Part shown: positions 1 to 64,000 of the stretch, one piece after another
How the letters are laid out: each line of letters opens with the position of its first letter
How positions within the stretch are numbered: position 1 is the stretch's first letter
Source: a virus
Reading direction: 5' to 3' (one strand)
DNA: 64,000 bases
IMG/VR virus record: IMGVR_UViG_3300032893_000036
Location: 3,221-67,220 of that record
Notes under the pieces: model-generated
What the model was told of the DNA's origin: nothing
What the model saw: only the letters and a program-made list of their open reading frames with translations
The model's database searches: none
Made by a program: the position numbers and the translations under genes

Positions 1-225
1 GCGACCGATCATATACTCAGTGACGATCACTTGGACTCCGCCGCCGAGGTCGCTAGTTCCTTCAGGTGCTAGTTTGATTGCTCGGTAGGGGCTGAGAACA
101 AGTCGACTATGGTCCTGCGAGACAATCTTGCCTTGCCACGCCATGCCGGAATTCTGGCGCCATAACCTGACACTACCGCGCGAGCAGTTCAGCAGGATGT
201 CGGCTAGGAGTTGGGATTCGCTCAT
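1..225 (-). CDS. VRR-NUC family nuclease, N-terminal part (runs off the window)
   Basis: Manual translation from ATG 225: MSESQLLADILLNCSRGSVRLWRQNSGMAWQGK...EGTSDLGG...MIGR. Fits the phage VRR-NUC pattern E..(I/L)...RL(W/F)R.N.G...G.SDL.G; lies downstream of the helicases. Confidence 0.65.
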   Translation of the reverse strand, partial: MSESQLLADILLNCSRGSVRLWRQNSGMAWQGKIVSQDHSRLVLSPYRAIKLAPEGTSDLGGGVQVIVTEYMIGR

Positions 226-697
226 AGGCGACGGCGTAACGCTGACTCAATAGCCCGTTGCCGATCCATATTCCGCGACCACGAGAGCAGGATGATGATG
301 CCGCCAGCTGGCCAGCCATACACGCAGACCGCGATGATGACCGCCGTCCAGTCCAGTGCGCAGCTGACGAGAAATTCGAGCATGGTGCAATCGCGGTTGA
401 TCATTCCGCAGCACTCAACGTTGGAATCCGCCGCCAGTGGAACAGACAGAATCGCGGTCGGTTGCGCGGCATGTCGGCGGCGAAGCGGCAGTGTTCGATT
501 TTGCAGACCTTCATGAGATCGGCCTCGTCGGACTGAGCAGCGAGTCAATGGCCTCGCGGACTTGGGGCGTCGATGTGCACGATAGGCGCACGGATTTCAC
601 CATATGTAATCCCACCAATTGCGCTCATATTCACGATTGTCCCGAATGAGCGAGGTCTTCAAAAGTCGCGCTATTCTAAGAATCCAATTGCGATGTT

Positions 698-931
698 TCA
701 CTGCAGCGTCTCCGGTGCTTCAAACACGCGATGCATCAGGGGGGTCTGGATCATCGCCCTGTTGAACATCTCGCAGTCGTCGATGAATTGCTCGTGGAGG
801 ATGGGCTGCGGAGGGGGAAACTTCGGGCGCGTAAAATGACGTATCCAGTGATCCATCGTGCCGGTGCGCCACTCAATTATCATGCCAGTAATTATGCAAA
901 TTGGCATCGCGAGAAATAACAGAGCGATCAT
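698..931 (-). CDS. small membrane-anchored hypothetical protein
   Basis: Hydrophobic N-terminus; collinear with the leftward operon. Confidence 0.45.
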   Translation of the reverse strand: MIALLFLAMPICIITGMIIEWRTGTMDHWIRHFTRPKFPPPQPILHEQFIDDCEMFNRAMIQTPLMHRVFEAPETLQ

Positions 932-1055
932 ATATTACTCCTCAATTCCAGCAGATAGCGATGGGCCTTTCCGAGTCGGCGTTTGCTCTTCAGTTTCTGC
1001 AATCGTCGCCGCTCAATATTGCGTCGATAATATTCGCGGTGATATTTCGTTCGAC

Positions 1056-1295
1056 TCATTTCACGCTCCGGCTCACGAAGCCTGTGCGTTCGCACGCCTC
1101 AGCCAGCCTCATGGCAACCGCTGCGACTTGCAATGCCTCCGTCTGTATGCGGTCCATGCGGTTGCCATGGATGGCTTCGATCAGCTCCTGATACTCTTCG
1201 GTCAGCACGCCGAGTGCCTCATGCGTCGACGCGAAGTCGCCATAACGGACTCGCGCGCGGTTCATTTCGTCGCTCAACTCTTCAGTCAGTATCAT
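1056..1295 (-). CDS. MazG-like NTP pyrophosphohydrolase
   Basis: LGVLTEEYQELIEAI...EALQVAAVA matches the EExxE...ExxQ all-alpha NTP-PPase motif; start overlaps the upstream stop. Confidence 0.65.
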   Translation of the reverse strand: MILTEELSDEMNRARVRYGDFASTHEALGVLTEEYQELIEAIHGNRMDRIQTEALQVAAVAMRLAEACERTGFVSRSVK

Positions 1296-3493
1296 GGCGT
1301 GGTCACCTCCTCGAACAGTCCGCCCATGCTAGTACGCGCGAGTCGTAGATTCGCGCATGCCTGTTTGTAGTAGGACTCCTTCAGTTCCATACCGATGAAC
1401 TTTCGGCCGTGCTGCAGAGCTACGTATCCAGTCGAGCCAATGCCGCTGAATGGATCTAGCACGGTGTCACCCGGATTAGTCCACAACTCAATGCCGCGCT
1501 CGATCACCTGCAGCTGCAGGGGACAGATGTGTCGCTCATCGGCCTGCTCGCGAGCGCTCCTGAACTGCAGCGTGTCTGATGGATTGATATCGTGCCAAAC
1601 AGGCGATGCGTATCGTTGCCACAATCCAACAGGGAACTCCTCCTCCGTCTTCGTCACACGCTCAGGGTTTTCACCTGGCTTGCGCATGGTCACGAGATAA
1701 TCAGGAATTCCCTGCCGCGACATCGCAGAATCTTTTTTTAGCTGCTTGTACAGCAATCCGAGTGCCTTGGTGCGTTGCATAGCCGTCACTGGGTCTTTCC
1801 ATATGACGACCTCGCTGTGATAGATGAATCCGGCAGCTTCGAACAGTCGGATCAGATCGCCGCGGAAGTCTCGGATGCCAATGTATCCGTTATTGACTTT
1901 GCTGGTAGGTAAATTCATGCAGTGGAACGACAGCAGTCGACCGGGAACCAAAACTCGATACAACTCGCGCACGAGAAACTCAAAATGTGCCGTAAATTCC
2001 TCGATATTCTTGCAGTTCCCCATGTCGCGATCCGATGCGCTATACGTGTATAGCGATGCAAATGGCGGACTAAAGCACGAATAGTGCACAGACTCATCCA
2101 TCAAGTTCCTAATCAACTCCACAGAGTCACCGAGTTTCATGGTCCAGTTCTCACCCGACTGCTCGTCCTGCTTGTAATCGTTCATAACTCGGTGAGTCCC
2201 TCGTATGTTGGCATTCATTTGGTCTCGCATGTGGATAACGATGTTGTCTGCCATGACTGTAGCTGCGGCTTCCTTGTCTTTAATGTTTTTGAGCACTGCG
2301 CCTTCAGTGGCGGCCACGATCAGGTGCACGTCGACGGGTTTAATTTGGCCAAATCGCCATGTACGTCTAACAGCCTGATAGAATTGCTCCCAGCTGTCGG
2401 AGAGCCCAACGAACGCCTCGTTGTGGCAGTGTTGCCAGTTTAGGCCATACCCACAAATTGAACTTTTACTCACTAGCACGCGAGCTGATCCATCCGTGAA
2501 GGCGCTGAGTGCTTTCTCCTTCTTTTGGACAGAATCCGATCCAGTCACTTCGATGGCGCCTGGGATAGCTTTAGCAAGCGCCTGCGACTCGGCATTGAGG
2601 TTGCACCATACGACCCACGGCTCACCACTCGCATTCACTAGTTCAGCGCACTGCGCCACACGCTCGTCAATGGTGTCGCGCCGCGCGGCAATGCGCTCCT
2701 GAAGCGTGGATGCCTCAAGGGCGAACAAATGACCGGGCGTCGGCCGATCGACGCGCAGCACATGCTCATGCATGCGCAGCGGCGGCAGTTTGAAATCTCC
2801 GTCGTCATAGCCCAAGTCGGACGGCTTGCGCAGCACGACGGCCCACGAAGCGAGCCATCGCCAGAAGTCCTGCTCGGCGTGCCCCTTTAGCCGCCACGAT
2901 TGAGTCTCGCCGCCGTCGTGCACAAAAAACATTGAGAGCATCTCGACGCGAGTCATGACGCCTAGGAATTCAGCATGGTTGCCGAGTTCCATGTAATCGT
3001 TGGGCGCAGGGGTCGCCGTGCATGCCAGCTTGAAGCGGGTATTCTTGAAGTCTTGAATGATCCGCGTGCGCGTCTTGCCGTCGTAAGACTTTAAGATGCT
3101 GGACTCGTCCAACACGACGCCTTCGAAGGTGCTTGGCTCAAAGTGCACGAGCATTTCGTAGTTGGTGATGTTGATTCCGGGCTGTGTATCCGCTTGTGTG
3201 CGGCACAGAGTAACTGGAATTCCGAAGCGTGCGCCTTCCTTCACCGTCTGCGCGGCCACTGCAAGTGGTGCCAAGATCAGCACGTCTCCAGGGATGTGAC
3301 GTGCCCATTCTAGCTGTTGAAACGTCTTGCCGAGCCCACAGTCCTCGAACAGTGCCGCACATCCTCGCTTGAGCGCCCACCGAACGATGTCACGCTGGAA
3401 TGGAAATAAATCCGCATGGAGCTCTGGAATATCAAATAGCCCCGTTGGCTTGGCAACGACAGACTTGCGCTGCAGGAAGTCTTGATAGCTCAT
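1292..3493 (-). CDS. SNF2-like helicase fused to N4C/N6A DNA methyltransferase
   Basis: Helicase motifs DCGLGKT, LDESS, TATPAPND, QAVRRTWRFGQ; C-terminal FSPPF (motif IV) and DPFSGIGST (motif I). Alternative start at 3529. Confidence 0.9.
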   Translation of the reverse strand: MSYQDFLQRKSVVAKPTGLFDIPELHADLFPFQRDIVRWALKRGCAALFEDCGLGKTFQQLEWARHIPGDVLILAPLAVAAQTVKEGARFGIPVTLCRTQADTQPGINITNYEMLVHFEPSTFEGVVLDESSILKSYDGKTRTRIIQDFKNTRFKLACTATPAPNDYMELGNHAEFLGVMTRVEMLSMFFVHDGGETQSWRLKGHAEQDFWRWLASWAVVLRKPSDLGYDDGDFKLPPLRMHEHVLRVDRPTPGHLFALEASTLQERIAARRDTIDERVAQCAELVNASGEPWVVWCNLNAESQALAKAIPGAIEVTGSDSVQKKEKALSAFTDGSARVLVSKSSICGYGLNWQHCHNEAFVGLSDSWEQFYQAVRRTWRFGQIKPVDVHLIVAATEGAVLKNIKDKEAAATVMADNIVIHMRDQMNANIRGTHRVMNDYKQDEQSGENWTMKLGDSVELIRNLMDESVHYSCFSPPFASLYTYSASDRDMGNCKNIEEFTAHFEFLVRELYRVLVPGRLLSFHCMNLPTSKVNNGYIGIRDFRGDLIRLFEAAGFIYHSEVVIWKDPVTAMQRTKALGLLYKQLKKDSAMSRQGIPDYLVTMRKPGENPERVTKTEEEFPVGLWQRYASPVWHDINPSDTLQFRSAREQADERHICPLQLQVIERGIELWTNPGDTVLDPFSGIGSTGYVALQHGRKFIGMELKESYYKQACANLRLARTSMGGLFEEVTTP

Positions 3494-3525
3494 GTGCGCA
3501 CCCTCGCACACCAGCAGCGCGAGAG

Positions 3526-4923
3526 TCAAGCGGATTTTTTTGCGGCCCGCGCGGCAAGCACATGCCGAGCTCTGCCGAGAAGGTCCCCCTTGTATCCACG
3601 GTGCCGAAATATCTCGGCCAGTTGCTCCGGCGTCGTCGCCTTTGACTGCTCGAACGCGAGCCGCCGCTTCTCCTGCCGCCGTGCCACTTCCTCCGGAGTA
3701 ATTTCAGCGAGCTTGCCCTCCCGCTGCTCTACCTCGCGCGGCTTCGGCACAAATAGATATCCACACTCCGGACACTTGCGCGCAGCGGACTGCATCGCGG
3801 CCCAACAATTGGGGCAGACTTTGACGGAGGTGGCTTTTTTCTTTTTCGGCTGGTCCTCACCGTTGAGAGTCCACGGCGTCGCGCGGTCCCAGTGTGGCAA
3901 ACCAAAGCGCTCCCAGTTACGACAGTGATCGAAGATCCAAGCGCGCTCTTTGCCAATCTCGGGCCGCAAAATACGTCCGCACTGCTGGCGGTAGATCACT
4001 TCGGACTGCGTGGGGCGCAGCATGATTCCAACGTGCACGCCGGGGCAGTCGAAGCCTTCGCTGAACAGATCGCAGCTCGCGAGTAGCGTGATCTTTCGGT
4101 CGCGGAAATCCTTCACGACGCCCCGGCGAATCTCGCGATCCGTGCCGCCGTCCAGCGCCATGGCCGAATATCCCGCGTCGCGGAATTGTTTCGCGACATC
4201 GTGCGCATGCTGCACTGACACGCAGAACGCGAGCGCCGGCAGTCCATCGGTCTTGCTGCGGTACATCTCGAGCGCGCTGCCTGTGATGGCGGGTGTGTTG
4301 ACCAGTTCCTCGGATTCGCTGGTGACGAACTCGCCGGCTCGCGTGTGTAGTCCGCTGGTATCGACGGTCTCAGGCCCGAAGACAATCGGCGGCGCGAGCC
4401 ATCCGCCTGCGATGAGCTCAGCCGGCGAAGGACCTACGATCAGCTTGTCGAATATGGTGCCGAGTCCCTCACCTGATGGGCGCATGGGCGTCGCGGTCAC
4501 TCCAAGTAGCTTCGCATTCGGCCAGTGTCGAATGACCGACTCCCAGGTCGCGGCGCGCGCGTGATGGGCCTCGTCGATAATGATCAAGTCGGGCGCAGGC
4601 GTTTCGCCGAGGCGGCGGACGAGGGTCTGGATGTTGGCGACATAGGTTAGTGCTGATCGCTTGGTATAGCCTGCAGCGATATAGCCATGATCGACACCCG
4701 CGTTGGCGAGTGAACCAGATATCTGGTCAACGAGCTCAATGCGGTGCGTGAGAATGAGTACGCGGTTGCCTTTGGCCTGGGCACCGTACGCGATGTGGCT
4801 GAAGATGACGGTCTTGCCGCCGCCAGTTGGGAGCACGTACAGCGGGGCGCGGCAGCGATCAGGGCCGAACGCTTGGCGTATGCGCGCGATGCCGTCGAGC
4901 TGGTAGGGGCGGAGGGTGATCAC
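3526..4923 (-). CDS. DEAH-box SF2 helicase with C-terminal zinc ribbon
   Basis: LRPYQ, PTGGGKT, IDEAHH, TATP, QQCGRILR, CPNC...CPECG. Confidence 0.92.
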   Translation of the reverse strand: MITLRPYQLDGIARIRQAFGPDRCRAPLYVLPTGGGKTVIFSHIAYGAQAKGNRVLILTHRIELVDQISGSLANAGVDHGYIAAGYTKRSALTYVANIQTLVRRLGETPAPDLIIIDEAHHARAATWESVIRHWPNAKLLGVTATPMRPSGEGLGTIFDKLIVGPSPAELIAGGWLAPPIVFGPETVDTSGLHTRAGEFVTSESEELVNTPAITGSALEMYRSKTDGLPALAFCVSVQHAHDVAKQFRDAGYSAMALDGGTDREIRRGVVKDFRDRKITLLASCDLFSEGFDCPGVHVGIMLRPTQSEVIYRQQCGRILRPEIGKERAWIFDHCRNWERFGLPHWDRATPWTLNGEDQPKKKKATSVKVCPNCWAAMQSAARKCPECGYLFVPKPREVEQREGKLAEITPEEVARRQEKRRLAFEQSKATTPEQLAEIFRHRGYKGDLLGRARHVLAARAAKKSA

Positions 4924-5052
4924 AAATGCGGGGGAAGCGATGCAGCGTCCGGCCGGTGTCCGAGCATCCTCGCTCAGGTCGGACCTACAAATATGACCCT
5001 GTGGCCACAGGGACTGTCGCGGTCACTGCATCGCTCCGTGCTTACAACACGG

Positions 5053-5277
5053 TTATCCCCTTTCGGGTGTATTCGGTGATGATGGCGGAAACTTGCACCG
5101 CGCGCAAACGGTGTAGCCGTGGGCGCAGGTTGACACTAACGTCAGTGCCATGACGAATGGTTGACCGTCCGCCTCGCACCGCGCAAAGAGATAGTCGTAT
5201 ACGTCTGGTAACTCTGCTCCGAGTTTTCTCCAATGAAGACTCAGCAGATCGTTCGCCGTAGGCTTACCCATTGCCAT
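5053..5277 (-). CDS. hypothetical protein with Cys cluster
   Basis: Overlaps the upstream HTH gene; CAHGYTVCARC. Confidence 0.4.
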   Translation of the reverse strand: MAMGKPTANDLLSLHWRKLGAELPDVYDYLFARCEADGQPFVMALTLVSTCAHGYTVCARCKFPPSSPNTPERG

Positions 5278-5527
5278 TCACCTTCCGGTCCCGCTGCGCA
5301 AAATTGTGCAACTCCTGCACGGTGTAGACATCTTGCGGCTCGTACTCGCCAGCGATATACCGGCCGATTGTTTCGCGCGTGAGCCCCACCTGTTCAGCGA
5401 TCTCGATCTGCCGGCCGCCCGAATGCTCGCGCAGATATTGCAGCGCCTCCGCGCGCATGCTCGTGAAAAGATTGACCAAAGGGCCATTCGGGCGCTTGCG
5501 CTTTCCCCAGGACTTGTCGTTTCTCAT
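5264..5527 (-). CDS. Cro/Xre-like HTH regulator
   Basis: RQIEIAEQVGLTRETIGRYIAG helix-turn-helix; first gene of the leftward operon at the divergence point. Confidence 0.75.
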   Translation of the reverse strand: MRNDKSWGKRKRPNGPLVNLFTSMRAEALQYLREHSGGRQIEIAEQVGLTRETIGRYIAGEYEPQDVYTVQELHNFAQRDRKVNGNG

Positions 5528-5869
5528 GGTAGCGAAAGCTAGCATACGTGATAGGCCGCACACAAAAAAGATTTGCAAACGACTTAAGACTGTGCGAGGG
5601 TTCTCACACAATGTACCCGACAGACAAAGAACTGCACACACGACTGACAGTGGCCGCTATCTGCACGGTCGCTGGATTGCTGGTCGGCATTATTATCGGC
5701 TGTTCATTCGCACTATATTTACTGAACTAGGGGGCGTTATGTACTACATCATTGGTGGCATTGGCGTCGGACTGATTCTGTGGGCGATCTATCGTCCCGC
5801 GCCGCGAGGCCGCACGTTCAAGACGTATGAGGAATGGCGGCAATTTGAGGAAGGGTGGGGAGGTGAGGA

Positions 5870-6073
5870 TTGAATAAACAAGATCCCCGACGCCGCGCAG
5901 CCTTGTTGGAAGAAGCCCGCGCGTGCGGCCGGATGGGCTCACGGAGGCTGAGCGATACGGTGCTGTTCGGCGATGGGACGGACCCGACGCAGACGTTAAT
6001 TCTGGCTGCGCTAGATGCCTTCGAAGATGGCCGGCAAGAGAGACTTGACAACAACCGAGGCAACAATGGCTAA
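5870..6073 (+). CDS. hypothetical protein
   Basis: Strong GGAGGTGAGG SD; part of an overlapping ORF chain. Confidence 0.45.
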   Translation: MNKQDPRRRAALLEEARACGRMGSRRLSDTVLFGDGTDPTQTLILAALDAFEDGRQERLDNNRGNNG

Positions 6074-6278
6074 GACAATTTCAACCCGGCACTATATCGT
6101 CCGTTCGAAAGAAACCGGCGACCCGATAGCGCTGATCGATGCAGTATCTGTGGCTGCGGCGCGGTCGCACTTTGTCAGCCGCCCGTACACGGTCGCTTAC
6201 GCTGAACAAGGCGACGTCGTGGCTGCGATCAAAGCCGGCATTGAGCCAGAAAAGGCTGGCGAGGTTGCGGAGGAATGA
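6066..6278 (+). CDS. hypothetical protein
   Basis: GAGG SD, phage-like codon usage, ATGA overlap with the next gene. Confidence 0.6.
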   Translation: MAKTISTRHYIVRSKETGDPIALIDAVSVAAARSHFVSRPYTVAYAEQGDVVAAIKAGIEPEKAGEVAEE

Positions 6279-6484
6279 CTACTGAGGCCGACACTCTCCT
6301 GCGACTGCTCCGCGAGCGCGCCATCGCTCGCCGGAATGCGCGCGCCGAGATGCGCGAGAATCGGCTCGCGGACAAGGATGTCCCGATGGAGTGCCTCAAG
6401 AGCTGGCCCCCGCTCGCGCACGCCGACGAAGCGGTCGCCGAGGCGATGCGGGAGTATGAGATTTCGGAAGGGGTGTATGAATGA
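6275..6484 (+). CDS. hypothetical protein
   Basis: ATGA overlaps at both ends. Confidence 0.55.
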   Translation: MTTEADTLLRLLRERAIARRNARAEMRENRLADKDVPMECLKSWPPLAHADEAVAEAMREYEISEGVYE

Positions 6485-6699
6485 GTATCGAACTGAGCGC
6501 TCGCCAGCGCCAAGTCCTAACCGGCATCTGCGAGGGCTACACCAATCGCGAGATTGCCGCAAATTTGCAGCTATCCGAAAAGACCGTTAAAGGATACGTC
6601 ACGTCGATATTCAAGGTGTTAAACGTGAAGAATCGCACGACGGCTGCAATAGTTGGTAGGCAATCGCACTGCGCGACGTGCACCTGTCACGCTAAATAA
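6481..6699 (+). CDS. stand-alone LuxR/GerE-type HTH protein
   Basis: LSARQRQVL..ICEGYTNREIAANLQLSEKTVKGYVTSIFKVLNV is a textbook LuxR C-terminal HTH. Confidence 0.9.
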   Translation: MSIELSARQRQVLTGICEGYTNREIAANLQLSEKTVKGYVTSIFKVLNVKNRTTAAIVGRQSHCATCTCHAK

Positions 6700-6725
6700 T
6701 TTCCCCAGTAAAAGGAGTTCCGACC

Positions 6726-6923
6726 ATGTTGATTATCTCAATCAAAGACGGCGAGTCCTTCGAGATCGGTAACCACGTCAAGGTCAAAATCCTTGGCTCG
6801 CGCGGCAACCAGACTCGCGTCGGAATCGACGCCCCTCGCGACATTCCCGTCCACCGTACCAAGATCGCGGACCGTATCCGCGCTGAGAACGGCGGCACGA
6901 TTCCAGGCAAGGAGGCCGAGTAA
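6726..6923 (+). CDS. csrA: CsrA/RsmA family translational regulator
   Basis: MLIIS..GES..IG..V.V.ILG..GNQ.RVGIDAP.DIPVHR aligns without gaps to CsrA; AAGGAG SD. Confidence 0.9.
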   Translation: MLIISIKDGESFEIGNHVKVKILGSRGNQTRVGIDAPRDIPVHRTKIADRIRAENGGTIPGKEAE

Positions 6924-6924
6924 A

Positions 6925-7095
6925 ATGGCTACCGACACAGCCGAACTGAATAAATCCTTCGATGCATGGCTGAAAGAACGGCGGGACAATCTGACATTGC
7001 GCCAGCAGTTTTGGCTGGCATGGAAGGCGGGAGCAGAGTGGGCGCTTGACGAAGTGCGGCGCACGTCGGGATTACCGCCGAGGGATCCGGAATGA
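6925..7095 (+). CDS. hypothetical protein
   Basis: FDAW...AWKAGAEWAL motif typical of small phage proteins; coupled to the next gene. Confidence 0.5.
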   Translation: MATDTAELNKSFDAWLKERRDNLTLRQQFWLAWKAGAEWALDEVRRTSGLPPRDPE

Positions 7096-7940
7096 CCGCC
7101 CGCCTGCTCAACATAACAGACGCCGAGTACTTCGCGGACCCGTGTCGCACTCCCTCATTGAGCCAGTCCATCGCCAATATTTTGATCAGCCAAAGCCCTT
7201 TGCATGCCTGGGCAGCGCATCCGAAGTTGGGCGGCATTCCGCGCACGCCGACTGACGCGACGGACGAAGGGACTCTCCTGCATGCGCTGCTACTTGGCAA
7301 GGGCATGGAGAAAATCGTCGTTCTCGATTACGACAAGTACAGTACGAAAAAGTCGCAGGAGGATCGCGACGCTGTACTGGAACAAGGGCTCATCCCCATC
7401 AAGCGCAAAGAGTTCGACGGCATCCAGGAAGCGTTGGACCAGATCCACGCCAACATCAAGGCTGCGGGTGTCTCTCTCGCGGGGCACAACGAAGTCGCCT
7501 TTGAATGGGATGAGCCAGGATGGAATGGCCCCATCATCTGCCGCGGCAAGATGGATGTCGTGCGCCCCGACCTCGGCGAGATTCTCGAAGTGAAGAAGAC
7601 GCGCAACGCAAATCCCGAAAACCTGAGACGGCATTTCACGGACTACGGCTACCATGTCCAGTGGGCAGCTTACGTGAGCTGTCTTGAGAAACTCGTCCCG
7701 GAACTCGCCGGGCGAGTGACCTTCCAGTTCGTGTTCATCGAGATCGATCCGCCGTATGCCGTGTCCGTCGCGGAGCCGTCAGGCGCAATGCGCGAACTGG
7801 GGCAGCGTCAGTGGGTGCGCGCAGTGCAGACATGGGAGCGGTGTCTGGAGACGAACGTGTGGCCTGGATACGGCGGCCAAGTCGCGCGGCTGGAGCCGAT
7901 GCCGTGGTTGATGAGTGAGACACTGATGGAGGCCCAATGA
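7092..7940 (+). CDS. RecE/exonuclease VIII-like PD-(D/E)XK nuclease
   Basis: EYFAD...LSQS, GTLLHALLL, CRGKMDVV...EVKKT, YGYHVQWAAY, WPGY. Confidence 0.85.
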   Translation: MTARLLNITDAEYFADPCRTPSLSQSIANILISQSPLHAWAAHPKLGGIPRTPTDATDEGTLLHALLLGKGMEKIVVLDYDKYSTKKSQEDRDAVLEQGLIPIKRKEFDGIQEALDQIHANIKAAGVSLAGHNEVAFEWDEPGWNGPIICRGKMDVVRPDLGEILEVKKTRNANPENLRRHFTDYGYHVQWAAYVSCLEKLVPELAGRVTFQFVFIEIDPPYAVSVAEPSGAMRELGQRQWVRAVQTWERCLETNVWPGYGGQVARLEPMPWLMSETLMEAQ

Positions 7941-8899
7941 CACGCACGTTCGATGACACGCCCGCGATACGTCAAATGGTGCCTTTGCTGGTTGGACTGG
8001 TAGGCAGTTCTGGTAGCGGGAAAACGAAATCAGCCCTACGACTCGCTGAAGGGATGCAGAGAGTGACTGGCGGGGAGATATTCGGAATCGATACCGAAGC
8101 CAAGCGCATGCTCCACTATGCAGATGCGCACCAGTTCAGACACGTACCGTTTGGCGCTCCATTTGACGCCATGTCGTATCTCGACGCAGTCGAACATTGC
8201 GCGAAGAAAGGAGCCAAGATAATCATTATCGACAGCGCCTCACATCTCCATGAAGGCCCTGGCGGGACGCTGGAAATGCATGAGGCCGAGTGCGAGCGGT
8301 TGATGACGGCTTGGCGTACTACGCGCGATAAGGTACAGATGTCGGCATGGCAAAAGCCCAAGTCGGAATTGCGTCGGTTTCTCAACACAGTACTGCAGAT
8401 GCAAGTCAATACCATTTGGTGCTTCCGCGCCAAAGAGAAATTGAAGATCATTCCGGGTAAGCCCCCCCAGCCGATGGGGTTCATGCCGATCGCAGGCGAT
8501 GAGATGATCTACGAAATGACGCTGAATTGTCTGCTGTATCCAAATAGCGGCGGCATTCCATCGTGGCATCCCGAGGAGATGGGCGAGCGTGCGATCATTA
8601 AGTTGCCCGAACAGTTCCGCTCCTTGTTCGAAAAGCCGAAGCCACTTGATGAGGATACCGGCCAGAAGTTGGCCGAATGGGCAGCCGGCGGTAAACCGAA
8701 GCAGCCTTCGCCCGCAGACATCGACCCCGACTCCCTAACCCGCGCCTACGCCGACTGCGAGTCTGCTGACGCGTTCGCGCAGTTGGAGACCCAGCGGGCC
8801 AGCCTGTGGGCCAAAATCCCGCCAGGCGACGCGAAAAACGCGCTGAAGGCCGCTAGCGACGCGGCTAAAAAGAGAGTTGCGGCGCCCGGCAACGTGTGA
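7937..8899 (+). CDS. Sak4/AAA_24-like ATPase (recombinase-associated)
   Basis: Walker A GSSGSGKT, IDTE, IIIDSASH; directly follows the RecE-like gene. Confidence 0.8.
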   Translation: MTRTFDDTPAIRQMVPLLVGLVGSSGSGKTKSALRLAEGMQRVTGGEIFGIDTEAKRMLHYADAHQFRHVPFGAPFDAMSYLDAVEHCAKKGAKIIIIDSASHLHEGPGGTLEMHEAECERLMTAWRTTRDKVQMSAWQKPKSELRRFLNTVLQMQVNTIWCFRAKEKLKIIPGKPPQPMGFMPIAGDEMIYEMTLNCLLYPNSGGIPSWHPEEMGERAIIKLPEQFRSLFEKPKPLDEDTGQKLAEWAAGGKPKQPSPADIDPDSLTRAYADCESADAFAQLETQRASLWAKIPPGDAKNALKAASDAAKKRVAAPGNV

Positions 8900-8933
8900 T
8901 AGGCTGCGCACATCAAGTAAGGAGACGGCCCCC

Positions 8934-9308
8934 ATGAAAATGTATCCGCGCAGCGAGTTCCCGGTCGTAAAGCTTCCGCCCATCATTCGCGCAAACGGTT
9001 CAATTTCCCGCGCCGCGATCGCCACCAGATTCAGCGCTGTTGGATGTCCACATGGGAAGGTCGATGTGACCGTTGCCGCGATCAAGGCCGGTATCGACAT
9101 TAACGTGGCTTTCCAGCTCGGCATGCTGGCGTATTACGCCAATGACTTGTCCATTGATGCCCTTGAGCGCACGCAGAGAGCCATGTTGCATAGCGCCGAA
9201 AAGCGGCATGCAGAGAAGTTCCCGCACGGCAAATGCGCAGAGGACTTGGCGGCGCTGCGCGAAGGACGTCCGTCCAGATGGGGCACTCCTGAGTTTCATC
9301 GCCAGTAA
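8934..9308 (+). CDS. hypothetical protein
   Basis: AAGGAG SD upstream. Confidence 0.5.
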   Translation: MKMYPRSEFPVVKLPPIIRANGSISRAAIATRFSAVGCPHGKVDVTVAAIKAGIDINVAFQLGMLAYYANDLSIDALERTQRAMLHSAEKRHAEKFPHGKCAEDLAALREGRPSRWGTPEFHRQ

Positions 9309-9335
9309 TGGCACATACTGAAAACGGAGATTCGT

Positions 9336-9551
9336 ATGACGGAAAAACTACCAGAATTTAGCCTGTGCCTGCCCACAGCCGAGGACACCGCAATTTTTTT
9401 GAAATTGCGTGCTCGCAATCTCTGGCCTATCGACAGAGATTTTTGTGATTTCGCGATGCTGCGGGTGTATTGGGCGGATGGTGGAGCTGCGCGGGATGGC
9501 GCCAACATTTTTGACTGGAACCAACAATTCATGGAATCGTTGCAGCCATGA
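9336..9551 (+). CDS. hypothetical protein
   Basis: GGAG SD; collinear. Confidence 0.45.
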   Translation: MTEKLPEFSLCLPTAEDTAIFLKLRARNLWPIDRDFCDFAMLRVYWADGGAARDGANIFDWNQQFMESLQP

Positions 9552-9717
9552 TTCCTATCTGTTCTCTCTGCCGCCAACTACTCGACGTGACCGCTCCTCA
9601 CGCTATCGTCAACCACGATTACGCGCATCTGGATTGCGCGGACGAATTCGATTCGCGTGATCTGGGCAGCATCGACTTGCCGGATGATCGGGAGCCGATC
9701 GAAGAGGAGGACGCGCG

Positions 9718-9915
9718 ATGATTCATTGGTGGATCCACCTCTCTTTCTCCGCTGCAATGCTGTGGCTAATCGTAATTGTCGGCATCATCTCTCTGACAGC
9801 AATGCTGTGTTGTATCGGTCGTCAGTCTGAAGTGCTGCCGCCGCCTCACTGGGCAACCAAGCGTAGGACTGCGGAGGCGCCCGGTAAAGTGCGTCATCCG
9901 TGGGAGCAATCATGA
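9718..9915 (+). CDS. small membrane protein
   Basis: Long hydrophobic N-terminal helix; GGAGG SD. Confidence 0.5.
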   Translation: MIHWWIHLSFSAAMLWLIVIVGIISLTAMLCCIGRQSEVLPPPHWATKRRTAEAPGKVRHPWEQS

Positions 9916-10071
9916 ATTGGGACATCATGCCGTTATGGAACTGGGTCGCGCTCTTTTTTCTTGTTGTCTCTGGCGTGAGTCTGCTTATCTGGGGATTTTG
10001 GAGTTCTCGAGAAAGGAAGTGAGCAGCTCCGGACGAATGAGCTTAACGCACTGTAACTAAAGGTAAAAACA

Positions 10072-10578
10072 ATGAACGAAGAAGTCACAATCATCGAGCC
10101 CGAGCCGCTGGAGCACCTACCGGCTAAAACCCTCCTGCGCTTGGTGGAGCAGCAGCAGAAGGCTGCCAAGAACGGCAAGATGTTCAAGGCCACAGTGACC
10201 GCATTCCCCGAGCTGTTCCGCAGTTTCGAGGAGATGGACATAGATCCGACCTTCGATGTCGGCAATGCGTGGATCAACCTATCGTTCGCGGGCGATGGGG
10301 ATCGCCTCAAGGCCGTCTGGGGGCTTTTACGCCGCGCCGGGTTCAATACCACCTCACGCCCGAAGAAAGGCGATACAGCGTTTAACGCCTTTTGGAGCCA
10401 GGATGGCTATGGAGACATCTTCATGATGTTCTCCAGCACTCTGTGCCGGCGCGTTCAGGTCGGTACAGAGATGAAGGAAGTCCCGATCTATGAGACTCAA
10501 TGCGGCGAGCTGCCCGAGATCGAGGCGCCTAACACTCAGGTGGTTGTCGCAGAGGAAACCAATGACATCCCCTTCTGA
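10072..10578 (+). CDS. hypothetical protein with SSB-like acidic C-terminal tail
   Basis: Ends EETNDIPF, like the DDDIPF tail of bacterial SSB; AAGGT SD. Confidence 0.7.
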   Translation: MNEEVTIIEPEPLEHLPAKTLLRLVEQQQKAAKNGKMFKATVTAFPELFRSFEEMDIDPTFDVGNAWINLSFAGDGDRLKAVWGLLRRAGFNTTSRPKKGDTAFNAFWSQDGYGDIFMMFSSTLCRRVQVGTEMKEVPIYETQCGELPEIEAPNTQVVVAEETNDIPF

Positions 10579-10620
10579 CCACATCCTGGCCGATCTTGGA
10601 GTCTTAACACAGGTGAAACA

Positions 10621-11268
10621 ATGAGCGATCCTATAGTCAGAGTTCCTGCAATCGATCTGGCGGCCGTCGTCCCGTTTCGAGCGCATCAAGACGTCCGCTA
10701 TTACCTTGATGGCGTGTTTGTCGAGCCGGTGCCGGAAGGCGGTTGCATGATCGTTGCTACCGAGGGGCATATGCTGGCTGCGATCCATAGCCCTGCGGCC
10801 CGAGCGGATCAGCCTCGAATACTCAGAGTCGAGGAAGGGCTGGAGAATGCGCTGCGGGACAACCCGGAAGGCAATCACGATCGCGAAATTGTCGTATCGG
10901 ACGATAAAGGCCGGGTCACGCTGCATGAGCATGGCGCCGAGACCTTTGTTCAGGTGGGTCCACCATTCATCGACGGCCGCTACCCTGAATGGCGCAAACC
11001 AATCCCTCCAATCGAGCACCTGAAGCCCGGAGCGCCTGCAGCTCTGCAAGCCCTCTACCTCGCTCGCCTCTGGAAGACCTGCCGAGATAGGCGGCATACG
11101 GGCGTTTTCTTCTCACACGATGACCGTAATCCTGACAACGGCGTCAGTATCGTGCAGGTTGTGAATCGGCCTGGGCTGATCATCTGCATCATGGCCATGA
11201 AGTTTGATCGGGCGGAATGGCCAACATGGATGCCGCGTGAGCCGGCTAAGGCGGAGGTAGCAGCATGA
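10621..11268 (+). CDS. DNA polymerase III beta-clamp-like protein (truncated clamp fold)
   Basis: DVRYYLDGVFVE, VATEGHML, IDGRYPEWRKPIP correspond to DnaN motifs R..L.G, VATDGHRL and I.G.YP.Y..VIP. Confidence 0.75.
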   Translation: MSDPIVRVPAIDLAAVVPFRAHQDVRYYLDGVFVEPVPEGGCMIVATEGHMLAAIHSPAARADQPRILRVEEGLENALRDNPEGNHDREIVVSDDKGRVTLHEHGAETFVQVGPPFIDGRYPEWRKPIPPIEHLKPGAPAALQALYLARLWKTCRDRRHTGVFFSHDDRNPDNGVSIVQVVNRPGLIICIMAMKFDRAEWPTWMPREPAKAEVAA

Positions 11269-11305
11269 CTACATCCCAACAGGACTCCATTCCCACTGAG
11301 GATGT

Positions 11306-12007
11306 GTGAATGTCCTCGATCTTTTCAGCGGGATCGGAGGCATGGCCCTCGGATTGGAGCGCGCAGGATTCCGGTCAGTCGGATTCTGCGAACTCAATCC
11401 CTATCGGCGAGCCATCTTGGCCAAGCACTGGCCTGGCGTCCCCTGCGCTACCGACGTCCACGAGCTCCACGCTCAAGATGTTCCCCGATTCGAGCTCATC
11501 GTCGGAGGCCCTCCCTGCCAGCGCACCAGCCTCGCCGCGGCGATCCAGGGCAAAAGGACGGGGGAAACCCTCTGGCCGGAAATGGCGCGCCTCATCGAGG
11601 AAGGACGTCCCGAATACGCCCTCATCGAGCAACCCCCTGGCAATTCCCGGTGGGAAGCTCAAGTTGCGGCAGATCTGGCGAGCCTTGGCTATCACTCATC
11701 CCGATTTCAACGACAGGCTTGCCATAGTGGCGCGCCTCATCAACGCCGGCGCGTGTTCATTGTTGCCCACGCCCTGCTCGAGCGATGCAACTCGGTGTCC
11801 CGGCTCGCCGAATCACGCCAGGCTGAATCGGTCCCGTGGCCTGCACCTCCAAGAGGAGCTTGGCGCGCGGCCAGGGCCGGAGATCGTGGAGTGGATGCTC
11901 GGCTTTCCGCCTGGGTGGAGCGAATTGCCGCTCTCGGAGACACCGTCTTTCCCCCAGATGCCGAGGCCATCGGCCGAGCAATCATGAAGGTGCACCATGT
12001 CAAGTGA
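11306..12007 (+). CDS. DNA cytosine-5 methyltransferase, alpha polypeptide
   Basis: Motif I LDLFSGIGG, motif IV GGPPCQ, motif VIII HQRRRVFIVA, motif X-like RIAALGDTV; no motif IX in this frame. Confidence 0.88.
   Translation: MNVLDLFSGIGGMALGLERAGFRSVGFCELNPYRRAILAKHWPGVPCATDVHELHAQDVPRFELIVGGPPCQRTSLAAAIQGKRTGETLWPEMARLIEEGRPEYALIEQPPGNSRWEAQVAADLASLGYHSSRFQRQACHSGAPHQRRRVFIVAHALLERCNSVSRLAESRQAESVPWPAPPRGAWRAARAGDRGVDARLSAWVERIAALGDTVFPPDAEAIGRAIMKVHHVK
11310..11987 (+). CDS. overprinted C5 methyltransferase beta-like polypeptide (motif IX); true start may be internal, e.g. ATG 11478
   Basis: The +1 frame is open for 225 codons and contains LLPTP and PEIVEWMLGFPPGWS (motif IX-like). Confidence 0.7.
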   Translation: MSSIFSAGSEAWPSDWSAQDSGQSDSANSIPIGEPSWPSTGLASPALPTSTSSTLKMFPDSSSSSEALPASAPASPRRSRAKGRGKPSGRKWRASSRKDVPNTPSSSNPLAIPGGKLKLRQIWRALAITHPDFNDRLAIVARLINAGACSLLPTPCSSDATRCPGSPNHARLNRSRGLHLQEELGARPGPEIVEWMLGFPPGWSELPLSETPSFPQMPRPSAEQS

Positions 12008-12290
12008 GCGAAACATACCCTCAAAGGAGCTGGCGCTGCAGGTAAATTTGCTCATGGCGCGTGTCGGTGGCAGCCTGATCGACAAGCGCAAAGGGACTGT
12101 TCTCCTGAGCCGCGCCGAATGGGAGTTGCTCCGTAAGTACATGGACGAGTTACACGCCAACTGGATGGCAGAGATTCGGAAGAACAGCACAACGGACGAG
12201 ACGAGAGTTGTCTATGCCAAATGCCCATGCGGTAGCTACGACGTGGGCGTGCAAGTACCAGCGGAGAAAGCCAGCGATGGTCAGTCATGA
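11997..12290 (+). CDS. hypothetical protein
   Basis: AAGGT SD; overlap chain. Confidence 0.5.
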   Translation: MSSERNIPSKELALQVNLLMARVGGSLIDKRKGTVLLSRAEWELLRKYMDELHANWMAEIRKNSTTDETRVVYAKCPCGSYDVGVQVPAEKASDGQS

Positions 12291-12625
12291 GCAGACGAAA
12301 TGGTGCGCGATGGGACGGGGTACAGAAGTGCGGCGGCTACAACGACACCGGGAACGTTCACCAGATCCATACCCGGTTCGGAGACGCCACACTCACCTAC
12401 GGCAAGTACGAGGGCCACTACCAGACGATGTGGTACGAGGGGCCACTGTGCGCTGTGTTCTGGATTGTCGGCGGAAGACTCAACGACACATCTACTTGTT
12501 ACGAGCACACATTCCAGGTGAAGAAGGTGGAAGTGATTGTAAAGCGGCCGGCAACGCCGGGATTCGACAACGAGCACCAGCATGTCAAGGTCACCTGTCA
12601 ACACACCTCATACGTGGGCGACTAG
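12287..12625 (+). CDS. hypothetical protein
   Basis: ATGA overlap; typical codon usage. Confidence 0.55.
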   Translation: MSRRNGARWDGVQKCGGYNDTGNVHQIHTRFGDATLTYGKYEGHYQTMWYEGPLCAVFWIVGGRLNDTSTCYEHTFQVKKVEVIVKRPATPGFDNEHQHVKVTCQHTSYVGD

Positions 12626-12647
12626 CGGTGAACGGGGGATGCGCTCC

Positions 12648-12887
12648 ATGAAAAAGAGATTGGTGTCGAAGGTATTGAAGCCGCACGTTAAGGACTGTTA
12701 CTCAGTGAAGAGTGTGCGTAACGGTGCATGGGGAACTCCGTGGGCCTACTTGGGAGAGGTCGAGTACAGAGACTCAATCGGTAGGTTGAGTCGCCATGGC
12801 TTCCGCTGGTGGCGCGTGAGGTGCAACTGTACCTACTGCCCCGCGGTGATCGTGATCAACGAAACATCTATCCTTGAGGCACTCTGA
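12648..12887 (+). CDS. hypothetical protein
   Basis: CNCTYC cluster; collinear. Confidence 0.45.
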   Translation: MKKRLVSKVLKPHVKDCYSVKSVRNGAWGTPWAYLGEVEYRDSIGRLSRHGFRWWRVRCNCTYCPAVIVINETSILEAL

Positions 12888-12897
12888 GCGAGGAAGT

Positions 12898-13122
12898 ATG
12901 ACACCCAAGAAAAGAAAACCGCGTAAGGAGCGGCGCAGGCCAACAGACAAGCTGAATTGCCTCTACCGGGCTGTCCAGGAATACATCGAGTCGCAGGGCG
13001 GGTCCGTGGTTGTTGCTGGCCCAATACAGATCCTGCGATGGCCTGGCGGCCTGCTTAAGTGGAATCTCGTGGTCGCCTGCGTAGGTCGAGCACCTGCGGG
13101 CAAGGGAGATAGTCGTGGATGA
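12898..13122 (+). CDS. hypothetical protein
   Basis: GAGG SD. Confidence 0.5.
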   Translation: MTPKKRKPRKERRRPTDKLNCLYRAVQEYIESQGGSVVVAGPIQILRWPGGLLKWNLVVACVGRAPAGKGDSRG

Positions 13123-13303
13123 TTGGAAGCGTGGTTTGCCTCCGGGAAAATACTACGAAGGCATGACGGACGATTACGAGGTGCAATTCACCGTGGGCGG
13201 CCTTAAGTGGCACCGGAAGCGTACACCTGAAGAAAAGGCCGCCCATATCGAACTCAAAAGGCGACTCGGTCCACAGCACGGAGCGGCTCATGGGCGAGAA
13301 TAG
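13115..13303 (+). CDS. hypothetical protein
   Basis: GGAG SD; overlap chain. Confidence 0.45.
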   Translation: MDDWKRGLPPGKYYEGMTDDYEVQFTVGGLKWHRKRTPEEKAAHIELKRRLGPQHGAAHGRE

Positions 13304-14144
13304 TGCCATCGAGTGGACCAACCACACATTCAATCCGTGGGTCGGCTGCACGAAGATCAGTCCCGGCTGCGATCACTGCTACGCGGAAGGCTGGGCAAAG
13401 CGCAGTGGCATGGTCGAATGGGGTGGATCTCGCGTCCGAACGTCTATCGCCAACTGGAACAAACCTCTTAAGTGGAATCGTGACGCCGCGGCAACCGGGA
13501 TTCGTAGGCGCGTGTTCTGCGCTTCCCTTGCGGACGTGTTCGACAACGAGGCTGACTCTCTGTGGCGCGTCGATTTGATGCGACTGATTGAGCACACGCC
13601 CCATCTTGACTGGCTGTTACTCACCAAACGCATTGGGAACGTGGCAGGCATGATGCACAATTGGCACGAGAGCAACTGGCCGCGCAACGTCTGGCTGGGA
13701 ATCACTGTCGTCAACCAGGAGGAAGCCGATCGAGACATACCGAAGTTGCTTCGTATCCCCGCTGCGGTCCACTTCCTGTCGATTGAACCCATGCTCTCGA
13801 TGATTTCATTGGACGCGGAGCAGTGGCTGGTCCCGGAGTACTTCGGCCACGCGGCAGACTGTCATGACCCACTGTGTGCGCTCAACGGCGATATGTATTC
13901 GTGTGCGGGCGAAGTCATTCAACAGCCTTCGATTGATTGGATTATCTGCGGCGGCGAGAGCGGCAGTCATGCGCGGGAGATGAATCCCGATTGGGCGCGT
14001 TACCTGCGCGAGCAGTGCAAAGACACTGGTACGGCGTTCTTCATGAAGCAGATGACCGGGAAGGCCGAAATTCCAGCTGACTTGCTTGTCCGCGAGTTTC
14101 CGACACCTCCTACATCCAACTCTGCTCCATCGGAGAAACCATGA
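13290..14144 (+). CDS. DUF5131 / phage Gp37Gp68 family protein
   Basis: SAIEWT..TFNPWVGCTKISPGCDHCYAE, RVFCASLADVF, LLTKR, SIEPML, WIICGGESG, FFMKQ. Confidence 0.92.
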   Translation: MGENSAIEWTNHTFNPWVGCTKISPGCDHCYAEGWAKRSGMVEWGGSRVRTSIANWNKPLKWNRDAAATGIRRRVFCASLADVFDNEADSLWRVDLMRLIEHTPHLDWLLLTKRIGNVAGMMHNWHESNWPRNVWLGITVVNQEEADRDIPKLLRIPAAVHFLSIEPMLSMISLDAEQWLVPEYFGHAADCHDPLCALNGDMYSCAGEVIQQPSIDWIICGGESGSHAREMNPDWARYLREQCKDTGTAFFMKQMTGKAEIPADLLVREFPTPPTSNSAPSEKP

Positions 14145-14374
14145 AAGTCTGCATGTGTGTCAGCGGCCCTCCAGCCGGAGGCGTTTGCAATGCATGCGGG
14201 GCCGTGGGGCCGCCTCTCCCGGGCCAATCGCCCGGCGGCCCGACCCCGTGGCCGATCGGGAAAGCGGAATTCTGGCCTACTCCGCTTACCGAAGCCGATG
14301 TACGTAGGATCATTCGCGAAGAACTGGAACGCGCTAGAGGCCCGTCCAATGGAGGATCTGTCGGTGGAACTTGA
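14141..14374 (+). CDS. hypothetical protein
   Basis: ATGA overlap; LTEADVRRIIREEL coiled segment. Confidence 0.5.
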   Translation: MKVCMCVSGPPAGGVCNACGAVGPPLPGQSPGGPTPWPIGKAEFWPTPLTEADVRRIIREELERARGPSNGGSVGGT

Positions 14375-14579
14375 TCAAGTTCGCTCCCATCTGGAGCGCG
14401 AAATGCAACTGATGCAGAGCCATCATGCAGACCTGACCTCTGACCAATGGACATTCGAGGCAGTCAGCTTCCGAGCTTCTGCTGGCGATCACCTGATCAT
14501 CTCGAAACGTGATTGGGAGGCACTCTGGCGTGCCCTGAAGACCGCGAACGCACACAGCGCATTAGAACCACGTGGCTGA
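14349..14579 (+). CDS. hypothetical protein
   Basis: GAGG SD; overlap chain. Confidence 0.45.
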   Translation: MEDLSVELDQVRSHLEREMQLMQSHHADLTSDQWTFEAVSFRASAGDHLIISKRDWEALWRALKTANAHSALEPRG

Positions 14580-15009
14580 TTGGTGGCTTACAAAGGACAG
14601 CGATCTGGATTGCGTCGAGTTGTATGAACGACACTACTCACGATATCGATACGCAGACGGCCGACAGCGAGCCAAAGACCAGTTCGTTGGTCCCGGCGAA
14701 AAGGTTGTGCTCAGAACCGAGCATGCCGATGCCCTCTTCGTCTGGCGCGTTTTCATCGATGACAGTGGACAAGACGGGATCAACTGCGCGGTCTTCCGGA
14801 ACGAATCGAGCCGCAGCAGCTCGTGCCTCATACGCCAGGCGGATCAAATTGCTGATTGCCTCTGGCCTGATCGCCGGCATTACACCTACGTCGATCCGAC
14901 GAAGATTGCCTCAACGAACCCTGGATTTTGCTTTATCGCCGCAGGCTGGAAACGCTGCGGTCGAACCAAAGGCGGATTAATCATTTTGGAGCGCACATGT
15001 CAGATCTGA
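14572..15009 (+). CDS. Mom-like (GNAT-fold) putative DNA-modifying protein
   Basis: YERHYS near the N-terminus and YTYVDP...NPGFCFIAAGW resemble the Mu Mom family (HY...T(Y/F)AD...G..Y.A.(N/G)W). Confidence 0.55.
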   Translation: MADWWLTKDSDLDCVELYERHYSRYRYADGRQRAKDQFVGPGEKVVLRTEHADALFVWRVFIDDSGQDGINCAVFRNESSRSSSCLIRQADQIADCLWPDRRHYTYVDPTKIASTNPGFCFIAAGWKRCGRTKGGLIILERTCQI

Positions 15010-15221
15010 TCGAGAAAGACATCACAGTGGAACTCTGGCGGGAGTACGACTTCGGCGGTCGCGTGTATCGCATCGACAAGCCCCAGAAACTGTTCTTCCG
15101 TCAGGGTGGCTCAACGCACCGAGTCGTAACTGAAGATGGTGTAGCGCATTGCGTACCGGCGCCGGGGGTCGATGGCTGCGTGCTTCGTTGGAAGCAAGTA
15201 GACGGCTCGGTGACGTTCTGA
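14997..15221 (+). CDS. hypothetical protein
   Basis: GGAG SD; ELWREYDF...THRVV motif. Confidence 0.6.
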   Translation: MSDLIEKDITVELWREYDFGGRVYRIDKPQKLFFRQGGSTHRVVTEDGVAHCVPAPGVDGCVLRWKQVDGSVTF

Positions 15222-15245
15222 ACGCTCAAACCGTGAAATGAAGTC

Positions 15246-15629
15246 ATGCTGACGCTCATATCCATCGCGTGCAACAACCCTGATAATGGCCATTTCACCG
15301 GCCACTTCTCGGCGCTGCAATACGGGAACGATCAGGATACCGAGCTACAGCACGTCGATTTCTTTCGGGGCCCGCGCGTAACGTATCTCGGAGATGGTCG
15401 CGTGCGGTTGTCCAGGCGCATCTTTGCGTTTGAGCGTGAGAAGGAGTGGTACGGCAACTGGTGCTGGAACGCCTTCTGGATGCAGCCAGGTGAGGCTAGG
15501 CGCCTGTTGCGTTACCTGCGGGAGTCAGGCGGCTGGCACTGCGAGGCCGGCCCGTGTCGGCTTTACGATTGGTTCAATAGACCTGCTCCACCACAGTCAT
15601 CAGCTCATGAGGCAACACCGCAAAAATAA
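15246..15629 (+). CDS. hypothetical Trp-rich protein
   Basis: Open ORF, collinear. Confidence 0.55.
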   Translation: MLTLISIACNNPDNGHFTGHFSALQYGNDQDTELQHVDFFRGPRVTYLGDGRVRLSRRIFAFEREKEWYGNWCWNAFWMQPGEARRLLRYLRESGGWHCEAGPCRLYDWFNRPAPPQSSAHEATPQK

Positions 15630-15643
15630 TCCCGTGAATACGC

Positions 15644-15672
15644 TTGACGCGCATACGCGCAGCGCGTATAGT
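15644..15672 (+). promoter_or_regulatory. sigma70 promoter with overlapping palindromic operator
   Basis: TTGACG-17 bp-TATAGT; perfect inverted repeat ATACGCGC-A-GCGCGTAT at 15653-15669. Confidence 0.8.
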
Positions 15673-15698
15673 CTCTCCCATCGACACGGGAGAATCAC

Positions 15699-15950
15699 AT
15701 GGCCAAGGTCTACAACTCAAGCGGGTTCATCGATGGGGCTTTCCAGGTCATTGGCCGGCGCGCGGATGGTAAGGCGTATGTCTTGCAGAACTGCGTTGAC
15801 CCCGAGGGGGCGGAATACTACGTCGCCTACTACTGCGCCGAGCGATCGACGGGTAGCTTTGAGCATCTGGACTTCGCCTGCCGGATGCAGGCGTTTGCGA
15901 CTCAGGATGAGGCCGTCCAGGCCGTGCGCGCCAAGGGGTTCGCGCTGTGA
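15699..15950 (+). CDS. hypothetical protein, first gene of the promoter-driven pair
   Basis: GGAG SD directly after the sigma70 promoter. Confidence 0.7.
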   Translation: MAKVYNSSGFIDGAFQVIGRRADGKAYVLQNCVDPEGAEYYVAYYCAERSTGSFEHLDFACRMQAFATQDEAVQAVRAKGFAL

Positions 15951-16165
15951 GGGCAAAGAAGCCAGACCCGTCTGCGGAGCTCGCTGCGGCCATCAAGCGG
16001 TGGCGTGGAGAGATGCCCGTCAGTCGCGCTGCGCAGCTCCTGGGCATCCCCAAGCGCACCCTAGAGGGCATCGAGCAGGGGCGCGGGTTTCGATATCCGC
16101 AGCTGCTGATTTTGGCACTACAGGCGTTTAGCAATTCGGACAACCAAGAAGTGAGACGGTCATGA
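15947..16165 (+). CDS. Xre-family HTH protein (antitoxin-like)
   Basis: IKRWRG...SRAAQLLGIPKRTLEGIEQGR. Confidence 0.8.
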   Translation: MRAKKPDPSAELAAAIKRWRGEMPVSRAAQLLGIPKRTLEGIEQGRGFRYPQLLILALQAFSNSDNQEVRRS

Positions 16166-16386
16166 TTCTCATTGGTAAACGGGTACGGATTCAGCTCACC
16201 AATTCGGACGGCGCTCTGATCCGATTCACGGCGCCCATCGTGCGGGAAACTAACGACACGGTTACGGTCGATATGCCCGCCAAGGCGCGGAAGGTTCCTT
16301 TCCCGCTAGAGGGCGGCGCGCGCTTCGTGAAGTTCCCCCGCACGAAGGCAGTGCGAGCACTGGACCGAGCCGCTCCCCAACTATGA
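16162..16386 (+). CDS. hypothetical protein
   Basis: ATGA overlaps. Confidence 0.5.
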   Translation: MILIGKRVRIQLTNSDGALIRFTAPIVRETNDTVTVDMPAKARKVPFPLEGGARFVKFPRTKAVRALDRAAPQL

Positions 16387-16760
16387 GCGAATCACCTGAA
16401 CTAGGCCAAGTGTTGTTTGGCCAGCCGACTGGAAGCCATGGCACGCCAGATTGGGTTGATTCCATGATCACCGGGATCATGGCCCAGTTGGAGCGTGTCT
16501 TCTGGAACATCAACCAGCAGCAGTATTTTCGCGAGGATGCCGATATAGGCACAGTGCACATACGCGCGTACCGCTATGACGACGACGTAGACGCTGGCCC
16601 TAATTTCTGGGTCGAGGGCGACCCGCAGGAGATCCGCTGGTACAAGTATCCGGGGCGTGGTCAGTCCTGCAAGCTCGAATACACGTGGGAACAGTGGGCT
16701 GCGTGGCACGACAAGGTTATTGCCGGATTACGCGCAGCGGATCACGCCGCACGGTCTTAA
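16383..16760 (+). CDS. hypothetical protein
   Basis: ELGQ.LFG...PNF...IRWYKY.GRG motif; ATGA overlap. Confidence 0.65.
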   Translation: MSESPELGQVLFGQPTGSHGTPDWVDSMITGIMAQLERVFWNINQQQYFREDADIGTVHIRAYRYDDDVDAGPNFWVEGDPQEIRWYKYPGRGQSCKLEYTWEQWAAWHDKVIAGLRAADHAARS

Positions 16761-16775
16761 CTCAAGGGGTAGTCT

Positions 16776-16985
16776 GTGAGTTTTAGGAAGGTCTGGAAGT
16801 GCGATATCTGCCACGAGGAAACCCTTGAGGCAAATATTCGCGGGTGCCGATTCTCGGACCTGCGCCAGTTCAAGCTCAGCACGCCGCAATCGACCGACGG
16901 CACGCATATCTGCATTGCCTGCCTCTCCCAACTCGCAGATCAATTGCCACTGATGGGGCCAAACTTCACGCCGAGGCACTCATGA
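16776..16985 (+). CDS. zinc-ribbon small protein
   Basis: CDIC...HICIAC. Confidence 0.55.
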   Translation: MSFRKVWKCDICHEETLEANIRGCRFSDLRQFKLSTPQSTDGTHICIACLSQLADQLPLMGPNFTPRHS

Positions 16986-17248
16986 CAAATTTATGCGACG
17001 TCTGCGGGAAACCCGCAACTCAATCGATGCTGAAGGATCCTTTCGGCAAGTCCGATGCATTGCGCTTTGTATGCGGTGAACACGGTTTCCGCATTCGGGA
17101 TCCTGCGGACGTTGCCGAGATCGAACGCCTGCGCGCTGAGAATGCCGCACTAATCCGCGACAATGAGGCACTCTACGATGCCAACACAAGCCTAGTGAAC
17201 GAATTGGCAGGCGGCGGACTCGATGCCGAACCGGAGAAGACGCCGTGA
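16982..17248 (+). CDS. small Zn-finger/coiled-coil protein
   Basis: CDVCGKPAT...CGEH, then EIERLRAEN. Confidence 0.55.
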   Translation: MTNLCDVCGKPATQSMLKDPFGKSDALRFVCGEHGFRIRDPADVAEIERLRAENAALIRDNEALYDANTSLVNELAGGGLDAEPEKTP

Positions 17249-18336
17249 CGAAGAAGGAAGTCGAATGCAGACACGACAGATTGGAGGCGGAAGAGTCTGG
17301 GCAGTATTGGTGCCCTGAATGCGACAGTCGTTTTCAAATAGTGCCTGCTGCCAAATCAGAACAAGCCGTGACAAATCAGAAATTCAAGGAACTCCCGGAG
17401 CTTGAGATTGAGGGACTGAATGCGTGGCTGATTTCGGAAGAGTCTCTTGTTGCGATATTGCAGGAAGGACACGATTTTTATATGAGTTTGGACGTTGAGT
17501 CTGCTCGGAAAGTACACGCGTGGCTTGGCGAGGCTCTGTCACATCTCGAACCGGAGCAGCGGAACGAGGACTGTCCTGATGGCGAGCATGATTGGGGGGC
17601 GTATTTCTGTCGCCGTTGCGGACGTTCCGTCGTTTTGAGAGCAGCGGCCGAACCGAGAGCGCCTCAAGCGCCCATTGCGAAGATCACCGTACGGGAATCT
17701 GGCGCTGGGCACTACGCACCGGATGAAGTGTCGGTGAGTTTTTACGCTCCCGGTCTGCCCCCAGGTGACCATGACGTGTACTGCGAGCCGATGTCTGTGG
17801 CACCCGCTCTGAAAAGTTTCCAGGCTAGGGATTGCGACGATAGCGGTCAGCGGGCTGACGAATCCGCTGCGTGTTCGGGCACGTCTAGCCACCCGTTCGA
17901 TGACGCTCTGCGATGGCGTGCCTTCAAAGAGATGCACGTGAGTAACGTGCTACACATGATAGCTAGCGGTACAGACAATTACGATACCGCAGTTGATGCT
18001 GTTAGAGTCGCGGCGAAATCCGAACCGGAAGTAATTCTTCCGTCCTTTCGAGAGATGAAGGGTATTTTGGCGGAGAAATCCTCCCCCGCCGACCTCGTGG
18101 GCGCCCTACAGGACCGACTACCGGACCTTGAGCAACGAGCGGTGCGGGCCGGTCGGTCGGTCAAATGGAACTGCGCGTGCAACGATCTGTCATGCGCTTA
18201 CTGCGGGCCACGACTCGCACAGAAATCGAACTCAGCTCCATCGACCTTCACCCGAGAATGTGCCCGGTGCGGGAAGCCTGGGCAGGCAACGAGAACCGAT
18301 GGAGTATTTTACTGTTCAATCGAGTGCGCGGATTGA
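17245..18336 (+). CDS. mosaic multi-module hypothetical protein with several Cys clusters
   Basis: CPEC, CRRC, CAYC, CARC/CSIEC separated by A(A/E/Q)KS linkers. Confidence 0.6.
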   Translation: MTKKEVECRHDRLEAEESGQYWCPECDSRFQIVPAAKSEQAVTNQKFKELPELEIEGLNAWLISEESLVAILQEGHDFYMSLDVESARKVHAWLGEALSHLEPEQRNEDCPDGEHDWGAYFCRRCGRSVVLRAAAEPRAPQAPIAKITVRESGAGHYAPDEVSVSFYAPGLPPGDHDVYCEPMSVAPALKSFQARDCDDSGQRADESAACSGTSSHPFDDALRWRAFKEMHVSNVLHMIASGTDNYDTAVDAVRVAAKSEPEVILPSFREMKGILAEKSSPADLVGALQDRLPDLEQRAVRAGRSVKWNCACNDLSCAYCGPRLAQKSNSAPSTFTRECARCGKPGQATRTDGVFYCSIECAD

Positions 18337-18385
18337 ACGAGCGACTACAAGCGAGAACCTGAGCGAGTCAATTTAGGAGTTGTAC

Positions 18386-18628
18386 ATGTTTCACGTAAAA
18401 GACGGCCTATTCTTCAAACGCAATGACGACGGCAGTGTGACCGTCCTGAAGACGAGCGACGGCAAGGAGCCAACGGACTCCAACGTGTCATTCACTGAGA
18501 CCTTGGACGACGGCTCATGGTGTTCCGCCGTACTGAGCATGTCGGCATTCAGCGAGCGGCCGTGGAGACTGGCATGCCTGGATGCGGCATCCTGGCCGTT
18601 ACTACGTCGTGGCGCAGCAGGAGAATAG
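18386..18628 (+). CDS. hypothetical protein
   Basis: AGGAG SD; MFH..DGLFF.R..DGSV motif. Confidence 0.55.
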   Translation: MFHVKDGLFFKRNDDGSVTVLKTSDGKEPTDSNVSFTETLDDGSWCSAVLSMSAFSERPWRLACLDAASWPLLRRGAAGE

Positions 18629-18762
18629 TCAATGAAGTTAAGTAGATAGGCCGCGCCCGGCGCGGCCATAAGAGCTGGGAGTGGCAAGAGGCTAGTTTGA
18701 CGGCCAGTGCTCTTGCCACTCCCCTCACCGGATCACACAGCGAACGCGGCGCGATTGGTGAC

Positions 18763-18912
18763 TCAAGAGTGATTATCTTGTTTTTCCCTCTTCGCAGCAA
18801 GGTCGAGCAGGTTCTCAAAGTCAGCCCTGTGACTTGAAGCAGATTGCGTCTGCTTTACCTTTCTCTGCTTTTTCAGAGGCTTACCGTGTTCCTGTCGTTT
18901 CTGTTTGGGCAT
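18763..18912 (-). CDS. small basic hypothetical protein
   Basis: Manual translation MPKQKRQEHGKPLKKQRKVKQ...RADFENLLDLAAKREKQDNHS (49 aa). Confidence 0.35.
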   Translation of the reverse strand: MPKQKRQEHGKPLKKQRKVKQTQSASSHRADFENLLDLAAKREKQDNHS

Positions 18913-18923
18913 GTCGCTTGAGC

Positions 18924-18990
18924 GGGGTACGCAGGTTGCCGCCTAGGCCTCCTAAACCGTCGGCGCGGGGCTCGACTCCCCGGTACTCCA
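18924..18990 (+). tRNA. degenerate tRNA-like element, anticodon CCT (Arg)
   Basis: Acceptor GGGGTAC/GTACTCC (7 bp, one G-T pair); T arm CGGGG-CTCGACT-CCCCG; loop CTCCTAA. D arm short, anticodon stem has only 2 clean pairs, no encoded CCA. Confidence 0.55.
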
Positions 18991-19265
18991 CTATACGCCA
19001 ATAGCCGTTATCTAAGAGGCGTCCCAGAACACAAGAAGAAATACGGCTTGCACACGTCGTTCCCCCTCTTAGAGCCGATCTGCTTCAAGGCAGCCAATCC
19101 CAAGCCCGCTTGGAATTATCTGACCGCCAAAATTGGCGGGGCCGCAAGTAGCGGCCCCAAGTAAAACCTACCCCTGCCACTGTAGACAGGATCAGTCCTA
19201 CCCAATCATTTTACCGCCGATCACGAGTATGTCAATCGTAGTACAAACGCTGCTAAGATATTGGA

Positions 19266-19430
19266 GTGAAAGAGGAAAAGTCCGATAACCTGGAAGCGTT
19301 CTCATGTCGTTTGGAGCGTGAGCAAATAAGCTTTATCGAAGACCTCACGGCGCGTCGCGTGCTGGGTTCAAACAAGAATGTAGTGCTGAGAGCATTGATT
19401 AGTTTCGATGAGTCCGAAGAATTCGACTGA
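19266..19430 (+). CDS. ribbon-helix-helix-like small DNA-binding protein
   Basis: Manual translation ...AFSCRLEREQISFIEDLTARRVLGSNKNVVLRALI... shows a strand-helix-helix pattern. Confidence 0.45.
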   Translation: MKEEKSDNLEAFSCRLEREQISFIEDLTARRVLGSNKNVVLRALISFDESEEFD

Positions 19431-19459
19431 TAGAGCCGCTCTGCGTCGAGGATGAAGTC

Positions 19460-19657
19460 ATGAGCGAACCAAGCTGCGAGCACAGTAACCTGCCGGGTGG
19501 CATGGGTTGTGTGATGTGCGAGGCCATCTCGTTCCGCGCTCACCAGCAATCACTCACAGGCTGCAGGTGCATCTACGATCGATGGAACAATCTTCTGAGC
19601 CCAGGAGGATGCCCGGTTCATGACCCTCGACTACGTCCTAGCGGAGATCGTCGATGA
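19460..19657 (+). CDS. Cys-rich hypothetical protein
   Basis: GCRC...GCPVH. Confidence 0.45.
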   Translation: MSEPSCEHSNLPGGMGCVMCEAISFRAHQQSLTGCRCIYDRWNNLLSPGGCPVHDPRLRPSGDRR

Positions 19658-19836
19658 GCGAGTTTATCTGGAACGCAAACAGTTCCTTCGAGCAGATATT
19701 GCTAGAACGCTGGCATGATCAGTATCAGCGCGCTCTTAAAACGATCGCGGACGCAGACCCGCTATGTCCACGGGGATTGCTACAGGAGGTAGCCAGAGAA
19801 GCGTTGGAGAAGCTGCGGGACCCGACTACCGGCTAG
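19654..19836 (+). CDS. hypothetical protein
   Basis: GGAG SD; ATGA overlap. Confidence 0.5.
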   Translation: MSEFIWNANSSFEQILLERWHDQYQRALKTIADADPLCPRGLLQEVAREALEKLRDPTTG

Positions 19837-19853
19837 CGGAGGATAAAGTCCCT

Positions 19854-20042
19854 ATGGACATTGAAAATGCCAAAAGGATCGTGGATTACATCACTGACCC
19901 CAATGGCGGCCCTCACACGAAGTTGGCTTATCCTTGGGGTGATGAAGGAGGGTGGCGCTTGGACGACACGTTCACGGCTGACCAGTTGGAAGCGATCTGC
20001 ATAGTCATGCGAGCAAGTGCCCGCGGACACTCAGCTCAATAG
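19854..20042 (+). CDS. hypothetical protein, last gene of the rightward operon
   Basis: GGAGG SD; LDD.FTADQLEAI motif. Confidence 0.5.
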   Translation: MDIENAKRIVDYITDPNGGPHTKLAYPWGDEGGWRLDDTFTADQLEAICIVMRASARGHSAQ

Positions 20043-20342
20043 CTTGATGGCGTTCTGAGCGCGGGCAAGGTCTCCGGCTAAAGCAGCCTCGCAATGCCCC
20101 TTCTGCAACCCGTTCAGCATACGGTGCAGTAATGCCCAGAAGGCCGGCGGGTTCCCCTTTCGCCAATAAAGCCCGCACTGGCTTGAGATGGTGATGTCGA
20201 AGTCCCGACTCCACAGGACGGAGACGAAGTAGTCGAAGGCGAGCAGGGTTTTGCCCACATAGGTCTTGCCGGCAAGCCTGTTGATAATTACTAGAATGGC
20301 CAACACCATGAGGATGACGAAGATGGCCAGGGCAATGATCAT
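20031..20342 (-). CDS. membrane-anchored lysis-region protein
   Basis: N-terminal TM helix; D.TISS..G...HC motif seen in small phage proteins near lysis genes. Confidence 0.55.
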   Translation of the reverse strand: MIIALAIFVILMVLAILVIINRLAGKTYVGKTLLAFDYFVSVLWSRDFDITISSQCGLYWRKGNPPAFWALLHRMLNGLQKGHCEAALAGDLARAQNAIKLLS

Positions 20343-20842
20343 AGCTGCGGGGTTATTTCGGCGATGAGGGCTTGGAGCCGGTTGGCGTTTCGCCGACACT
20401 CGTCGCGGGCGGCGACAAGAAGTTCTCCAGCGCGGTCAATGCCTGGGTCTCCGGGGGAAGTAACAGTTGCGGGTCTACTACCGGTTTTCGGCATTCCACC
20501 ATTTGCGGCGGTTCGGGCTGCTTCGGCTGCGAGCAGCTGCTCGAGGCGATGCAGACGCACAATAGTAGCGTCGCGGTCGGCAGCATTTTGGGCGTTTTGG
20601 TTAGCAAGGGTCACCATAGCGGCTTGGTTGTTACGGGTCGTCTCCTGCGCCTGCGCCAGCTGCGCTAGGAGCGTCTTTCGCACTGTTTCCTCTGCTTGGG
20701 TGCGGGCCAGTGCATCCGAGGTCTGCAGAGCCTGATAGCGCGCCTGCCAGGGGTTCAGATGGTAGCCGGCCCAACCTCCCAATCCCAGGAGGACAATCGC
20801 GCCGGCGACCCAGGGAGCGAACTTCAATAGCAAAGCGGTCAC
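20339..20842 (-). CDS. Rz-like inner-membrane spanin
   Basis: N-terminal TM helix plus Ala/Gln coiled coil; C-terminal EC...L.ALI; downstream of the endolysin. Confidence 0.8.
   Translation of the reverse strand: MTALLLKFAPWVAGAIVLLGLGGWAGYHLNPWQARYQALQTSDALARTQAEETVRKTLLAQLAQAQETTRNNQAAMVTLANQNAQNAADRDATIVRLHRLEQLLAAEAARTAANGGMPKTGSRPATVTSPGDPGIDRAGELLVAARDECRRNANRLQALIAEITPQL
20353..20586 (-). CDS. Rz1-like outer-membrane lipoprotein spanin embedded in Rz
   Basis: Signal peptide ending IASSS-C and Pro-rich body, in an alternative frame inside Rz. Confidence 0.75.
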   Translation of the reverse strand: MLPTATLLLCVCIASSSCSQPKQPEPPQMVECRKPVVDPQLLLPPETQALTALENFLSPPATSVGETPTGSKPSSPK

Positions 20843-21072
20843 TTCCCCACCTTGCTGGCGACGTATTGATGTCGCAGCCAGGATGCGAGAAACAATACTG
20901 AAATGGTTCCTAGCACAATTTGATGCCCATATTTAGGAAACAATTCCTCGATGGGCTGTTTGATTGGATCAATGTTGAACGTTTCTAGCCCTGACCAAAT
21001 GAAACCAGTCCCAGCGAAAACACGGCCGCATTTGTTCTTCAGCCACGTCCAAAAAGAACGTAGTGCATTCAT
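20839..21072 (-). CDS. putative holin
   Basis: Two hydrophobic segments; between endolysin and Rz. Confidence 0.5.
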   Translation of the reverse strand: MNALRSFWTWLKNKCGRVFAGTGFIWSGLETFNIDPIKQPIEELFPKYGHQIVLGTISVLFLASWLRHQYVASKVGK

Positions 21073-21524
21073 GCGAGAGATCCCCCGGACTGTGTGTATG
21101 CCGATTGGAGTGATGCCAAGCTGTTCTGGTGTTGACCGTAGTCATTACCCGGCAGGCTGGCCCAGATGCTCGTGCACTTTGAGACCGCCGACGACAGTCG
21201 GCCCGCAATCACGTCATCCAACGCATGACGCTCGCGAATCATCTGAGTAGCGATGGCGTCCTGTGATGCCGGGCTAAAGTCAGGCAAATGCAGACTGGCC
21301 TTGTAGGCATCGTAGAAGCGTTCAAGGATCTGGTATCGACCCGCTGCAGTACTGGTCAGCGTTGGCGAGAGTCGTACTTCAATACGTGGATGATCCAAAT
21401 AACTGGTAAACAAATGCGGATGCGCTGGAGTGCTTCCGACGATACAGTTATAGCCGTGATCGCCAATCAACTCAGTGCCCTCGCTCATTGCTACCATGGT
21501 CAAAAAGGCGTTCAGGTTACTCAT
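21069..21524 (-). CDS. lambda R-type endolysin (lytic transglycosylase)
   Basis: NLNAFL.MVA.SEGT, STAAGRYQIL, DFSPASQD, WASLPG..YGQH. Confidence 0.95.
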   Translation of the reverse strand: MSNLNAFLTMVAMSEGTELIGDHGYNCIVGSTPAHPHLFTSYLDHPRIEVRLSPTLTSTAAGRYQILERFYDAYKASLHLPDFSPASQDAIATQMIRERHALDDVIAGRLSSAVSKCTSIWASLPGNDYGQHQNSLASLQSAYTQSGGSLA

Positions 21525-21765
21525 TTGACGCTCTCCGGGTAACCAACTGCCACACGATATAGATGATCGCGGAAGCCCCGAGCGCCCAGGCCACTGAGCG
21601 CTCGAGATATCGCAGGCGCCGTTCATGGTCACTGGTGATCTTCTCCACCAGTGCTTCTACCCGCGCCAAGTTGCTATCACTGCGTTCGATAAGTCCTGCT
21701 ATGCGCTCGTTGATCACGGATTGCTCAGCGCCGTTGTCAATCAAGCGATGCAGTTCCTTCGTCAC
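21517..21765 (-). CDS. coiled-coil protein with C-terminal TM (holin/antiholin candidate)
   Basis: DHERRLRYLER followed by a TM helix. Confidence 0.55.
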   Translation of the reverse strand: MTKELHRLIDNGAEQSVINERIAGLIERSDSNLARVEALVEKITSDHERRLRYLERSVAWALGASAIIYIVWQLVTRRASNE

Positions 21766-21766
21766 A

Positions 21767-21961
21767 TCAGCAGTGCTTGGCCACGTAGTCAAGCATATGG
21801 GCCATATAGCGCACATCACCTTCATCACACGCCGCAGCGCCTTTGGCTTGGATCGCCTGACAGCGTGACTGGTCGCTCGCATCCATTGAGTTCATGAAAC
21901 TTGGATCGGTCACCGCAGTGATCAGCACCTTGGCTCGATTAATGATTATCCCGCCTCCCAT
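21767..21961 (-). CDS. hypothetical protein
   Basis: GAGGT SD; collinear. Confidence 0.45.
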   Translation of the reverse strand: MGGGIIINRAKVLITAVTDPSFMNSMDASDQSRCQAIQAKGAAACDEGDVRYMAHMLDYVAKHC

Positions 21962-21964
21962 ACA

Positions 21965-22261
21965 TCACCTCTTACATTGTTGCTGTAGAAGGGCATGATC
22001 CAAGTCAACTTCACGTTGAAGCTGTCTGAATTCGCCCATCTGAAATTGGTTCAGGTCGTAGTCGTGCAGCCACTTGCGAGTGCCTACATCTCGAATAGTC
22101 CATAGACAAAATACGTTGACCATGATGCTGATTGCGAGTATCACGCTCGTCAGCCACCCTTTGACTTTTTCGCCCGTTATCGTCGCCTGCGCCACGGCTC
22201 CTCCAGAATGCGCCGTGATAGGCTGGTTGGTTGAAAAGTCCTCAATGTGACCGGAGTTCAC
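21965..22261 (-). CDS. single-TM hypothetical protein
   Basis: GTGA overlap with the upstream stop; TM WLTSVILAISIMVNVFCLW. Confidence 0.55.
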   Translation of the reverse strand: MNSGHIEDFSTNQPITAHSGGAVAQATITGEKVKGWLTSVILAISIMVNVFCLWTIRDVGTRKWLHDYDLNQFQMGEFRQLQREVDLDHALLQQQCKR

Positions 22262-22629
22262 TGACCTCGGTACCTCGGTTCTACAATCTTTTCCACATGA
22301 TCCATCTGATATTGCAGCCCTTCCACTTTCGATTCCAGAGAGGATAGTTTCCCGAACATCGCTACTCCTCCAATGATCGCTGCAGCCGTCAGACTCGCCA
22401 GCACCGTCAGCATCCAGCCCTGCCATGAACTCTTTCCTCCACCACCCTCGTTGTAATCGCCACGGATCTCTACCGTCGCACGACGGACTGCGCGTTTGAC
22501 CACGCGCTCTAAAATCTCCTCTGCTCCCGATAGATCCTCTGGAGCATCCGGACTCGGGCCTCGGTGCCCCATCAGTAAACGGTCGAGGAGGCCAATTGTG
22601 CATTCATCCTCTTCAAATGTGGCCGCCAT
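22258..22629 (-). CDS. single-TM coiled-coil protein
   Basis: AAGGA SD; TM helix then heptad repeat. Confidence 0.6.
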   Translation of the reverse strand: MAATFEEDECTIGLLDRLLMGHRGPSPDAPEDLSGAEEILERVVKRAVRRATVEIRGDYNEGGGGKSSWQGWMLTVLASLTAAAIIGGVAMFGKLSSLESKVEGLQYQMDHVEKIVEPRYRGQ

Positions 22630-22657
22630 CTCACTGTTCCTTATGCCGCCTTTGTTG

Positions 22658-24043
22658 TCATCGTCCGATCGCGAACCAATTACTCACGCTACCGGATGGC
22701 CCAGAATCTACCGTAATCACACATCCAGTCTGAGTGATACTGCTCGCAAAGTTAGACCCATCCGCCGCCTGTCCGTTGACCGCAACACTTCGATTGCTGC
22801 ACGGAAAGACGCCAAAGCATGCCGTCGGAAATGGCTTGGGGAACGTGATAGGAAAATCAACCGGAACGCCGGCCTGCGGAGTTGGGACGTTACCCCATTG
22901 CAGAATAGTGCCGCCAGGTAACGTTTCGGTGTTAGGCGTTATGCCGCCGCCCCATGAAGTTGGCTGCCCTATGCCATTCGATACTTCAACTTGCCCTTTC
23001 AGGCCATATCCACCACGGCTGATTGATGGGAAGGCAGCCAGATCGTATAGGAACTTAGAGCCGTCAAAAAACTCGTCGACAACGAGCACAGTCCCCGTCC
23101 CCGTACCAAACTGGTGACGGATGACCGCAGTTCCCGTCGCCCCCGGCGGAATATTGGCGCTCAGAATCACGCCAATGCCGCATTTCATTCCGACCACACC
23201 GCTCGAGACAACTGCATTGCCCGCCTGCGCGCTCGGATTAGTGCCTGTCGCGTTACCACCTTGGAGCGTGGCATCGCCAGCAATGGCATTAACCGATGTG
23301 CCGCCTTGCGCCTTATAGGCGCCTCCCGGTCCATTCAGTGATGCACCCGCGAAGTCCAGCAAGTCGCCGCCAGCATCAAGTCCCGGATTCCCAGGTGTAC
23401 TATCGGCATCTCCCGCCGAACGGATGACCGTGATGCCTTTCTGACCTGTAACCTGAGCATCGGTGATGTGGATCACTTGGCTTTTGGTAGCACCGCCAGC
23501 CAAAACACCCGAGCTCGGAATGCCCGACGCATTCGGCAGCAAAAAGCCCCACTGGAAATCGCCATAGCCAGCCGGATAGCCGTTTGGGCCTGCCACCTGT
23601 ACGGATCCTGACTCAAACGTCGGTTCGTAGGTGCCGCCCTGAGTCTGGGAATTGGCCAGCGCCACCGTCGCGCCATCGCTGACGATGAGCGTTCGTGTTC
23701 CAGGTGGCAATACAAGCGAGTTCCCAGCTGCGATTGAAAAAGAGAGAGTAAAGGCACCGGTTGCAGCGTTTGAAATAGTCCACAATCCACCGACGCCAAT
23801 CGGTATCTGGTAGGCGATATTCGCGCCAAGCGTTCCGTTGAACTCTATGTTTGGGGGCCGGTACTGAGTTAGGGTGAGCGTAGTTGTTGGGGTGACAACA
23901 CCTGTAACGGATATTGAAGTCGTGCCACCTAATGCCGCATCTATTGCTGAGAAATTCGCATTTACAGGGGTCGCCCAAGCGTTAACGTAGTCGCCTGATG
24001 CTGGCTCCTCAAGTCCTTTGTTGACTGAAAATGTACTCGTCAC
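22658..24043 (-). CDS. tail fibre / receptor-binding protein
   Basis: N-terminal virion anchor (NKGLE.PA.GD...W..PVN.N...ID), Gly-rich middle, C-terminal LPGGTILQWG...FP.PFPTAC fibre-tip domain. Confidence 0.8.
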   Translation of the reverse strand: MTSTFSVNKGLEEPASGDYVNAWATPVNANFSAIDAALGGTTSISVTGVVTPTTTLTLTQYRPPNIEFNGTLGANIAYQIPIGVGGLWTISNAATGAFTLSFSIAAGNSLVLPPGTRTLIVSDGATVALANSQTQGGTYEPTFESGSVQVAGPNGYPAGYGDFQWGFLLPNASGIPSSGVLAGGATKSQVIHITDAQVTGQKGITVIRSAGDADSTPGNPGLDAGGDLLDFAGASLNGPGGAYKAQGGTSVNAIAGDATLQGGNATGTNPSAQAGNAVVSSGVVGMKCGIGVILSANIPPGATGTAVIRHQFGTGTGTVLVVDEFFDGSKFLYDLAAFPSISRGGYGLKGQVEVSNGIGQPTSWGGGITPNTETLPGGTILQWGNVPTPQAGVPVDFPITFPKPFPTACFGVFPCSNRSVAVNGQAADGSNFASSITQTGCVITVDSGPSGSVSNWFAIGR

Positions 24044-26118
24044 AGCGTCTGACTCCTACCCGCGATATCTAACGCGCGAATGATCGACGCATCGGGCGCC
24101 TTGAGCAACGGTTCGGTGCCCTCATCGTTCATCTTCTTGGCCGCCTTATAGCGTTGCATGAGTCGGTTGAGTAGCGCATCGTGATCGACCTTGCCGCCAG
24201 AGGCGCGGGCAATAGGCGGCGGTTCCGGAACCGGTTTGGTCAATCCCGCGCCAGGAGCAAGTGAGCGCTTAGCAAAGCTATTTTCTGCAATGTTCTTTAG
24301 GACAGGTACTCCCATGCCAAAAGTCTTTGCATTGATAGCGGCCTCACCGAGTTCTCGCGCCGCACCAGTCGCCGCGTTGCGAATCACTCCCGATTTGCTG
24401 TAATTGACGAAGTTTCCTGGTGGTGCGACCTTTGCGTTATGCACTACGCGACCCAATGATTCGAGCGATTCCTGAGTTTCAGGACTCAGTAACAGGTCCA
24501 ACTTCGGATCGTACTTGGCCAACGCGCCGTTGTAACCGGATGGCGTAATCTTTCCTGTATTGCCAACGGCCGCCTTGCGTACTGCACTCAGTGTATGCGC
24601 CGCGACAGCCTGCTGCGCATCAGCATCAAATTTTTCCATGACGCGCTCAACATTTGCGCGCGGCGCCTGCAACACGTACTTATCTAGGAACTTGTCTGCA
24701 AGCGCCGATGGCTTACCGCGCTTGACCCCATTCAACGATACATCGTCAACAGCTGCTTGATATGCAGGATCAGCATCTAGCGCATCAAATCTAGCCTTCG
24801 CGGCCGCACGCGCTTGGTCGAATAACGCTTTCGCCTCAGCGCTTTCCGTTCCAACCGGCTGGACCTTCTGGAGTGCCTCTTGAACTTTGCCTACGGCGAA
24901 TGCGGCATTGCCATCGCCAGCCGCGCGGGCCTTGGCGATCTCGTTGCCAAGCTGCGTGCTGTAGGCTTGGAAGTCGTCCAATGACATCTTTCCGCCAGCC
25001 GATTCCACATCGTCCAATATCCCTTTTGCCGTACTCGGCAGATAGCGGAATTTGCTTTGCGGTTTCAATGCCGCGTTGGCATCTTGCACGAATGTAGAGC
25101 CATCCATCTGCAAGTCACCCGTGGCGGATGCCTTACGAGCAGCAGCATACTTCGCATCGATGCCTGCTTTAATCGGCTCATCGTATGCCTTCAATGCATC
25201 GACCGCGATCTGGCCATTCTCAACTGGATCATTCTGCACGTGCGATGGCGCAGCTTCGCGACGGATGTTGTCCAGTGCATCGACCATCTGACCTTCTTGG
25301 TCATTTATGCGTTTGACGATCGCGCCGTGCGTACTATTCTGCTCGTTTGAAAATTGCACCGGATCTCGCGTTGCTTGACCTTCGGTCAATTGGATGCCGT
25401 GCTTGTCAGCTTCTAAATGATTTTCTAGCGCTGTCTGATTCACTGATCCTTTTCTGGCAGCATCGCGATATGCCTGCTGCAACGGCGCACTCGCTTCTTC
25501 AATATCAGGAGCTGTTCGAGCTGCACCTAGCGATTGGGGTGAATCAAGTGTAGATGCATCGCGTCCTTTTTCCACCAATCCGCGATATACATCAGCGACC
25601 TTCCCAGCCGATCCCGTCACGGCCTGTCGTGCTTCTGATCCGCCCTTGGTCAAAGCCATCGTTGCTAAATCGCCAACCACGTCCGCCGTGCGCTCGTTGG
25701 TCGCGCCAGCAATCAAATCATGCGCCTTTTTGGTCGCCCAAGTGACCGGTGTCATAACCGTGTTCAGCGCGTTCATGGCGGTCTTGCCGCCCTCAGTTTG
25801 CGCGTGATAATTCAACACTGGGTCGGTCTGGATTTCTTTCTCTAACGCCGCACGCCCCTCTTTTCCAGGCAGGATGTCATTGACGGCGTGTGTCACGGCT
25901 TTAAGACCACTGGAGCCAACTGCCAAACCTGCATCGCCAAGTCCCTTGATGGCGTTGAACCAAGTGTCGGCCTCGGATTCGGGAGTGCCTGCGTTTTTTG
26001 GCACTGGCAGCGGCTTGTCAGCTGCGAAGAATGCCGTGCGTGCATCTATGGGTGCTGCATCATCGTCAGCTGCACCGGCAGCGCCCTGTGCGAAAAAATC
26101 TGTGCGTGGATCGCTCAT
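24040..26118 (-). CDS. internal virion / DNA ejection protein
   Basis: Large Ala-rich helical protein in the ejection-protein position; RASGGKV near the C-terminus. Confidence 0.7.
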   Translation of the reverse strand: MSDPRTDFFAQGAAGAADDDAAPIDARTAFFAADKPLPVPKNAGTPESEADTWFNAIKGLGDAGLAVGSSGLKAVTHAVNDILPGKEGRAALEKEIQTDPVLNYHAQTEGGKTAMNALNTVMTPVTWATKKAHDLIAGATNERTADVVGDLATMALTKGGSEARQAVTGSAGKVADVYRGLVEKGRDASTLDSPQSLGAARTAPDIEEASAPLQQAYRDAARKGSVNQTALENHLEADKHGIQLTEGQATRDPVQFSNEQNSTHGAIVKRINDQEGQMVDALDNIRREAAPSHVQNDPVENGQIAVDALKAYDEPIKAGIDAKYAAARKASATGDLQMDGSTFVQDANAALKPQSKFRYLPSTAKGILDDVESAGGKMSLDDFQAYSTQLGNEIAKARAAGDGNAAFAVGKVQEALQKVQPVGTESAEAKALFDQARAAAKARFDALDADPAYQAAVDDVSLNGVKRGKPSALADKFLDKYVLQAPRANVERVMEKFDADAQQAVAAHTLSAVRKAAVGNTGKITPSGYNGALAKYDPKLDLLLSPETQESLESLGRVVHNAKVAPPGNFVNYSKSGVIRNAATGAARELGEAAINAKTFGMGVPVLKNIAENSFAKRSLAPGAGLTKPVPEPPPIARASGGKVDHDALLNRLMQRYKAAKKMNDEGTEPLLKAPDASIIRALDIAGRSQTL

Positions 26119-29100
26119 GGCGGAATCTGCCCATTCTCAAGCGCGCGCAGATTCGCACTCTTCAGCGCAAGTATCTTCATACCCTTCGGGCCGAGACGTG
26201 CGCGAAGCGCGTTCAATTCCGTCGTATCCCCGCGTCTAATCGCATCATCCGCGCGGTACACGTCAGGGTCGAAATTTTTCGCCCATGCAGATCGGAATGC
26301 TTGGTACTTCGCGAGATTCGGCGCCTGACCAGTCCCCACTGCCTTGTCGAGTCCTTCGCGATACGCCATCACGCCGCTGTTCAGCGCGTCAGCATATTTC
26401 ACTTTTTCCTGGAGTGCCTGCGGGGTGTACTCAGTGGTGCCCGTGGCAGTCTGCGATGCTGCCAGTCCCGCATTGGTGTGCGGAACTCCCATTGCCGCTG
26501 CTTGTGATGCGGCCTGCCGATCCAGGTAGGCGTTGATTTCCTGATAAGTGGACCCCGAAGGCATGCCAAGTACGGCCGCAATCTTTTGCCCTGTCTGTGT
26601 CCAAGGGCCAGTTTTGGTTTCTGCCGACAACCGTAGCAACTGCTGATTGATGTTGCGGTTATTGGGCGCCGCATCACCAGCTTCGCGTATGTGCGCGACC
26701 GCTTCCTGATCGAGTGCCTGCTGTCTGGCCGCGACCGGGGATTGAGATGCGCCGATGATCCCGGCGCCCGTGGTAGGCGCGGGCGGGCTGGGCGGGGGCG
26801 TTGCGATTGGAGGTGCAGCGCGCGTCGTGGCCATACCGCCAGATGGAGTAGCCGTTGAATTGACCATAAGGCTTCGCGCATACGCGGCTGGGCTGGCGGC
26901 ACCATGTGCGCGCCATGCCTCCATGTTCGTAACTTGACCGGTGTTTGGATCGCGCACATCCGTAGGCTCACGCGCGAGTCTCATGAACTCAGATTCTTGA
27001 GTAGGTGTAAACCCCTGCTGAGCGATCGTCCCAATCTCTGGTTGTTTCGTGCGAGCATTCTTGACGATGCCGCCTTCGATCCCTGTCTCGTCCCCAGTCC
27101 ACTGTCGCAGCGCGTTATAATGCGCGAGCGCGACCTGCTTCTCCGCGGGCGTTTTCGCTGTATTGTATTGCTGATATCGCGCATCAGCCATCAACTGAGC
27201 CTGATTGCGCGAGTTCTGCAAATCGCGCTCTACACGGGTCTGATAATCGGTATCAGCCTGCTTTTGGAACATGTCGCCGCCGATGGCCCAATCCTTCTTG
27301 ATTGCGGCGTCTTTGGCGGCTTGCTCCTCGGGTGTACGGGCTTTGTTGACGAAAAATTGCTTGCGATATTGTGATTCGAGTCCGCCAGCCGTCTGCGCAG
27401 CATCGTCGGTCGTAGCTGTTTGCGGGAGTGACTGTCGCGGCACCGTAGTCGGCGCGAGCGCATCCTTCGCGACCCCGAGTTTCAACGCCGCAAGCTGATT
27501 CGCGATCTCAATCTCTTTCGCTTTCTGTGTAATCTCCTCGGTCCCCGCTTGCGACCGCCGGGTATTCAGGTACGAGTCAGCCCCAGCACCCAGACCGGCC
27601 GCCAGTGCGACTCCGGGATGCACCGTCTTCGCGGTCCCCATCGCCGCAAGTCCCGACAGGATCGGCAGGATGTTCTCGGACTTCTGCCACCAGTGCGCGC
27701 CATTGGGCGGGGCGACACCAGTATCAGAAGTCGGAGGATCGTTTGGCGTGTCATCTGGGACATCGCCGCCGTCGTCATACTTGCGCCGCCCCGCGAGTCC
27801 GCCGCGCGCGAGCGCTTGGTTGCTGAAGATCTCTCCAGTATTGGTCATGGCCTGATCAGGCTCGCCGCCCTTCATGAGCGTCTGCAGCCCCGTAGGCCTC
27901 TTAACCAGTGGCCCCGGACTCTGCAGTTTCTCGTTGCTGACCTCTTCATCTGGAATGTCCAACTGCCCATTCGGATCGCTATACGGCGAGCCACCTGCGG
28001 CTAATCCGATTCGGCCGCCACGTTTGGCCGCTAGCGCAGCTACAGCGACGTCTGCCGCCGCGTATTCGGCCGCCAAGGCTGCCGCCTCAGTTGCCGCGGC
28101 ATCGGCTGCAGCGCCCGCAGCTGCGCTCCCAGCTGCCCCCGCCGCAGCTCCGCCGGCTGCGCCAGCGGCAGCTCCGGCCCCGGCATCCGCTGCTGCGCCC
28201 GCGCCCGCTCCAGCAGCCGCGTCTGCAGCTCCCGTTCCCGCTGCGGTATCCGCCGCGCCGAGTCCCGCGTCAAATGTCGTTGTGGTGCCTGCGTCCGCTG
28301 CCGGCTCTCCGAAATACGTTGTCGTCCCGAGACCCGATTGCGAAGGTGCGGCCGTAGCTGTCTCGGGCGTTCCAGCGCCATAGCTTACCGCCCCGCTGGG
28401 CTGAACTCCGGCAGGCTGCAGTCCGGTCGATGTCGCCGGATGCGCAGCTACCGGTCGGTTAAAGTACTTGTATCCCTGATAGGCGTCCTTCCCAAGCCCT
28501 TCAATCGTATTCACCTTGCTCGAGCCAGACGGTCCCGGCTGCGGCGTACCCTGTGCGACGGCGAGCTGGTGACTCGTGCCCTGCGAGGGAATATTGCGCT
28601 GCCCCCCATTCTCATGCGGTGCGTACATCCGTTGCTGCGCCGCCAATACCGCATCCAATCCTCCGGTATCTCCGCCATCTGCGTATCGGCGCCGCGGAAA
28701 TGGCACCACGCCGCCTTCGTAGAAATGCGCGCGATTCGCTGCCTCCTCGGTCGCTCGGCCGTAGTCGACGTACTTGAATCCGCCTGCGAGTCCCACCGCC
28801 TCGGGATGCTTCTTTTCGACCTGCTGGGCTGACAGTCCGATCTGGTCTCGGCTGTCGCCCCTCATCTTGTATCGATAGATCGGTTGCCCGTCGAACGTCT
28901 TGCCGATTGGCTCCATGTCCTCCTTCAGCCGCTCGTCGCTGAAGAACCCGCCTGGCTGCGTCGTGGTCGTCGTTGATCCCGACAGCGCGCCGGTCCCTTC
29001 CGCGATGTTCGCCAAGAACTGCGCGACCTGGAACGGATAGGACTGCTGCTGCAAGAATTGCTGGTATTGCGCGGTGTCCTGCGCCTGCTGCGTCTGCTGC

Positions 29101-29828
29101 TGGACGGTGCCGGCGCCAATCTGGGCTTGCGCACCTTGCAATCCAGCAGTCTGCGCTCCGGACCCAAGTGCGGCCATTTCGGATGCCGTATTGGCGCCCT
29201 CACCGTAGGCCGTCGAACCGATGTCGGCGAGCTGCTTCGCGCCCGCAAGCCCGATCTGTTGCTGACCTTGCGCCGTGCTCAACGCGGACTGATAGCCCTG
29301 ATTCGCGATTCCGGAGTAAATGTTGGCGTTCGCGAGATTCTGTTGCTGTTCGAGATTCGCTGCAGCGATGCCCGTCCTGTCGCCGCCAAAAGCGCCTGAC
29401 GTGATGGCATTGCCCAACTGGCCGGCTTGCTGCTGCTGATTGTTCTGATTTATCAGAGCGCCTGTGCTGCCCAGCACAGTCTGTAGATACGGCGACAAAT
29501 ACTGATCGATCTGTTGTCCAGTCAATGGCGCCGAACTGACTTGCGTTCCCGATTCGGCTGCCGCGTTGATAGGATTGGTTGCCGCTTGCGCGGCTCCCAG
29601 TCCACTTCTCGCAGTAGCGTAATATGGCTGCGCTTCGTTTGCGGCTGCGTTGGTGCCAACAATTCCTGAATATTGTTCCGTGTTGACTGGTGCTACAAAC
29701 TCTCCGCCATAGGTTTGGAAAGGAGTTTGAGCAACTTGGTTCGCTCTTGCGTTGACGGCAGAGTACTGTGCAAGTACCTGTGGAGGCACCTGCACTTGTT
29801 GTGTCGATGTTGCAGTCTTGCCTCCCAA
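26115..29828 (-). CDS. large ejection (pilot) protein with internal peptidase S74 domain
   Basis: MGGK.. Gln/Ala-rich N-terminus; FSDERLKED...IGLSAQQVE..HPEAV...VDY; Gly/Ala zipper; several xxGG motifs. Confidence 0.78.
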   Translation of the reverse strand: MGGKTATSTQQVQVPPQVLAQYSAVNARANQVAQTPFQTYGGEFVAPVNTEQYSGIVGTNAAANEAQPYYATARSGLGAAQAATNPINAAAESGTQVSSAPLTGQQIDQYLSPYLQTVLGSTGALINQNNQQQQAGQLGNAITSGAFGGDRTGIAAANLEQQQNLANANIYSGIANQGYQSALSTAQGQQQIGLAGAKQLADIGSTAYGEGANTASEMAALGSGAQTAGLQGAQAQIGAGTVQQQTQQAQDTAQYQQFLQQQSYPFQVAQFLANIAEGTGALSGSTTTTTQPGGFFSDERLKEDMEPIGKTFDGQPIYRYKMRGDSRDQIGLSAQQVEKKHPEAVGLAGGFKYVDYGRATEEAANRAHFYEGGVVPFPRRRYADGGDTGGLDAVLAAQQRMYAPHENGGQRNIPSQGTSHQLAVAQGTPQPGPSGSSKVNTIEGLGKDAYQGYKYFNRPVAAHPATSTGLQPAGVQPSGAVSYGAGTPETATAAPSQSGLGTTTYFGEPAADAGTTTTFDAGLGAADTAAGTGAADAAAGAGAGAAADAGAGAAAGAAGGAAAGAAGSAAAGAAADAAATEAAALAAEYAAADVAVAALAAKRGGRIGLAAGGSPYSDPNGQLDIPDEEVSNEKLQSPGPLVKRPTGLQTLMKGGEPDQAMTNTGEIFSNQALARGGLAGRRKYDDGGDVPDDTPNDPPTSDTGVAPPNGAHWWQKSENILPILSGLAAMGTAKTVHPGVALAAGLGAGADSYLNTRRSQAGTEEITQKAKEIEIANQLAALKLGVAKDALAPTTVPRQSLPQTATTDDAAQTAGGLESQYRKQFFVNKARTPEEQAAKDAAIKKDWAIGGDMFQKQADTDYQTRVERDLQNSRNQAQLMADARYQQYNTAKTPAEKQVALAHYNALRQWTGDETGIEGGIVKNARTKQPEIGTIAQQGFTPTQESEFMRLAREPTDVRDPNTGQVTNMEAWRAHGAASPAAYARSLMVNSTATPSGGMATTRAAPPIATPPPSPPAPTTGAGIIGASQSPVAARQQALDQEAVAHIREAGDAAPNNRNINQQLLRLSAETKTGPWTQTGQKIAAVLGMPSGSTYQEINAYLDRQAASQAAAMGVPHTNAGLAASQTATGTTEYTPQALQEKVKYADALNSGVMAYREGLDKAVGTGQAPNLAKYQAFRSAWAKNFDPDVYRADDAIRRGDTTELNALRARLGPKGMKILALKSANLRALENGQIPP

Positions 29829-29829
29829 G

Positions 29830-30354
29830 TTAGTTACTTCCTTCGTTGGTTACATTCCCCGGAAAGCAACCTGTCTTTCTGCCGTGAATCCAGTATTTGC
29901 CAGATGCTGGACCCAAAACGCGCTCGTACAATTTACATTTGGCATCGGTCTGAATTGAGGACAGGACTCCGATCAGCAACGGGAGTCCTAGCTTCTCAGC
30001 AGATGATTTGCTGAACTCGATCAATTTGTGGGCGCGCCCACCGCGTGCGTTGCGATAGTCTGGATGGACGAATAATACGAGTTCTTCCAAGCATGTCTCG
30101 TCCGAATAGAACAGCTTGCCGATCTGCAGGACTACGATGCCCTCGATCTTGCCGCCGCGTGGGCCGATGCAGCCGATGAGTCCGGTTTGAAGATTGAGCT
30201 TCGGCCAGATGGTGCGCACAAGCAATTCTGTCTCGAACTTGAGCAACCCGTTTTCCGTCGCTGCCATCATGGCGAGCTGCATGATCTCGTCCATGTCCGC
30301 CGTGGTGCCGAGGCGGATTTTTAGGTCGTCGTAGATGGAGAGGGTTAGGCTCAT
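29830..30354 (-). CDS. GNAT acetyltransferase
   Basis: IRLGT.ADM...LFVHPDYR..RGG.A.KL...KLYER; position analogous to T7 gp13 / P22 gp14. Confidence 0.8.
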   Translation of the reverse strand: MSLTLSIYDDLKIRLGTTADMDEIMQLAMMAATENGLLKFETELLVRTIWPKLNLQTGLIGCIGPRGGKIEGIVVLQIGKLFYSDETCLEELVLFVHPDYRNARGGRAHKLIEFSKSSAEKLGLPLLIGVLSSIQTDAKCKLYERVLGPASGKYWIHGRKTGCFPGNVTNEGSN

Positions 30355-30659
30355 TGCGTTAGCCAATCAGCGGCTTGGTGAGCCATCTGCAGCAATTCGG
30401 GATGGATATAGATCCCGAATCTGTCTGGGCCAACATCGGTGACCCGAATCTTTGTCTGATATTCGGCAGGAATACTTTCAGTCATGTGACCTTGCATCAA
30501 TACGATCTGATCGGCCCAATCGCATAACATCGTTAAGGTCTTTTTGGACACCCTCAGTCGACCCACGGCGATAGACTCATGTCCACGAAGATCGTGCAGG
30601 ACGTAGGCCAGCGCGTGAGATCGCACGTTCCCGCCATCGCAGACGCATAGATATTTCAC
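30351..30659 (-). CDS. low-molecular-weight protein tyrosine phosphatase-like protein
   Basis: N-terminal LCVCDGGNVRS is a CX5RS P-loop; L..WAD.I..M is also typical of the family. Confidence 0.72.
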   Translation of the reverse strand: MKYLCVCDGGNVRSHALAYVLHDLRGHESIAVGRLRVSKKTLTMLCDWADQIVLMQGHMTESIPAEYQTKIRVTDVGPDRFGIYIHPELLQMAHQAADWLTQ

Positions 30660-30663
30660 TGCG

Positions 30664-31623
30664 TCAGTCCTTCCTCGGCGGCGCAAGCTTCTCCAACTTC
30701 CCAATGTGCTCCTTGCGGATCTTGAGCACGAAGGAGTCCAGCACGCGGTGGCCTCGATCCATGTCGCCCGCGCCAATTTGTTCAACGTGTCTAGGACTTA
30801 TCACCCACTCACCTCCCGCGGCGACAATCGGCACACCCGAGGCCTCACCACCGTGCGCTTTTCGAGCGCGTAGTTTTTCGAGCGCCTTACGGACTCCCGG
30901 ATGCAAGGGGAGTTTTTCCGCTTCAGATGGCTTGATCCAGACCGCTCCATCGTGCTCCTCGTTCAAGGTGGGCTTAAACTTGTCGGTAGAATGAGCTACG
31001 AAGGTTGTGAAATCAACGCCTTGACCTTTGCTGTGCATGAACGGGGATAGACCCCCCTCGTGCGAGTAGCCGGCTTCCTCTTCGGTCTCGCGCCGGGCCG
31101 CCTGCTCAGGCGTCTCGCCCTTTTCGATGCCGCCCGCGGGGAGCGCCCACTCGCCGACGTGGTCCTTCCCCCGGCGACGCAGCAGCAAGACTTCTTTCTC
31201 GGGGGATACGAAAAGGATGCCGGCTGCGTGGTGGACCTTGCCACCGGCCGCGCGGGGCAGTGGCTCGCCATAAGGTCCGCCCTTCTGACCGTAAGGGCGG
31301 TTGCTCGCGCCATACGGCTCACCACCGAACATGCGGCGGAGCACCTTGAACCCCGCCAACGTGTTGTTCTCGCCCAAATGAGAAACGCAGTCCGCTGGAA
31401 GAACGTAGGACCCACTTTCCACTGTAATTGGTAGGTGATCCGTCCGTCCCGCGACCGAACTGTGAATCGGGCCAGAGTGGAACTTAGTGACGGTCTGGCC
31501 GCCCTCGGCGCGTTTGCGGCGGGCGACGTCGAGAGCGATAGCAACGGCTTGCCGATGAGGGTGATTCTCGCTCTCAACCTCAATGTTGTGACCGATGTTG
31601 CGTTTGCCGGGGAGGAGGGGCAC
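30664..31623 (-). CDS. multi-module virion-associated protein containing a Nudix hydrolase
   Basis: Nudix box GGIEKGETPEQAARRETEEEAG; flanked by two copies of a P.....G.(Y/W)V.....V..(L/I)G module; N-terminal MPL..G...I..NI...QAVAIAL module. Confidence 0.82.
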   Translation of the reverse strand: MPLLPGKRNIGHNIEVESENHPHRQAVAIALDVARRKRAEGGQTVTKFHSGPIHSSVAGRTDHLPITVESGSYVLPADCVSHLGENNTLAGFKVLRRMFGGEPYGASNRPYGQKGGPYGEPLPRAAGGKVHHAAGILFVSPEKEVLLLRRRGKDHVGEWALPAGGIEKGETPEQAARRETEEEAGYSHEGGLSPFMHSKGQGVDFTTFVAHSTDKFKPTLNEEHDGAVWIKPSEAEKLPLHPGVRKALEKLRARKAHGGEASGVPIVAAGGEWVISPRHVEQIGAGDMDRGHRVLDSFVLKIRKEHIGKLEKLAPPRKD

Positions 31624-31776
31624 TCAGTTTTCCTCCGCTTCCAAGAATTCCTTGACAGCCGCGAGCGCGGCTTCAGCTACTCCGCATGCTGCTGCATAAT
31701 TCGGTGGATCGCTCGCCAAGTATTTCACTTCAGATAGAGCGGAATTTATGTATTTAACTAACTCGTCTTTGGTCAC
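31624..31776 (-). CDS. small hypothetical protein
   Basis: Manual translation MTKDELVKYINSAL...EAEEN; fills the gap with a GTGA overlap. Confidence 0.45.
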   Translation of the reverse strand: MTKDELVKYINSALSEVKYLASDPPNYAAACGVAEAALAAVKEFLEAEEN

Positions 31777-32141
31777 GAGAAACTCCCGCTAACAGTCTGC
31801 CCGCTCCCCGGCGCAATCGTGATCCCGAACGAGCACGGCAAGTTCACCACATATACCCCCACCGTCTCCGGAATCACATACAGCGGCTTGGTCGTGTTGC
31901 CCGTCGCCGCCGCGTCATACACCATGCCGGTAGCGGACCCTGCCACAATGACGCTGATTCGTGCGATGCGACCTGCGGATGTCTTCACGGTCGTCGCCGC
32001 TGTCACCCCTGCGAAGTTTTGCGCGCCTTCGACGTTGAGATACGTCTGCGCAAGCGAGTTGACCGCAGTCGCTAAATTCTTCGCGACTGTTAGGATGTCG
32101 GATAGGGAGGCGCCGCCTTGCTGTTGTGGAGTGGTGACCAT
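31773..32141 (-). CDS. virion structural protein
   Basis: ASLSDILT..KN; beta-rich C-terminus. Confidence 0.6.
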   Translation of the reverse strand: MVTTPQQQGGASLSDILTVAKNLATAVNSLAQTYLNVEGAQNFAGVTAATTVKTSAGRIARISVIVAGSATGMVYDAAATGNTTKPLYVIPETVGVYVVNLPCSFGITIAPGSGQTVSGSFS

Positions 32142-34240
32142 CAAAATTTGCCATCCGACGCGTATCGATACCTGATGGCTCCGATTCTCCAAAATGATCC
32201 CAGATCGCTGCTAGAAATCCTGATCGATACCAACCGTCCGCGCAGCCGCGTGTTGAAATACTGAGTTGCTTGGGTCACGGAGTATGGGCCGTAAACTTTG
32301 GGCGTATCGCCCGCATAATCGGCTACAAAAAACGTGATGTTCACTGTAGCCGTCTGCGCCTGCGATAATTTACCCCACTTCATATCCGGCCACACCAAAT
32401 CGATGAACGTCTTGAGGTCGCCTTCACTCAATGTGAAGTATCCACTCTGAAAATACGGCTGCATCGCCTGCAAGTCCGCGTCGTTCGAGGTTTCGTGCTG
32501 ATACAGCAGTCCCGTCACCGGATCAGCACCAATCGGTGGACCCAACACAGACTGATCGACCCAAGCCGTGCGCCCCAACGTTCCATAGTCCCAGATGTTG
32601 AGCGGTGCGGTGTACTTCACGTAGGAGTCCACTTCGCCCGTGCCATTCGCTGACGGGTAGTACCACGTGATCTCACCGAAGAGAGAATTGACCGCAACTC
32701 GGATCTTGTACAGGTTGGCCGTGACCGGATGCAGATTCTGAAACACCTGATCCCACACCGAGCAATACAGCGGCTGCACGCCGGCCGAGCTCAACGTGAA
32801 AAACTGCGAGGGACCCATCCAGTAGCCGATGCCGCCCATAAATGCCGCGGCCTTTCGCGCGATCAATCCGCAGCCCGAGCCGATCTCGTTGAACGAGTAG
32901 ACGTACGGAGGTCCGATGTACTGCATCGACCACGCGTCGATGTCAGTCCAGAGAATCGCCTGCTGCGGACCTTGCAGCCCGCCGACGATCTTGGACCCCT
33001 TCGGAATGCGGTATGAGCCCGCCTGGTTGGTCGGGAGCGCGATCCACTGATTGAAATTGTTGACATCACACCAATTCACCAACAGTGGATCTTGGATGCC
33101 GGTCTGAGTACTGCCCCAAGCGACAATTTGCCGCTGCGGCATAGCGACGAACGCACCGTCATTGACCGGCGGCGCGGCCGTGATGATCGTGGCGCCGGTG
33201 ACGCTCTCTTCCCACTGGTACAGCGGTTGGAATGGGACCGATCCAGGTGTCAGCGTCTGGTCCGCGCAGGCGATCAGGATCTCGCCCCAGTTATCCAGCG
33301 TCCAGTCGTTCGCCGGAATGAACGTGCCCGATGCCGGTGAGACCGCGTTGCCGGTGCCGTAGCCGCCCGCACCATAGGCCCCAGCGCCGTAGCCGATACC
33401 GCCCGGAATGGTGCCGTAGCCGAAGGAATAGATGAAGTGGGCGTTACCCCCGTTTAGCGTGCCGGAGGTCGTTTCGTTCGCGGGATTGCTGCCGATGATC
33501 GTGAAGTTGCTGCCATCAACTAGCGACTGCACGACGTAATTGCCGTAGAGCTGGATGCCCCCGACAGTCGTCGCCACCAGCACGGGGAAAGTCTCGCCCA
33601 CCTGATAGGTGTAGTTCGGCAACGTGACGGTCACCGTGAGTGACCCGCTGACGGTGTTGAATACCGGCAACACGGGCGAACTTGAGTTGCTTGTCGCAGG
33701 CAATGGGTTGCCCAGTTTGTCGGTCGCCTGCACCGTGTAGGCCGTGTTGCTCAGCAGTCCGCACTGATAGAGCCCGAACAGCACCACGCCGCCGATGCTG
33801 ATTTGCGTCGCGATGTAGACCGAATCGTAGCCGGTGATGCCTTGAGTCGTGGTGTCTGTGATCGTGACGGTGGCGCTGGTCGAGGTCGTGGACACGACGG
33901 GCGCGATGTCTTCGGATGACTGTTGCGGCGTGATGTACTGCAGGATGCCGTTCGTGATCACGCCTAGGAGCGCGTAGCCTTGGGCTGCGATGGTCTGCGT
34001 ACCGACAGCCAAGTGAGTGTTGAGATTCAGGTCCTCCCAGGCCCACAGCGCTCGAGCCGTGGCGGGCATAGGTTGGCCAAAATATCTAGACCATCCTCCG
34101 ATCTTCTGGACAAGGCCGACGCCGTTGCGATCCGGCATGAATCGAACCAACTGCGACTGCGAAATGCCCGAGTTTTCGTTGAGTGCAGGAGTCTCTTGCG
34201 TGTCAACTCCCGGGACTAATCTGAGGGTGGCGTGCGGCAT
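32141..34240 (-). CDS. tail nozzle / stabilisation protein (P22 gp10, T7 gp12-like)
   Basis: Beta-propeller-like; WTLDNWGE, CGLI, EITWYYPS, WDYGTL.RTAW, R.RGR...I.S..LG..WR.G. Confidence 0.8.
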   Translation of the reverse strand: MPHATLRLVPGVDTQETPALNENSGISQSQLVRFMPDRNGVGLVQKIGGWSRYFGQPMPATARALWAWEDLNLNTHLAVGTQTIAAQGYALLGVITNGILQYITPQQSSEDIAPVVSTTSTSATVTITDTTTQGITGYDSVYIATQISIGGVVLFGLYQCGLLSNTAYTVQATDKLGNPLPATSNSSSPVLPVFNTVSGSLTVTVTLPNYTYQVGETFPVLVATTVGGIQLYGNYVVQSLVDGSNFTIIGSNPANETTSGTLNGGNAHFIYSFGYGTIPGGIGYGAGAYGAGGYGTGNAVSPASGTFIPANDWTLDNWGEILIACADQTLTPGSVPFQPLYQWEESVTGATIITAAPPVNDGAFVAMPQRQIVAWGSTQTGIQDPLLVNWCDVNNFNQWIALPTNQAGSYRIPKGSKIVGGLQGPQQAILWTDIDAWSMQYIGPPYVYSFNEIGSGCGLIARKAAAFMGGIGYWMGPSQFFTLSSAGVQPLYCSVWDQVFQNLHPVTANLYKIRVAVNSLFGEITWYYPSANGTGEVDSYVKYTAPLNIWDYGTLGRTAWVDQSVLGPPIGADPVTGLLYQHETSNDADLQAMQPYFQSGYFTLSEGDLKTFIDLVWPDMKWGKLSQAQTATVNITFFVADYAGDTPKVYGPYSVTQATQYFNTRLRGRLVSIRISSSDLGSFWRIGAIRYRYASDGKF

Positions 34241-34243
34241 GCG

Positions 34244-35026
34244 TCACCTCGTCGGCGTCGCCGTAGCTGGCGTCGAATATCCGCTCCATCCGGAGCCCAT
34301 TCCCTTCTTTCGATTCTCTTCGGCAATCGCCCCCGCGAGCAGCGTCCGGTACTGCTTCTCGTAGTTCACTGGCATCGCAGGATCGTCACTATTAGCGCTG
34401 AACTGGCGTTGGTAGCCGCTGATGAAGATCATGCTGGCCATCACGAGCAAGTCAGGCAGCCACTGCGAAATATACGTATATGACGTGTCGGCCGGTCCCG
34501 GCGTTGCATACTGATACAGCGACGGCATGCGGATCACGCCGGTTACGCGCACTGGGTACGCAAAGTTGGGCGGCGGACCGAGCAGGATATTTACGTTCGT
34601 GTTCGCACCGTCGCCGAACGTGTCGCCGTACATCGCGAAGTACTTCGGTGTCCCCGTGCAGAACACACCCGAGTAGCAGTTCTGGATGAACTCTTTGGAC
34701 ACCGGAATCAGCGGGCAACTGTTGACGACGACGCCGTTACTCACCTGCGTCCATTCCAGCGTTTCGACGACCAGAAAGTCAGTAACCGGGATCTGCAGTA
34801 GGTTGTTGGCTACTGTCAGCGTGTACGTGTTGGATGAGCGGGATTGCAGCGCGTCGATGTCTCTTTGAATTCTACCCTCGGCGTACGAAAGAATCTGCGG
34901 TAACACGTTCTGCAAAGGCGCATCGACAAATCCCCAGACGCCCGACGTGGCCTGAGTTTGTGCCACGGCCATGACGCCGATTGCCTGGACCCATGCATTG
35001 AACGAGAGTGGGTTGAGTGAACTCAT
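34244..35026 (-). CDS. head-tail adaptor protein
   Basis: LPQ...YAE.RI.RD, G.PKYFA, GP.P...Y.V, PDLL..ASM. Confidence 0.7.
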   Translation of the reverse strand: MSSLNPLSFNAWVQAIGVMAVAQTQATSGVWGFVDAPLQNVLPQILSYAEGRIQRDIDALQSRSSNTYTLTVANNLLQIPVTDFLVVETLEWTQVSNGVVVNSCPLIPVSKEFIQNCYSGVFCTGTPKYFAMYGDTFGDGANTNVNILLGPPPNFAYPVRVTGVIRMPSLYQYATPGPADTSYTYISQWLPDLLVMASMIFISGYQRQFSANSDDPAMPVNYEKQYRTLLAGAIAEENRKKGMGSGWSGYSTPATATPTR

Positions 35027-35667
35027 TCGGTCACCTGCGGAATCTGCGCCGATCCGCGCGGCAGGCCGACCAAGCACGTGATCATGCGCGTGGATTCTGT
35101 CAGCAAAGATCCCGCAGCAACCGGATTGGCCGTCGTGTAGATGAACGAGATCGGCGTGTACATGACGACGCTGAAAAATCCGCAAGCATTCACATTCGAT
35201 AATCCCTGCACCGCAATCTGATTATCGTTCATCAGGTTATGCGGAGCCGAGCAGCTCACATAGATGGTCGTGGTGCCGTTGGCAATGACCGACAGCACTG
35301 AAATCGGCACGCCGAAGGCCTTTTGCACGACTCCGTCGTAGGGCATCACAGCGTTGATGTCGAGACCCGTCGGCACGCCAATCGGCTGGTTGGCGTCGAT
35401 CTCTTCGAAGTTGAAGTTCTCGGGGCGTGGATACGTGATAGGCACCGGATCTGCAGGTAGCAAGATCGCGCGCAATTGCTCCTGCGGTGTATCCAAGCAC
35501 GTACGGCATACTAACAATCGGATGTTCTGAAGACTCGTACCTCGCCAGTCGTATTGCCACTGCAAATCAACGTAGTTATACCATATGCCGCAACGATCAC
35601 AGACGGCTTGCGCCTGCGGTTTTTTTGCGGAAACTCTCGCGCGGCCGGCTTTACTGGCGTAACTCAT
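35023..35667 (-). CDS. virion protein with N-terminal Cys4 zinc motif and C-terminal beta domain
   Basis: CDRCG...VCRTCLD.PQ.QL; PH.L.....I.V.G module. Confidence 0.65.
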   Translation of the reverse strand: MSYASKAGRARVSAKKPQAQAVCDRCGIWYNYVDLQWQYDWRGTSLQNIRLLVCRTCLDTPQEQLRAILLPADPVPITYPRPENFNFEEIDANQPIGVPTGLDINAVMPYDGVVQKAFGVPISVLSVIANGTTTIYVSCSAPHNLMNDNQIAVQGLSNVNACGFFSVVMYTPISFIYTTANPVAAGSLLTESTRMITCLVGLPRGSAQIPQVTE

Positions 35668-36350
35668 CGGTAGTACCCGTTGAGCGCCGGAGACACGTAT
35701 GTGTTGGCGGTTTCAATGTTCTGACGACTCGCGATACCCCACGACTCATCGGCTGCGGCTTTGAGCCCTACCGCTCTATCTGGCGCCCATATGAGAGCCA
35801 ACCGCGCGGCCAATCCGAACACATAAGGTTCCAAAAAGTACCACGGAATTTCAACACTGGTTCCATTCGACAAAACAGAATCCTGAGTCTGCCTCAATCG
35901 ATAGTAACTAAACGATGCTTGCTGTCCATTTGGCACCAGCCATAGAGTCAAAGTCGGCGACAACAAACGGTTGAACCAGCATACGGTCGGGCTTCCCTGC
36001 TGTTGTTTATTTGGATAGTTAGCGTATTCAGTACGGCTAACTGGCGTCACAATCCGGTCAATGTTTTGCTGTCCATTGCTGATCGTGTAATACATGTCCA
36101 ACATGACTATGGTGTTGCTCGGAACGTCGTATGTGGCCTTCCCTTGCATCAGGGGAACCGTTTGCAAATCCACTTGCCAGAGGTTGACGCCGTCCGCGCT
36201 CCAGCGACCCATCATCATGTTGGTCGCCATGCGCGCATCTTCCATATGCTGCTGCGTGATCGCTGTTCGCCGCACGCCGCACATCCCAAAAGCGTATAGA
36301 ACCGCCTCCCCCATGGCAGGATCGAAGTCATAGGTGCCGGATGTATTCAC
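35664..36350 (-). CDS. tail tubular A / adaptor-like protein
   Basis: TSGTY.F, W...GVNLW, SRTEYA..PNK..QG.P. Confidence 0.75.
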   Translation of the reverse strand: MNTSGTYDFDPAMGEAVLYAFGMCGVRRTAITQQHMEDARMATNMMMGRWSADGVNLWQVDLQTVPLMQGKATYDVPSNTIVMLDMYYTISNGQQNIDRIVTPVSRTEYANYPNKQQQGSPTVCWFNRLLSPTLTLWLVPNGQQASFSYYRLRQTQDSVLSNGTSVEIPWYFLEPYVFGLAARLALIWAPDRAVGLKAAADESWGIASRQNIETANTYVSPALNGYYR

Positions 36351-36724
36351 GTTGACACCCCCGGCGACACGTTCACGTTCCCTTGCGTGAGCCGCGTCAC
36401 GGTTCCTGCGGCATCCGTCAGCAGCAAGTCATACACCCCGTTCCACCATGTAAACGTCGCGGTTGCAGATGCCGGAATGTCGATCGTGATAATTCCCGTC
36501 GGTCCGCCCAGCGTGATGTTCGAACTGGCGTCATACAGGATCGTTGTCGCGAGCGGGTACGGCAGGATCTGCAAGGTAGGCGTATATCCGGTCAGATCCA
36601 CCGGTAGCGTCTGCAACCCACCGTTGACCACCGGTTGCGGCGACAGCCACGTGAACGCCTGCAGGTAGGTCGCCCATTGCTTGATGCATAAATCAAACCG
36701 GAAGGTGCCGCAGCCGCAGTTCAT
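36347..36724 (-). CDS. virion structural protein (DLTGY beta-sandwich)
   Basis: PVDLTGYT...G.I.I.I....T....W..GVYDL...G.V.RL..G...VSPGV. Confidence 0.65.
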   Translation of the reverse strand: MNCGCGTFRFDLCIKQWATYLQAFTWLSPQPVVNGGLQTLPVDLTGYTPTLQILPYPLATTILYDASSNITLGGPTGIITIDIPASATATFTWWNGVYDLLLTDAAGTVTRLTQGNVNVSPGVST

Positions 36725-37929
36725 TGGATGACCGTTTTGTTAGGAGGCAAGATGCTCACAACTATGGGGATGTTGCTGATTAGAATACTCTCTACAATGG
36801 GAGTAGGTGACGGACCGTGCTGCGGACCCAGTGAAATTTCCAAAGTGACCGCTTCGCCAGTGAATACCAGCGTGTCCTTCGGAATCGACTGATAGACGAC
36901 CGTCAAGGGAGGAGCGCCGGAATACACATACTGCAAGGTGATAGTCGCCGCAAACAGCGATTCCAATTGCGCAATCGCCACATTCTGGAGCTCTCCGACT
37001 ACCCACGGCATGAATGTGAGGAGTTGTGGAGTAGCGAGAATGGCTGCTCCGCGTGTCCCTAGCTGCGTGCCCCAGAATTCGGGCGGCCATAGCGATATCG
37101 TGAATTGCGGCGGAGATCGAGGCACGGGAGGTGGTATTGGCGCCTGTCCACTCGCGATATCTGGAAAAGTCTGCGCAGGCCAGTCTTCCTGTGGCCAGAT
37201 TGAACGGAGTGCGGCAGCGAGCGATCGATTGATGTATGGGAGTGCCGCAGGCACCGTCGAAAACAGCGTGGCTATTCGAGGCGCTGTCTGTGCGCTCCAT
37301 TGTTCCTGAGTCCATTGCTGACCCTCAAGGTGCGGCACAGGCCGTGGCGTATAAATGGCCGGCTTCGGATACCAGCCAGCCGACTTCGGTCCGGTCTGCG
37401 CAGGCCAATCCTCTCGAGGCCACGTCGACACCAGCATGAGCAGGGTATCGCCATACCAATTCGGTGTGTAAATCGGCGGCAACTGGACTTGTGCAAGTCC
37501 CGAGGCAATGCCCGATTCCGATTGCGCATACCACTGTTCAGGATCCCAAAGCCCTCGAATGACAGCGAGTGCGGCAGGCCGTGAAGGGTATGCGATGGGA
37601 CCAGTGACTACTGATGCGAAGAAATTGGCGATATGAGCGCCGCGCTGCGCATCCCATGATTCGGACGGCCATGACTGGCGAATCGCCGCCAATACCGCCG
37701 GATTGGTAGCCGCAATGGCGACCGGAGGAACAAAGGGAGCGGCAAATTGTGCCGCAATGGTATCGCCACTCTGGGCCGCCCATGTTTCGGGCGGCCACAT
37801 TGAGCGAATCGCATCGAACAAAGTTCCGGGCCCAATCGGGTTGGGCGGGATATTCGACCGCGCCGCCGCGTTCGGCGGAAGATGTACAGCTGCCGGCTGC
37901 GGAGGCGGTGGGTTATACCAGTGCCCCAC
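36721..37929 (-). CDS. Trp/Pro repeat protein with C-terminal PASTA-like domain
   Basis: Seven W(P)xExWxAQ repeats; MPWVVG....A...LE...YS..P..TV..QS....T.V..G..VTL.IS.GP. Confidence 0.65.
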   Translation of the reverse strand: MGHWYNPPPPQPAAVHLPPNAAARSNIPPNPIGPGTLFDAIRSMWPPETWAAQSGDTIAAQFAAPFVPPVAIAATNPAVLAAIRQSWPSESWDAQRGAHIANFFASVVTGPIAYPSRPAALAVIRGLWDPEQWYAQSESGIASGLAQVQLPPIYTPNWYGDTLLMLVSTWPREDWPAQTGPKSAGWYPKPAIYTPRPVPHLEGQQWTQEQWSAQTAPRIATLFSTVPAALPYINRSLAAALRSIWPQEDWPAQTFPDIASGQAPIPPPVPRSPPQFTISLWPPEFWGTQLGTRGAAILATPQLLTFMPWVVGELQNVAIAQLESLFAATITLQYVYSGAPPLTVVYQSIPKDTLVFTGEAVTLEISLGPQHGPSPTPIVESILISNIPIVVSILPPNKTVIQ

Positions 37930-37948
37930 CGGCCAGACTCCTTAAGCT

Positions 37949-38437
37949 TTATGCCGTCTCGCGGAAGACCATTCCGGCGTTCCAATTACCCAAGCTTCCT
38001 GGAGCAGCCGGAAAGTGCAGCCCCATACCGGACGCCGCACCTGCGTTCAGCGTGTACGTCTCCGGCGGGGTGGGCACCCACAGCCAGCCGTTCACGATCG
38101 AAAAGGCATCCGGATACAGGATCGTCTTCGCGCCGGCACCTTCGGCCGAGGCGTTGACGCCCGCTGTGCCGGCTGCACCCGCAGATCCACCAGTAATCTG
38201 CGACGCTGGATCCAATAACCAGTTCTTCGCCGGCGTCTGCGAGGTCAGGGTCGGGAAGGCCGACACCTGCGTATTGATCTGAACGCGCTGCTGGGCGGTG
38301 TTGTTGGAGCTCGACTGCGATGCCCACATGCGCAGGAACTCAAGGGAGGTCGTCGTGCCCACGTTCACGAACACGAGGGAGACGGCTTGGTTGGCCAAGG
38401 TGAGATTAGCACCTGCGACCGTATACGTGCGGGCCAT
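37949..38437 (-). CDS. virion structural protein
   Basis: GGAG SD; beta-rich Ala/Gly/Thr composition. Confidence 0.6.
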   Translation of the reverse strand: MARTYTVAGANLTLANQAVSLVFVNVGTTTSLEFLRMWASQSSSNNTAQQRVQINTQVSAFPTLTSQTPAKNWLLDPASQITGGSAGAAGTAGVNASAEGAGAKTILYPDAFSIVNGWLWVPTPPETYTLNAGAASGMGLHFPAAPGSLGNWNAGMVFRETA

Positions 38438-38477
38438 AATTCAATTACTCCAGAGCGTTACGCTCAAGTTTAGGGTA

Positions 38478-38762
38478 CTACGCAAAGCTACGTCCCGTCC
38501 ATTGGCGCCAGCCTTGGACGGTAAAAACACGAATCTTGCCGTTGCGGCGCTCTATCCGGGACGCGACGGCGCCCGTTGGCTGTCCATTGCGGAGCACGCT
38601 GAAGGCGTACTCGCCGAATGGACCCGGCTGCATATCGGTCCCAAGACACCAGACCGCGCCCATCTCATCGAAGATCGTGAGTGCGGGCGGGCTTGAAACG
38701 TAATTTTCGGTAATGTGGAACTGCTCCTTTGGCGGGAGCATGTATGGCTGAATTATTGACAT
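38478..38762 (-). CDS. hypothetical protein
   Basis: Overlaps the upstream gene; typical codon usage. Confidence 0.55.
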   Translation of the reverse strand: MSIIQPYMLPPKEQFHITENYVSSPPALTIFDEMGAVWCLGTDMQPGPFGEYAFSVLRNGQPTGAVASRIERRNGKIRVFTVQGWRQWTGRSFA

Positions 38763-39451
38763 ACCTGAACTACCATCCCTCCGAGGGCCATTGGCGCATA
38801 GGGCACGTAGGCTGCTGCCACCGGCTTATAGACAGCTACCAGCGCTGCCCATTTTGAACTGAACGTGAGTGTTCCCCAGTTGGCGCCCGCGCCAGCAGTG
38901 CTTGTCAATGTTTGATAATTGACATCGGCATTGTCGCTTTTGATTCCGCTGATTTCAGTGTAGGTACCAGTGCCGCCAGTGGGCGGAAACGTACCGCCGC
39001 CGGAATTGAGAGCACCGTGCCAAATTACTGCGAAGGCCAATTCACTGATATTGGCTAGCGATGACGTCGCAGCCACACTCGGCGTTGCGTTGTTTCCGCC
39101 ATTGGTAGAAGTCTGATCGACTGCAACTGGTAGTACTTCAAATGCAACTATTGCGCCTTCGCTATTGGATGGAGATCCTGAACTAGCAGTCGCAGTGATT
39201 GTATGACTTCCAGCATTCACCGCCGTCAAGCGAAATAGTGCGGAGGTTGCAGCACCTCCGCTGTTGACGACTAGGTCGGATGAGTACGAGCCCTGCCCAT
39301 CAGAAACTGAGATAGTCGGACTAGATCCGCCAAGGTCCCCATGCGATACCGCCACTACGATGTGATTGTTTGCGGTAACACCTGTCAGCGTCACGCTGGT
39401 AGATAGCGATCCGTTGAAATGGCCTGGGCTGGATACTTGAACGGGGGTCAC
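38753..39451 (-). CDS. beta-sandwich virion decoration protein (paralogue of 43141-43869)
   Basis: Ser/Thr/Gly-rich; shares (V/I)SD..G..Y and AG...ITAT blocks with 43141-43869. Confidence 0.6.
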   Translation of the reverse strand: MTPVQVSSPGHFNGSLSTSVTLTGVTANNHIVVAVSHGDLGGSSPTISVSDGQGSYSSDLVVNSGGAATSALFRLTAVNAGSHTITATASSGSPSNSEGAIVAFEVLPVAVDQTSTNGGNNATPSVAATSSLANISELAFAVIWHGALNSGGGTFPPTGGTGTYTEISGIKSDNADVNYQTLTSTAGAGANWGTLTFSSKWAALVAVYKPVAAAYVPYAPMALGGMVVQVCQ

Positions 39452-39648
39452 TGCGAATTACCCTGACGAGAGTGATATTCCTCGGCGTGTGACTTCGCTA
39501 GGTTATGTACATGCGTAGTCCGATGATCGTACTCGTGCAATTTAGCCATGAAGATAGGAATCTGGTCTTTTGGCACTCCAAATCGCTCCAATTCCTCAGC
39601 ATACTTTTGTATGAACCAACCTACATTGCTCATGGTGACGTGTCCCAA
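39448..39648 (-). CDS. small hypothetical protein
   Basis: Fills the gap with overlaps. Confidence 0.4.
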   Translation of the reverse strand: MGHVTMSNVGWFIQKYAEELERFGVPKDQIPIFMAKLHEYDHRTTHVHNLAKSHAEEYHSRQGNSQ

Positions 39649-41549
39649 AGAGACGGGTTGACCAACGGCGTAACGAAGCCGCTATTTGCATTGACTAGTG
39701 CGGTAATAGATGTTGTATTCAAACAGATACTCGTCTGAAAATTCCATATCATAGATTTCGCACCATATCCGGTATGTGCTCCATGTGTAGTCAATGATTT
39801 CCGGGTCATCGTATCATCGAAGAATGCTTGATTAGATCCACTTGGCGGTGGGCACCCGGAGAAATTGGATCCGGTTCCCATACCCTGTCCTTCACAATTA
39901 TTTGTCGTATTTGCACTATCCCGAATGTCACCCAGAGACCCACTCACGCCCGCAATCAAATTCTGAAACGTGTTCGCCCATTGCGTCGAATGAGTGCCAT
40001 AACACGCGGGATCTGGACCACCATACAGAATGCCTGATGGATAGGCGCTATTCATCGATGTGTAGAAGTCTTGTAATCCATCAATCTCTTGTGTGCCACC
40101 ATCACTTGGGTAGTAAGACATCGGTGCCCATAGAGTGCGCCGAACGGTCCGGCTGCTCATGTTCGCCGCCAAGTTAAGATGCAGTGTCTTGAACTGCGAA
40201 ATGTAATTCGCGGCCGAGCAGATTGGTTTTCCGTTTATATCAACATTTGCGGTCTCTGATTCATCGGCAGTCATTAGCCTGTCAACGCGGATATCGGTAT
40301 CCAGACTATCGATAACATCCAACATGCCGGTATACATCTCTTGCAGTCTTGACCAGACTACCGGATTATCATTTGCGAGTTGACCGCGGCCAGCCGTATT
40401 GGGCTGGATGAATACCTGAACCATCGCTGGGCTGGCGCTGATGACCCAAGAAGGCCACATGGCAGTATCATTTACTTTGGCGGTAGAGAGAACGAATTGA
40501 CCGTCTGCACCAATTCCGGGAGAACCGTCGAGCGTGATAGTAGTCGATGTTGAAGATAGAACATTGCGAGTATTTCCACCGCAAGAACAGATCTTGCCTC
40601 CAGTACCAACACTGCCGAATCCGGTAGTTAGTGTAATCGTATTCCCGCTTACAGATGTCGCATTTCCGATAAATGTCGAATAGAACGCCCCTTGCCAAAA
40701 TTCGACATCAAGATAGATCTTCTTCGTCGTGCGAGCACGAAGCGTAGTTAGAACGTCAGTTAGATTGGTGCGGAAAATATTGAATGTCTGGGCTCCTCCA
40801 GTCAGTGTTGGATCGCTGATATTTGCCCATGTGAAAATGATCTTCACGCGATTAAAGAAGTTCGAAGTATTGGCAATGATTCCTAGATTGCTATTGAAAT
40901 CGGCTCTCTGATTGCTCTGAGGGCTGATCGTGTAGAAAGGATTGTTGAACCAGGCGCCGTGTCCTGGATGAAACTTAGGCAGAGTGCCGGTAGCTGACTG
41001 CGTCGTACCGGTTACTGGACCACTTTGTGCACCTTCACCGAATGAATTACTCCCCGATACGTTGTAGGTATAACTGGTGGACGCAGTAAGACCGGTATCC
41101 GTCGTTGATGTTCCCGCAATGCCGGTCTGTACTTTAGTACCATTGCGATACAGGTTGTACGTGCTTGCGCCCCCGACTGGCGCAGTCCAACTGAGCGACA
41201 CCGACGAACTCGTGGTCCCCGTGACCGCGAGTCCCGTCGGCGCATTCGGTACCGCACCCGTGGTGCCTGTCGTCTGATTGCTTCTTGAGCCCTCGCCGAG
41301 TGGCTTCACGCCAGTCACGTAGTACGTATACGAAGTACCCGGCGTGAGGCCCGTATCGGTGGTGGCCGTTGATACAATCCCGCTCTGTACCTGAACGCCA
41401 TTTCGGTACAGGTTGTACGTGCTTGCGCCCCCAACGGGCGCAGTCCAACCCAACGACACCGTCGACGTCGTACTGCCGGTCACCGCCAAACTGAGCGGCG
41501 GATTCGGCAGTGGTGAGCCGGTCGATTTCTGTCCTGGGAAACTAGCCAC
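39630..41549 (-). CDS. two fibronectin type III domains plus putative glycan-active domain
   Basis: Tandem FN3 (LAVTG.T...VSL.WTAP.GGA..YNLYRNG...TDTGLT..TSYTY.V); C-terminal KFHPGH...W......YGGPD region suggests a TIM-barrel glycoside hydrolase fold. Confidence 0.7.
   Translation of the reverse strand: MASFPGQKSTGSPLPNPPLSLAVTGSTTSTVSLGWTAPVGGASTYNLYRNGVQVQSGIVSTATTDTGLTPGTSYTYYVTGVKPLGEGSRSNQTTGTTGAVPNAPTGLAVTGTTSSSVSLSWTAPVGGASTYNLYRNGTKVQTGIAGTSTTDTGLTASTSYTYNVSGSNSFGEGAQSGPVTGTTQSATGTLPKFHPGHGAWFNNPFYTISPQSNQRADFNSNLGIIANTSNFFNRVKIIFTWANISDPTLTGGAQTFNIFRTNLTDVLTTLRARTTKKIYLDVEFWQGAFYSTFIGNATSVSGNTITLTTGFGSVGTGGKICSCGGNTRNVLSSTSTTITLDGSPGIGADGQFVLSTAKVNDTAMWPSWVISASPAMVQVFIQPNTAGRGQLANDNPVVWSRLQEMYTGMLDVIDSLDTDIRVDRLMTADESETANVDINGKPICSAANYISQFKTLHLNLAANMSSRTVRRTLWAPMSYYPSDGGTQEIDGLQDFYTSMNSAYPSGILYGGPDPACYGTHSTQWANTFQNLIAGVSGSLGDIRDSANTTNNCEGQGMGTGSNFSGCPPPSGSNQAFFDDTMTRKSLTTHGAHTGYGAKSMIWNFQTSICLNTTSITALVNANSGFVTPLVNPSLWDTSP
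41000..41500. repeat. DNA-level tandem duplication of the FN3 domain
   Basis: TACAGGTTGTACGTGCTTGCGCCCCC(G/A)AC(T/G)GGCGCAGTCCAAC occurs at about 41149 and 41407. Confidence 0.85.
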
Positions 41550-41552
41550 GTC

Positions 41553-41810
41553 TTACACAGGCGTCAGGGAATCCTTGCGGACTTCCTCGCTGCCCAATAC
41601 AGCGCCTTCGTCGTTGACGTAGTTCACGACGACGTGCTCGGCTTTCAGCTTTTGGTCGTCGCGAGACATCAGAGCCTGTTGGCCGACATCCAGATGACTA
41701 TGGTTCAACTTCGGATCAGTGTTTTGGATCAGCGTGTGCGGATTCGCCGGATTCGCGCCTTCCTGGATCACGCAGTGCCGACCGTTTGGGGCTTTGTATT
41801 TCTGGGTCAT
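41553..41810 (-). CDS. hypothetical protein
   Basis: GAGGT SD. Confidence 0.6.
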   Translation of the reverse strand: MTQKYKAPNGRHCVIQEGANPANPHTLIQNTDPKLNHSHLDVGQQALMSRDDQKLKAEHVVVNYVNDEGAVLGSEEVRKDSLTPV

Positions 41811-41833
41811 GGAATATCACCTCGGGTTGTAAA

Positions 41834-42424
41834 TTATGAACGGCGGACCACAGTCACGATGAGATCCTGCGCCGCTTCCTTCAAAAACTTGGCTGCGTAC
41901 ATCTGATAGTCGGAATTTCTGACAGCGACCTCGGGATGCCATGAGTAGCCGCCAGAATGATCGAAATCGCATTTGTAGCCACCGCTCATCCATTCGGCAT
42001 CTGTATGCGGGGCATTATTGGTTCGCCATTCCTTGTTGAGGTAGTAGTAACTCATCTCACACACCGGCGGCCATTGGTGCGTTGGATCGCCATACGCGCG
42101 GCCGGAAGCCCACCACGGCGTGACGATGGTCGCCTTGCCATTCGGGATCAGCACGCGGTACATCTCGTTGAAGATGTGCATGCGCTGGGGAGCGGTGAAG
42201 TGCTCAAGCACATGGGATGCGTGGATGTATTCGACGCTCGAGTCTTCCCACGGCCATGGTTTATATCGTTGGGTATCAACGTAAAACTCTGCTAAGTCCA
42301 AGACATTATCGACTCCGGGGAAGTTTCGGCTATCGACTCCGATGAAGCCCGGCTGTTTGTTTGGGCCGCATCCCAAGTCCAGTTTGAGTAGCTCTTTCGG
42401 TTTTTCTTCGACGACTGCGTTCAT
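41834..42424 (-). CDS. class I SAM-dependent methyltransferase
   Basis: KLDLGCG, GVD, PWEDSSV..I.ASHVLEH, E.YRVL.P.G, DPTH. Confidence 0.9.
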   Translation of the reverse strand: MNAVVEEKPKELLKLDLGCGPNKQPGFIGVDSRNFPGVDNVLDLAEFYVDTQRYKPWPWEDSSVEYIHASHVLEHFTAPQRMHIFNEMYRVLIPNGKATIVTPWWASGRAYGDPTHQWPPVCEMSYYYLNKEWRTNNAPHTDAEWMSGGYKCDFDHSGGYSWHPEVAVRNSDYQMYAAKFLKEAAQDLIVTVVRRS

Positions 42425-42427
42425 GGT

Positions 42428-43144
42428 TCACCAGCAAATATCGGTTGAGTGGTCGTAATGGCCTACCTTGATGTCGCACGCGATGGCGCAGCGATAGCCG
42501 TACTTTCTCGCATCGGACCAGAAGTAGAGATCCTGAGTCGAGATCCCGCCTTCCTTCTGGGTTTTGAACCACGGCTTGCGCAACTGAGGGTCCTTGAACA
42601 TCGCCAGACGAAACATGGTGAATCCTTGTCCGGTGCCGCAGCACTCAACAAGTCCGCCGTTTGGATCGGGCAACTGCGGCATGAAGTTTAGGACTTCTTT
42701 GGGGTTGCCCCATATCTGGGCGCACCCGCCTTCGCCCTTCGTGAAATACAATCCGCCAATGGCAGCGAATTCTGGATGTGCTTCCATCTTCTCAATCAGT
42801 TTTAGCACTCCGTCAGGTGGCGGCATGTTGTCATGCTCAATGCACAACAAGTACTCCCACTGACTCAACTCCGGATTCGCAAGAACCTGCTCGATCGCGT
42901 TGCTGTAAGCCTCGCCTACTTCCTGTCCGAGAGCCAACAACCTGACCACGCCGTTGTTAGGTGGAAACGCAAGCGACCAGTGCGACAAGGCGACCTTCGC
43001 GGGGATAAGATCGGCGCTTGGGATAACCACAACGATGCGCTGACGTTTCCACGAGCCACCCTTGAGGAGCCGCGACCGAGTCGCTTTCAAATCCTTGTTG
43101 TGCTCGCCTGCGCCGTCAAACTGGATTAGCTGGGGTTTTATCAT
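42428..43144 (-). CDS. GT-A fold glycosyltransferase (GT2-like)
   Basis: IVVVIP, YLLCIEHD (DxD equivalent), G.GF.MFR..MF, PWF, QDLYF...A...GY...CDIKVGH. Confidence 0.82.
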   Translation of the reverse strand: MIKPQLIQFDGAGEHNKDLKATRSRLLKGGSWKRQRIVVVIPSADLIPAKVALSHWSLAFPPNNGVVRLLALGQEVGEAYSNAIEQVLANPELSQWEYLLCIEHDNMPPPDGVLKLIEKMEAHPEFAAIGGLYFTKGEGGCAQIWGNPKEVLNFMPQLPDPNGGLVECCGTGQGFTMFRLAMFKDPQLRKPWFKTQKEGGISTQDLYFWSDARKYGYRCAIACDIKVGHYDHSTDICW

Positions 43145-43869
43145 GCTCTCCACCATGCGACGGTTGCCACCGGTGCACTGGCCATTTCAGTGTATGCTGC
43201 CGTCTCATTCCAAAAGAAGTCACCTTTGTTAGCAGCGGTGAGACTGAAAACAGCTGCTTGCGATCCGGTGCTGCCAAATTCAGCGTATACGGGTAATGCT
43301 ACGGCATTCGATCCGCCTGACCCCATGGCTTGCCATGTTGCCCCAAGCCCAGTCCAGCCGGTTCCAGCGACAGGTGGCCCAGTGGTCGCGCCCTCAGCAT
43401 TCGTGTCATGCAGGAAGCAAAATACCATGGCCGGAGCAGCAGAGACCGTAACGCTTGATGCCGTGTAATTGTTGGTTCCAGCAGTGCCACCGCCTTGTAT
43501 TTCTGCGCCCGTGGCGGTTTGGAATGGCGTGGATGTCAGTCCGCTCACATTCACGGCCCAAATGGCAACTAAGGTATTGCCGGTGGACGTGGCTGTTATC
43601 TGCGAAGTACCTGCGTGAGTCGCGCCCACGCAGTCATAAAGACAGATGCCTTGACCACCTCCACCGTGTCCTGAACCGTCCCGCAGCTGGTAGGTATTGC
43701 CGAGCGTGTCGCTGATAGTTGTTGCCGCTAGACCAGAAATAGATCCGCGGCAGACGACTAAAATAGTATCGTTCAACGAGATTGTGAGCGATCCCGTCGT
43801 TGTAACTGGATTGGAATTAACGCCGGAGGCATTCGAGAACTGCACCGGGGTACCAAATGATAGGCTCAT
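43141..43869 (-). CDS. beta-sandwich virion decoration protein
   Basis: Thr/Gly/Ala-rich; ISDTLGNTY. Confidence 0.6.
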   Translation of the reverse strand: MSLSFGTPVQFSNASGVNSNPVTTTGSLTISLNDTILVVCRGSISGLAATTISDTLGNTYQLRDGSGHGGGGQGICLYDCVGATHAGTSQITATSTGNTLVAIWAVNVSGLTSTPFQTATGAEIQGGGTAGTNNYTASSVTVSAAPAMVFCFLHDTNAEGATTGPPVAGTGWTGLGATWQAMGSGGSNAVALPVYAEFGSTGSQAAVFSLTAANKGDFFWNETAAYTEMASAPVATVAWWRA

Positions 43870-45924
43870 TTAAAGCCCCTGCGCGAAGTTAGCCAATCCT
43901 TGCGCTTTGGGCGGCAGTGTCGGCAGTTGAGCCGCCTGCATGGCCGATTCAAACACGCCGTAGCTGTATCCACCGTTACCCAGGATGTCGATGTCGGAAA
44001 AGATCGTGCACCAGCCGACGCTGATTGCCTTGAGCATGTACAAGAACCCTTGATGGGTTCCGTCGATCACCTTGCCGCTGTCTGAGTAGACATACTTGAA
44101 CCGGGAGTCCCGATAGCAGGAGTACAACTGCGCCTTCCAGCCTGCGACCGATCCACCCGTGCCGTCCTTGAAGTTGTCCCCGCCCTCGTAGCAGTTGAAC
44201 TGCACCGTGTTCCAGGGTTGGCCGGAAATGCCGCTTTGGATGCCCTGGATCTGGCTGATCTGCAGCCCGATGTAACCGCTGGCATTGATCTGTGTGCAGG
44301 TATGGCCGCTCACCACATTGGTATAGGCGAGCTGCATGATGGCGAGATTCGGATCTCCCAGCGCCAGAATGAAGTTGATATCCGTCGAGTTGGTGAGCGC
44401 GGTGATATCCAGATACGGCGCGACCCACACACAAAATGACCCGTGCAGATGCAGGTAGGCCGCAGTCCCCGTGATGAGCGTGTTGAGCGAGTCGTTCAGC
44501 TGGCTGTAGGCGGAACTGACGGTCTGACAACCGACGCCAAAGACCACGCGCGAGGAATATGCGGATGATCCATAGACTGCATAGATCGCATCTGCAGCGG
44601 TCCCTGAGGCATATCCGAGTGCCTTCTGGCTGTTCGCGGTGCTGTAAATGCCTTGGCTGAGGTAATTGGCGTACTTCTGCTGCGGGAACGTCGCATTCCA
44701 GACCTCGTTGGAAATCTCACCATATAGCTTCTGCGCACTGTTCAGCCCGGCAGTCCCCACTCCGTCCAAACATCCGGTGCCGTTGTAGAACATGTTGGCG
44801 ACATCGGTGTATTCGGTGGACTGCGTGCCCTCGAAATTGAAGTTGTGGTGGATGTCGATCCCAAGCTTGTTTCCAAGCGCGATGATGACCTCAATCGGCA
44901 CGCCATCCGGCCCGTTCCAGAGCGCCGAGGTCGGTCGAGCGCGGTTGCTCCAGGGTGCAATGATAGCGTAAACAGACGCATTGGTCTGAGTAGCACTCAA
45001 CGCACTGAACGTGACGGTAGAGCTGTAGGCAGTGCAGTTGATGTTGCGGAAGACACCGTCCGACCACAGCGCGCTATAGGTGCCGGTAGGCAGCAGCCAG
45101 ACGTTTCCGGAGATCGTCCCGTCCGAATACTGCCCGTTGATGGTGGCAGACGTGTCGTTGATCTGCGGAGTGGATGAGAACTGTACCTGTGGCAAGCGCC
45201 AGTTCTGGTTGCGCCAGTCCATGTCACGAAAGATCGAGATCTTTGCTGCCTGCATACAGGCGATGAAGTTCGGATCGAAGATCTCGCCCGCGTCGTATGC
45301 CGTCGTGTTCCCGGAATACACCAGATCCATCGCTCGAGGGTTATTCGGGGATGCGCCAACGCTCGTGAAAGTCCAGGTGATACCGGCCGTCGATGGCGTG
45401 TTGCAGTTGAAGGTGATGACCGCCTGACCGTTGCCGGTATTGGTCACCTGATTACCGACCACGGAACAGTTGGGGCTCGTGCAAGCGACGCTGGTCGGAT
45501 CACCGCTCAGCGTCATCACGAACTGCCCAGTGATCCGCATGCGCCACTGGCCGGCCGGATAGAGGGTGGTTGCCCCTGGTGGCGGAATGGAAGCGCCGCC
45601 ACTAACCGTGTTGATATTGACGAAGACAGCGCCGTGCACCGAGGTGTACACGGTGCTGTCGATGCCGGTCAGCGAGGTGAGATAGCCAAGCGAGTCCAGC
45701 TGCAGGTTTGCCGGATGGTCTGCGCCCGAGGTGTTCCAAGAATTGAGCGAAGATCCGCCTCCTCGGGCGAACTTCAGCACGTTCATGAACGGCATCTCAG
45801 TGCCGTATACCTGCAATGGGGTCGCGTTCATCCCCACGCGGTTGACGATCGCACCGCCAGCCGCAGCTGCAAATAAACCGCCCGCGTTACCAATCAATCT
45901 TGAGCCCGATCCGACGAGGCTCAC
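43870..45924 (-). CDS. glycoside hydrolase-like virion protein
   Basis: FRDMDW, GVPIEVIIAL.N, LY.E.SNEVWN, CYEGG: GH-A clan-like NE acid/base and later E nucleophile. Confidence 0.7.
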   Translation of the reverse strand: MSLVGSGSRLIGNAGGLFAAAAGGAIVNRVGMNATPLQVYGTEMPFMNVLKFARGGGSSLNSWNTSGADHPANLQLDSLGYLTSLTGIDSTVYTSVHGAVFVNINTVSGGASIPPPGATTLYPAGQWRMRITGQFVMTLSGDPTSVACTSPNCSVVGNQVTNTGNGQAVITFNCNTPSTAGITWTFTSVGASPNNPRAMDLVYSGNTTAYDAGEIFDPNFIACMQAAKISIFRDMDWRNQNWRLPQVQFSSTPQINDTSATINGQYSDGTISGNVWLLPTGTYSALWSDGVFRNINCTAYSSTVTFSALSATQTNASVYAIIAPWSNRARPTSALWNGPDGVPIEVIIALGNKLGIDIHHNFNFEGTQSTEYTDVANMFYNGTGCLDGVGTAGLNSAQKLYGEISNEVWNATFPQQKYANYLSQGIYSTANSQKALGYASGTAADAIYAVYGSSAYSSRVVFGVGCQTVSSAYSQLNDSLNTLITGTAAYLHLHGSFCVWVAPYLDITALTNSTDINFILALGDPNLAIMQLAYTNVVSGHTCTQINASGYIGLQISQIQGIQSGISGQPWNTVQFNCYEGGDNFKDGTGGSVAGWKAQLYSCYRDSRFKYVYSDSGKVIDGTHQGFLYMLKAISVGWCTIFSDIDILGNGGYSYGVFESAMQAAQLPTLPPKAQGLANFAQGL

Positions 45925-48168
45925 TTAAGCACTCACATTGTAGAGATTGACGAATGGGGCAATGTTGGCAACCGACCCAGTGATCTGCGAGAGCCCGATG
46001 GATGACGGCATCGCGACCGATGTGGTGCTGAAGTAGCCACCGCCCAAAATAACTTGGTTGCTTGCCGCGCTCGCGGCGCCCAGCTGGCCACTGTACGTCA
46101 GCGCACCTTCCGAGGCCACGACGTTGTTGAACGTGGCGAAATTGAATCCAGACGATGCAGTATTTGACATCAGTCCGAGCCAGTAATTTCCGGGCGTCAT
46201 CGATGCAGCCAGCGGCAGCGTCAGTCCGCGGATACCTGCATAACTCGCACTTGACGCGGTGGACGAGTTCGTCATCGCGTAGCTCTGCGAGCCGGACGTA
46301 GCCAGCGACAGCGTCGATCCGTTTCTCGTATATAGCGCGCCGTACACTGAGATCGTGTTGCCGTAGCTAGAGTTCGTGTTAGAGAAGCTACCGGAGATGA
46401 ATTCACGCAGCGCGGACACCGACAGATTGGCATCCAGCACGATCTGTTGCAGGACGACGCTACCCGCGCCAAGTGCTGTGGTGAGCGGTAGTCCGTTCAG
46501 AATTCCGTTATCCCAATACGATAGCGTGCCGTAGTTCGGTGCTCCGATGCTGATCGTGCTTCCATTGGTAGAAATTGACACCGCACCCGTCGCGCTCAAT
46601 GAACTGGTCGCAGGCGCCGAGACCTGAATCGACCCGTTGCTGAAGCCCATCGTCATGGCGCCTAGTGCGTTGAACGATTGCGTGCGCATATCAAGGGTCG
46701 TGGACGAGTTCTGCGTGGTGTTCCCCAGCGCATACAGTCCCACGCTAGACACCTGAGTCGCTGAGAAGCTTGCCGTCACCACGGAGCTATTACTCATGCC
46801 GAAAGTGACGTTGTTCGAGTTACTGAACGCCACCGTTCCGCCATTCGTGCTTTGAGTGCCAGCGCTGATTGCCGCTCCTCCGCCACCAGCAGCAGCACTT
46901 GCCGTAATGACCGAACCATTGAGACCAAAACTCACGCCATTGGAATTGCTGAACGTGACGGCCGACAGGTTATTGCTCGTCGTGCCGGCACTCACATTGA
47001 TTGCGGTCAGCGATGTGGCTACCGATCCTGTAATCGTCGACCCGTTAAGGCCAAAACTAACGCCGTTGGAATTTGAAAAGACCACCGACCCGAGAGAATT
47101 CGAAGTCGTGCCCGCCGACACCGACAGGTTGGCGAAATTGGTCGTGCCAGGAGCCGAGATGACGAGCGTGTTGCCGCTCATGCCGACCGAGACCACGCCC
47201 GAACCCGACACGTTGAAGGCCGAAAGTGCCATCGTATTGCTTGAGCTCTGCGCTGTCGTGTTGCCGAGCGCCAGAATCGAGGCCGAGGCACCCGCGCCCG
47301 AAGCGCTTGCCGTGATCGTGGACCCATTCAGTCCGAACGACACGCCGTTGCTGTTCGAGAAGACGATGGAGCCGAGGTTGTTACTGGTCGTGCCGGCGCT
47401 GATGTTCGGAGACCCTCCGCCCGCAGCCGCAGCCGATAGCGCCAAGTTTAACCCGGCCGTATTCAGCGTCATGCTGGCCGAGACATTGGTCCCTGCGAAT
47501 GTCGTGCCCTGACCAGCCGCCGATGTGCTGTTGTAACTGGCGGTGAGAGTGCTGGCGTTAATGCCAAACGTCACTCCGTTGGAATTGCTATAGACGAGAG
47601 TCGATTGCGAGGCCGTGATCGTCTGGCCGTTCAGACCGAAAGAAACACCATTGGCATTGCTAAAAGAAATGGCGCCAGTATTCGCACTTGTCGTGCCAGC
47701 TTGGATCGCCTGAATGTTGCTCTGCGTTTGCGCGGTCTGGGCAAATGTGGCTGTTGCGGTGACAGTGGAGACGTTTAATCCGAAGCTGACGTTGTTACTA
47801 TTACTGAACACGACTGCGCCGGCCGACACGCTATTCGCACCGGCCGAAATCGCTGAGACGCCTGGATTGGCGCTGGCCGTGATCTGAGTCGACCCGGACA
47901 TGCCGAAAGTGACGTTGTTCGAGTTTGCAAAGACCTGCGTGCCAGAAGTCGCGGTCTGAGTGCCGGCGCCGATTGCCGCAATGCCAGCTGCAGCTCCCGG
48001 CGTGACGGTCGCCGTGATCGTCCCGTTGTTGTAGCCAAATGTAACGCCGTTGCTGTTGCTGAATATGACGGTGCCGCTGCTGGCACTGCCGCCACCGGCT
48101 GATATCGCGACACCCCCACCTCCACCTCCGCCAGGGATGTATGCATTACCGTTCGACGCATTAGCCAT
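45925..48168 (-). CDS. long uncharged Ser/Thr/Asn/Gly repeat fibre protein
   Basis: About 9 repeats of ISAG......G.V.FSNSNGVSFGLNGSTITAS; no D/E/K/R in the first ~490 aa. Confidence 0.75.
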   Translation of the reverse strand: MANASNGNAYIPGGGGGGGVAISAGGGSASSGTVIFSNSNGVTFGYNNGTITATVTPGAAAGIAAIGAGTQTATSGTQVFANSNNVTFGMSGSTQITASANPGVSAISAGANSVSAGAVVFSNSNNVSFGLNVSTVTATATFAQTAQTQSNIQAIQAGTTSANTGAISFSNANGVSFGLNGQTITASQSTLVYSNSNGVTFGINASTLTASYNSTSAAGQGTTFAGTNVSASMTLNTAGLNLALSAAAAGGGSPNISAGTTSNNLGSIVFSNSNGVSFGLNGSTITASASGAGASASILALGNTTAQSSSNTMALSAFNVSGSGVVSVGMSGNTLVISAPGTTNFANLSVSAGTTSNSLGSVVFSNSNGVSFGLNGSTITGSVATSLTAINVSAGTTSNNLSAVTFSNSNGVSFGLNGSVITASAAAGGGGAAISAGTQSTNGGTVAFSNSNNVTFGMSNSSVVTASFSATQVSSVGLYALGNTTQNSSTTLDMRTQSFNALGAMTMGFSNGSIQVSAPATSSLSATGAVSISTNGSTISIGAPNYGTLSYWDNGILNGLPLTTALGAGSVVLQQIVLDANLSVSALREFISGSFSNTNSSYGNTISVYGALYTRNGSTLSLATSGSQSYAMTNSSTASSASYAGIRGLTLPLAASMTPGNYWLGLMSNTASSGFNFATFNNVVASEGALTYSGQLGAASAASNQVILGGGYFSTTSVAMPSSIGLSQITGSVANIAPFVNLYNVSA

Positions 48169-48172
48169 GGGC

Positions 48173-48814
48173 TTACCGACTCGCCACGTTGTACTGAATA
48201 ACTTTCATGGTCACCGAGCCTGATCCGCTGTTGAGGAGCGCCCGGACGTACGTCGGGGTGAACAGGAAATTGGTCTGCACGGCTCCCGTGGCATTTACTC
48301 CGTTCGTGTCGTTCGTGTTGATCCATGTCATGGAGGACACGCCCACGGGATCAGTCGGGCTATTCGGGTCATCGTAGGTCGATTGGATGGTGTAATTCAC
48401 CGTCCCGCTGACATCGCACTGAATCCCCACTGGAGGGCTGGCCCACTCATCAAGCCGCACCCACGGCGTCGCGCCCGTGCCGCTGGTCCCGACTGTCACG
48501 GCAGCGGAGGCATTGCCGGCGATGGTGATCGATGTCACCTTGGCATAGTCCAATACGGACGTCACGCTCGTGCCGTTGCTGGTTACCGTCTCAGTGAGCA
48601 GCGAGCCCGTCGGCGTCGTTCCAGTGATGGTGAACGGGTGTGTGTTGTCGGTCGTCGTGATCGTGATGCGCTGCGGATTGGTGATGACAGCAACGCCTCC
48701 CGTGACCAATGCCCCATTCAGCGTCAGCGGTCCGGAGGTGGGCGTCTGCGACAGCGCGATGTTGTTCCCCGTCTGCGCAGTCAGCGGGCCTACGGTCGCG
48801 GTGATCGGTCTCAA
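48173..48814 (-). CDS. virion structural protein
   Basis: Thr-rich beta protein; V.GTVNYT.Q.T.DDP; AGGAG SD with TTG start. Confidence 0.7.
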   Translation of the reverse strand: MRPITATVGPLTAQTGNNIALSQTPTSGPLTLNGALVTGGVAVITNPQRITITTTDNTHPFTITGTTPTGSLLTETVTSNGTSVTSVLDYAKVTSITIAGNASAAVTVGTSGTGATPWVRLDEWASPPVGIQCDVSGTVNYTIQSTYDDPNSPTDPVGVSSMTWINTNDTNGVNATGAVQTNFLFTPTYVRALLNSGSGSVTMKVIQYNVASR

Positions 48815-48835
48815 GTTTCGCTCTCCTAAAACGAC

Positions 48836-48858
48836 AACGGCAGCGCGAGGCTGCCGTT
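48836..48858 (-). terminator. hairpin, possible intrinsic terminator after the head genes
   Basis: AACGGCAGC-N5-GCTGCCGTT followed by GTCGTTTT on the minus strand. Confidence 0.45.
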
Positions 48859-48888
48859 AATCGCGCATCGCCAATGGGGCGCTCGTCG

Positions 48889-49233
48889 TTACGCTTTCTG
48901 GTCCATGCCGCCGATGTCAGGATCCGGGCCCATCGTCTTGTGGCCCGGTGGCTCCTTGCCCTTGTTCGCGCCCGTGAACGGATTCGCCTCCGATCCCGTG
49001 CGGCCGCCGCTCTTGCGCGGTTTCCTGCCCGCATGCATCGGCGCTTTGCCGCCATCAATCTTGCCAACCTCAGTCTTGCCACCATGCTTTCGCTTCGCAC
49101 GGCCGCCCTTCTTCATCTCCTCAGCCTCGTCATCAATCTTCTTCGCGTTCGTGCGCGGTTCGGGTTTGGACTTCAGGTCCTCCTCATCCTCATTCACGCC
49201 GCCCGTCGATCGAGATTTACGTCCGCCTTTCAT
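48889..49233 (-). CDS. basic low-complexity xxGG-repeat protein
   Basis: MKGG, RSTGG, MKKGG, RKHGG, KIDGG, RKSGG, DIGG in 114 aa; GGAG SD. Confidence 0.75.
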   Translation of the reverse strand: MKGGRKSRSTGGVNEDEEDLKSKPEPRTNAKKIDDEAEEMKKGGRAKRKHGGKTEVGKIDGGKAPMHAGRKPRKSGGRTGSEANPFTGANKGKEPPGHKTMGPDPDIGGMDQKA

Positions 49234-49249
49234 GTCTCAGTCTCCAGGC

Positions 49250-49834
49250 TTACGAGGCCAGGTTGATACCTTGAGCGTAAGTGACCGTCAGCGTGCCGAC
49301 GCCACTTCCCGTGTTGGTGGATAGTACGACGACTTGGATGTCCTGCGTACCGACGTTGTCCCAGTTGCCGATTTGGGTCGCGCCCGTTCCGGGGACGATG
49401 CTCACCTGACCCAAGGCACCCGAGGTCACGACCGCATTCGCCGCCGTCAGTGCGGTTGCGGATGCGCCCGTGCCAAGGCCCAGAGTCGTCGCGCCACCCG
49501 TCCACGCGGTCGTCACCATCAGTTTGATCGAGTGAATCTGGCTCTGCGCCGGAATCACAATCGGGCAGGCGAACTGCCCGGCGGTACCCGTGTTGGTCGC
49601 CTGCGTGATCACGCACGACTGCGACATCACGACATAGCCCTGATTGCAGGTGCCGACCGTGCCGCCCACGCCCGCAAGGTTGCCAGTGCCATCTGAAGCG
49701 AGCACCGAGCCCACAATCAGCGGGCCTTGAAACTCGGTACCAGGAAGCGCCGGGCTACCGTTCGGCTGTGTCAGCGCGCCCGGCTGTGTATCAGGTAGCG
49801 TCTGGCCGCTGGTGGGGGTGATGTACTGGGTCAT
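49250..49834 (-). CDS. capsid decoration / head fibre protein
   Basis: T.F.GP..G motif; jelly-roll-like C-terminus (IPAQSQI..I...VTTAW); follows the capsid gene. Confidence 0.65.
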   Translation of the reverse strand: MTQYITPTSGQTLPDTQPGALTQPNGSPALPGTEFQGPLIVGSVLASDGTGNLAGVGGTVGTCNQGYVVMSQSCVITQATNTGTAGQFACPIVIPAQSQIHSIKLMVTTAWTGGATTLGLGTGASATALTAANAVVTSGALGQVSIVPGTGATQIGNWDNVGTQDIQVVVLSTNTGSGVGTLTVTYAQGINLAS

Positions 49835-50562
49835 TTCACTTCCTCGGTCGTGACAATCGTCAGGGCCGGAGTAGTCGGCTCACGACCGGAATGCTTGTCG
49901 AGGTACTTCACGGCGGCGAGCAGGATATCTCGATTATCCTTTGCTTTGCCCAACATCTGATTGCATTCCGAGCAGAGCAACGCGCGTACTTTACCCGTTT
50001 CATGGTCGTGATCGACTGAAAGTGCTTTCACTTTGCCGCCACGAGTATGGGTCTCTTCGCCGTTGCATATTGCGCATTTTCCGCTCTGAGCAATCAGCAT
50101 CTGGCCGTACTCTGCCAGCGAAAGATTGAACTTGCTGCGTAGATGGGCGTCCTTCCAGTCCATACCCTGAGCAGCCTGATATTCGCGATTGTAATCAGCG
50201 CGCCCCTCCGGCGTGCTCAGATCATGCGGAGTCGTTATTGAATTAGACTGCCGCAGATTCTGAATCCGCAGATTGAGTGGATCGCCGTCCTCGAAATAAA
50301 TCTTCCCTATAGGCCATTCGCCGTAATGGAGTGCCCAAGCGACTCGTTGAGCTGGCATCGACGCACCAAGCACGCGGACATACCTGTATGCGCCCTTGCT
50401 GCCATCTGAGAGCGTTCGCGTGGACTTAGTGCAGCCCGCTTCGGAGCCAACACGTACCTTAGATGCGCTCTTGACGCGCCAGAAAATCTTACCGGTCTCA
50501 GGGTCGTAAACGAAAATCTCGGCCAGCTTCTCAACCGGCACTGCGTTTTGATCGAAAGGCAT
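49831..50562 (-). CDS. homing endonuclease (degenerate HNH N-terminus plus endonuclease VII-like domain)
   Basis: YDPETG..W...G.EAG, RVAWALHYG.WP; Q.GKCAIC...LSVDHDHETGKVRALLCSECN..LG..KDN. Confidence 0.85.
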   Translation of the reverse strand: MPFDQNAVPVEKLAEIFVYDPETGKIFWRVKSASKVRVGSEAGCTKSTRTLSDGSKGAYRYVRVLGASMPAQRVAWALHYGEWPIGKIYFEDGDPLNLRIQNLRQSNSITTPHDLSTPEGRADYNREYQAAQGMDWKDAHLRSKFNLSLAEYGQMLIAQSGKCAICNGEETHTRGGKVKALSVDHDHETGKVRALLCSECNQMLGKAKDNRDILLAAVKYLDKHSGREPTTPALTIVTTEEVK

Positions 50563-50663
50563 ATAAGTCTCCAAGTTGTTGTTGGAGACTATAGTATATC
50601 CTTTAGATAAAACGGCGGAAATCATTTTTTGACAGATAACTTTTGGAGATTTATGAAAGATAA

Positions 50664-51578
50664 TCAGCTAGTTGGGAACGAGCCGTAGAGCGATCTCCAA
50701 TTGAAGTACGAAAGGCTATAGCGCTCGTATCCCTTGACTAAAAGGTTATCAGTAACGAAGTCCACCTGCATGTCGCTCTCGTACGGAATGCGCTCCATGT
50801 AGGCGAGTCCGGGGATGTTGGTGAGCCCGAACCACGCGAACTGCGAGGTCAGGAAGTCCATCACCATGTAGCCTTCTGGGATGCCGCCAGCCGTCGACAG
50901 GATCGCGTTGACGTCGTTGTCGGCGGTGCCAGGCCGCAGTTCGGTCTTGGTCAGTCGAATTGCGACCGGCTCTAACTGCGGGGGTACGATCAGCTTGCGG
51001 AAGCGGGCGAACATCTTCAGTCCCGCCTGATCCTTGAAGTTCGTGCGGACCGACACCTGCGCGTTCAGCAGCGTCGCTTCGTTCAAGTCCACCTGCGTGG
51101 TCGGCGTGTTTGCAATCGTCGCGCCGTCGATCGGGTGGGTCGTCGCGCACAGCGCAACACCGTCACCGTTCACGTTCGCGTTGTAGGTCGTCGCGGTGTT
51201 GAGGACGTTCGCGCCGTAGATCTCTTTCGCTTGGTGGAACGACTCCATCAGCCCCAAGTTGGACGGGTGGAACTGGGTCTTGTACAGGTTATCGTCGATC
51301 GCTTTGCGCGTGATCGCGTAGCCCAAGCCGATCTCGATGTGCTCCTGGTTGTAGACGTATCGCTCGCCGGCATTGTTATCGAATGCCGTCTGGCCGCCTT
51401 CACTCTTCAGCTGCGCGAGAGGCAAGTAGCGCATCTCGGCCGTGCGCTCAAGCGCCAGCTTTGAGGTGTACTTGGTGAAGACTTTGTCATATTGAGACGG
51501 GATCTGTTCATATTTTCCGGTGACACCCCGGAGCCCCGGCAGCAACAGGTCTTTGATGGCTGAAAGATTAATTGCCAC
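50664..51578 (-). CDS. major capsid protein
   Basis: MAINLSAIKDLLLPGL, KSEG, LGYAITR.AIDDNLY, DGVAL....HP, LIVPPQL, ADNDVNA, DF.T.N...K..ERYS...WR..YGS. Confidence 0.92.
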   Translation of the reverse strand: MAINLSAIKDLLLPGLRGVTGKYEQIPSQYDKVFTKYTSKLALERTAEMRYLPLAQLKSEGGQTAFDNNAGERYVYNQEHIEIGLGYAITRKAIDDNLYKTQFHPSNLGLMESFHQAKEIYGANVLNTATTYNANVNGDGVALCATTHPIDGATIANTPTTQVDLNEATLLNAQVSVRTNFKDQAGLKMFARFRKLIVPPQLEPVAIRLTKTELRPGTADNDVNAILSTAGGIPEGYMVMDFLTSQFAWFGLTNIPGLAYMERIPYESDMQVDFVTDNLLVKGYERYSLSYFNWRSLYGSFPTS

Positions 51579-51584
51579 TTCTCG

Positions 51585-52340
51585 TTACTCCTGCGCCGCG
51601 GCTATGACGCTCTTCCAAATTCGCCCGTTGCGAATCATGGATATGAGCGGAACTCCTACGCCGTATTGGCGCGAGAGTTGACTGTGAGGAATGGATGCGT
51701 CGGCGCTCTTGATTGCCATGACCTGATTCCGTGTGAGTTTCGCTCTGCCGTCTGCTTTTTCGACGCGCTTTTCCGGCATCGGGACATGTGTCCACGTCTT
51801 GCCGGTGATGATCTGGTGAATGTTCGTTCGATCGATTCCGTACTTCTTGCTGAGATCTTTGAGGCTCTGCGCAGAATTGCGGATATCGACCACGTCGGCA
51901 TCAGTAAGTTTGGCTAGGTCATTCAACGTGCCGGGCCTCGGCGCCGGCAGTTTGAATCGGCCTCGCTTGATGCAGTCCGCCATGTTTTCTTTACGAGTGC
52001 CAGCCCGAAGATGATTCGGATTGACGCACGCCGGAGTGTCGCAAGAATGAAGTACGTCGAGGCCATCAGGAATAGGACCAATGAACAATTTGTGACTCAA
52101 TCGGTGAGCGATGTCTCCGCGACCGAGCCCCTTGCGGCCAGCGATCGACTTGAAATAGCCGTAACCGCTGTTGCTTAGAGTCCCAGTCCAAATCCAACAT
52201 CCTGTGTCAGATTTACGGCAACGGCTGAAAAATACAGCCAATGTTGCTTCTCGATCTGTGACAACCCGAAATGGAATTCCTTCGACGGCGTCAAATTCGC
52301 GCATGGCTTCTTCAACTGTGTTGAAACAGGAAGAAATCAT
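51585..52340 (-). CDS. HNH homing endonuclease with repeated C-terminal HTH modules
   Basis: CWIWTG...GYG, AHRLS...F.GPIPDGLDVLHSCD.P.CVNP.HL..GT.KEN; two AKLT..V..I...LS..YG repeats. Confidence 0.9.
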   Translation of the reverse strand: MISSCFNTVEEAMREFDAVEGIPFRVVTDREATLAVFFSRCRKSDTGCWIWTGTLSNSGYGYFKSIAGRKGLGRGDIAHRLSHKLFIGPIPDGLDVLHSCDTPACVNPNHLRAGTRKENMADCIKRGRFKLPAPRPGTLNDLAKLTDADVVDIRNSAQSLKDLSKKYGIDRTNIHQIITGKTWTHVPMPEKRVEKADGRAKLTRNQVMAIKSADASIPHSQLSRQYGVGVPLISMIRNGRIWKSVIAAAQE

Positions 52341-52341
52341 A

Positions 52342-52962
52342 TCACGTGTTAACCGCGACCGTCTGACGTGTTTCAACATTGTTGAATGCCACGATCGCGA
52401 GGTTGTAGGCCCCCGTCTGGGTACCATTCTGACCCGGCGGGTCAACCACAATCTCCTGGAGAGTCCAGGGGTATGCCGCAGTGGTCACACCGGTATGCAA
52501 CAGATAGGCGCCGGAGAGACCGTTCGCGGCCGTGCCGGTGCCGATGTTGAAATCGAAGTTCGCGCCGACATCGGCGATGACGACTCCGGTGGAATCGCTC
52601 TGCACAATGAACTGGGCGTTGGGGTCGTTGACGATGTAGGCTTCGATGGTCGACTGGTTGCCGCTGGTGACGGGACTGCCGCCCGGCCAGTAGTTCGACC
52701 ACTCTGTCTTTTTGCTCACCGTGGAGAGGTACTTGCAGCCGGTGAAGATGCCGGCCATCGTGACCGTGCTACCACCTGCGGCGCCTGCGGCCTGCTTGAT
52801 GGTGCCGTCGCCAGAGCCGACTCGGACTACCGGGTCACCGTTGTAAATGACCGTGGCGTTGTAGTCGATGCCGCCGTTTCGGAGCGCAACCTGTTCGTAA
52901 CTCGGCGTGCTGCCGCGACCGCGGTACTGCCGAAAGCCGAAAGGTGCATTGGTATTTGCCAT
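52342..52962 (-). CDS. capsid cement / minor capsid protein
   Basis: MANTNAPFGF, IY.GD.V, GIF.GC.Y, V.DP...F..Q; sits upstream of the capsid gene. Confidence 0.75.
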   Translation of the reverse strand: MANTNAPFGFRQYRGRGSTPSYEQVALRNGGIDYNATVIYNGDPVVRVGSGDGTIKQAAGAAGGSTVTMAGIFTGCKYLSTVSKKTEWSNYWPGGSPVTSGNQSTIEAYIVNDPNAQFIVQSDSTGVVIADVGANFDFNIGTGTAANGLSGAYLLHTGVTTAAYPWTLQEIVVDPPGQNGTQTGAYNLAIVAFNNVETRQTVAVNT

Positions 52963-53209
52963 GCGCGAAACTCTCCAGTCGGAGGTCGCATGGCTACCGG
53001 AGTCATGGGGGACCTGAAACCTAAATCACAAGCTGCGCCGGGCAGCTATCGGACTTATCGCATAACTGAAATGGGAAATCAACTAAGATGGCGGCGCTAT
53101 GAAACCAATCCTGCGCTGGTGCTGGCCACATCGCCATCGCCATGAACACTCATCCGCAAGCGCTGGGCACTTGTGCCTGACGCGAATCACCCTCAGAGGA
53201 AACAAAGTC

Positions 53210-53512
53210 ATGCCTACGGTTACCGGTACGTATACCTTTCCGACGACTCGAAAGAGCGGCGCTTCGCTGGCGCTCACTGACATCAATTTCGCCTCGCTGA
53301 CGCGCAACGGGACCGAGATCGCGAAACTCGCGCCGAGCACAGCCACCGTCAGCTGGACTGACTCAAGCCCACTCACCGGCTCGGACGTCTATGAGGCGAT
53401 CTGCATCACCAACGACGGCTTTCAGGGTGACCCGTCGAACGACGTCTCCATCGTGATCGCGGCGGCCGATCCGGCCAGTGCCGGAGTGCTGACCGCAACG
53501 CTTAATCCATAG
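53210..53512 (+). CDS. small Ig/FN3-like protein on the opposite strand
   Basis: GAGGA SD; PTTR.SG..L...DI....L.RNG...WTD.....G...Y......DG..G..SN pattern. Confidence 0.6.
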   Translation: MPTVTGTYTFPTTRKSGASLALTDINFASLTRNGTEIAKLAPSTATVSWTDSSPLTGSDVYEAICITNDGFQGDPSNDVSIVIAAADPASAGVLTATLNP

Positions 53513-53544
53513 GAGCGTCAAATGGGGGGACACGGACGTCCCTT

Positions 53545-53778
53545 TCACTCAATCTCTGCGTAGTAGCCGTGCTCAGGCGGACTGGCACCCTTCTGGATCA
53601 ATGGAACGTACTGCATGGCGTGGCTCGCACCAGTCACATCGAGCACACTTAGATTCAACCGGCCGTCGCTGGTCACGTGCGCGACGGTAGCCGCGAGCAC
53701 CGCGCCATGCGGCAGAGTGTGATGAATGACGCCCTTCATGGGATGGAACAGGACTTTCTGACCCACGGTGACTGACAC
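53545..53778 (-). CDS. hypothetical protein
   Basis: TVG..V.F...LAA.V..V......NL.V.D..G motif. Confidence 0.6.
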   Translation of the reverse strand: MSVTVGQKVLFHPMKGVIHHTLPHGAVLAATVAHVTSDGRLNLSVLDVTGASHAMQYVPLIQKGASPPEHGYYAEIE

Positions 53779-53783
53779 GGCTG

Positions 53784-54338
53784 CTATTCCGGTATCGGCA
53801 CGTGTTCGTAAGTCTTCTTCACGTTAACCAGTGACTTGCCTTTGTTGTCACGCTCCAGCGTCCCTGGGGGCGCGCCACCGAGTTGCTCTTCCTTGCCACG
53901 CACTTGTGCGCGCGCAACGCGCAAATCCCGTTGCTTCGCTTCCTGCGTGATCTCAAGCGGCCGCTCCATCAGAATCATGCCGTCGCGCTCGATGGTTTCG
54001 CCCTGAAATCCGATCGGCATCAACTCGGGATGCCGTGAGCGCGGGACAGCCTCCCAACCCTTGTGTGCCATCGCGACCTGGTACGAGGGATTCTCCTTGC
54101 CGAGAACAGTGTAGGTCTTCCACTCGTAGGACCAGCCGTCGGGGATGGTCTTCGGGTCAATGTAGAACTTGTCGACGCCATCGTCATCGGAGGCGGTCTG
54201 CTCGCGGAGCTCCATTGCGCGGCGCGCGGCGCGGGTACGGGGGTCTTCTTCGCGGGGCTTGGGTGGTTCAACAATGGGACCGGCAGATTTCAAGGCCGTA
54301 GACACCGCGCCGGCAACGCCTTTGGAATTCTCGCTCAT
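53784..54338 (-). CDS. head-module hypothetical protein
   Basis: PDGW.YEWK, GWE.V, G.ILMERP; follows the scaffold gene. Confidence 0.7.
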   Translation of the reverse strand: MSENSKGVAGAVSTALKSAGPIVEPPKPREEDPRTRAARRAMELREQTASDDDGVDKFYIDPKTIPDGWSYEWKTYTVLGKENPSYQVAMAHKGWEAVPRSRHPELMPIGFQGETIERDGMILMERPLEITQEAKQRDLRVARAQVRGKEEQLGGAPPGTLERDNKGKSLVNVKKTYEHVPIPE

Positions 54339-55279
54339 GACAATTTTCCTTCTCGCTTCAACGCGACCTTGTTGCGCGCGTAATCCTCGACGGACATGCC
54401 CATGATGCCGGCCATCTCAACCTCCTCAGAGGTCAGTTTCACGACGTTCGGCCGACCACCATGGGCGCCATTGCTGCGACTGACCGGCGCCGCCGCAGGA
54501 GCCCCACGCCCACCAGTTGGCTGTGCCGCGTCGGCAGAGGCGTCCTCTACGGCAGCTTTCGTGACAGATGGCGTGGCAACATCAAGCGTTTTTTCGACCG
54601 ACGCAAAATACTCGGGACTATCGGCCTTCAGACCACGGGCCAGAGCGAGCTCGTGGGCAGCCAGCATCTGACGATTCTTATGCTGATCGCGTACAAATTC
54701 GGGATGAGATCGAACCCAACTAGCTGATGCCGGTGATAGTTGTGCGCAGAATTGCTCAACGGGATCAACTGGCGCGCGTGGGACAGGTTTCGGCGCGGAT
54801 TCGAGCGCCTTTTTGCCCGCTTCGAGTTGAATTAGCTTTGCCGAGTTGTTGGCCATTTCGCGCTGCAACTTCGCGGCAGTTTTGAAGTCCTGCGCAGCTA
54901 GCGCTTCGGCGTATTGACCCTCCAAAGTGTCACTGGATTCGGTTAATCGTTCGATTGCGCCCTTCACCAAGTCCAATTGACTCGTCTGTACCTCGCCGCG
55001 GGCCTTCGCCTCGGCTTGGGATGCCTCGTTGGCTCTCTGTTCGGCTGCTTGGCGTGCCGCGCGCTCATCCTCAAGCTGTTTTTTCAGCTTTTCTAGGCCC
55101 TCATCAGGCGAAAGGGTTGTTTTTTCGACTTTGGCAGGCTCGGCGGAGACCTTTTCAATCTCAACTTCTGGAGTTGAGTCGGCCGAGGCGCCATTCGCGG
55201 CCTTTTTGGCCGCTTCGGAGACCGCTTTGGCGTCTGCGGCCTCTAAATCGACTGCAATTTCTTCTGTTGGTGTTGACAT
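54335..55279 (-). CDS. capsid scaffolding protein
   Basis: Acidic N-terminus, coiled coil, W...HP, DS.EYF, C-terminal V.LT.EE..MA...GM..E.YA..K. Confidence 0.8.
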   Translation of the reverse strand: MSTPTEEIAVDLEAADAKAVSEAAKKAANGASADSTPEVEIEKVSAEPAKVEKTTLSPDEGLEKLKKQLEDERAARQAAEQRANEASQAEAKARGEVQTSQLDLVKGAIERLTESSDTLEGQYAEALAAQDFKTAAKLQREMANNSAKLIQLEAGKKALESAPKPVPRAPVDPVEQFCAQLSPASASWVRSHPEFVRDQHKNRQMLAAHELALARGLKADSPEYFASVEKTLDVATPSVTKAAVEDASADAAQPTGGRGAPAAAPVSRSNGAHGGRPNVVKLTSEEVEMAGIMGMSVEDYARNKVALKREGKLS

Positions 55280-55292
55280 TTATTTTACTCGG

Positions 55293-55739
55293 TCACCAGA
55301 CCACGCCTGGATGTGGAATTTTCGCGCGAATACTCGTGTCTTTCACGAGCCGACAGGGTACGAAGTCCTTGCTGGATAGCGCATCGGAGCGCATGTTGAT
55401 GTCAAGCGCCCATGTGTCAGACGGGCGAACAACGACCCAGTCGTGCAGCGAAATCGGAATGCCCGTCTTGATGTTGGTGTACGGGTCAACGCGCTCAAAG
55501 TCGCAGTGTTCGCCGATTTTCACGACCAATCCCACCTTTCCTTGGTACACATCCTCGTCCAATACACGACGCGACAGAACAATGCCGCCCGCAGTCGTCT
55601 CGGGACGGCGATAAATCGCGAGTAACACCTCGTTCTGCGCGATTTCGAACTCGGACACGTCGCCGATTTTCGCCAGGATCTCTTTTTTCAGATCATTGGC
55701 GGGGTCGTTTTGCTTGCTTTTCAGGGCGGTTGCTGGCAT
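55293..55739 (-). CDS. GroES-like co-chaperonin
   Basis: VL......PETTAGGIVL...VGLVVKIG...DWVV. Confidence 0.7.
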   Translation of the reverse strand: MPATALKSKQNDPANDLKKEILAKIGDVSEFEIAQNEVLLAIYRRPETTAGGIVLSRRVLDEDVYQGKVGLVVKIGEHCDFERVDPYTNIKTGIPISLHDWVVVRPSDTWALDINMRSDALSSKDFVPCRLVKDTSIRAKIPHPGVVW

Positions 55740-55742
55740 GGG

Positions 55743-55946
55743 TTACCGTTGATTGAGTGTTGTGTTGACTTGTTCACACATATCGTCGTGCACCGTGCGC
55801 AGCGCATGGAACTGGCCGACGAGCTTCTGATAGTCGGCGTAATCCTTCACGGCCTGACCGCTGCAAAGCATGTCGCCAATGTCCGCGATTCGGGCGGCGA
55901 TGAGTTTTTTCAGCTCGTGTTCGAATTGGGTGTTGAGGGTGGACAT
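55743..55946 (-). CDS. small head-module protein
   Basis: L.SG...DY..Y...VG...L motif. Confidence 0.65.
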   Translation of the reverse strand: MSTLNTQFEHELKKLIAARIADIGDMLCSGQAVKDYADYQKLVGQFHALRTVHDDMCEQVNTTLNQR

Positions 55947-55949
55947 GTT

Positions 55950-56147
55950 CTATCCGGGAAGGACCCAGCCGACAGCGCCGAAGCCCAGACATTCCGGGCA
56001 TTCGACCTCGCGCATTTTAATCGCGATTGGCTCAACATCGGTTAGCTTCACTTCTCCTGTGAATAGCGGCTTATCAAGCGAAGGCCGCTCCCAATATTCC
56101 TCTGTGATCCTGCCAGTGTTTTTGCAGCGCTTGCAGTTGAACATCAA
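55950..56147 (-). CDS. zinc-finger protein
   Basis: CKRC..TG...CPEC.G.G (DnaJ-like CxxCxGxG). Confidence 0.55.
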   Translation of the reverse strand: MMFNCKRCKNTGRITEEYWERPSLDKPLFTGEVKLTDVEPIAIKMREVECPECLGFGAVGWVLPG

Positions 56148-56974
56148 CCGTACGCCTTAGCCTTCTCCAACCTCCCCAACCCACTGCCACTACCCGCATT
56201 GAGCGGATAGTTCGTCCGGCCGCCCGACTTGCGCGCCATCATCGGCGCACCGGTAGGCGGTCCCATCGGAGCGGGCGGCGGCGCGCCTTGGTGCAGCCCG
56301 ACTGGGCCACTCAGAGGCGGGGGCATCGCGCCCGGTGGCGGCATCGGCGGCGGACCGCCCGCCATCCCTCCCGGCTGCGTGATGATAATGTTGACGTTGG
56401 TCTTGCCTTTGGTCCGGCCGCCGCCCTTGCGGGCCAGCCGACCAGCAACGGGACGAGTCCCACCTTGAGCGACCGATACGCCGCCTTTGGCGTGACCCAC
56501 TCGGCCGCCGCCGCACTTCGAGCAGCCGCAACCGGCGACATGGACCTTGCCGCCGTCCTTGCGCTGCATGACGGTCGGGGGCAACGGTGAGCTGCCCGTG
56601 TTCTGGATCAGAGGGCCGCCGGCAAGTTTGCCAGCGCGCCCGCCGCGCTTCATGCCGCCGATGTGCTTGGTACCTTCGCGCGACTCGTTCGCTTCCTTCA
56701 CGTCCTCGTTGATGAGTCCACCGTCGACCTTGATCCGGCCGCCTGACGCGCGCGGCTTCCGGTCGGCGCGCATGGCGCTCTTTAAGCCATCCACTGCGCC
56801 ACCGCTGCGGAACTGCCGGCGCGACACTGGGCGCGGACCGGTCTGGACCCCTGCATCCAGCGGCCCCTCCGGCGAGTACCCGCTCGCGTCAACACGCGAT
56901 CGTGGATCGGATTTCACCAACCGTTCAGCCTTCGATTTCGCGGCAGCTCGAGCAGATTCTGACGTGGAACTCAT
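56144..56974 (-). CDS. basic xxGG-repeat protein with Pro-rich C-terminus
   Basis: About 12 xxGG motifs; TNVNIII; GSG.GRLEK end. Confidence 0.75.
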   Translation of the reverse strand: MSSTSESARAAAKSKAERLVKSDPRSRVDASGYSPEGPLDAGVQTGPRPVSRRQFRSGGAVDGLKSAMRADRKPRASGGRIKVDGGLINEDVKEANESREGTKHIGGMKRGGRAGKLAGGPLIQNTGSSPLPPTVMQRKDGGKVHVAGCGCSKCGGGRVGHAKGGVSVAQGGTRPVAGRLARKGGGRTKGKTNVNIIITQPGGMAGGPPPMPPPGAMPPPLSGPVGLHQGAPPPAPMGPPTGAPMMARKSGGRTNYPLNAGSGSGLGRLEKAKAYG

Positions 56975-57252
56975 GGGGAACCCTCGAATGGTTTGTCGGC
57001 GACATTCTCGGCGGGAATGACAAAAAGCGGCTGAAGCGGGTGGCTGTCCGCCTTCTCGCCATCCTTGAATGCGGCTATCTCTGTTGGCAGCCGCTGCGAC
57101 ATCGACAGTTTCATCGCAAAATCATAGGCGGGATCCGACTCGCCCAGCGAGAAGTCTCGCACGGGTTCCCACTGGCCCGCGCACCAGCGCTGCACTCGGA
57201 GCGATGCACCGGAGCTGACGGGGTCTGTCCAGCGGATGATACGAACTCTCAC
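56971..57252 (-). CDS. hypothetical protein
   Basis: Overlaps both neighbours. Confidence 0.5.
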   Translation of the reverse strand: MRVRIIRWTDPVSSGASLRVQRWCAGQWEPVRDFSLGESDPAYDFAMKLSMSQRLPTEIAAFKDGEKADSHPLQPLFVIPAENVADKPFEGSP

Positions 57253-59645
57253 TGCGTAATTCCTCGATCCACATCCTGAATGATCTTGTGCGCTTTGTTA
57301 CCCACGCCGTCAACGTTCGGCTTGTGGGCTTTCCCGTCGGCGCCCGGCGGCTTGTGCGCTTTCACCAAGTCGGCCGCGAGCGCGATGGCGGCATCACGCT
57401 CTTTCGCCTGCCGGTCCTGATCGCGATTCTGATCCTCGATATGCATCTGCTGAATCTGCTGCCGGACCTGCAGTCGCTTGGTCTGTGCATCGTACAGCTT
57501 TGATTGCGCGTTCAATTTGTCGACGGGCGTGTCCACCTGCTGCGAGCCGGCGAGGCCCGCAGCCTGCGGCTTGGGCGCGTAGTGTCCGACAGCGATCTTA
57601 TTTTCAGCCTCTTTGTGCGTCGCCATCGCTTCTACGAGATCGGCCTTGGCGCGCATCGAGTCGGCGTCGGCCTTCTTGGTCTCGTTCGCCATCTCTGTCT
57701 GCATCTGGATCAGCTGCGGCGGCGGCGCCGCGCGCGCTTGCTGCGGCACAAAGAACTCCTCGGGATTGGCCCATCCCATCACGTTCAGCGCCGCAGTATC
57801 GCACTTGATCGGATCATATAGGTTGGGGCTCGCACCCTGCAGTTGCTTCAGGCCCATCACCTTCATGATCCGCTGGCCCTGCGATGACGTGTTCGGATCC
57901 GCCTGCGGGACCAACTCGCAGTTGTTCAGGGCGGCGATGAACTTCGCCTTGTCCCACACAGTCTTGGATTTGCAGCCGCGCTGCCAGAATGTCTCGGGGT
58001 TCTCTTTGAACTCACGTTTGAGCAGTTGGAACTCCTCGGCCTGCGCGGCGTGCATGCGCTTGTGCACGGCGTTCATGACCTTGATCGCCTGGTCGATCAT
58101 CGCCATGACCGTCCCGACCGGCACATCCGCCCGCCCCTCACCAACTTGCACCTCGGCCGTGCCGCCGATCCGGCGGCCGGTCTCGGCCATATTGTCCGTC
58201 AGGCTCATGAGCGCCGGCATCTGCTGCGTGCTGTAGGGCAGCGCCATGATTGCGTCGCGCAGCGGCACGCCGTTGGTCTTGACTGGGGCGCCGCCGCCCG
58301 GCGGCACGCGAAAAATGTTGGTGTTCTGGCGGCCCCCGCTGTCTTGCATCAGGAAGCCGGGGAAATTGGCAAACATGCCGTTGTCCAGCATCTCGCGCCA
58401 AGCAGCCGTGATCGCATTCGTCGTATTGCCGAGGATGTGCAGCAGTCCGATCCCGTAGAATCCGAGCCCCGGCACGAACGGGAACTTTACGAATCGCTGC
58501 CTTGCGACCGGCAGCTTCTCCGTCTCCTTGTCGAATCGCCGTACGACTGATAGCGCCTGACGGGATGACACGTCGATAGTCACCACGTACGGAATCGCGA
58601 GCCCGGTCACCTTGCCGTCGATCTTGTGTTCGAAGCCCGCAATATCGAGCTCGCAGCAGCACTCGTACAACTCGCGCTCCCGGTCGACGGGCCGGCGCAT
58701 GCCGTTGTCAGATAATCCCTGTTGCGCCTTTTCTTCCTGCTGTAATGCGTCCGACTGCGGGATCACGGCGTCGCCGAGTTCCACGTCCCGATACACCTTC
58801 AGGATCTGCATGCGCTTCAGCGTCGACGGCCGCATCATGACCCGGTGAGTCACCCGCTGCGCGTTCGCCAAGTCCGTCGCCGATTGGTTCACGATCAAAT
58901 CATCGGCGTCGATCGACTCTGACACCGGGCGGTTCCTGAGCGGGCACGTGTAGACCTTTTTGAAGCCGTCCCCCCCAAAGCCCGTCATGAACAGCATCCT
59001 GTCCGTGTCGGGGTAGTACTCGGTCGCGACCGCGGTCAGGTAATGATTGAAGTCCTGCTCAAGCGCGGTGGCAAGCTGATCCGTCACCAAGTCTGGCGAT
59101 GTCGAATCATTGCGAATTTTCACTGGGCCGTCGGTCGGCAGGAGTTCGGAGCGGGCATTAGCTTGGAACCGGAGTACTGCCTCAAGCAATAGGGGATGCC
59201 GGACCTTGCTCATTCCTTCCACGGGCGCGCCATCGGCGCCGCCGGCCACGTTCGGGAGCTCGATCTTGAGGCCGAGCAATTTCACACCGAGGGCCCTGTC
59301 CTCAATCCATTCCTGCCGGGACTGCAAGTCGTCCGCAATGCCCTGCAGCAAGTCATCTGTGATCCGGGCAAGTTCATCCGCTGGGATGTGCTCAGCCAGA
59401 TTGCCAAACCATTCTGTCGGCCCTTCATTCGCCGGGTTCACGTTGCCGAGAGGGCGCCCATCCAGCGAGACCGTGATCGCGCCGTCGGGGTGGCTGATCC
59501 GCAGGATATTGCCGGCGTCGTCGATATCTGGTGTGTCGGCTTGGTCGTCGGATACGTCCACGACGACTTTCGCGGCATCGGGCAGCTCCGGGTCGGGCTG
59601 GCCGACGATCCGAAGGTTGTGGATGTTGCCAGCGAGGCCGCTCAC
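57249..59645 (-). CDS. portal protein
   Basis: D..SR.EW, HPLL.EA..RFQA.A..EL.P..GPVK, N.YLT....EY, FKKVY, F.PG.GFYG.GL.H.LG, PVGT..A; likely GTG start at 59645. Confidence 0.92.
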   Translation of the reverse strand: MSGLAGNIHNLRIVGQPDPELPDAAKVVVDVSDDQADTPDIDDAGNILRISHPDGAITVSLDGRPLGNVNPANEGPTEWFGNLAEHIPADELARITDDLLQGIADDLQSRQEWIEDRALGVKLLGLKIELPNVAGGADGAPVEGMSKVRHPLLLEAVLRFQANARSELLPTDGPVKIRNDSTSPDLVTDQLATALEQDFNHYLTAVATEYYPDTDRMLFMTGFGGDGFKKVYTCPLRNRPVSESIDADDLIVNQSATDLANAQRVTHRVMMRPSTLKRMQILKVYRDVELGDAVIPQSDALQQEEKAQQGLSDNGMRRPVDRERELYECCCELDIAGFEHKIDGKVTGLAIPYVVTIDVSSRQALSVVRRFDKETEKLPVARQRFVKFPFVPGLGFYGIGLLHILGNTTNAITAAWREMLDNGMFANFPGFLMQDSGGRQNTNIFRVPPGGGAPVKTNGVPLRDAIMALPYSTQQMPALMSLTDNMAETGRRIGGTAEVQVGEGRADVPVGTVMAMIDQAIKVMNAVHKRMHAAQAEEFQLLKREFKENPETFWQRGCKSKTVWDKAKFIAALNNCELVPQADPNTSSQGQRIMKVMGLKQLQGASPNLYDPIKCDTAALNVMGWANPEEFFVPQQARAAPPPQLIQMQTEMANETKKADADSMRAKADLVEAMATHKEAENKIAVGHYAPKPQAAGLAGSQQVDTPVDKLNAQSKLYDAQTKRLQVRQQIQQMHIEDQNRDQDRQAKERDAAIALAADLVKAHKPPGADGKAHKPNVDGVGNKAHKIIQDVDRGITQ

Positions 59646-59896
59646 GCTATCTTCGCCTTCGGCGCCACCGAGCACACCCCCGGTATCCGCCGTCCGAACT
59701 CGGCCACAAACAGCTCCATCCCCTTGATCGCTGCGGAATTGTCCGAGTCCGCCGCAATCGGGTACACCCGCCGGTACCCGTGCGGGAACTCCCCGACCAC
59801 CGTCACCTGAAACACATACGGCCGCTGCGCCCGGCTGATCAGCTTCACGGTCGCCTTGCAACGGGGGGTCGCGTTCTCGAGGGTGAGTATCGTCAC
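59642..59896 (-). CDS. hypothetical protein upstream of the portal
   Basis: GTGA overlap with the portal start; TATTCT lies 7 nt before its GTG (possible leaderless start). Confidence 0.6.
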   Translation of the reverse strand: MTILTLENATPRCKATVKLISRAQRPYVFQVTVVGEFPHGYRRVYPIAADSDNSAAIKGMELFVAEFGRRIPGVCSVAPKAKIA

Positions 59897-59968
59897 GGCG
59901 CCTAGAATAGCCTAGCTCCCGCCAGATGTTACGATCTGGCCCCATCATTGCGCAAATCGGCACCCTAA

Positions 59969-61585
59969 ATGATCGAATTGCCGGCGAACTTCGACCGCGA
60001 GGCCCAGCTCCTGGACTTGGATCGGGCCGACTGCGAGGAAAGTCTCTATGTGTTCCTGAAGTCCGCCTGGAAGTACATCGACCCCGCACAGTGGAAAGAC
60101 GCCTGGGCCGTGGATGCGATCTGCGAACACCTGCAGGCCGTCGTCGACGGGGAAATCAAGCGACTGATCATCAACTGCCCGCCGCGCATCGGCAAAAGCA
60201 ACACTGTTTCGGTCGCCTTCCCTGCATGGACATGGGCACAACCCCGTTCGACTCCAACATGCGGTCCAGGCGTACCGTTCCTCTACGCCTCATATGCGGA
60301 CAAACTTTCCCTACGTGACTCGGTCAAATGCCGCCGGCTCATTGAGTCCAAGTGGTACCAAGCCCGATGGGGCAACCGGTTCCAACTCACGACGGACCAG
60401 AACACCAAGTCCCGTTTCACCAACGACAAGGGCGGCGATCGGCTCATCACCAGCATCGGGGCGGGCGTCACGGGCGAGGGCGGCAACATCATCTGTATCG
60501 ATGACCCTAACGCCGCCAACGATGTGGAGAGCGAGGCGACCACGGAATCCACCATCCAGTGGTGGACCACGGCCATGCCCACCCGATTGAACGATCCTGA
60601 ACATGGCGCCTTCATCATCATCCAGCAGCGGCTCGGCGAAGATGACCTGACCGGCCACATACTCGAGCACGAGGCGGATGGCTGGACGCATCTTTGCCTG
60701 CCTGGCCGCTATGAGCCTGAGCGGTCATTCCACACCATCATCGGCTGGAAGGACCCGCGCACCGAGCCTGGCGAGCTGTTGTGGCCCGAGCGCTTCAGTG
60801 AGGAGTATCTCAAACGGCTTGAGAAGAGCATGGGGCCGTATACGTTCGCGGGCCAGATCCAACAGCGCCCAGAGCCCAAGGGCGGCGGCATAATCAAGCG
60901 CGAATGGTGGAAACTTTGGGAGCACGACTCCTATCCGCCGATGGATTTCGTGTTGGCGACACTCGACGGTGCCTACACCGAGGATCGCATGAACGATCCC
61001 TCCGGCATGATCATCTGGGGAATCTTCTCCGGCGACGTCAAGGCACCCACGACGCGCATCGTCGCGAGCGACGGCACCCCGCAGCGCATGAATCAAACCT
61101 ATTCCGAATTTGCTCCGCACGTTATGTGTATGTATGCATGGACTGAGCGGCTTGAGCTCCACGCGCTCGTCGAAAAGGTCGCCCAAACTTGCGTCAAAAT
61201 GAAGGTCGACTTGCTGCTAATCGAGAACAAGGCGTCCGGCATCAGCGTGTCTCAGGAAATCCGGCGCCTGTACTGGCGCGAGCGATTCGGTGTTGAACTG
61301 TTTGATCCAAAGTCTCAAGACAAGGCCGCCAGACTCTACAGCGTCCAGCACCTCTTCGCGGAAGGCATCATCTACGGACCCGACCGACCGTGGATGGAAA
61401 GTGTTATTTCTCAAGTCGGCGCCTTCCCAAAAGGCCGCCACGACGAGTACGTTGACTTGACCTCCATGGGACTCAGGAAATTAAGAGATATGGGTCTGCT
61501 AGTCCGGCAGCCCGAACGCGAGGCCGACAACGAATCGGCTAAGATTTATCCGCGGGGGCAGGATCAGCCGCTGTATCCGGTGTGA
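59969..61585 (+). CDS. terL: terminase large subunit, opposite strand to all neighbouring late genes
   Basis: IINCPPRIGKS (Walker A), ICIDDP (Walker B), IIQQRL..DDL.G, GQIQQRP.P.GG, LDGAY, IENKASG, FP.G.HDEYVD. Confidence 0.95.
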   Translation: MIELPANFDREAQLLDLDRADCEESLYVFLKSAWKYIDPAQWKDAWAVDAICEHLQAVVDGEIKRLIINCPPRIGKSNTVSVAFPAWTWAQPRSTPTCGPGVPFLYASYADKLSLRDSVKCRRLIESKWYQARWGNRFQLTTDQNTKSRFTNDKGGDRLITSIGAGVTGEGGNIICIDDPNAANDVESEATTESTIQWWTTAMPTRLNDPEHGAFIIIQQRLGEDDLTGHILEHEADGWTHLCLPGRYEPERSFHTIIGWKDPRTEPGELLWPERFSEEYLKRLEKSMGPYTFAGQIQQRPEPKGGGIIKREWWKLWEHDSYPPMDFVLATLDGAYTEDRMNDPSGMIIWGIFSGDVKAPTTRIVASDGTPQRMNQTYSEFAPHVMCMYAWTERLELHALVEKVAQTCVKMKVDLLLIENKASGISVSQEIRRLYWRERFGVELFDPKSQDKAARLYSVQHLFAEGIIYGPDRPWMESVISQVGAFPKGRHDEYVDLTSMGLRKLRDMGLLVRQPEREADNESAKIYPRGQDQPLYPV

Positions 61586-61586
61586 T

Positions 61587-61913
61587 CTACTTTTCCACAT
61601 CCCGCGTCACCCAACTCACCCACCCATTGCTATGCCAAATATGACCTCCAGCAGGCAACTCGCACCGTAAACCCGCAGAGTTAGTATTCGAACATCGGCA
61701 ATCACGATCCTCTTTCGGCTCCTTCGCCGCCAACACCAGCCGAAAATTCAACAACTCATTGCGACGCAGCAACTGCTCCGTCGTCGGCTCGCGCGGTCCA
61801 CGAACCTTCCACGAGCGATACCAGTCCTCCACCGTGAACGGCTTCTTGCGAGAAAATCGGCCACCGAGCCTCATGAGCAATCGTCCACATCCGACGCCGC
61901 TGGCGTCTCCCAT
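61587..61913 (-). CDS. hypothetical protein
   Basis: Converges on terL with a 1-bp gap; C...C.L..GH..WH motif. Confidence 0.45.
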   Translation of the reverse strand: MGDASGVGCGRLLMRLGGRFSRKKPFTVEDWYRSWKVRGPREPTTEQLLRRNELLNFRLVLAAKEPKEDRDCRCSNTNSAGLRCELPAGGHIWHSNGWVSWVTRDVEK

Positions 61914-61938
61914 CCGACTCGGTCAGTCACGCTGGCAG

Positions 61939-62400
61939 TCATACGCGCATATCCTCAGTCAAGTATTTATCCTCCAGATCGAAGCGGATGACTTCCCCCT
62001 CAACCCTCGCAGAAATTCCCGCCGCATCAAACATCTCCTTCAACGACTGCGAGGTGTCGAAATAATACCGCCCAGGATCTTCACCCGTCAGGCACCAGAC
62101 CAATCCGCGGATAACCCCCTCGTAGTGCGCGGCACCCCTTTCGTTAAGATCCCGGCTTTTATCCACCATGACGCAAATAGCCGCGCGAATCGATTCTGGA
62201 TCTAAAGTCACTTCCCCCTCCGCTTGATCAACTTTCGCGGCAGGCGGATTCTCACATTCGCACGGACATAGAAAACCCTGCGCACGCAGACAACGCCCCA
62301 ATTCGTGTTTGCTCGGCATGAGCGAGCAGTCGCAACTGCCATCCTTCCCACTCTGCAGAAAGCATCCCGGATCATGATCGGGGTGGCGCAATATCATCAC
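61939..62400 (-). CDS. hypothetical protein
   Basis: Collinear with the recombinase; H...C......CDC motif. Confidence 0.5.
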   Translation of the reverse strand: MMILRHPDHDPGCFLQSGKDGSCDCSLMPSKHELGRCLRAQGFLCPCECENPPAAKVDQAEGEVTLDPESIRAAICVMVDKSRDLNERGAAHYEGVIRGLVWCLTGEDPGRYYFDTSQSLKEMFDAAGISARVEGEVIRFDLEDKYLTEDMRV

Positions 62401-62437
62401 GCCCTTACCCCCGCCTTCGCCAATAATTTCCGCCTGT

Positions 62438-63223
62438 TCATGCCTGCCTCAACATCCGCTTCACCGACTGCGCCCCATACGGCTTCCCACTCGCCGCCAT
62501 ATGCCCCGCCTCCGCCAGCCGGCTCGATATGCCGCGCAAACTCAGGTCCGGCCGCTCAGCCCGAATCTCCCGCGCCATCTCAATCGCCACCGGATTCCTC
62601 AGCGCCTTCCATGCCTTTCCGCCCTCGACCCGCTCACCCATCCGCGCACTCTTGCGATCCCGCGCGCCGCGCAACTTCTGCACCAGCATCGCCCGTTCCA
62701 ATCTCACGATCACGCCCAACATCTGACGGATCGCAACTGCCATCGGCTCATCCGACAAAAACATCTCCGGCGAGTCCGCCGCTATCAGCTGAATCCCCCT
62801 CGCCTTCAACAATTCATACCCCGCCTCTTGAACCATCAAATCACGCGCAAACCGCGACGCGCTCTCCACAATGATCGTCCGCGCTCCATTGCCCAGCATG
62901 TACTGCATCATCTCGCGGAATTGCGGGCGCTCTTCCACCCGATCACTCCCACTCACCGCCGCATCGTAAAACTCCCGAACAATCGTCAGACCGCGTGACT
63001 CAGCGCACTTCCTCACCGCTTCCTGCTGCCTAGGCAGCGAATCTTTGTCGGAACTCGCGTATGTCGATTCGGGGCTCAGGACCGGTCTCTTGGAGGACCC
63101 GTCAGCCAGAAAGGGGGGGTCGGGGGGTGATTTTTGCCTAATAGAGACTTGGCCGACGTTTGTGGCTGAGCTCGTGCGGTAATAGGCGACTGCGGTGTGC
63201 TGCTTGTGTGACGTCTCGACCAT
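62438..63223 (-). CDS. serine recombinase (resolvase/invertase family) with C-terminal HTH
   Basis: AYYRTSS catalytic Ser, SL.RQ, FYDAAVSG, RP.F..M, IIVE..SRFARD, ER..L..KL..AR; LSLR.I...L. Confidence 0.9.
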   Translation of the reverse strand: MVETSHKQHTAVAYYRTSSATNVGQVSIRQKSPPDPPFLADGSSKRPVLSPESTYASSDKDSLPRQQEAVRKCAESRGLTIVREFYDAAVSGSDRVEERPQFREMMQYMLGNGARTIIVESASRFARDLMVQEAGYELLKARGIQLIAADSPEMFLSDEPMAVAIRQMLGVIVRLERAMLVQKLRGARDRKSARMGERVEGGKAWKALRNPVAIEMAREIRAERPDLSLRGISSRLAEAGHMAASGKPYGAQSVKRMLRQA

Positions 63224-63229
63224 GTGCGC

Positions 63230-63258
63230 AGTAGATCACATGCGGGTTCACTTGTCAA
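63230..63258 (-). promoter_or_regulatory. putative promoter of the recombinase overlapping an inverted-repeat site
   Basis: TTGACA (63258-63253), 17 bp, weak -10 TCTACT, ATG 6 nt later; includes symmetric CGCA-N3-GATC-N3-TGCG. Confidence 0.5.
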
Positions 63259-63282
63259 CGTTCTTCAGAACGGGGACAAATA

Positions 63283-63771
63283 TCAGTCCTCATCCTTTCG
63301 TACTTCTGTACTATCCTCAACAGAATCAACCACTTGCGCCACAGCCAACCCCACCGGCTCCAACAGGTTCGGCGCTTGGTGCTCAAGCGCAGCCGGCTCA
63401 GCTTGCGCCAGAATCATCTGCCTGAGCTGCTCGCGCTGCTCGGCGGTCAGCTGTGAACTGTCGATGACCCGGCTCTCGCTCGGCGGCTTGACGATCTCTT
63501 GGCGGCTTAGTTTCGGGATATGGTACTCAATCAATTTGATATATAAATCAATGGCTCTGGCCGGATTTTTCTTCGCCACCCTGGCCAGCCAGCCGTCAAT
63601 CTTCCCTGCGTTCCGTTCTGCGATCATGCCCACAGCTAGCCGTACGTCGCGCGTAGTGTGGTTTATTTCGCCTTTCTTGCGCCCCCTGCCTGCGGCGGGC
63701 GGCTTCTTACGCGCCGGTTTAACGGGCTCTGGTGCGGTCACAGGGGCTGTTTCCACAGATACACTCAGCAT
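63283..63771 (-). CDS. putative terminase small subunit
   Basis: GRGRKKG..N.TT..VR...W...VA..NP..A.......EY..PKL...E pattern; near terL. Confidence 0.65.
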   Translation of the reverse strand: MLSVSVETAPVTAPEPVKPARKKPPAAGRGRKKGEINHTTRDVRLAVGMIAERNAGKIDGWLARVAKKNPARAIDLYIKLIEYHIPKLSRQEIVKPPSESRVIDSSQLTAEQREQLRQMILAQAEPAALEHQAPNLLEPVGLAVAQVVDSVEDSTEVRKDED

Positions 63772-63824
63772 TTATTTGGGTGCATAGGCTTGAGGCTGGC
63801 TCAGGCTGAGCGGCAGGTCAAGCG

Positions 63825-63973
63825 GTTACGGTTACGGTAGTTACGGTAGAAAACGCGATTTTGTAAACCCCCTACGTGCGCGCGCGTGTGCGCGTGTGCG
63901 CGTGTGCGCGTGTGCGCGTGTGCGCGTGTGTATATATATAAATAATACTGTAACTGTTGTAACTACCGTAACT
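63825..63973. repeat. ori-like region: convergent GTTAC/GTAAC iterons flanking (GCGCGTGT)x6 and (TA)5
   Basis: 14-bp perfect IR GTTACGGTAGTTAC (63831-63844 / 63959-63972); 8-mer tandem at 63882-63929. Confidence 0.75.
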
Positions 63974-64000
63974 ATCTCAAATATGTCAATGAGTTGCGTA

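Follow-up and report, generated by a model that had tools for sequence, protein, structure and literature searches.

The internal proteins of phage T4 are described, in part of one account, as having only a capsid targeting sequence in common (PMC3012670), and in several adenovirus core proteins the viral protease is described as cleaving at (M/I/L)XGG↓X (PMC4246237). The window considered here, by which we mean the whole stretch of 64,000 nucleotides that was analysed, represents a podophage of 67 kb with an SU10-type portal and adaptor, and a short Gly-Gly motif recurs in five of its proteins. All five ORFs are present on the minus strand, and they comprise two basic disordered head proteins and three ejection or cargo proteins.

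24040..26118, minus strand: p692 (692 aa), an ejection-module protein whose body varies and whose C-terminal module is conserved
26115..29828, minus strand: p1237 (1237 aa), a giant ejection protein in which residues 1-364 match phrog_4287 ('DNA ejection protein')
30664..31623, minus strand: p319 (319 aa), a modular cargo carrier of the ejection module
48889..49233, minus strand: p114 (114 aa), a small basic protein encoded downstream of the capsid gene
56144..56974, minus strand: p276 (276 aa), a basic, disordered head-module protein rich in Gly and Pro, encoded immediately downstream of the portal gene

Five further genes bear on the argument.

29830..30366, minus strand: GNAT-type acetyltransferase (phrog_1249, E 2.4e-6), between p319 and p1237
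50664..51578, minus strand: major capsid protein (phrog_371), a candidate motif partner
54335..55279, minus strand: scaffold-like protein, between the GroES-like and capsid genes, a candidate motif partner
55293..55739, minus strand: GroES-like protein (phrog_3188, E 1.8e-5), between the p276 and scaffold genes
57249..60089, minus strand: portal ORF (Pfam SU10_portal, E 1.2e-11)

The portal gene probably has its true start near 59540; the alignment of its relatives begins only at residue 193, and the long 5′ extension of the ORF overlaps the large terminase gene on the opposite strand. The capsid protein is 75-97 % identical across 80 loci. The scaffold-like protein is acidic (pI 5.3) with a helix-rich C-terminus, and the position of its gene between the GroES-like and capsid genes is the same in the annotated relative MW202675 and in pelagiphage HTVC027P. 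Judged by gene order, the head module looks like the protease-free scaffold-plus-capsid type. The acetyltransferase, whose match to Pfam Acetyltransf_7 is weak, is found in 29/29 ejection-module loci and is a candidate modifier.

The original prediction was that an xxGG motif recurs in the five proteins. Every peptide quoted for it is found in its ORF, but several are not conserved, such as KGGEP and ENGG of p1237, which are kept in just 1/20 and 3/20 homologues. Against 2000 composition-matched shuffles per protein, the comparison by which the prediction proposed to be judged, bare GG is barely above expectation: p276 has 16 against 10.4 (p 0.027), p114 7 against 3.7 (p 0.04), p319 8 against 4.8 (p 0.10), p1237 19 against 16.4 (p 0.28) and p692 4 against 4.5 (p 0.69), with no significance in the three large proteins, and two ORFs outside the earlier list (38753-39451 and 42428-43156) give p 0.03 and 0.04. 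The spacing GGx5-7GG is also enriched in other proteins (11 versus 3.8 expected), so glycine clustering as such is unspecific.

A narrower motif is real, with the consensus [RK]-[KRA]-x-G-G-[KR]-[VIT] and less basic variants such as (F/Y)xxGG(V/D). In 1000 shuffles, [KR]x0-2GG[KR] was found 22 times in the five proteins where 2.2 are expected (p≤0.001), and 5 times against 2.6 in the 54 other window proteins; the corresponding values for GG[KR][VIT] are 12 against 0.7 and 4 against 1.5. Taken separately, p276 and p114 have 10 and 8 basic copies (0.8 and 0.6 expected), and each of the three large proteins has 1-2 in the window (p 0.005-0.24, individually weak), so that support for the motif in these comes from conservation in homologues. 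The flank-scoring matrix was trained on p276 homologues, which makes the p276 figures partly circular; in the four non-training proteins it matches 5/38 GG sites, against 1/134 in the remainder of the window (p 0.002, Fisher). That single match is weak, and the 134 sites come from all 54 other proteins, with the portal, the capsid protein and the 18 early proteins among them; this bears out the earlier remark that these three groups lack such clustering, as do the capsid and portal families at large (strong copies in 0/80 and 0/28 members). The proposal of a short signal common to internal proteins stands in its basic-flanked form, backed by hundreds of homologues, but not as bare GG.

The motif is specific to the five families. 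Strong copies are found in 13/13, 12/21, 8/30 (p319), 49/50 (p114, at least one each) and 33/33 of their IMG/VR homologues, as against 4/732 members of 25 other families on viral contigs; the scaffold-like family has the motif in 0/57 members, and two GG-rich fibre-like families among these others, whose GG density per 100 aa is higher, have motif flanks in 0/12 and 0/19. In MW202675, an independent relative, flank-matching GG make up 9/68 in seven internal proteins and 1/83 in 72 other CDS (p 0.003). The motif is kept where its flanks drift and, where modelled, its sites are in disordered linkers, often at the boundaries of domains: GG islands persist in 13-20/20 (p1237), 14/14 (p692), 19-22/22 (p319) and 30-31/31 (p276) homologues, with the sequence around them just 24-68 % identical. 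The AT-rich HTVC027P keeps the motif in gp41, gp42 and gp47, adjoining the portal, and p276 and p114 accompany the head module even when the ejection module is a different one, as in an Acidisoma prophage. The GroES-like gene is kept in the head module across the lineage. It is also kept in the 27-kb locus of Caulobacter phage GB2A, from which a p276-like protein is absent and where two weak context matches (3.4) sit in a small-terminase ORF and a homing-endonuclease ORF.

The richest carrier of the five is p276, in which three elements can be distinguished.

56147..56209, minus strand: near-invariant C-terminal tail, YP..G.G..LGRLEKAKAYG
56210..56812, minus strand: motif stretch, residues 55-255, with 10 GG sites of flank score at least 3
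56513..56542, minus strand: H-x3-C-x-C-x2-C element (H145, C149, C151, C154)

This protein (pI 11.1; 44 K+R) has more than 1049 homologues, none of them with a Pfam domain, and an ESM Atlas model with pLDDT 0.43 and pTM 0.10. Its GG at 58, 106, 111, 156, 164, 185 and 251 are kept in 31/31 homologues and that at 78 in 30/31; the median homologue (n=120) has 10 copies of [KR]x0-2GG[KR], and the family averages 17 % K+R, 19 % G and 11 % P. Length and copy number are correlated (r 0.81, 240 homologues), and in the alignment the insertions of p276 relatives carry extra [RK]xxGG[RK] copies. The H-x3-C-x-C-x2-C pattern, present in 116/120 homologues with C154 invariant and the other three residues at least 90 % conserved, is a possible zinc knuckle. 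A p114 homologue, L080, also has this element. In the tail, Y256, P257, G261, G263, G267, R268, L269, E270 and K271 are invariant (32 sequences), G[LA][GR]RLEK falls within the final 40 aa of 109/120 homologues, and some long forms have the tail duplicated.

The smaller protein, p114 (pI 9.9), shares with p276 the longer block originally pointed out (BLASTP, 14/23 identical, E 2e-5), matches a metagenome homologue of p276 at 15/21 positions, and is a miniature paralogue of the p276 GG module; at the DNA level identity between the two is never longer than 17 nt. It has homologues in 53 loci, and 33 distinct ones, when aligned, keep TGG, MKKGGRAKRKxGG and RKPRKSGGR.

The motif sites of the ejection proteins are placed as follows.

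24043..24207, minus strand: C-terminal module of p692, residues 638-692, RASGGKV then conserved helices
24187..24207, minus strand: RASGGKV of p692, residues 638-644, the best-conserved single motif instance (flank score 7.5)
27753..28727, minus strand: low-complexity linker of p1237, residues 368-692, which holds six conserved GG islands
28794..28940, minus strand: Peptidase_S74 domain of p1237, residues 297-345 (Pfam PF13884, 29 bits, cut-off 22)
30844..30855, minus strand: linker residues 257-260 of p319 (KAHGGE), just past the NUDIX insert
31240..31326, minus strand: linker of p319, residues 100-128, with three GG (FGG, KGG, AAGGKV) just ahead of NUDIX
31498..31503, minus strand: GG 41-42 of p319 (RKRAEGG), after the N-terminal helix

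Three of the four GG of p692 are kept in 0-3/14 homologues, and that of RASGGKV in 14/14; in five homologues the alignment is limited to the final 51-57 aa. A profile of the C-terminal module finds 1395 protein clusters (E≤1e-3), and in 150/150 of those listed (mutual identity under 50 %, proteins of 60-1080 aa) otherwise unrelated bodies carry the module at their extreme C-terminus, a placement that looks anchor-like; the 150 representatives keep R in 143, A in 142, S/T/A in 139, GG in 150, K/R in 128 and V/I in 130. In MW202675 the annotation of the p1237 homologue reads 'internal virion protein D'. The p1237 linker is up to 97 % A/G/P/S/T/Q/N, and its GG are kept at 372 (20/20 homologues), 385 (15/20), 604 (15/20), 612 (18/20), 676 (13/20) and 687 (16/20), with flanks 24-47 % identical; the acidic variants YADGGD and YDDGGD are kept in 15-16/20. 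Finally, p319 consists of a conserved core of ~165-200 aa and an inserted NUDIX domain (residues 131-250, Pfam E 3e-22), and its homologues include core-only forms (158-225 aa) and variants with other inserts. Its AF2 model (pLDDT 76) falls below 50 at residues 40-46, 102-128 and 257-260; GG 41-42 is kept in 19/22 homologues and the GG of KAHGGE in 22/22, and PRAAGGKVH has a flank score of 6.6.

We tentatively read the motif, with a probability of about 0.4, as a lineage-specific short linear motif acting as a multivalent loading or retention tag. Internal proteins would be needed in the procapsid before DNA entry, so a shared loading signal would be parsimonious. Each copy would provide one weak contact, in which Gly-Gly would permit close backbone approach, Arg/Lys would form pairs with acidic groups, and a small hydrophobic anchor would come from the beta-branched residue. 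All copies would share a partner that is plentiful in the lumen of the capsid or procapsid, which during assembly would be scaffold, capsid wall or portal, and possibly also DNA once packaged. Many copies would give avidity, and the tagged proteins would be loaded, retained in the head and then released in order at ejection. Some observations speak against a tag. Docking would require no more than one tag in each protein, but in the cargo variants nearly all domain junctions have the motif, which also brackets inserted domains, a pattern that suits linkers or cleavage sites no less well. The acidic variants cannot have an electrostatic partner in common with the basic ones, and basic copies are few in the three large proteins (1-2 each in the window; 8/30 of the p319 family).

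A reading that we consider unlikely is that the motifs are cleavage sites of a protease specific for GG, encoded by the phage and of unrecognised fold, or else supplied by the host. Cleavage would free cargo domains from polyprotein-like carriers and convert p276 and p114 into small basic peptides. NUDIX in p319 lies between PRAAGGKV and RKAHGGE, a variant insert (ParB-like as read by eye) between RRASGGKA and ARAHGGGV, and a Zeta_toxin plus NUDIX variant has GG at every junction; invariant GG with drifting flanks and the adenovirus precedent also favour processing, as does its prediction for packaged, multidomain polyvalent proteins in a portion of PMC5512222. However, searches of the window (97 ORFs with Pfam, 33 with PHROGs, 18 with NCBIfam) found no peptidase-type family besides S74, an intramolecular-chaperone, self-cleaving domain; HExxH is absent from the internal proteins, a protease fold was not found in the p319 core, and the head module seems protease-free. 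The P4-equivalent position is K/A/R, not hydrophobic, and some copies are 3-4 residues from a terminus, where cutting would be pointless (MKGGR at the start of p114, and ...ARGGVAK, with which an MW202675 protein ends). The protease half of the original prediction thus finds no support, its docking half is plausible, and its remark that no prohead protease is recognisable in the window holds. Its analogy with C39 and ubiquitin-type proteases fails on architecture, since the motifs are internal and do not terminate a leader or Ubl domain, and of its two suggested readers, 53784-54338 has no family or PDB sequence match and 35023-35667 no Pfam or PHROGs match.

RGG boxes, AT-hook-like motifs and ribosomal-protein tails are comparable nucleic-acid contact units, and p276 and p114 could be DNA-neutralising or condensing head proteins with the basic GG motif as contact unit, the few copies in the large proteins being tethers to DNA or incidental. 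The basicity of both proteins, the family composition and disorder of p276, its possible zinc knuckle and the strong enrichment of the motif in precisely these two all favour this explanation. We nevertheless regard it as improbable: the AT-hook core (GRP) is absent from both on direct reading, acidic GG variants cannot bind DNA, and RASGG[KR]V of p692, near-invariant and always opening a helical C-terminal module, resembles a protein-protein element. The procapsid would still have to offer a protein partner, since proteins presumably cannot enter with the DNA.

Alternatively, GG may be a passive hinge or turn with no specific reader, a flexible joint between modules that would, for example, let bead-on-a-string proteins thread the portal and tail, and that would owe its spread to descent and the shuffling of modules. 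Every site modelled falls in a low-confidence linker that separates folded units, p114 and p276 are paralogous, the p692 RASGG region has possible remote homology to p276 (hhalign, 22 columns, E 6.7e-4, probability 27 %), and the unspecific GG spacing agrees with this. It is quite doubtful, though, because linkers normally have no kept flanks and here GG is accompanied by conserved R, A, S/T, K/R and V in 128-143/150 clusters, and because the GG-richer fibre-like families never have them. Mimicry of the GroES mobile loop to engage host GroEL is very improbable, for although the GroES-like gene adjoins p276 and is kept lineage-wide, its product has PETTAGGIVLS at the loop position and p1237 site 372 is GG[VL][VIA]P in most homologues, that loop is defined by three hydrophobic residues after GG where the motif has K/R then one aliphatic, the PETTAGGIVLS loop is motif-like but without basic flanks in the alignment, 0/48 GroES-like proteins match the motif matrix, and GB2A has the gene with only its two weak matches and no p276-like protein.

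Among known systems, the adenovirus protease cuts its own core proteins, and cleavage of p276 and p114 would parallel that, although the hydrophobic P4 of the adenovirus type is missing from the phage motif. For a loading or retention tag the precedent is the capsid targeting sequence shared by the T4 internal proteins, as that part of the T4 account describes it (PMC3012670).

The Gly-Gly motif of this short-tailed phage, [RK][KRA]xGG[KR][VIT], is carried by five proteins encoded on the minus strand, two basic, disordered head proteins (p276 and p114), a putative cargo carrier (p319) and two proteins of the ejection module (p1237 and p692). The virus record is 67,220 bases long, of which the window takes in bases 3221-67220, and is rated complete by CheckV. 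Genes were called as the longest non-overlapping ORFs, and the structural genes fill the right-hand two thirds of the window, on the minus strand. The main features, in window coordinates, are these:

24040-26118, minus strand: p692, ejection-module protein with the motif
26115-29828, minus strand: p1237, ejection-module protein with the motif
30664-31623, minus strand: p319, putative cargo carrier with the motif
48889-49233, minus strand: p114, small basic head protein with the motif
56144-56974, minus strand: p276, basic head protein with the motif
Minus strand: portal, SU10_portal family (Pfam)
Minus strand: adaptor, SU10-type
Minus strand: major capsid protein, nozzle-like 'virion structural protein' and tail-fibre-like proteins
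59969-61585, plus strand: large terminase
1292-3529, 11306-12007, 13290-14144 and 6481-6699, listed jointly: early-region genes for an SNF2-helicase/N6_N4 DNA methylase fusion, a C-5 cytosine methylase, a DUF5131 protein and a LuxR/GerE-type HTH protein

The nearest annotated record is uncultured phage MW202675.1, whose portal is 59 % identical; the portals of Pelagibacter phages HTVC027P and HTVC023P, Roseobacter phages CRP-901/902 and Caulobacter phages are more remote. No close relative was found when 16 kb was compared by megablast with the phage collection, in which MW202675 alone has the small proteins and the modules in common with the window (tblastn). The ejection module runs in the order nozzle-like p699, p139, p319, a GNAT protein (p178), p1237 and p692, followed by a fibre gene, and parts of this order are seen again in 29 viral-contig loci and in MW202675, where the p1237 homologue is annotated as 'internal virion protein D'. 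In the accessible portion of the SU10 paper, 'ejection proteins' are five virion proteins that depart with the genome. The GNAT-type acetyltransferase gene (29830-30366) is present in the ejection module of all 29 loci fetched with p1237, and a figure legend in the pelagiphage preprint mentions an HlyC-type lysine acyltransferase in that phage type.

The portal ORF (57249-60089) is prolonged at its 5′ end by about 190 codons; this extension, which relatives lack, runs into the large terminase gene on the opposite strand, and the true start is probably near 59540. A GroES-like gene (55293-55739) lies between the portal-proximal genes and the scaffold gene across the lineage, and is found at that place also in MW202675, HTVC027P (gp55), Caulobacter phage GB2A (gp089c) and an Acidisoma prophage. 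This prophage, which has a related head module, lies in an 881-kb contig of Acidisoma cellulosilyticum HW T5.17; together with a serine recombinase gene (Resolvase family, 62438-63223) at the right end of the window, it hints that part of the lineage is temperate and infects Alphaproteobacteria. The capsid gene is flanked by two homing-endonuclease-type genes on the minus strand (49831-50625 and 51585-52451), one with HNH_3 and Endonuclease_7 matches in Pfam and the other with HNH_3; about 110 nt of the second ORF also belong to the conserved p206 gene (52342-52962), and the start of that ORF is therefore probably further downstream. The product of 39630-41549 (639 aa) has two stretches of fibronectin type III and weakly matches a rhamnogalacturonan-lyase beta-sheet domain; it may serve in receptor binding or as a depolymerase.

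The original prediction had taken xxGG as the recurrent signal. Every peptide that it quoted was found in the five proteins, and bare GG is mildly high in the two small ones (p276, 16 versus 10.4, p 0.027; p114, 7 versus 3.7, p 0.04), but against composition-matched shuffles enrichment fails in p319, p1237 and p692 (p 0.10, 0.28 and 0.69 respectively), and similar p values are obtained for two proteins that it had not named; in this plain form the claim does not pass the shuffle comparison that the prediction itself had set. The consensus over 527 GG contexts from 31 metagenome homologues of p276 is clearer, with R or K at position -3, K, A or R at -2, serine or another small residue at -1, R or K at +1 and V, A or T at +2. 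The pattern [KR]x0-2GG[KR] occurs 22 times in the five window proteins versus 2.2 expected, and 5 times in the 54 others versus 2.6; for GG[KR][VIT] the corresponding figures are 12 versus 0.7 and 4 versus 1.5. When each GG was scored by its flanks only, with a matrix from whose training set the window protein itself was left out, the threshold was reached by 5 of the 38 GG in p114, p319, p1237 and p692 and by 1 of 134 elsewhere in the window (Fisher p 0.002). The independently annotated MW202675 gives 9 of 68 in seven internal proteins versus 1 of 83 in its 72 other CDS (p 0.003), and a further 6 of 13 in its p276 homologue.

The same specificity is seen in 30 protein families built from fetched viral contigs, from which members at least 95 % identical to the window protein and the GenBank loci (L001, which is MW202675, and L031-L033) were dropped; eight window proteins have no homologue in these loci. 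Strong copies of the motif (flank score at least 5) are present in 13/13 p692-type, 12/21 p1237-type, 8/30 p319-type and 49/50 p114-type members, and in 33/33 of the p276 type, the family on which the flank matrix was trained. The other 25 families have a strong copy in 4 of 732 members, with none among 80 capsid, 28 portal, 57 scaffold and 48 GroES-like proteins, nor in two GG-rich fibre-like families (0/12 and 0/19). A bipartite signal, GGx5-7GG, was rejected as unspecific, being enriched in other window proteins too (11 versus 3.8). An explanation by repeats at the DNA level is also out, since no stretch of identical DNA between p114 and p276 exceeds 17 nt and the AT-rich HTVC027P still has the motif, in a basic protein of 112 aa and two large proteins encoded beside the portal gene; selection on the motif is therefore at the protein level.

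The stronger evidence for the motif is its conservation, as judged from homologous sequences. Eight GG of p276 are kept in 30-31 of 31 homologues, with flanks 44-83 % identical, and insertions add further copies. Six GG in a low-complexity stretch of p1237 (residues 368-692) are kept in 13-20 of 20 homologues (flanks 24-47 % identical), while the remaining GG of this protein are lost, being kept in 0-4 of the 20. The sole conserved GG of p692 is RASGGKV, present in 14/14 homologues; it stands at the head of a C-terminal module, about 55 aa long, which is kept even where the rest of the protein is unrelated. Run against 1.84 billion representatives, a profile of this module matches 1395 clusters (50 % identity), and in all 150 clusters listed the module is at the extreme C-terminus, in proteins of 60-1080 aa; the residues in these 150 are R 143, A 142, GG 150, K/R 128 and V/I 130, although the profile includes the motif columns and its matches are biased towards those residues. 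The module has no match in the Acidisoma isolate genome. Conserved islands in disordered, otherwise fast-evolving regions, recurring in five families, are the features of a short linear motif (SLiM), an island of 3-10 residues shared by unrelated proteins.

The p276 gene directly follows the portal gene, and its product (pI 11.1, 19.5 % Gly) is predicted to be disordered (ESM Atlas pLDDT 0.43). It matches no family in Pfam, PHROGs, NCBIfam or the PDB sequences, an ESM Atlas search returns unnamed viral clusters only (scores no higher than 0.87), and PDB sequence searches with profiles of p276, p184, p206 and the GroES-like protein give nothing below E 0.02. There are more than 1049 homologues of like length and 520 longer ones, and growth is by addition of modules that carry the motif (a median of 10 copies in proteins of 254-476 aa and of 16 in those of 484-769 aa; length versus copy number, r 0.81 over 240 proteins). 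The C-terminal tail is invariant, and an H-x3-C-x-C-x2-C array (56513-56542), which may be a zinc knuckle, is present in 116 of 120 homologues. One long p276-type protein (P0295) contains a DUF6496 module. The N-terminal 40 aa of p319 (31504-31623) match the 52-aa phrog_2423 and by eye resemble the DUF6496 module, and small helical modules seem to be common to the two families. p114, encoded after the capsid gene, is a miniature paralogue of the p276 GG module with homologues in 53 of 80 head-module loci, and both proteins stay with the head module even in the Acidisoma prophage, which is without a p692-type module.

In an AlphaFold2 model of p319 (pLDDT 76), the GG at 41, 100-127 and 258 fall in segments with pLDDT below 50, which in the model separate a helix, a beta-alpha unit, a NUDIX domain and a second beta-alpha unit. 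Homologues that consist of the core alone (158-225 aa) are without NUDIX and have one GG where the window copy has two, and other variants have a different insert, ParB-like by eye, between two motifs (locus L021), or are 931 aa long with Zeta_toxin and NUDIX domains and GG at every junction (L003), or 605 aa long with no family match (L015). The family is apparently a cargo carrier with swappable inserts. Its core (residues 49-99 and 258-316; model pLDDT 70.7, with two repeated beta-alpha units) looks enzyme-like, having 37 invariant columns in 22 sequences, many of them polar (H49, S55, R60, T61, D62, H63, D78, S81, E272, H292 and D296). Foldseek finds no PDB match for the core (best E 0.74), VIA-align wide gives nothing above Z 3.9, those matches being single helices, and BFVD returns uncharacterised proteins of uncultured phages only; for the core as a candidate protease or reader of the motif, none of the three finds a protease fold.

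p1237 matches the intramolecular-chaperone domain Peptidase_S74 (PF13884; 29 bits versus a curated cut-off of 22) at residues 297-345 (28794-28940). The domain lies in the middle of the protein, behind a Q/N/A/G-rich N-terminal part of 296 aa that alone matches a 392-aa 'DNA ejection protein' PHROG, and this suggests that p1237 is a fusion with self-cleavage. A Peptidase_S74 domain is known to cut its own chain only, and it offers no explanation for the GG motif. MW202675 has, between the portal and the p276 homologue (20316-27813), three extra large multidomain proteins of 739, 847 and 898 aa, labelled peptidase M15, hypothetical and 'type I restriction enzyme', which carry the motif as HADGGRV, FKRGGRVGFAQGG, AKDGGRIGYKDGG and a C-terminal ARGGVAK; the window has nothing at this place.

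The reading that we favour, at a probability of roughly 0.4, is that the motif acts as a multivalent loading or retention tag, after the manner of the phage T4 capsid targeting sequence (CTS). Internal proteins would have to be in the procapsid before DNA entry, which favours a binding tag, as do the behaviour of the RASGG module, like that of a constant anchor on variable bodies, and the association of p276 and p114 with the head module even in the Acidisoma prophage. The partner of such a tag would be an entirely postulated one.

That the motifs are instead cleavage sites, which the original prediction had offered beside a docking tag, is unlikely. The motif does stand at almost every domain junction and on both sides of inserted cargo, which is the main point against a tag, and cleavage there would echo the processing predicted for packaged 'polyvalent proteins' in the part of PMC5512222 available; but no protease was found, and the adenovirus requirement for a hydrophobic residue ahead of xGG is not obeyed. 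M, I or L two positions before GG is not the rule in the 527 p276-family contexts, where that position is K in 31 %, A in 17 % and R in 10 %, and it is A in 142 of the 150 p692-type modules listed. The expectation of no recognisable prohead protease was borne out, in that no peptidase family except S74 was found among 97 ORFs searched against Pfam, 33 against PHROGs and 18 against NCBIfam. No gene for a prohead protease, the enzyme of T4 (gp21), phiKZ (gp175) and HK97-type maturation that is usually encoded in the head module, is recognised in the window, which begins after the record's first 3220 bases and in which the folds of p184, p206, p194 and p213 are unassigned; the zincin motif HExxH is absent from the window's internal proteins, and the scanned ORFs match neither a C39 nor an ABC-transporter family. 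A C39 double-glycine leader is short, N-terminal and ends in GG, whereas the conserved motifs here lie inside the proteins or some 50 aa before the C-terminus. No window protein ends in GG, as would a ubiquitin- or Pup-like modifier (small, and either beta-grasp or disordered); the motif-bearing segments are disordered linkers. The words 'protease', 'cleav' and 'scaffold' each occur 0 times in the accessible text of the SU10 paper.

A DNA-binding grammar, which would fit two proteins as basic and disordered as p276 and p114, is likewise unlikely. RGG/RG boxes and AT-hook-like motifs are basic, Gly-rich, repeated, disordered and multivalent on nucleic acids, but the residue order here is [RK]xxGG[KR][VIT], not that of RGG repeats. 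The AT-hook is a GRP core with basic flanks, and on direct reading there is no GRP tripeptide in p276 or p114; nor do these two match the Pfam KGG repeat (PF10685) or another Gly-rich repeat family (0 Pfam families at E no higher than 0.01).

Hinges would suit the junction placement and the bracketing of cargo as well as cleavage sites do, and we consider them quite improbable. Equally doubtful to us is processing by a GG-specific protease of unrecognised fold, from the phage (for example, the p319 core) or from the host. Were the protease reading true, head contents would be matured adenovirus-fashion in this podophage lineage, with p276 and p114 giving rise to small peptides that condense DNA and p319-type carriers acting as polyproteins from which injected enzymes (NUDIX, Zeta-like kinase and others) are freed, and the motif, as a cleavage site, would lead to a new protease. 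Mimicry of the GroES mobile loop, in which GG precedes a hydrophobic triplet within a co-chaperonin fold, is very improbable: the motif does have Gly-Gly and then aliphatic character in a flexible loop, and a phage GroES-like gene lies beside p276, but the motif's flanks are basic with one aliphatic residue only (+1 is R in 27 % and K in 12 %, then V/A/T), and GroEL mimicry was rejected on these flanks, 0 of 48 GroES-like proteins scoring.

To our knowledge, little is understood of how short-tailed phages get their ejection and cargo proteins into the procapsid, T4, P22 and T7 apart. In this very large uncultured lineage, all the internal-protein families are marked by a single short motif; p276 accounts for more than 1000 clusters and the p692-type module for at least 1395, and the lineage extends to the abundant pelagiphage HTVC027P. 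A shared short signal on capsid-internal proteins is already known as a kind; what is new is one that is internal, repeated, Gly-Gly-centred and lineage-wide, without a recognisable protease. Full-text literature searches found no description of a GG signal in phage internal proteins, nor a proteome for this lineage. The motif is not described in the accessible text of the SU10 paper or of the pelagiphage preprint, which in that text mentions just a novel structural-protein set and a GroES gene, and 'incorporat-', 'recruit-', 'scaffolding' and 'proteoly-' occur 0 times in PMC8954989. If the motif is a loading tag, it would provide a handle for predicting packaged effectors among genes of unknown function, and for tracing cargo swapping and packaging foreign proteins.

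The sites that the adenovirus protease cuts in precursors of core and capsid proteins, (M/I/L)XGG↓X, are comparable in that a GG consensus is common to several internal, basic, DNA-associated virion proteins (PMC4246237, in the portion available); in this phage the hydrophobic P4 is absent, the scans turned up no adenain-like or other cysteine peptidase family, and cleavage is hypothetical. Polyvalent proteins are multidomain effectors packaged and injected with DNA in phages and conjugative elements, and are predicted to be processed by embedded zincin-like peptidases (Iyer et al., 2017; PMC5512222, available text); no such peptidase is detectable here (no HExxH, no peptidase Pfam family), and a junction motif is not described in that text, where 'linker' and 'glycine' occur 0 times. 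The p319 variants resemble them in joining NUDIX and Zeta-toxin-like kinase domains on one carrier, with several unrelated effector domains in one polypeptide (p319 core plus NUDIX; Zeta_toxin plus NUDIX in L003), as does MW202675 with its three large multidomain proteins beside the portal. The position of p319-type proteins in the ejection module suggests that they are packaged.

Encapsulin cargo-loading peptides are short, contain Gly and lie in disordered tails; they load cargo by docking in a lumenal groove of the HK97-fold shell protein, and there is usually one per protein, at a terminus. The tail of p276, which is invariant (..GLGRLEK..), bears some likeness to them, as a sequence impression only, although a tailed-phage capsid, unlike an encapsulin, must also admit DNA. 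The T4 CTS occurs once, at the N-terminus, and is cut off by the prohead protease. No T4-type single N-terminal targeting peptide is seen here, the motif being internal or C-terminal in 1 to more than 20 copies with no recognisable protease gene, and loading is only proposed; the analogy is a functional one. The likeness is that unrelated head-packaged proteins share a short peptide, which in T4 (IPI-III) directs procapsid entry and can load foreign proteins (PMC3012670, in the part available).

Follow-up and report, generated by a model that had tools for sequence, protein, structure and literature searches.

The DNA analysed in the current study is part of a virus record of 67,220 bp (CheckV 100%), and the window, i.e. 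the whole stretch that was analysed, covers 64.0 of these 67.2 kb. The ORF of interest encodes a protein of 319 aa, here called the carrier. It begins with MPL, which also opens its homologues, indicating that the start of the ORF is right. Its parts and the genes around it are listed in table 1.

Table 1. Features of the carrier and of neighbouring genes, with positions in the window.
Feature	Position	Strand	Evidence or remark
319-aa carrier ORF	30664..31623	-	GTG start
N-terminal helical cap, aa 1-37 (MPL...QAVAIAL...AR)	31513..31623	-	helices 12-19 and 23-39 in AF2 model
Seam A RAEGG, aa 38-42	31498..31512	-	insertion slot A; pLDDT <50
Hairpin module 1, aa 43-122	31258..31497	-	HSGPIHSSVAGRTDHLP...GSYVLPAD, two helices, then PYG-rich disordered tail
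Seam B left copy PRAAGG, aa 123-128	31240..31257	-	insertion slot B; pLDDT <50
Cargo: minimal MutT-like Nudix hydrolase domain (predicted), aa 129-253	30865..31239	-	Pfam NUDIX
Seam B right copy RKAHGG, aa 254-259	30847..30864	-	closes last Nudix helix
Hairpin module 2, aa 260-319 (VPIVAAGGEWV...GH..LD.FV...LAPPRKD)	30667..30846	-	universal C-terminal anchor
699-aa nozzle or 'stabilization protein'-like virion protein, upstream	32141..34240	-	phrog_3287 virion structural protein, E 1e-57
GNAT acetyltransferase	29830..30366	-	weak Pfam and PHROG acetyltransferase matches
1237-aa ejection / internal virion protein	26115..29828	-	phrog_4287 'DNA ejection protein', E 1.4e-14, aa 1-364
276-aa Gly/Arg-rich protein beside portal gene	56144..56974		

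The carrier gene is located between the genes for nozzle/tube proteins and those for tail fibres, in a podophage-type structural module with an SU10-type portal. Among 81 loci, a homologue of the 699-aa protein was present in 79, a GNAT homologue just downstream of the carrier in 79, and a homologue of the 1237-aa protein in 76. The 699-aa homologues are annotated as stabilization, tail or 'needle head' proteins, and the 1237-aa homologue in phage MW202675.1 as 'internal virion protein D'. The first-pass annotation had called the ORF a virion gene, and the order of nozzle-like protein, carrier, GNAT and ejection protein, kept at 76–79 of the 81 loci, agrees with this, since it places the gene in a virion module. 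A predicted complex of the carrier with the GNAT protein scored 0.00 (mark 0.32), and is taken neither for nor against contact between the two.

From the N-terminus, the protein consists of the N-helix, RAEGG, hairpin module 1, PRAAGG, the Nudix domain, RKAHGG and hairpin module 2. The proposal that it is built of four modules with GG motifs at their borders was thus borne out by Pfam, by the AF2 model and by the motif count. The seams are R38-A-E-G-G42, P123-R-A-A-G-G128 and R254-K-A-H-G-G259, and the Nudix domain fills the space between the second and the third. The pattern [RKYF]A.GG was observed three times against 0.10 expected, a count reached in 0 of 500 shuffles. In the AF2 model the domains are confidently folded and the seams are disordered, all three of them lying in segments with pLDDT <50 (38–45, 119–127 and 256–260).

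The N-terminal cap matched the 52-aa family phrog_2423 (E 3.6e-07). It was missing in 77 of 120 shorter relatives among the matches listed, and elsewhere it occurs either alone (42–50 aa, with a Lys-rich tail) or capping unrelated proteins. The cap is an optional, mobile module.

The last part of the protein had been described as a second copy of the module that precedes the Nudix domain, and this was also found in the AF2 model, where a strand-strand-helix-helix unit occurs twice, at 64–99 (strands 64–69 and 73–75, helices 77–83 and 88–99) and at 263–312 (strands 263–268 and 273–275, helices 277–283 and 288–312). A profile of module 2 recovered module 1 (best E 2.5e-07 among 43 sequences), and alignment of the two modules with hhalign gave a probability of 83% (E 8.6e-06, 35 columns). 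Columns G59, R60, T61 and D62 of module 1 were invariant in 120 sequences. The C-terminal hairpin module was detected in 1417 protein clusters (phmmer, E≤1e-3; clusters at 50% identity). In the best 150 of these 1417 clusters, the proteins ranged from 54 to 1405 aa in length, and the match ended within 7 residues of the C-terminus in 150 of 150.

Homology searches with the scaffold did not lead to a characterised family. It had no match among PHROGs, Pfam (LPD families included) or PDB sequences, and a fold search with the scaffold-only model returned no PDB match at E≤0.001 among 75 hits. The same model matched only uncharacterised proteins of uncultured phages in BFVD. The ESM Atlas neighbours of the scaffold were all unnamed viral clusters, and the nearest named cluster, crAss cargo protein 1, had a score of 0.77, under the lead threshold. 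Homology of the anchor to the characterised ejection proteins (T7 gp13-16, P22 gp7/16/20) was detected neither by PHROG or Pfam nor by PDB sequence or fold. A likeness of the module to the C-termini of tape-measure proteins (TMPs), which the first-pass annotation had claimed, found no support. In tblastn against 50,697 phage records the scaffold matched 5 records, with no TMP among them; its BFVD fold matches to TMPs had E values of 1.9–3.4; and no TMP family of Pfam occurred in the 107 anchor representatives drawn from the best 150 of the 1417 clusters.

The cargo of the 319-aa protein was recognised by Pfam as NUDIX (PF00293, aa 131–250, E 3e-22, 79.4 bits against a cut-off of 21.1), and it has an intact Nudix box, G164-Y186 (G164...E170...R178-E-T-E-E-E-A-G-Y186). 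The Nudix box pattern GX5EX7REUXEEXGU matched this protein and 77 of 155 relatives. With a pLDDT of ~90 or above in the AF2 model, the domain matched many solved Nudix enzymes in Foldseek (probability 1.00, TM (target) 0.65–0.80), among them RenU, Ap4A and Ap6A hydrolases, RppH and MutT (E 1e-10 to 1e-8). Together these data place the domain in the Nudix hydrolase superfamily, as a MutT-like member. Of the 20 NCBIfam models that it matched, none reached the equivalog cut-off that would assign it to a subfamily (ADP-ribose pyrophosphatase, NudC NAD diphosphatase, MutT, RppH, Ap4A hydrolase), and all scores were far lower, the best score being 37.5 bits against 156. The domain also matched phrog_15528 'portal protein' (E 2.8e-17), and it is 43% identical to a gene of phages Bcep781, Bcep43 and BcepNY3 that is annotated as portal or NUDIX.

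In MW202675.1, the closest annotated phage (major capsid protein 81% identical), the syntenic homologue of the carrier is a 193-aa protein without Nudix, which identifies the Nudix domain as an insertion. The single AAGG seam of this homologue runs straight into the hairpin-2 module, and it corresponds in position to the two seams that flank the Nudix domain in the 319-aa protein. Among 156 relatives, 110 carried a total of 115 insertions or extensions, and when these were placed on the scaffold model they fell at joins 22–51 (34 cases) or 106–133 (81 cases), and 0 elsewhere. The scaffold therefore has exactly two insertion slots. Examples of insertion in slot A are P0016, P0079, P0080 (InPase) and P0112. 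It had been predicted that homologues would lack the Nudix, or carry other enzymes, at the GG borders; this proved correct, with 115 of 115 insertions at the two seams. A GG was present within the 18-residue context of the scaffold restart in 79 of the 115 cases, and as this context stopped just before the GG in many of the 36 misses, the count is not relied on.

The inserted domains are varied. The 120 near-length relatives among the matches listed comprised 44 short forms, 68 of about 290–350 aa and 8 of 454–541 aa. In 43 longer forms, Pfam detected NUDIX (9), ART-PolyVal (6), GP88 (6), InPase (2), DUF6098 (2), and Zeta_toxin, DUF7178 and SLT once each. In the 107 representatives found by means of the anchor alone, the families were InPase (4), NUDIX (4), Peptidase_M15_4 (4), ART-PolyVal (3), GNAT (3) and ADPrib_exo_Tox (2), with single cases of NAD-ligase adenylation, lysozymes, CHAP, Hydrolase_2 and LPD23; the majority of these representatives matched no Pfam family. 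A GNAT, the type of enzyme encoded next to the carrier, is thus fused as cargo in 3 of 107. Paired cargo was also seen among the scaffold relatives, i.e. ART with Nudix, DUF6098 with Nudix, zeta toxin with Nudix, and several ARTs. Moreover, cargo domains are common to the carrier family and to large, seam-punctuated proteins encoded beside the portal gene in MW202675.1. In the window, no homologue was found of the three portal-adjacent giant genes of that phage, nor of its SprT-like gene.

On a tree of 232 cores, the state of slot B changed at least 14 times and the N-side cargo at least 16 times. The presence of Nudix changed only ~5 times, indicating that the uniform Nudix borders mostly reflect one inherited event and not 77 independent ones. 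Internal BLAST boundaries in the large multi-domain forms were compared with random positions. Of 55 C-terminal ends, 14 lay close to a seam, where 300 random draws gave a mean of 6.6 and a maximum of 17. N-terminal starts showed no enrichment (7 of 62 against 8.8 at random). Since this boundary test is crude and the enrichment modest, seams are not claimed to coincide with all domain boundaries of the giant forms.

Taken together, the results suggest, with a probability of roughly 0.68, that the product of the ORF resides inside the virion of a podophage-like virus and acts as an effector carrier with uncleaved seams and tethered cargo. The constant part, the two homologous hairpin-plus-helix modules, would fix the protein inside the particle, and the anchor would send it out together with the ejection proteins. 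The optional helical cap and one or more enzymes are strung onto this anchor at two flexible [KR]-A-x-G-G seams, and in the present phage seam B holds a small MutT-like Nudix pyrophosphohydrolase. At infection, the entire string may pass into the host cell, either before the DNA or together with it, and the Nudix domain may then hydrolyse a host nucleoside-diphosphate-X compound before phage genes are expressed. The seams would be uncleaved hinges that tolerate in-frame exchange of domains, so that the cargo remains tethered. Architecture, borders, cargo exchange, gene position and the constant C-terminal place of the anchor are direct observations, and packaging, ejection, tethering and the substrate are predictions. 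Two further suggestions of the first-pass annotation, a location in the head and an action on immune nucleotides, find no support in these results, in which the Nudix domain fell into no subfamily. The peptidoglycan hydrolases and polyvalent-protein families among the cargo fit delivery into the host, and a cell-wall hydrolase as cargo would be sensible only if the protein leaves the particle at the envelope.

It is very improbable that the protein is not packaged and works as a late cytoplasmic protein, e.g. as an assembly factor for the ejection proteins, with the Nudix domain serving a housekeeping function in replication (nucleotide-pool sanitation or RNA 5'-end processing). The closest relatives of the domain are indeed of housekeeping types (MutT, RppH, Ap4A/Ap6A hydrolases), and gene position alone is no proof of a structural protein. 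However, a cytoplasmic role would leave unexplained why peptidoglycan hydrolases, ADP-ribosyltransferases, zeta toxin, InPase and LPD23 occupy the same slots, why the constant C-terminal anchor is found on proteins of up to 1405 aa, and why cargo domains are shared with the giant proteins beside the portal.

The packaged carrier remains the preferred reading, and its alternatives concern the seams, which are strongly conserved. In the left copy of seam B, G128 was invariant and A125 and G127 were at least 90% conserved in 120 sequences. Counts among 155 relatives, which rest on a loose regular expression, gave A.GG at the left copy in 73 of 77 Nudix carriers and [KR][AT].GG at the right copy in 73 of 76, with the GG of the latter 6 aa ahead of the PIVAAGGE core in 72 of 76. 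In diverse representatives (best 150 of the 1417 clusters, these being ≤50% identical to one another), GG was found upstream of hairpin 2 in 126 of 130, and Ala at position -4 in 108 of these 126. At the DNA level, a search for repeats showed that the codings of the three seams have nothing in common beyond codon constraint, i.e. there is no sign of a recent recombination scar in the present genome. The conservation of [KFR]-A-x-G-G exceeds what a passive hinge needs, which points to recognition by something.

One candidate for such recognition is a protease. The [KR]AxGG seams would then be maturation cleavage sites, and the carrier a small polyprotein, as the first-pass annotation had read it. 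During assembly a protease of the phage or the host would cleave it after GG or within it, the free cargo being injected separately. The motif has the usual look of a protease site, as its conserved positions lie on the non-prime side (a basic or aromatic residue at -5, Ala at -4, GG at -2/-1) and the residue after the GG varies widely, and each seam is exposed and disordered in the AF2 model. It is kept three residues before the stop codon in the ART module of a 739-aa protein of MW202675.1. It is also 5-fold enriched in the 276-aa protein that adjoins the portal gene (9 seam-type motifs against 1.7 expected, 0 of 1000 shuffles), which hints at a shared processing or docking role. Precedents exist in the head proteases of T4 and phiKZ-type phages, whose cleavage sites in internal proteins are short motifs, and in the adenovirus protease, which cuts core proteins at xxGG.

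In the window (64.0 of 67.2 kb), however, Pfam detected no peptidase among 65 ORFs, and PHROGs and Pfam applied to the structural genes detected only Peptidase_S74, an intramolecular chaperone domain, in the ejection protein; this absence of a recognised peptidase family favours uncleaved seams, although a divergent or host protease may have escaped the search. The head module looks P22-like or T7-like, with a coiled-coil scaffolding-like protein, and phages of these types are not known to need a protease for assembly. In addition, Pro directly follows GG in several seams, a residue that many GG-specific proteases refuse in this position, and the compact members P0269 and P0273 have no seam B at all. 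Cleavage of the carrier is for these reasons regarded as possible but doubtful. An extended version, in which [KR]-A-x-G-G is a maturation code and an unrecognised protease cuts the carrier, the portal-adjacent giant effectors and the 276-aa protein after GG in the procapsid, with freed enzymes and small basic peptides being injected, is put forward tentatively and appears rather improbable. If true, it would be a phage counterpart of the way in which adenovirus core proteins are processed at xxGG, in a lineage of podophages whose assembly is otherwise regarded as protease-free.

Recognition could also mean docking, each [KR]AxGG(x)V binding the capsid interior, the scaffold or the portal, so that every module has its own encapsidation tag. 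Encapsulin cargo-loading peptides and the T4 capsid-targeting sequence are loose analogues. Docking would account for conservation beyond the requirements of a hinge, for the own copy of the motif with which each cargo cassette ends, even at the extreme C-terminus, and for the many copies in the portal-adjacent 276-aa protein. Single copies also precede the last 53 aa of a 692-aa protein and follow the first 51 aa of a 684-aa protein. The motif is not enriched, however, in the 1237-aa ejection protein or in the 692-aa protein, and the always-C-terminal hairpin anchor is a simpler packaging determinant, making docking through the seams unlikely.

The general idea of Nudix and ART effectors packaged in the virion is already published (PMC5512222, PMC9503650). 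Iyer, Burroughs, Anand, de Souza and Aravind (2017; PMC5512222) described polyvalent proteins of phages and conjugative elements, in which unrelated enzymes are joined in one polypeptide and co-injection with DNA is predicted; InPase is linked there to NUDIX and GNAT, and processing by zincin-like MPTases is predicted. Of the families defined in that paper, ART-PolyVal, InPase and LPD23 occur in relatives of the carrier, with none in the 319-aa protein itself, and the InPase/NUDIX/GNAT trio is also seen at the present locus. Like the polyvalent proteins, the carrier is phage-encoded, and its virion-module setting (76–79 of 81 loci) points to delivery together with the DNA. Unlike them, the 319-aa protein has a single enzyme on a 190-aa scaffold (against 2–15 domains in PMC5512222), and zincin-like MPTases of the kind named in that paper were not found in the window. 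The words 'linker' and 'glycine' are absent from the main text of PMC5512222, which accordingly contains no description of two fixed slots or of [KR]AxGG seams.

Iyer et al. (2022; PMC9503650) reported, mainly from myoviruses, Nudix and ART domains that are packaged in the virion as fusions to MuF, portal or head protease, e.g. gp17 of Burkholderia phage Bcep781/Bcep43, and predicted that the injected Nudix acts on molecules derived from NAD/ADP-ribose. The carrier is similar in that a Nudix domain is fused to a (here putative) virion protein. It differs from the fusions of PMC9503650 in its vehicle, a small C-terminal two-hairpin anchor encoded beside ejection genes in a podophage-type module. 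Literature searches returned no account of such a scaffold, or of internal phage proteins with GG seams, although the supplements of PMC5512222 and PMC9503650 might list the domain. The carrier is best read as a compact form of the known polyvalent-protein strategy, and as a hitherto undescribed carrier or anchor for injected effectors.

T7 gp16 carries a cell-wall hydrolase domain, and some members of the carrier family have such domains too. The carrier gene also shares its position with those of the podovirus ejection proteins (T7 gp14-16, P22 gp7/20/16; PMC8954989), with nozzle genes on one side, tail-fibre genes on the other and a giant ejection protein as neighbour. These proteins build a trans-envelope channel, whereas nothing suggests that the carrier anchor does so.

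Short conserved peptides that accompany exchangeable modules are known from other systems. In T4, the internal proteins and Alt have an N-terminal capsid-targeting sequence that is removed by the prohead protease. The combination of a short conserved peptide with exchangeable, packaged and injected cargo, including an ADP-ribosyltransferase, is similar to the carrier, for which packaging is predicted; Alt is also mentioned in PMC9503650. In contrast, the T4 peptide comprises ~10 aa at the N-terminus and is cut at Leu/Ile-x-Glu by a known protease, whereas the carrier has a pair of C-terminal domains of ~125–150 aa. Polymorphic toxin cassettes (CdiA VENN, Rhs) have conserved demarcation motifs. 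As in the carrier, a short conserved peptide marks the point where enzymatic modules are swapped, but these are secreted bacterial toxins with variable C-terminal tips, and in the carrier it is the C-terminal part that stays constant, with variation at internal or N-terminal places. The consensus of adenovirus maturation is (M/I/L)xGG. Internal virion proteins of adenovirus, one of which is very basic (cf. the 276-aa protein), are punctuated by xxGG and are cleaved at such GG-type sites during maturation (PMC4246237). There, cleavage has been demonstrated and the protease is known, whereas among the ORFs of the present window no protease, of clan CE or other, was found.

The known vehicles for injected enzymes are MuF, portal, protease and giant polyvalent proteins, and the carrier would add a compact one. 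Its anchor, very widespread (1417 clusters) and uncharacterised, can serve with its two defined slots as a search handle. Anything between the seams is a candidate effector of the first minute of infection, and most such cargo belongs to no known family. The carrier may also offer a ready-made architecture for packaging a protein of choice in podophage particles. The conserved AxGG seam raises a sharp and testable question, namely whether it serves as a hinge, mediates docking or is cleaved. The order of nozzle-like protein, carrier, GNAT and ejection protein was also found in Rhizobium prophages, those of Rhizobium lusitanum P1-7 and Rhizobium sp. BK316.

The ORF referred to here as the carrier begins with MPL, as do the proteins of its relatives. 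In Pfam, aa 131-250 matched the NUDIX family (E 3e-22), while the rest of the protein had no Pfam match even at E 0.1. In PHROGs, aa 1-40 matched a 52-aa family, and the Nudix matched parts of families annotated as portal protein and as head maturation protease. Three copies of [RKYF]A.GG (the seams) were present, against 0.10 expected, a count reached in none of 500 shuffles. With 120 relatives as input, AlphaFold2 gave a model of mean pLDDT 78 that showed an N-terminal helix pair, a confident Nudix fold and a strand-strand-helix-helix unit occurring twice (aa 64-99 and aa 263-312); pLDDT was below 50 in the segments holding all three seams. By profile comparison the two hairpin units are homologous: hairpin 2 retrieved hairpin 1 (best E 2.5e-07 among 43 sequences), and hhalign aligned 35 columns with 83% probability (E 8.6e-06). 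The seam enrichment, the modelled units and this homology confirm the four-module, GG-bordered parse of the first-pass annotation, including its claim that the last module is a second copy.

The closest annotated genome was MW202675.1, a 61-kb circular metagenomic phage that has its gene order in common with the window (major capsid protein 81% identical, portal 57%). At the carrier position it encodes a 193-aa protein which aligns with both carrier flanks without the Nudix, and whose single AAGG seam runs directly into the second hairpin. In the window carrier the seam occurs twice, one copy on each side of the Nudix. Because the syntenic protein has no Nudix and one AAGG seam, the carrier Nudix is an insertion at a seam. 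The domain itself is minimal and MutT-like; its closest solved relatives were RenU, NUDT18, Ndx1, RppH and MutT, and it scored below the cut-off of every NCBIfam equivalog model.

Relatives were searched with carrier aa 1-128, yielding 509 proteins of 175-559 aa and 35 of 560-2000 aa. Among 120 listed of the 509, 44 were of 181-237 aa (nearly all without insert), 68 of 292-352 aa (most with a Nudix) and 8 of 454-541 aa. Of 161 shorter relatives, 77 of the 120 listed had both hairpin modules but no N-terminal cap. When 156 proteins were placed on a profile of the insert-free form, 110 carried 115 insertions or N-side extensions, with 34 junctions at model positions 22-51 (slot A), 81 at 106-133 (slot B) and none elsewhere. 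Slot B cargo included Nudix alone, ART-PolyVal, DUF6098 or an unknown domain each combined with Nudix, and GP88-like domains; slot A or N-side cargo included InPase, zeta toxin, unknown inserts of 41, 99 and 220 aa, and long multi-domain strings. Pfam tallies covered 43 longer forms and 107 representatives found via the anchor alone; most of the latter had no Pfam family at all, and cell-wall hydrolases were present among the cargo. The predicted exchange of cargo at GG borders was confirmed.

The left Nudix border had A.GG in 73 of 77 cases, and the right border had [KR][AT].GG in 73 of 76. In a FastTree phylogeny of 232 cores, where counts are rough because the alignment is short, there were at least 14 changes of slot-B state and at least 16 of N-side cargo, against about 5 for Nudix presence. 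The uniform Nudix borders therefore largely reflect one inherited event, and independent support for the slots comes from the non-Nudix cargo types.

A phmmer search of 1.84 billion representatives with only aa 252-319 as query retrieved 1417 clusters at E<=1e-3; 380 of them reached E<=1e-10. Each of the best 150 of the 1417 had its match ending within 7 residues of the C-terminus, in proteins of 54-1405 aa (17 below 130 aa, 26 of 130-215, 67 of 216-400, 29 of 401-800 and 11 above 800). What stays constant is thus a C-terminal anchor. Among 130 diverse anchor representatives, 126 had a GG shortly before the second hairpin, with Ala at -4 in 108 of these and K/F/R/M at -5 in 103. AxGG thus forms a conserved N-terminal border of the hairpin element; each inserted cassette brings or keeps one more copy. 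The scaffold had no Pfam family and no match among solved structures, and its neighbours in BFVD and ESM Atlas were unnamed viral clusters only.

Cargo domains of long carriers are common to three large MW202675.1 proteins encoded beside the portal gene and absent from the window. They look like polyvalent effector proteins, with GNAT, M15 peptidase, ART and InPase-like parts and seams; one has [HY]A.GG seams throughout and ends three residues after one.

In our working model the seams are flexible and uncleaved, so that cargo stays tethered. Two other readings, as cleavage sites or as docking signals, would involve recognition of some kind, in favor of which the motif is conserved far past the needs of a hinge, one seam persists at the very C-terminus of a protein, and the related basic-x-x-G-G occurs 9 times in the 276-aa portal-adjacent protein (1.7 expected; 9 reached in 0 of 1000 shuffles). 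Cleavage is unlikely: the only peptidase family recognized in the window was that of the ejection protein's S74 chaperone domain, several seams have Pro right after GG, and seam B is absent from compact members. For the giant forms, BLAST boundaries were compared with seam positions in a crude test, which weakly supported seams at the ends of domains but not at their starts. The 1237-aa and 692-aa proteins showed no seam enrichment.

The carrier is most likely a vehicle for injected effectors, and packaging and ejection are predicted. The first-pass interpretation is partly supported: cargo exchange is confirmed, and polyprotein processing, a location in the head, immune-signal targets and the tape-measure link are its conjectural parts. 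Because cell-wall hydrolases occur among the cargo, we infer that the particle releases the protein at the envelope. In kind, the carrier would be a compact counterpart to the polyvalent proteins of PMC5512222 (whose main text lacks the words 'linker' and 'glycine') and to the Nudix and ART domains fused to virion proteins in PMC9503650, which use a different vehicle. The literature searched gave no description of this one.

Synteny was compared across MW202675.1 and 80 IMG/VR loci, 81 in total. A 699-aa nozzle/'stabilization'-like protein precedes the carrier in 79, and a GNAT acetyltransferase (79) and a giant ejection protein (76) follow. Prophages of cultured Rhizobium strains have the same order. 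The nozzle-like protein has its more distant relatives in podophages of Pelagibacter, Roseobacter, Sinorhizobium and Ochrobactrum; the window portal is of SU10 type. The window takes up almost the whole of a 67,220-bp virus record (CheckV completeness 100%).

Features of the window and of MW202675.1 (coordinates of each)
Feature	Position	Strand	Remarks
Carrier ORF	30664-31623	-	319 aa, GTG start
Carrier seams	aa 38-42; 123-128; 254-259		RAEGG; PRAAGG; RKAHGG
LMWPc-like gene	30351-30659	-	start 5 nt past carrier stop
GNAT acetyltransferase	29830-30366	-	near-obligate downstream partner of carrier
Ejection protein	26115-29828	-	1237 aa
747-aa protein	45925-48168	-	largely ~20-25-aa repeats of type FSNSNGVSFGLNGSTITAS
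Homing endonuclease genes (HNH + endonuclease VII-type)	49831-50625; 51585-52451	-; -	flank major capsid protein gene
Major capsid protein gene	50664-51578		between two homing endonuclease genes
276-aa Gly/Arg/Pro-rich protein	56144-56974	-	adjoins portal gene
Portal ORF, longest form	57249-60089	-	946 aa
Three large MW202675.1 genes	20316-27813		739, 847, 898 aa; directly after portal gene

In 3 of 107 representatives a GNAT was itself the cargo fused to the anchor; the separate GNAT could act as an effector or modify the internal proteins. The product of the small LMWPc-like gene carries C-x5-R-S close to its N-terminus and is similar to low-molecular-weight phosphatase clusters (ESM Atlas, score 0.92). 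The gene had no match in Pfam, PHROGs or NCBIfam and no homologue in the 81 related loci, and may represent an additional effector gene, inserted between carrier and GNAT. In the ejection protein, the Peptidase_S74 intramolecular-chaperone domain (aa 297-345) lies far from the C-terminus; after it come a seam, RRRYADGG, and a long low-complexity region rich in Ala and Gly. This internal position suggests that the N-terminal third undergoes self-cleavage.

The N-terminal cap (MPLLKGKKNIGHNIEVE...AIAL) is a mobile module in its own right. In six further loci (L087-L092, position 4001 in each) it is free-standing (42-50 aa, Lys-rich tail) or begins unrelated 202-697-aa proteins without the hairpin anchor, and one representative matched Pfam DUF6496.

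The 276-aa protein, which contains a CGCSKCGGG stretch and is homologous to a MW202675.1 gene mislabelled 'yenB', could be an internal DNA-associated or processed protein. The 747-aa protein had no family match and is probably a fibre or surface protein. The first ~150 residues of the portal ORF are Arg/Gly-rich and do not align with the MW202675.1 portal; as similarity begins near 59624, the true start probably lies downstream of the listed GTG.
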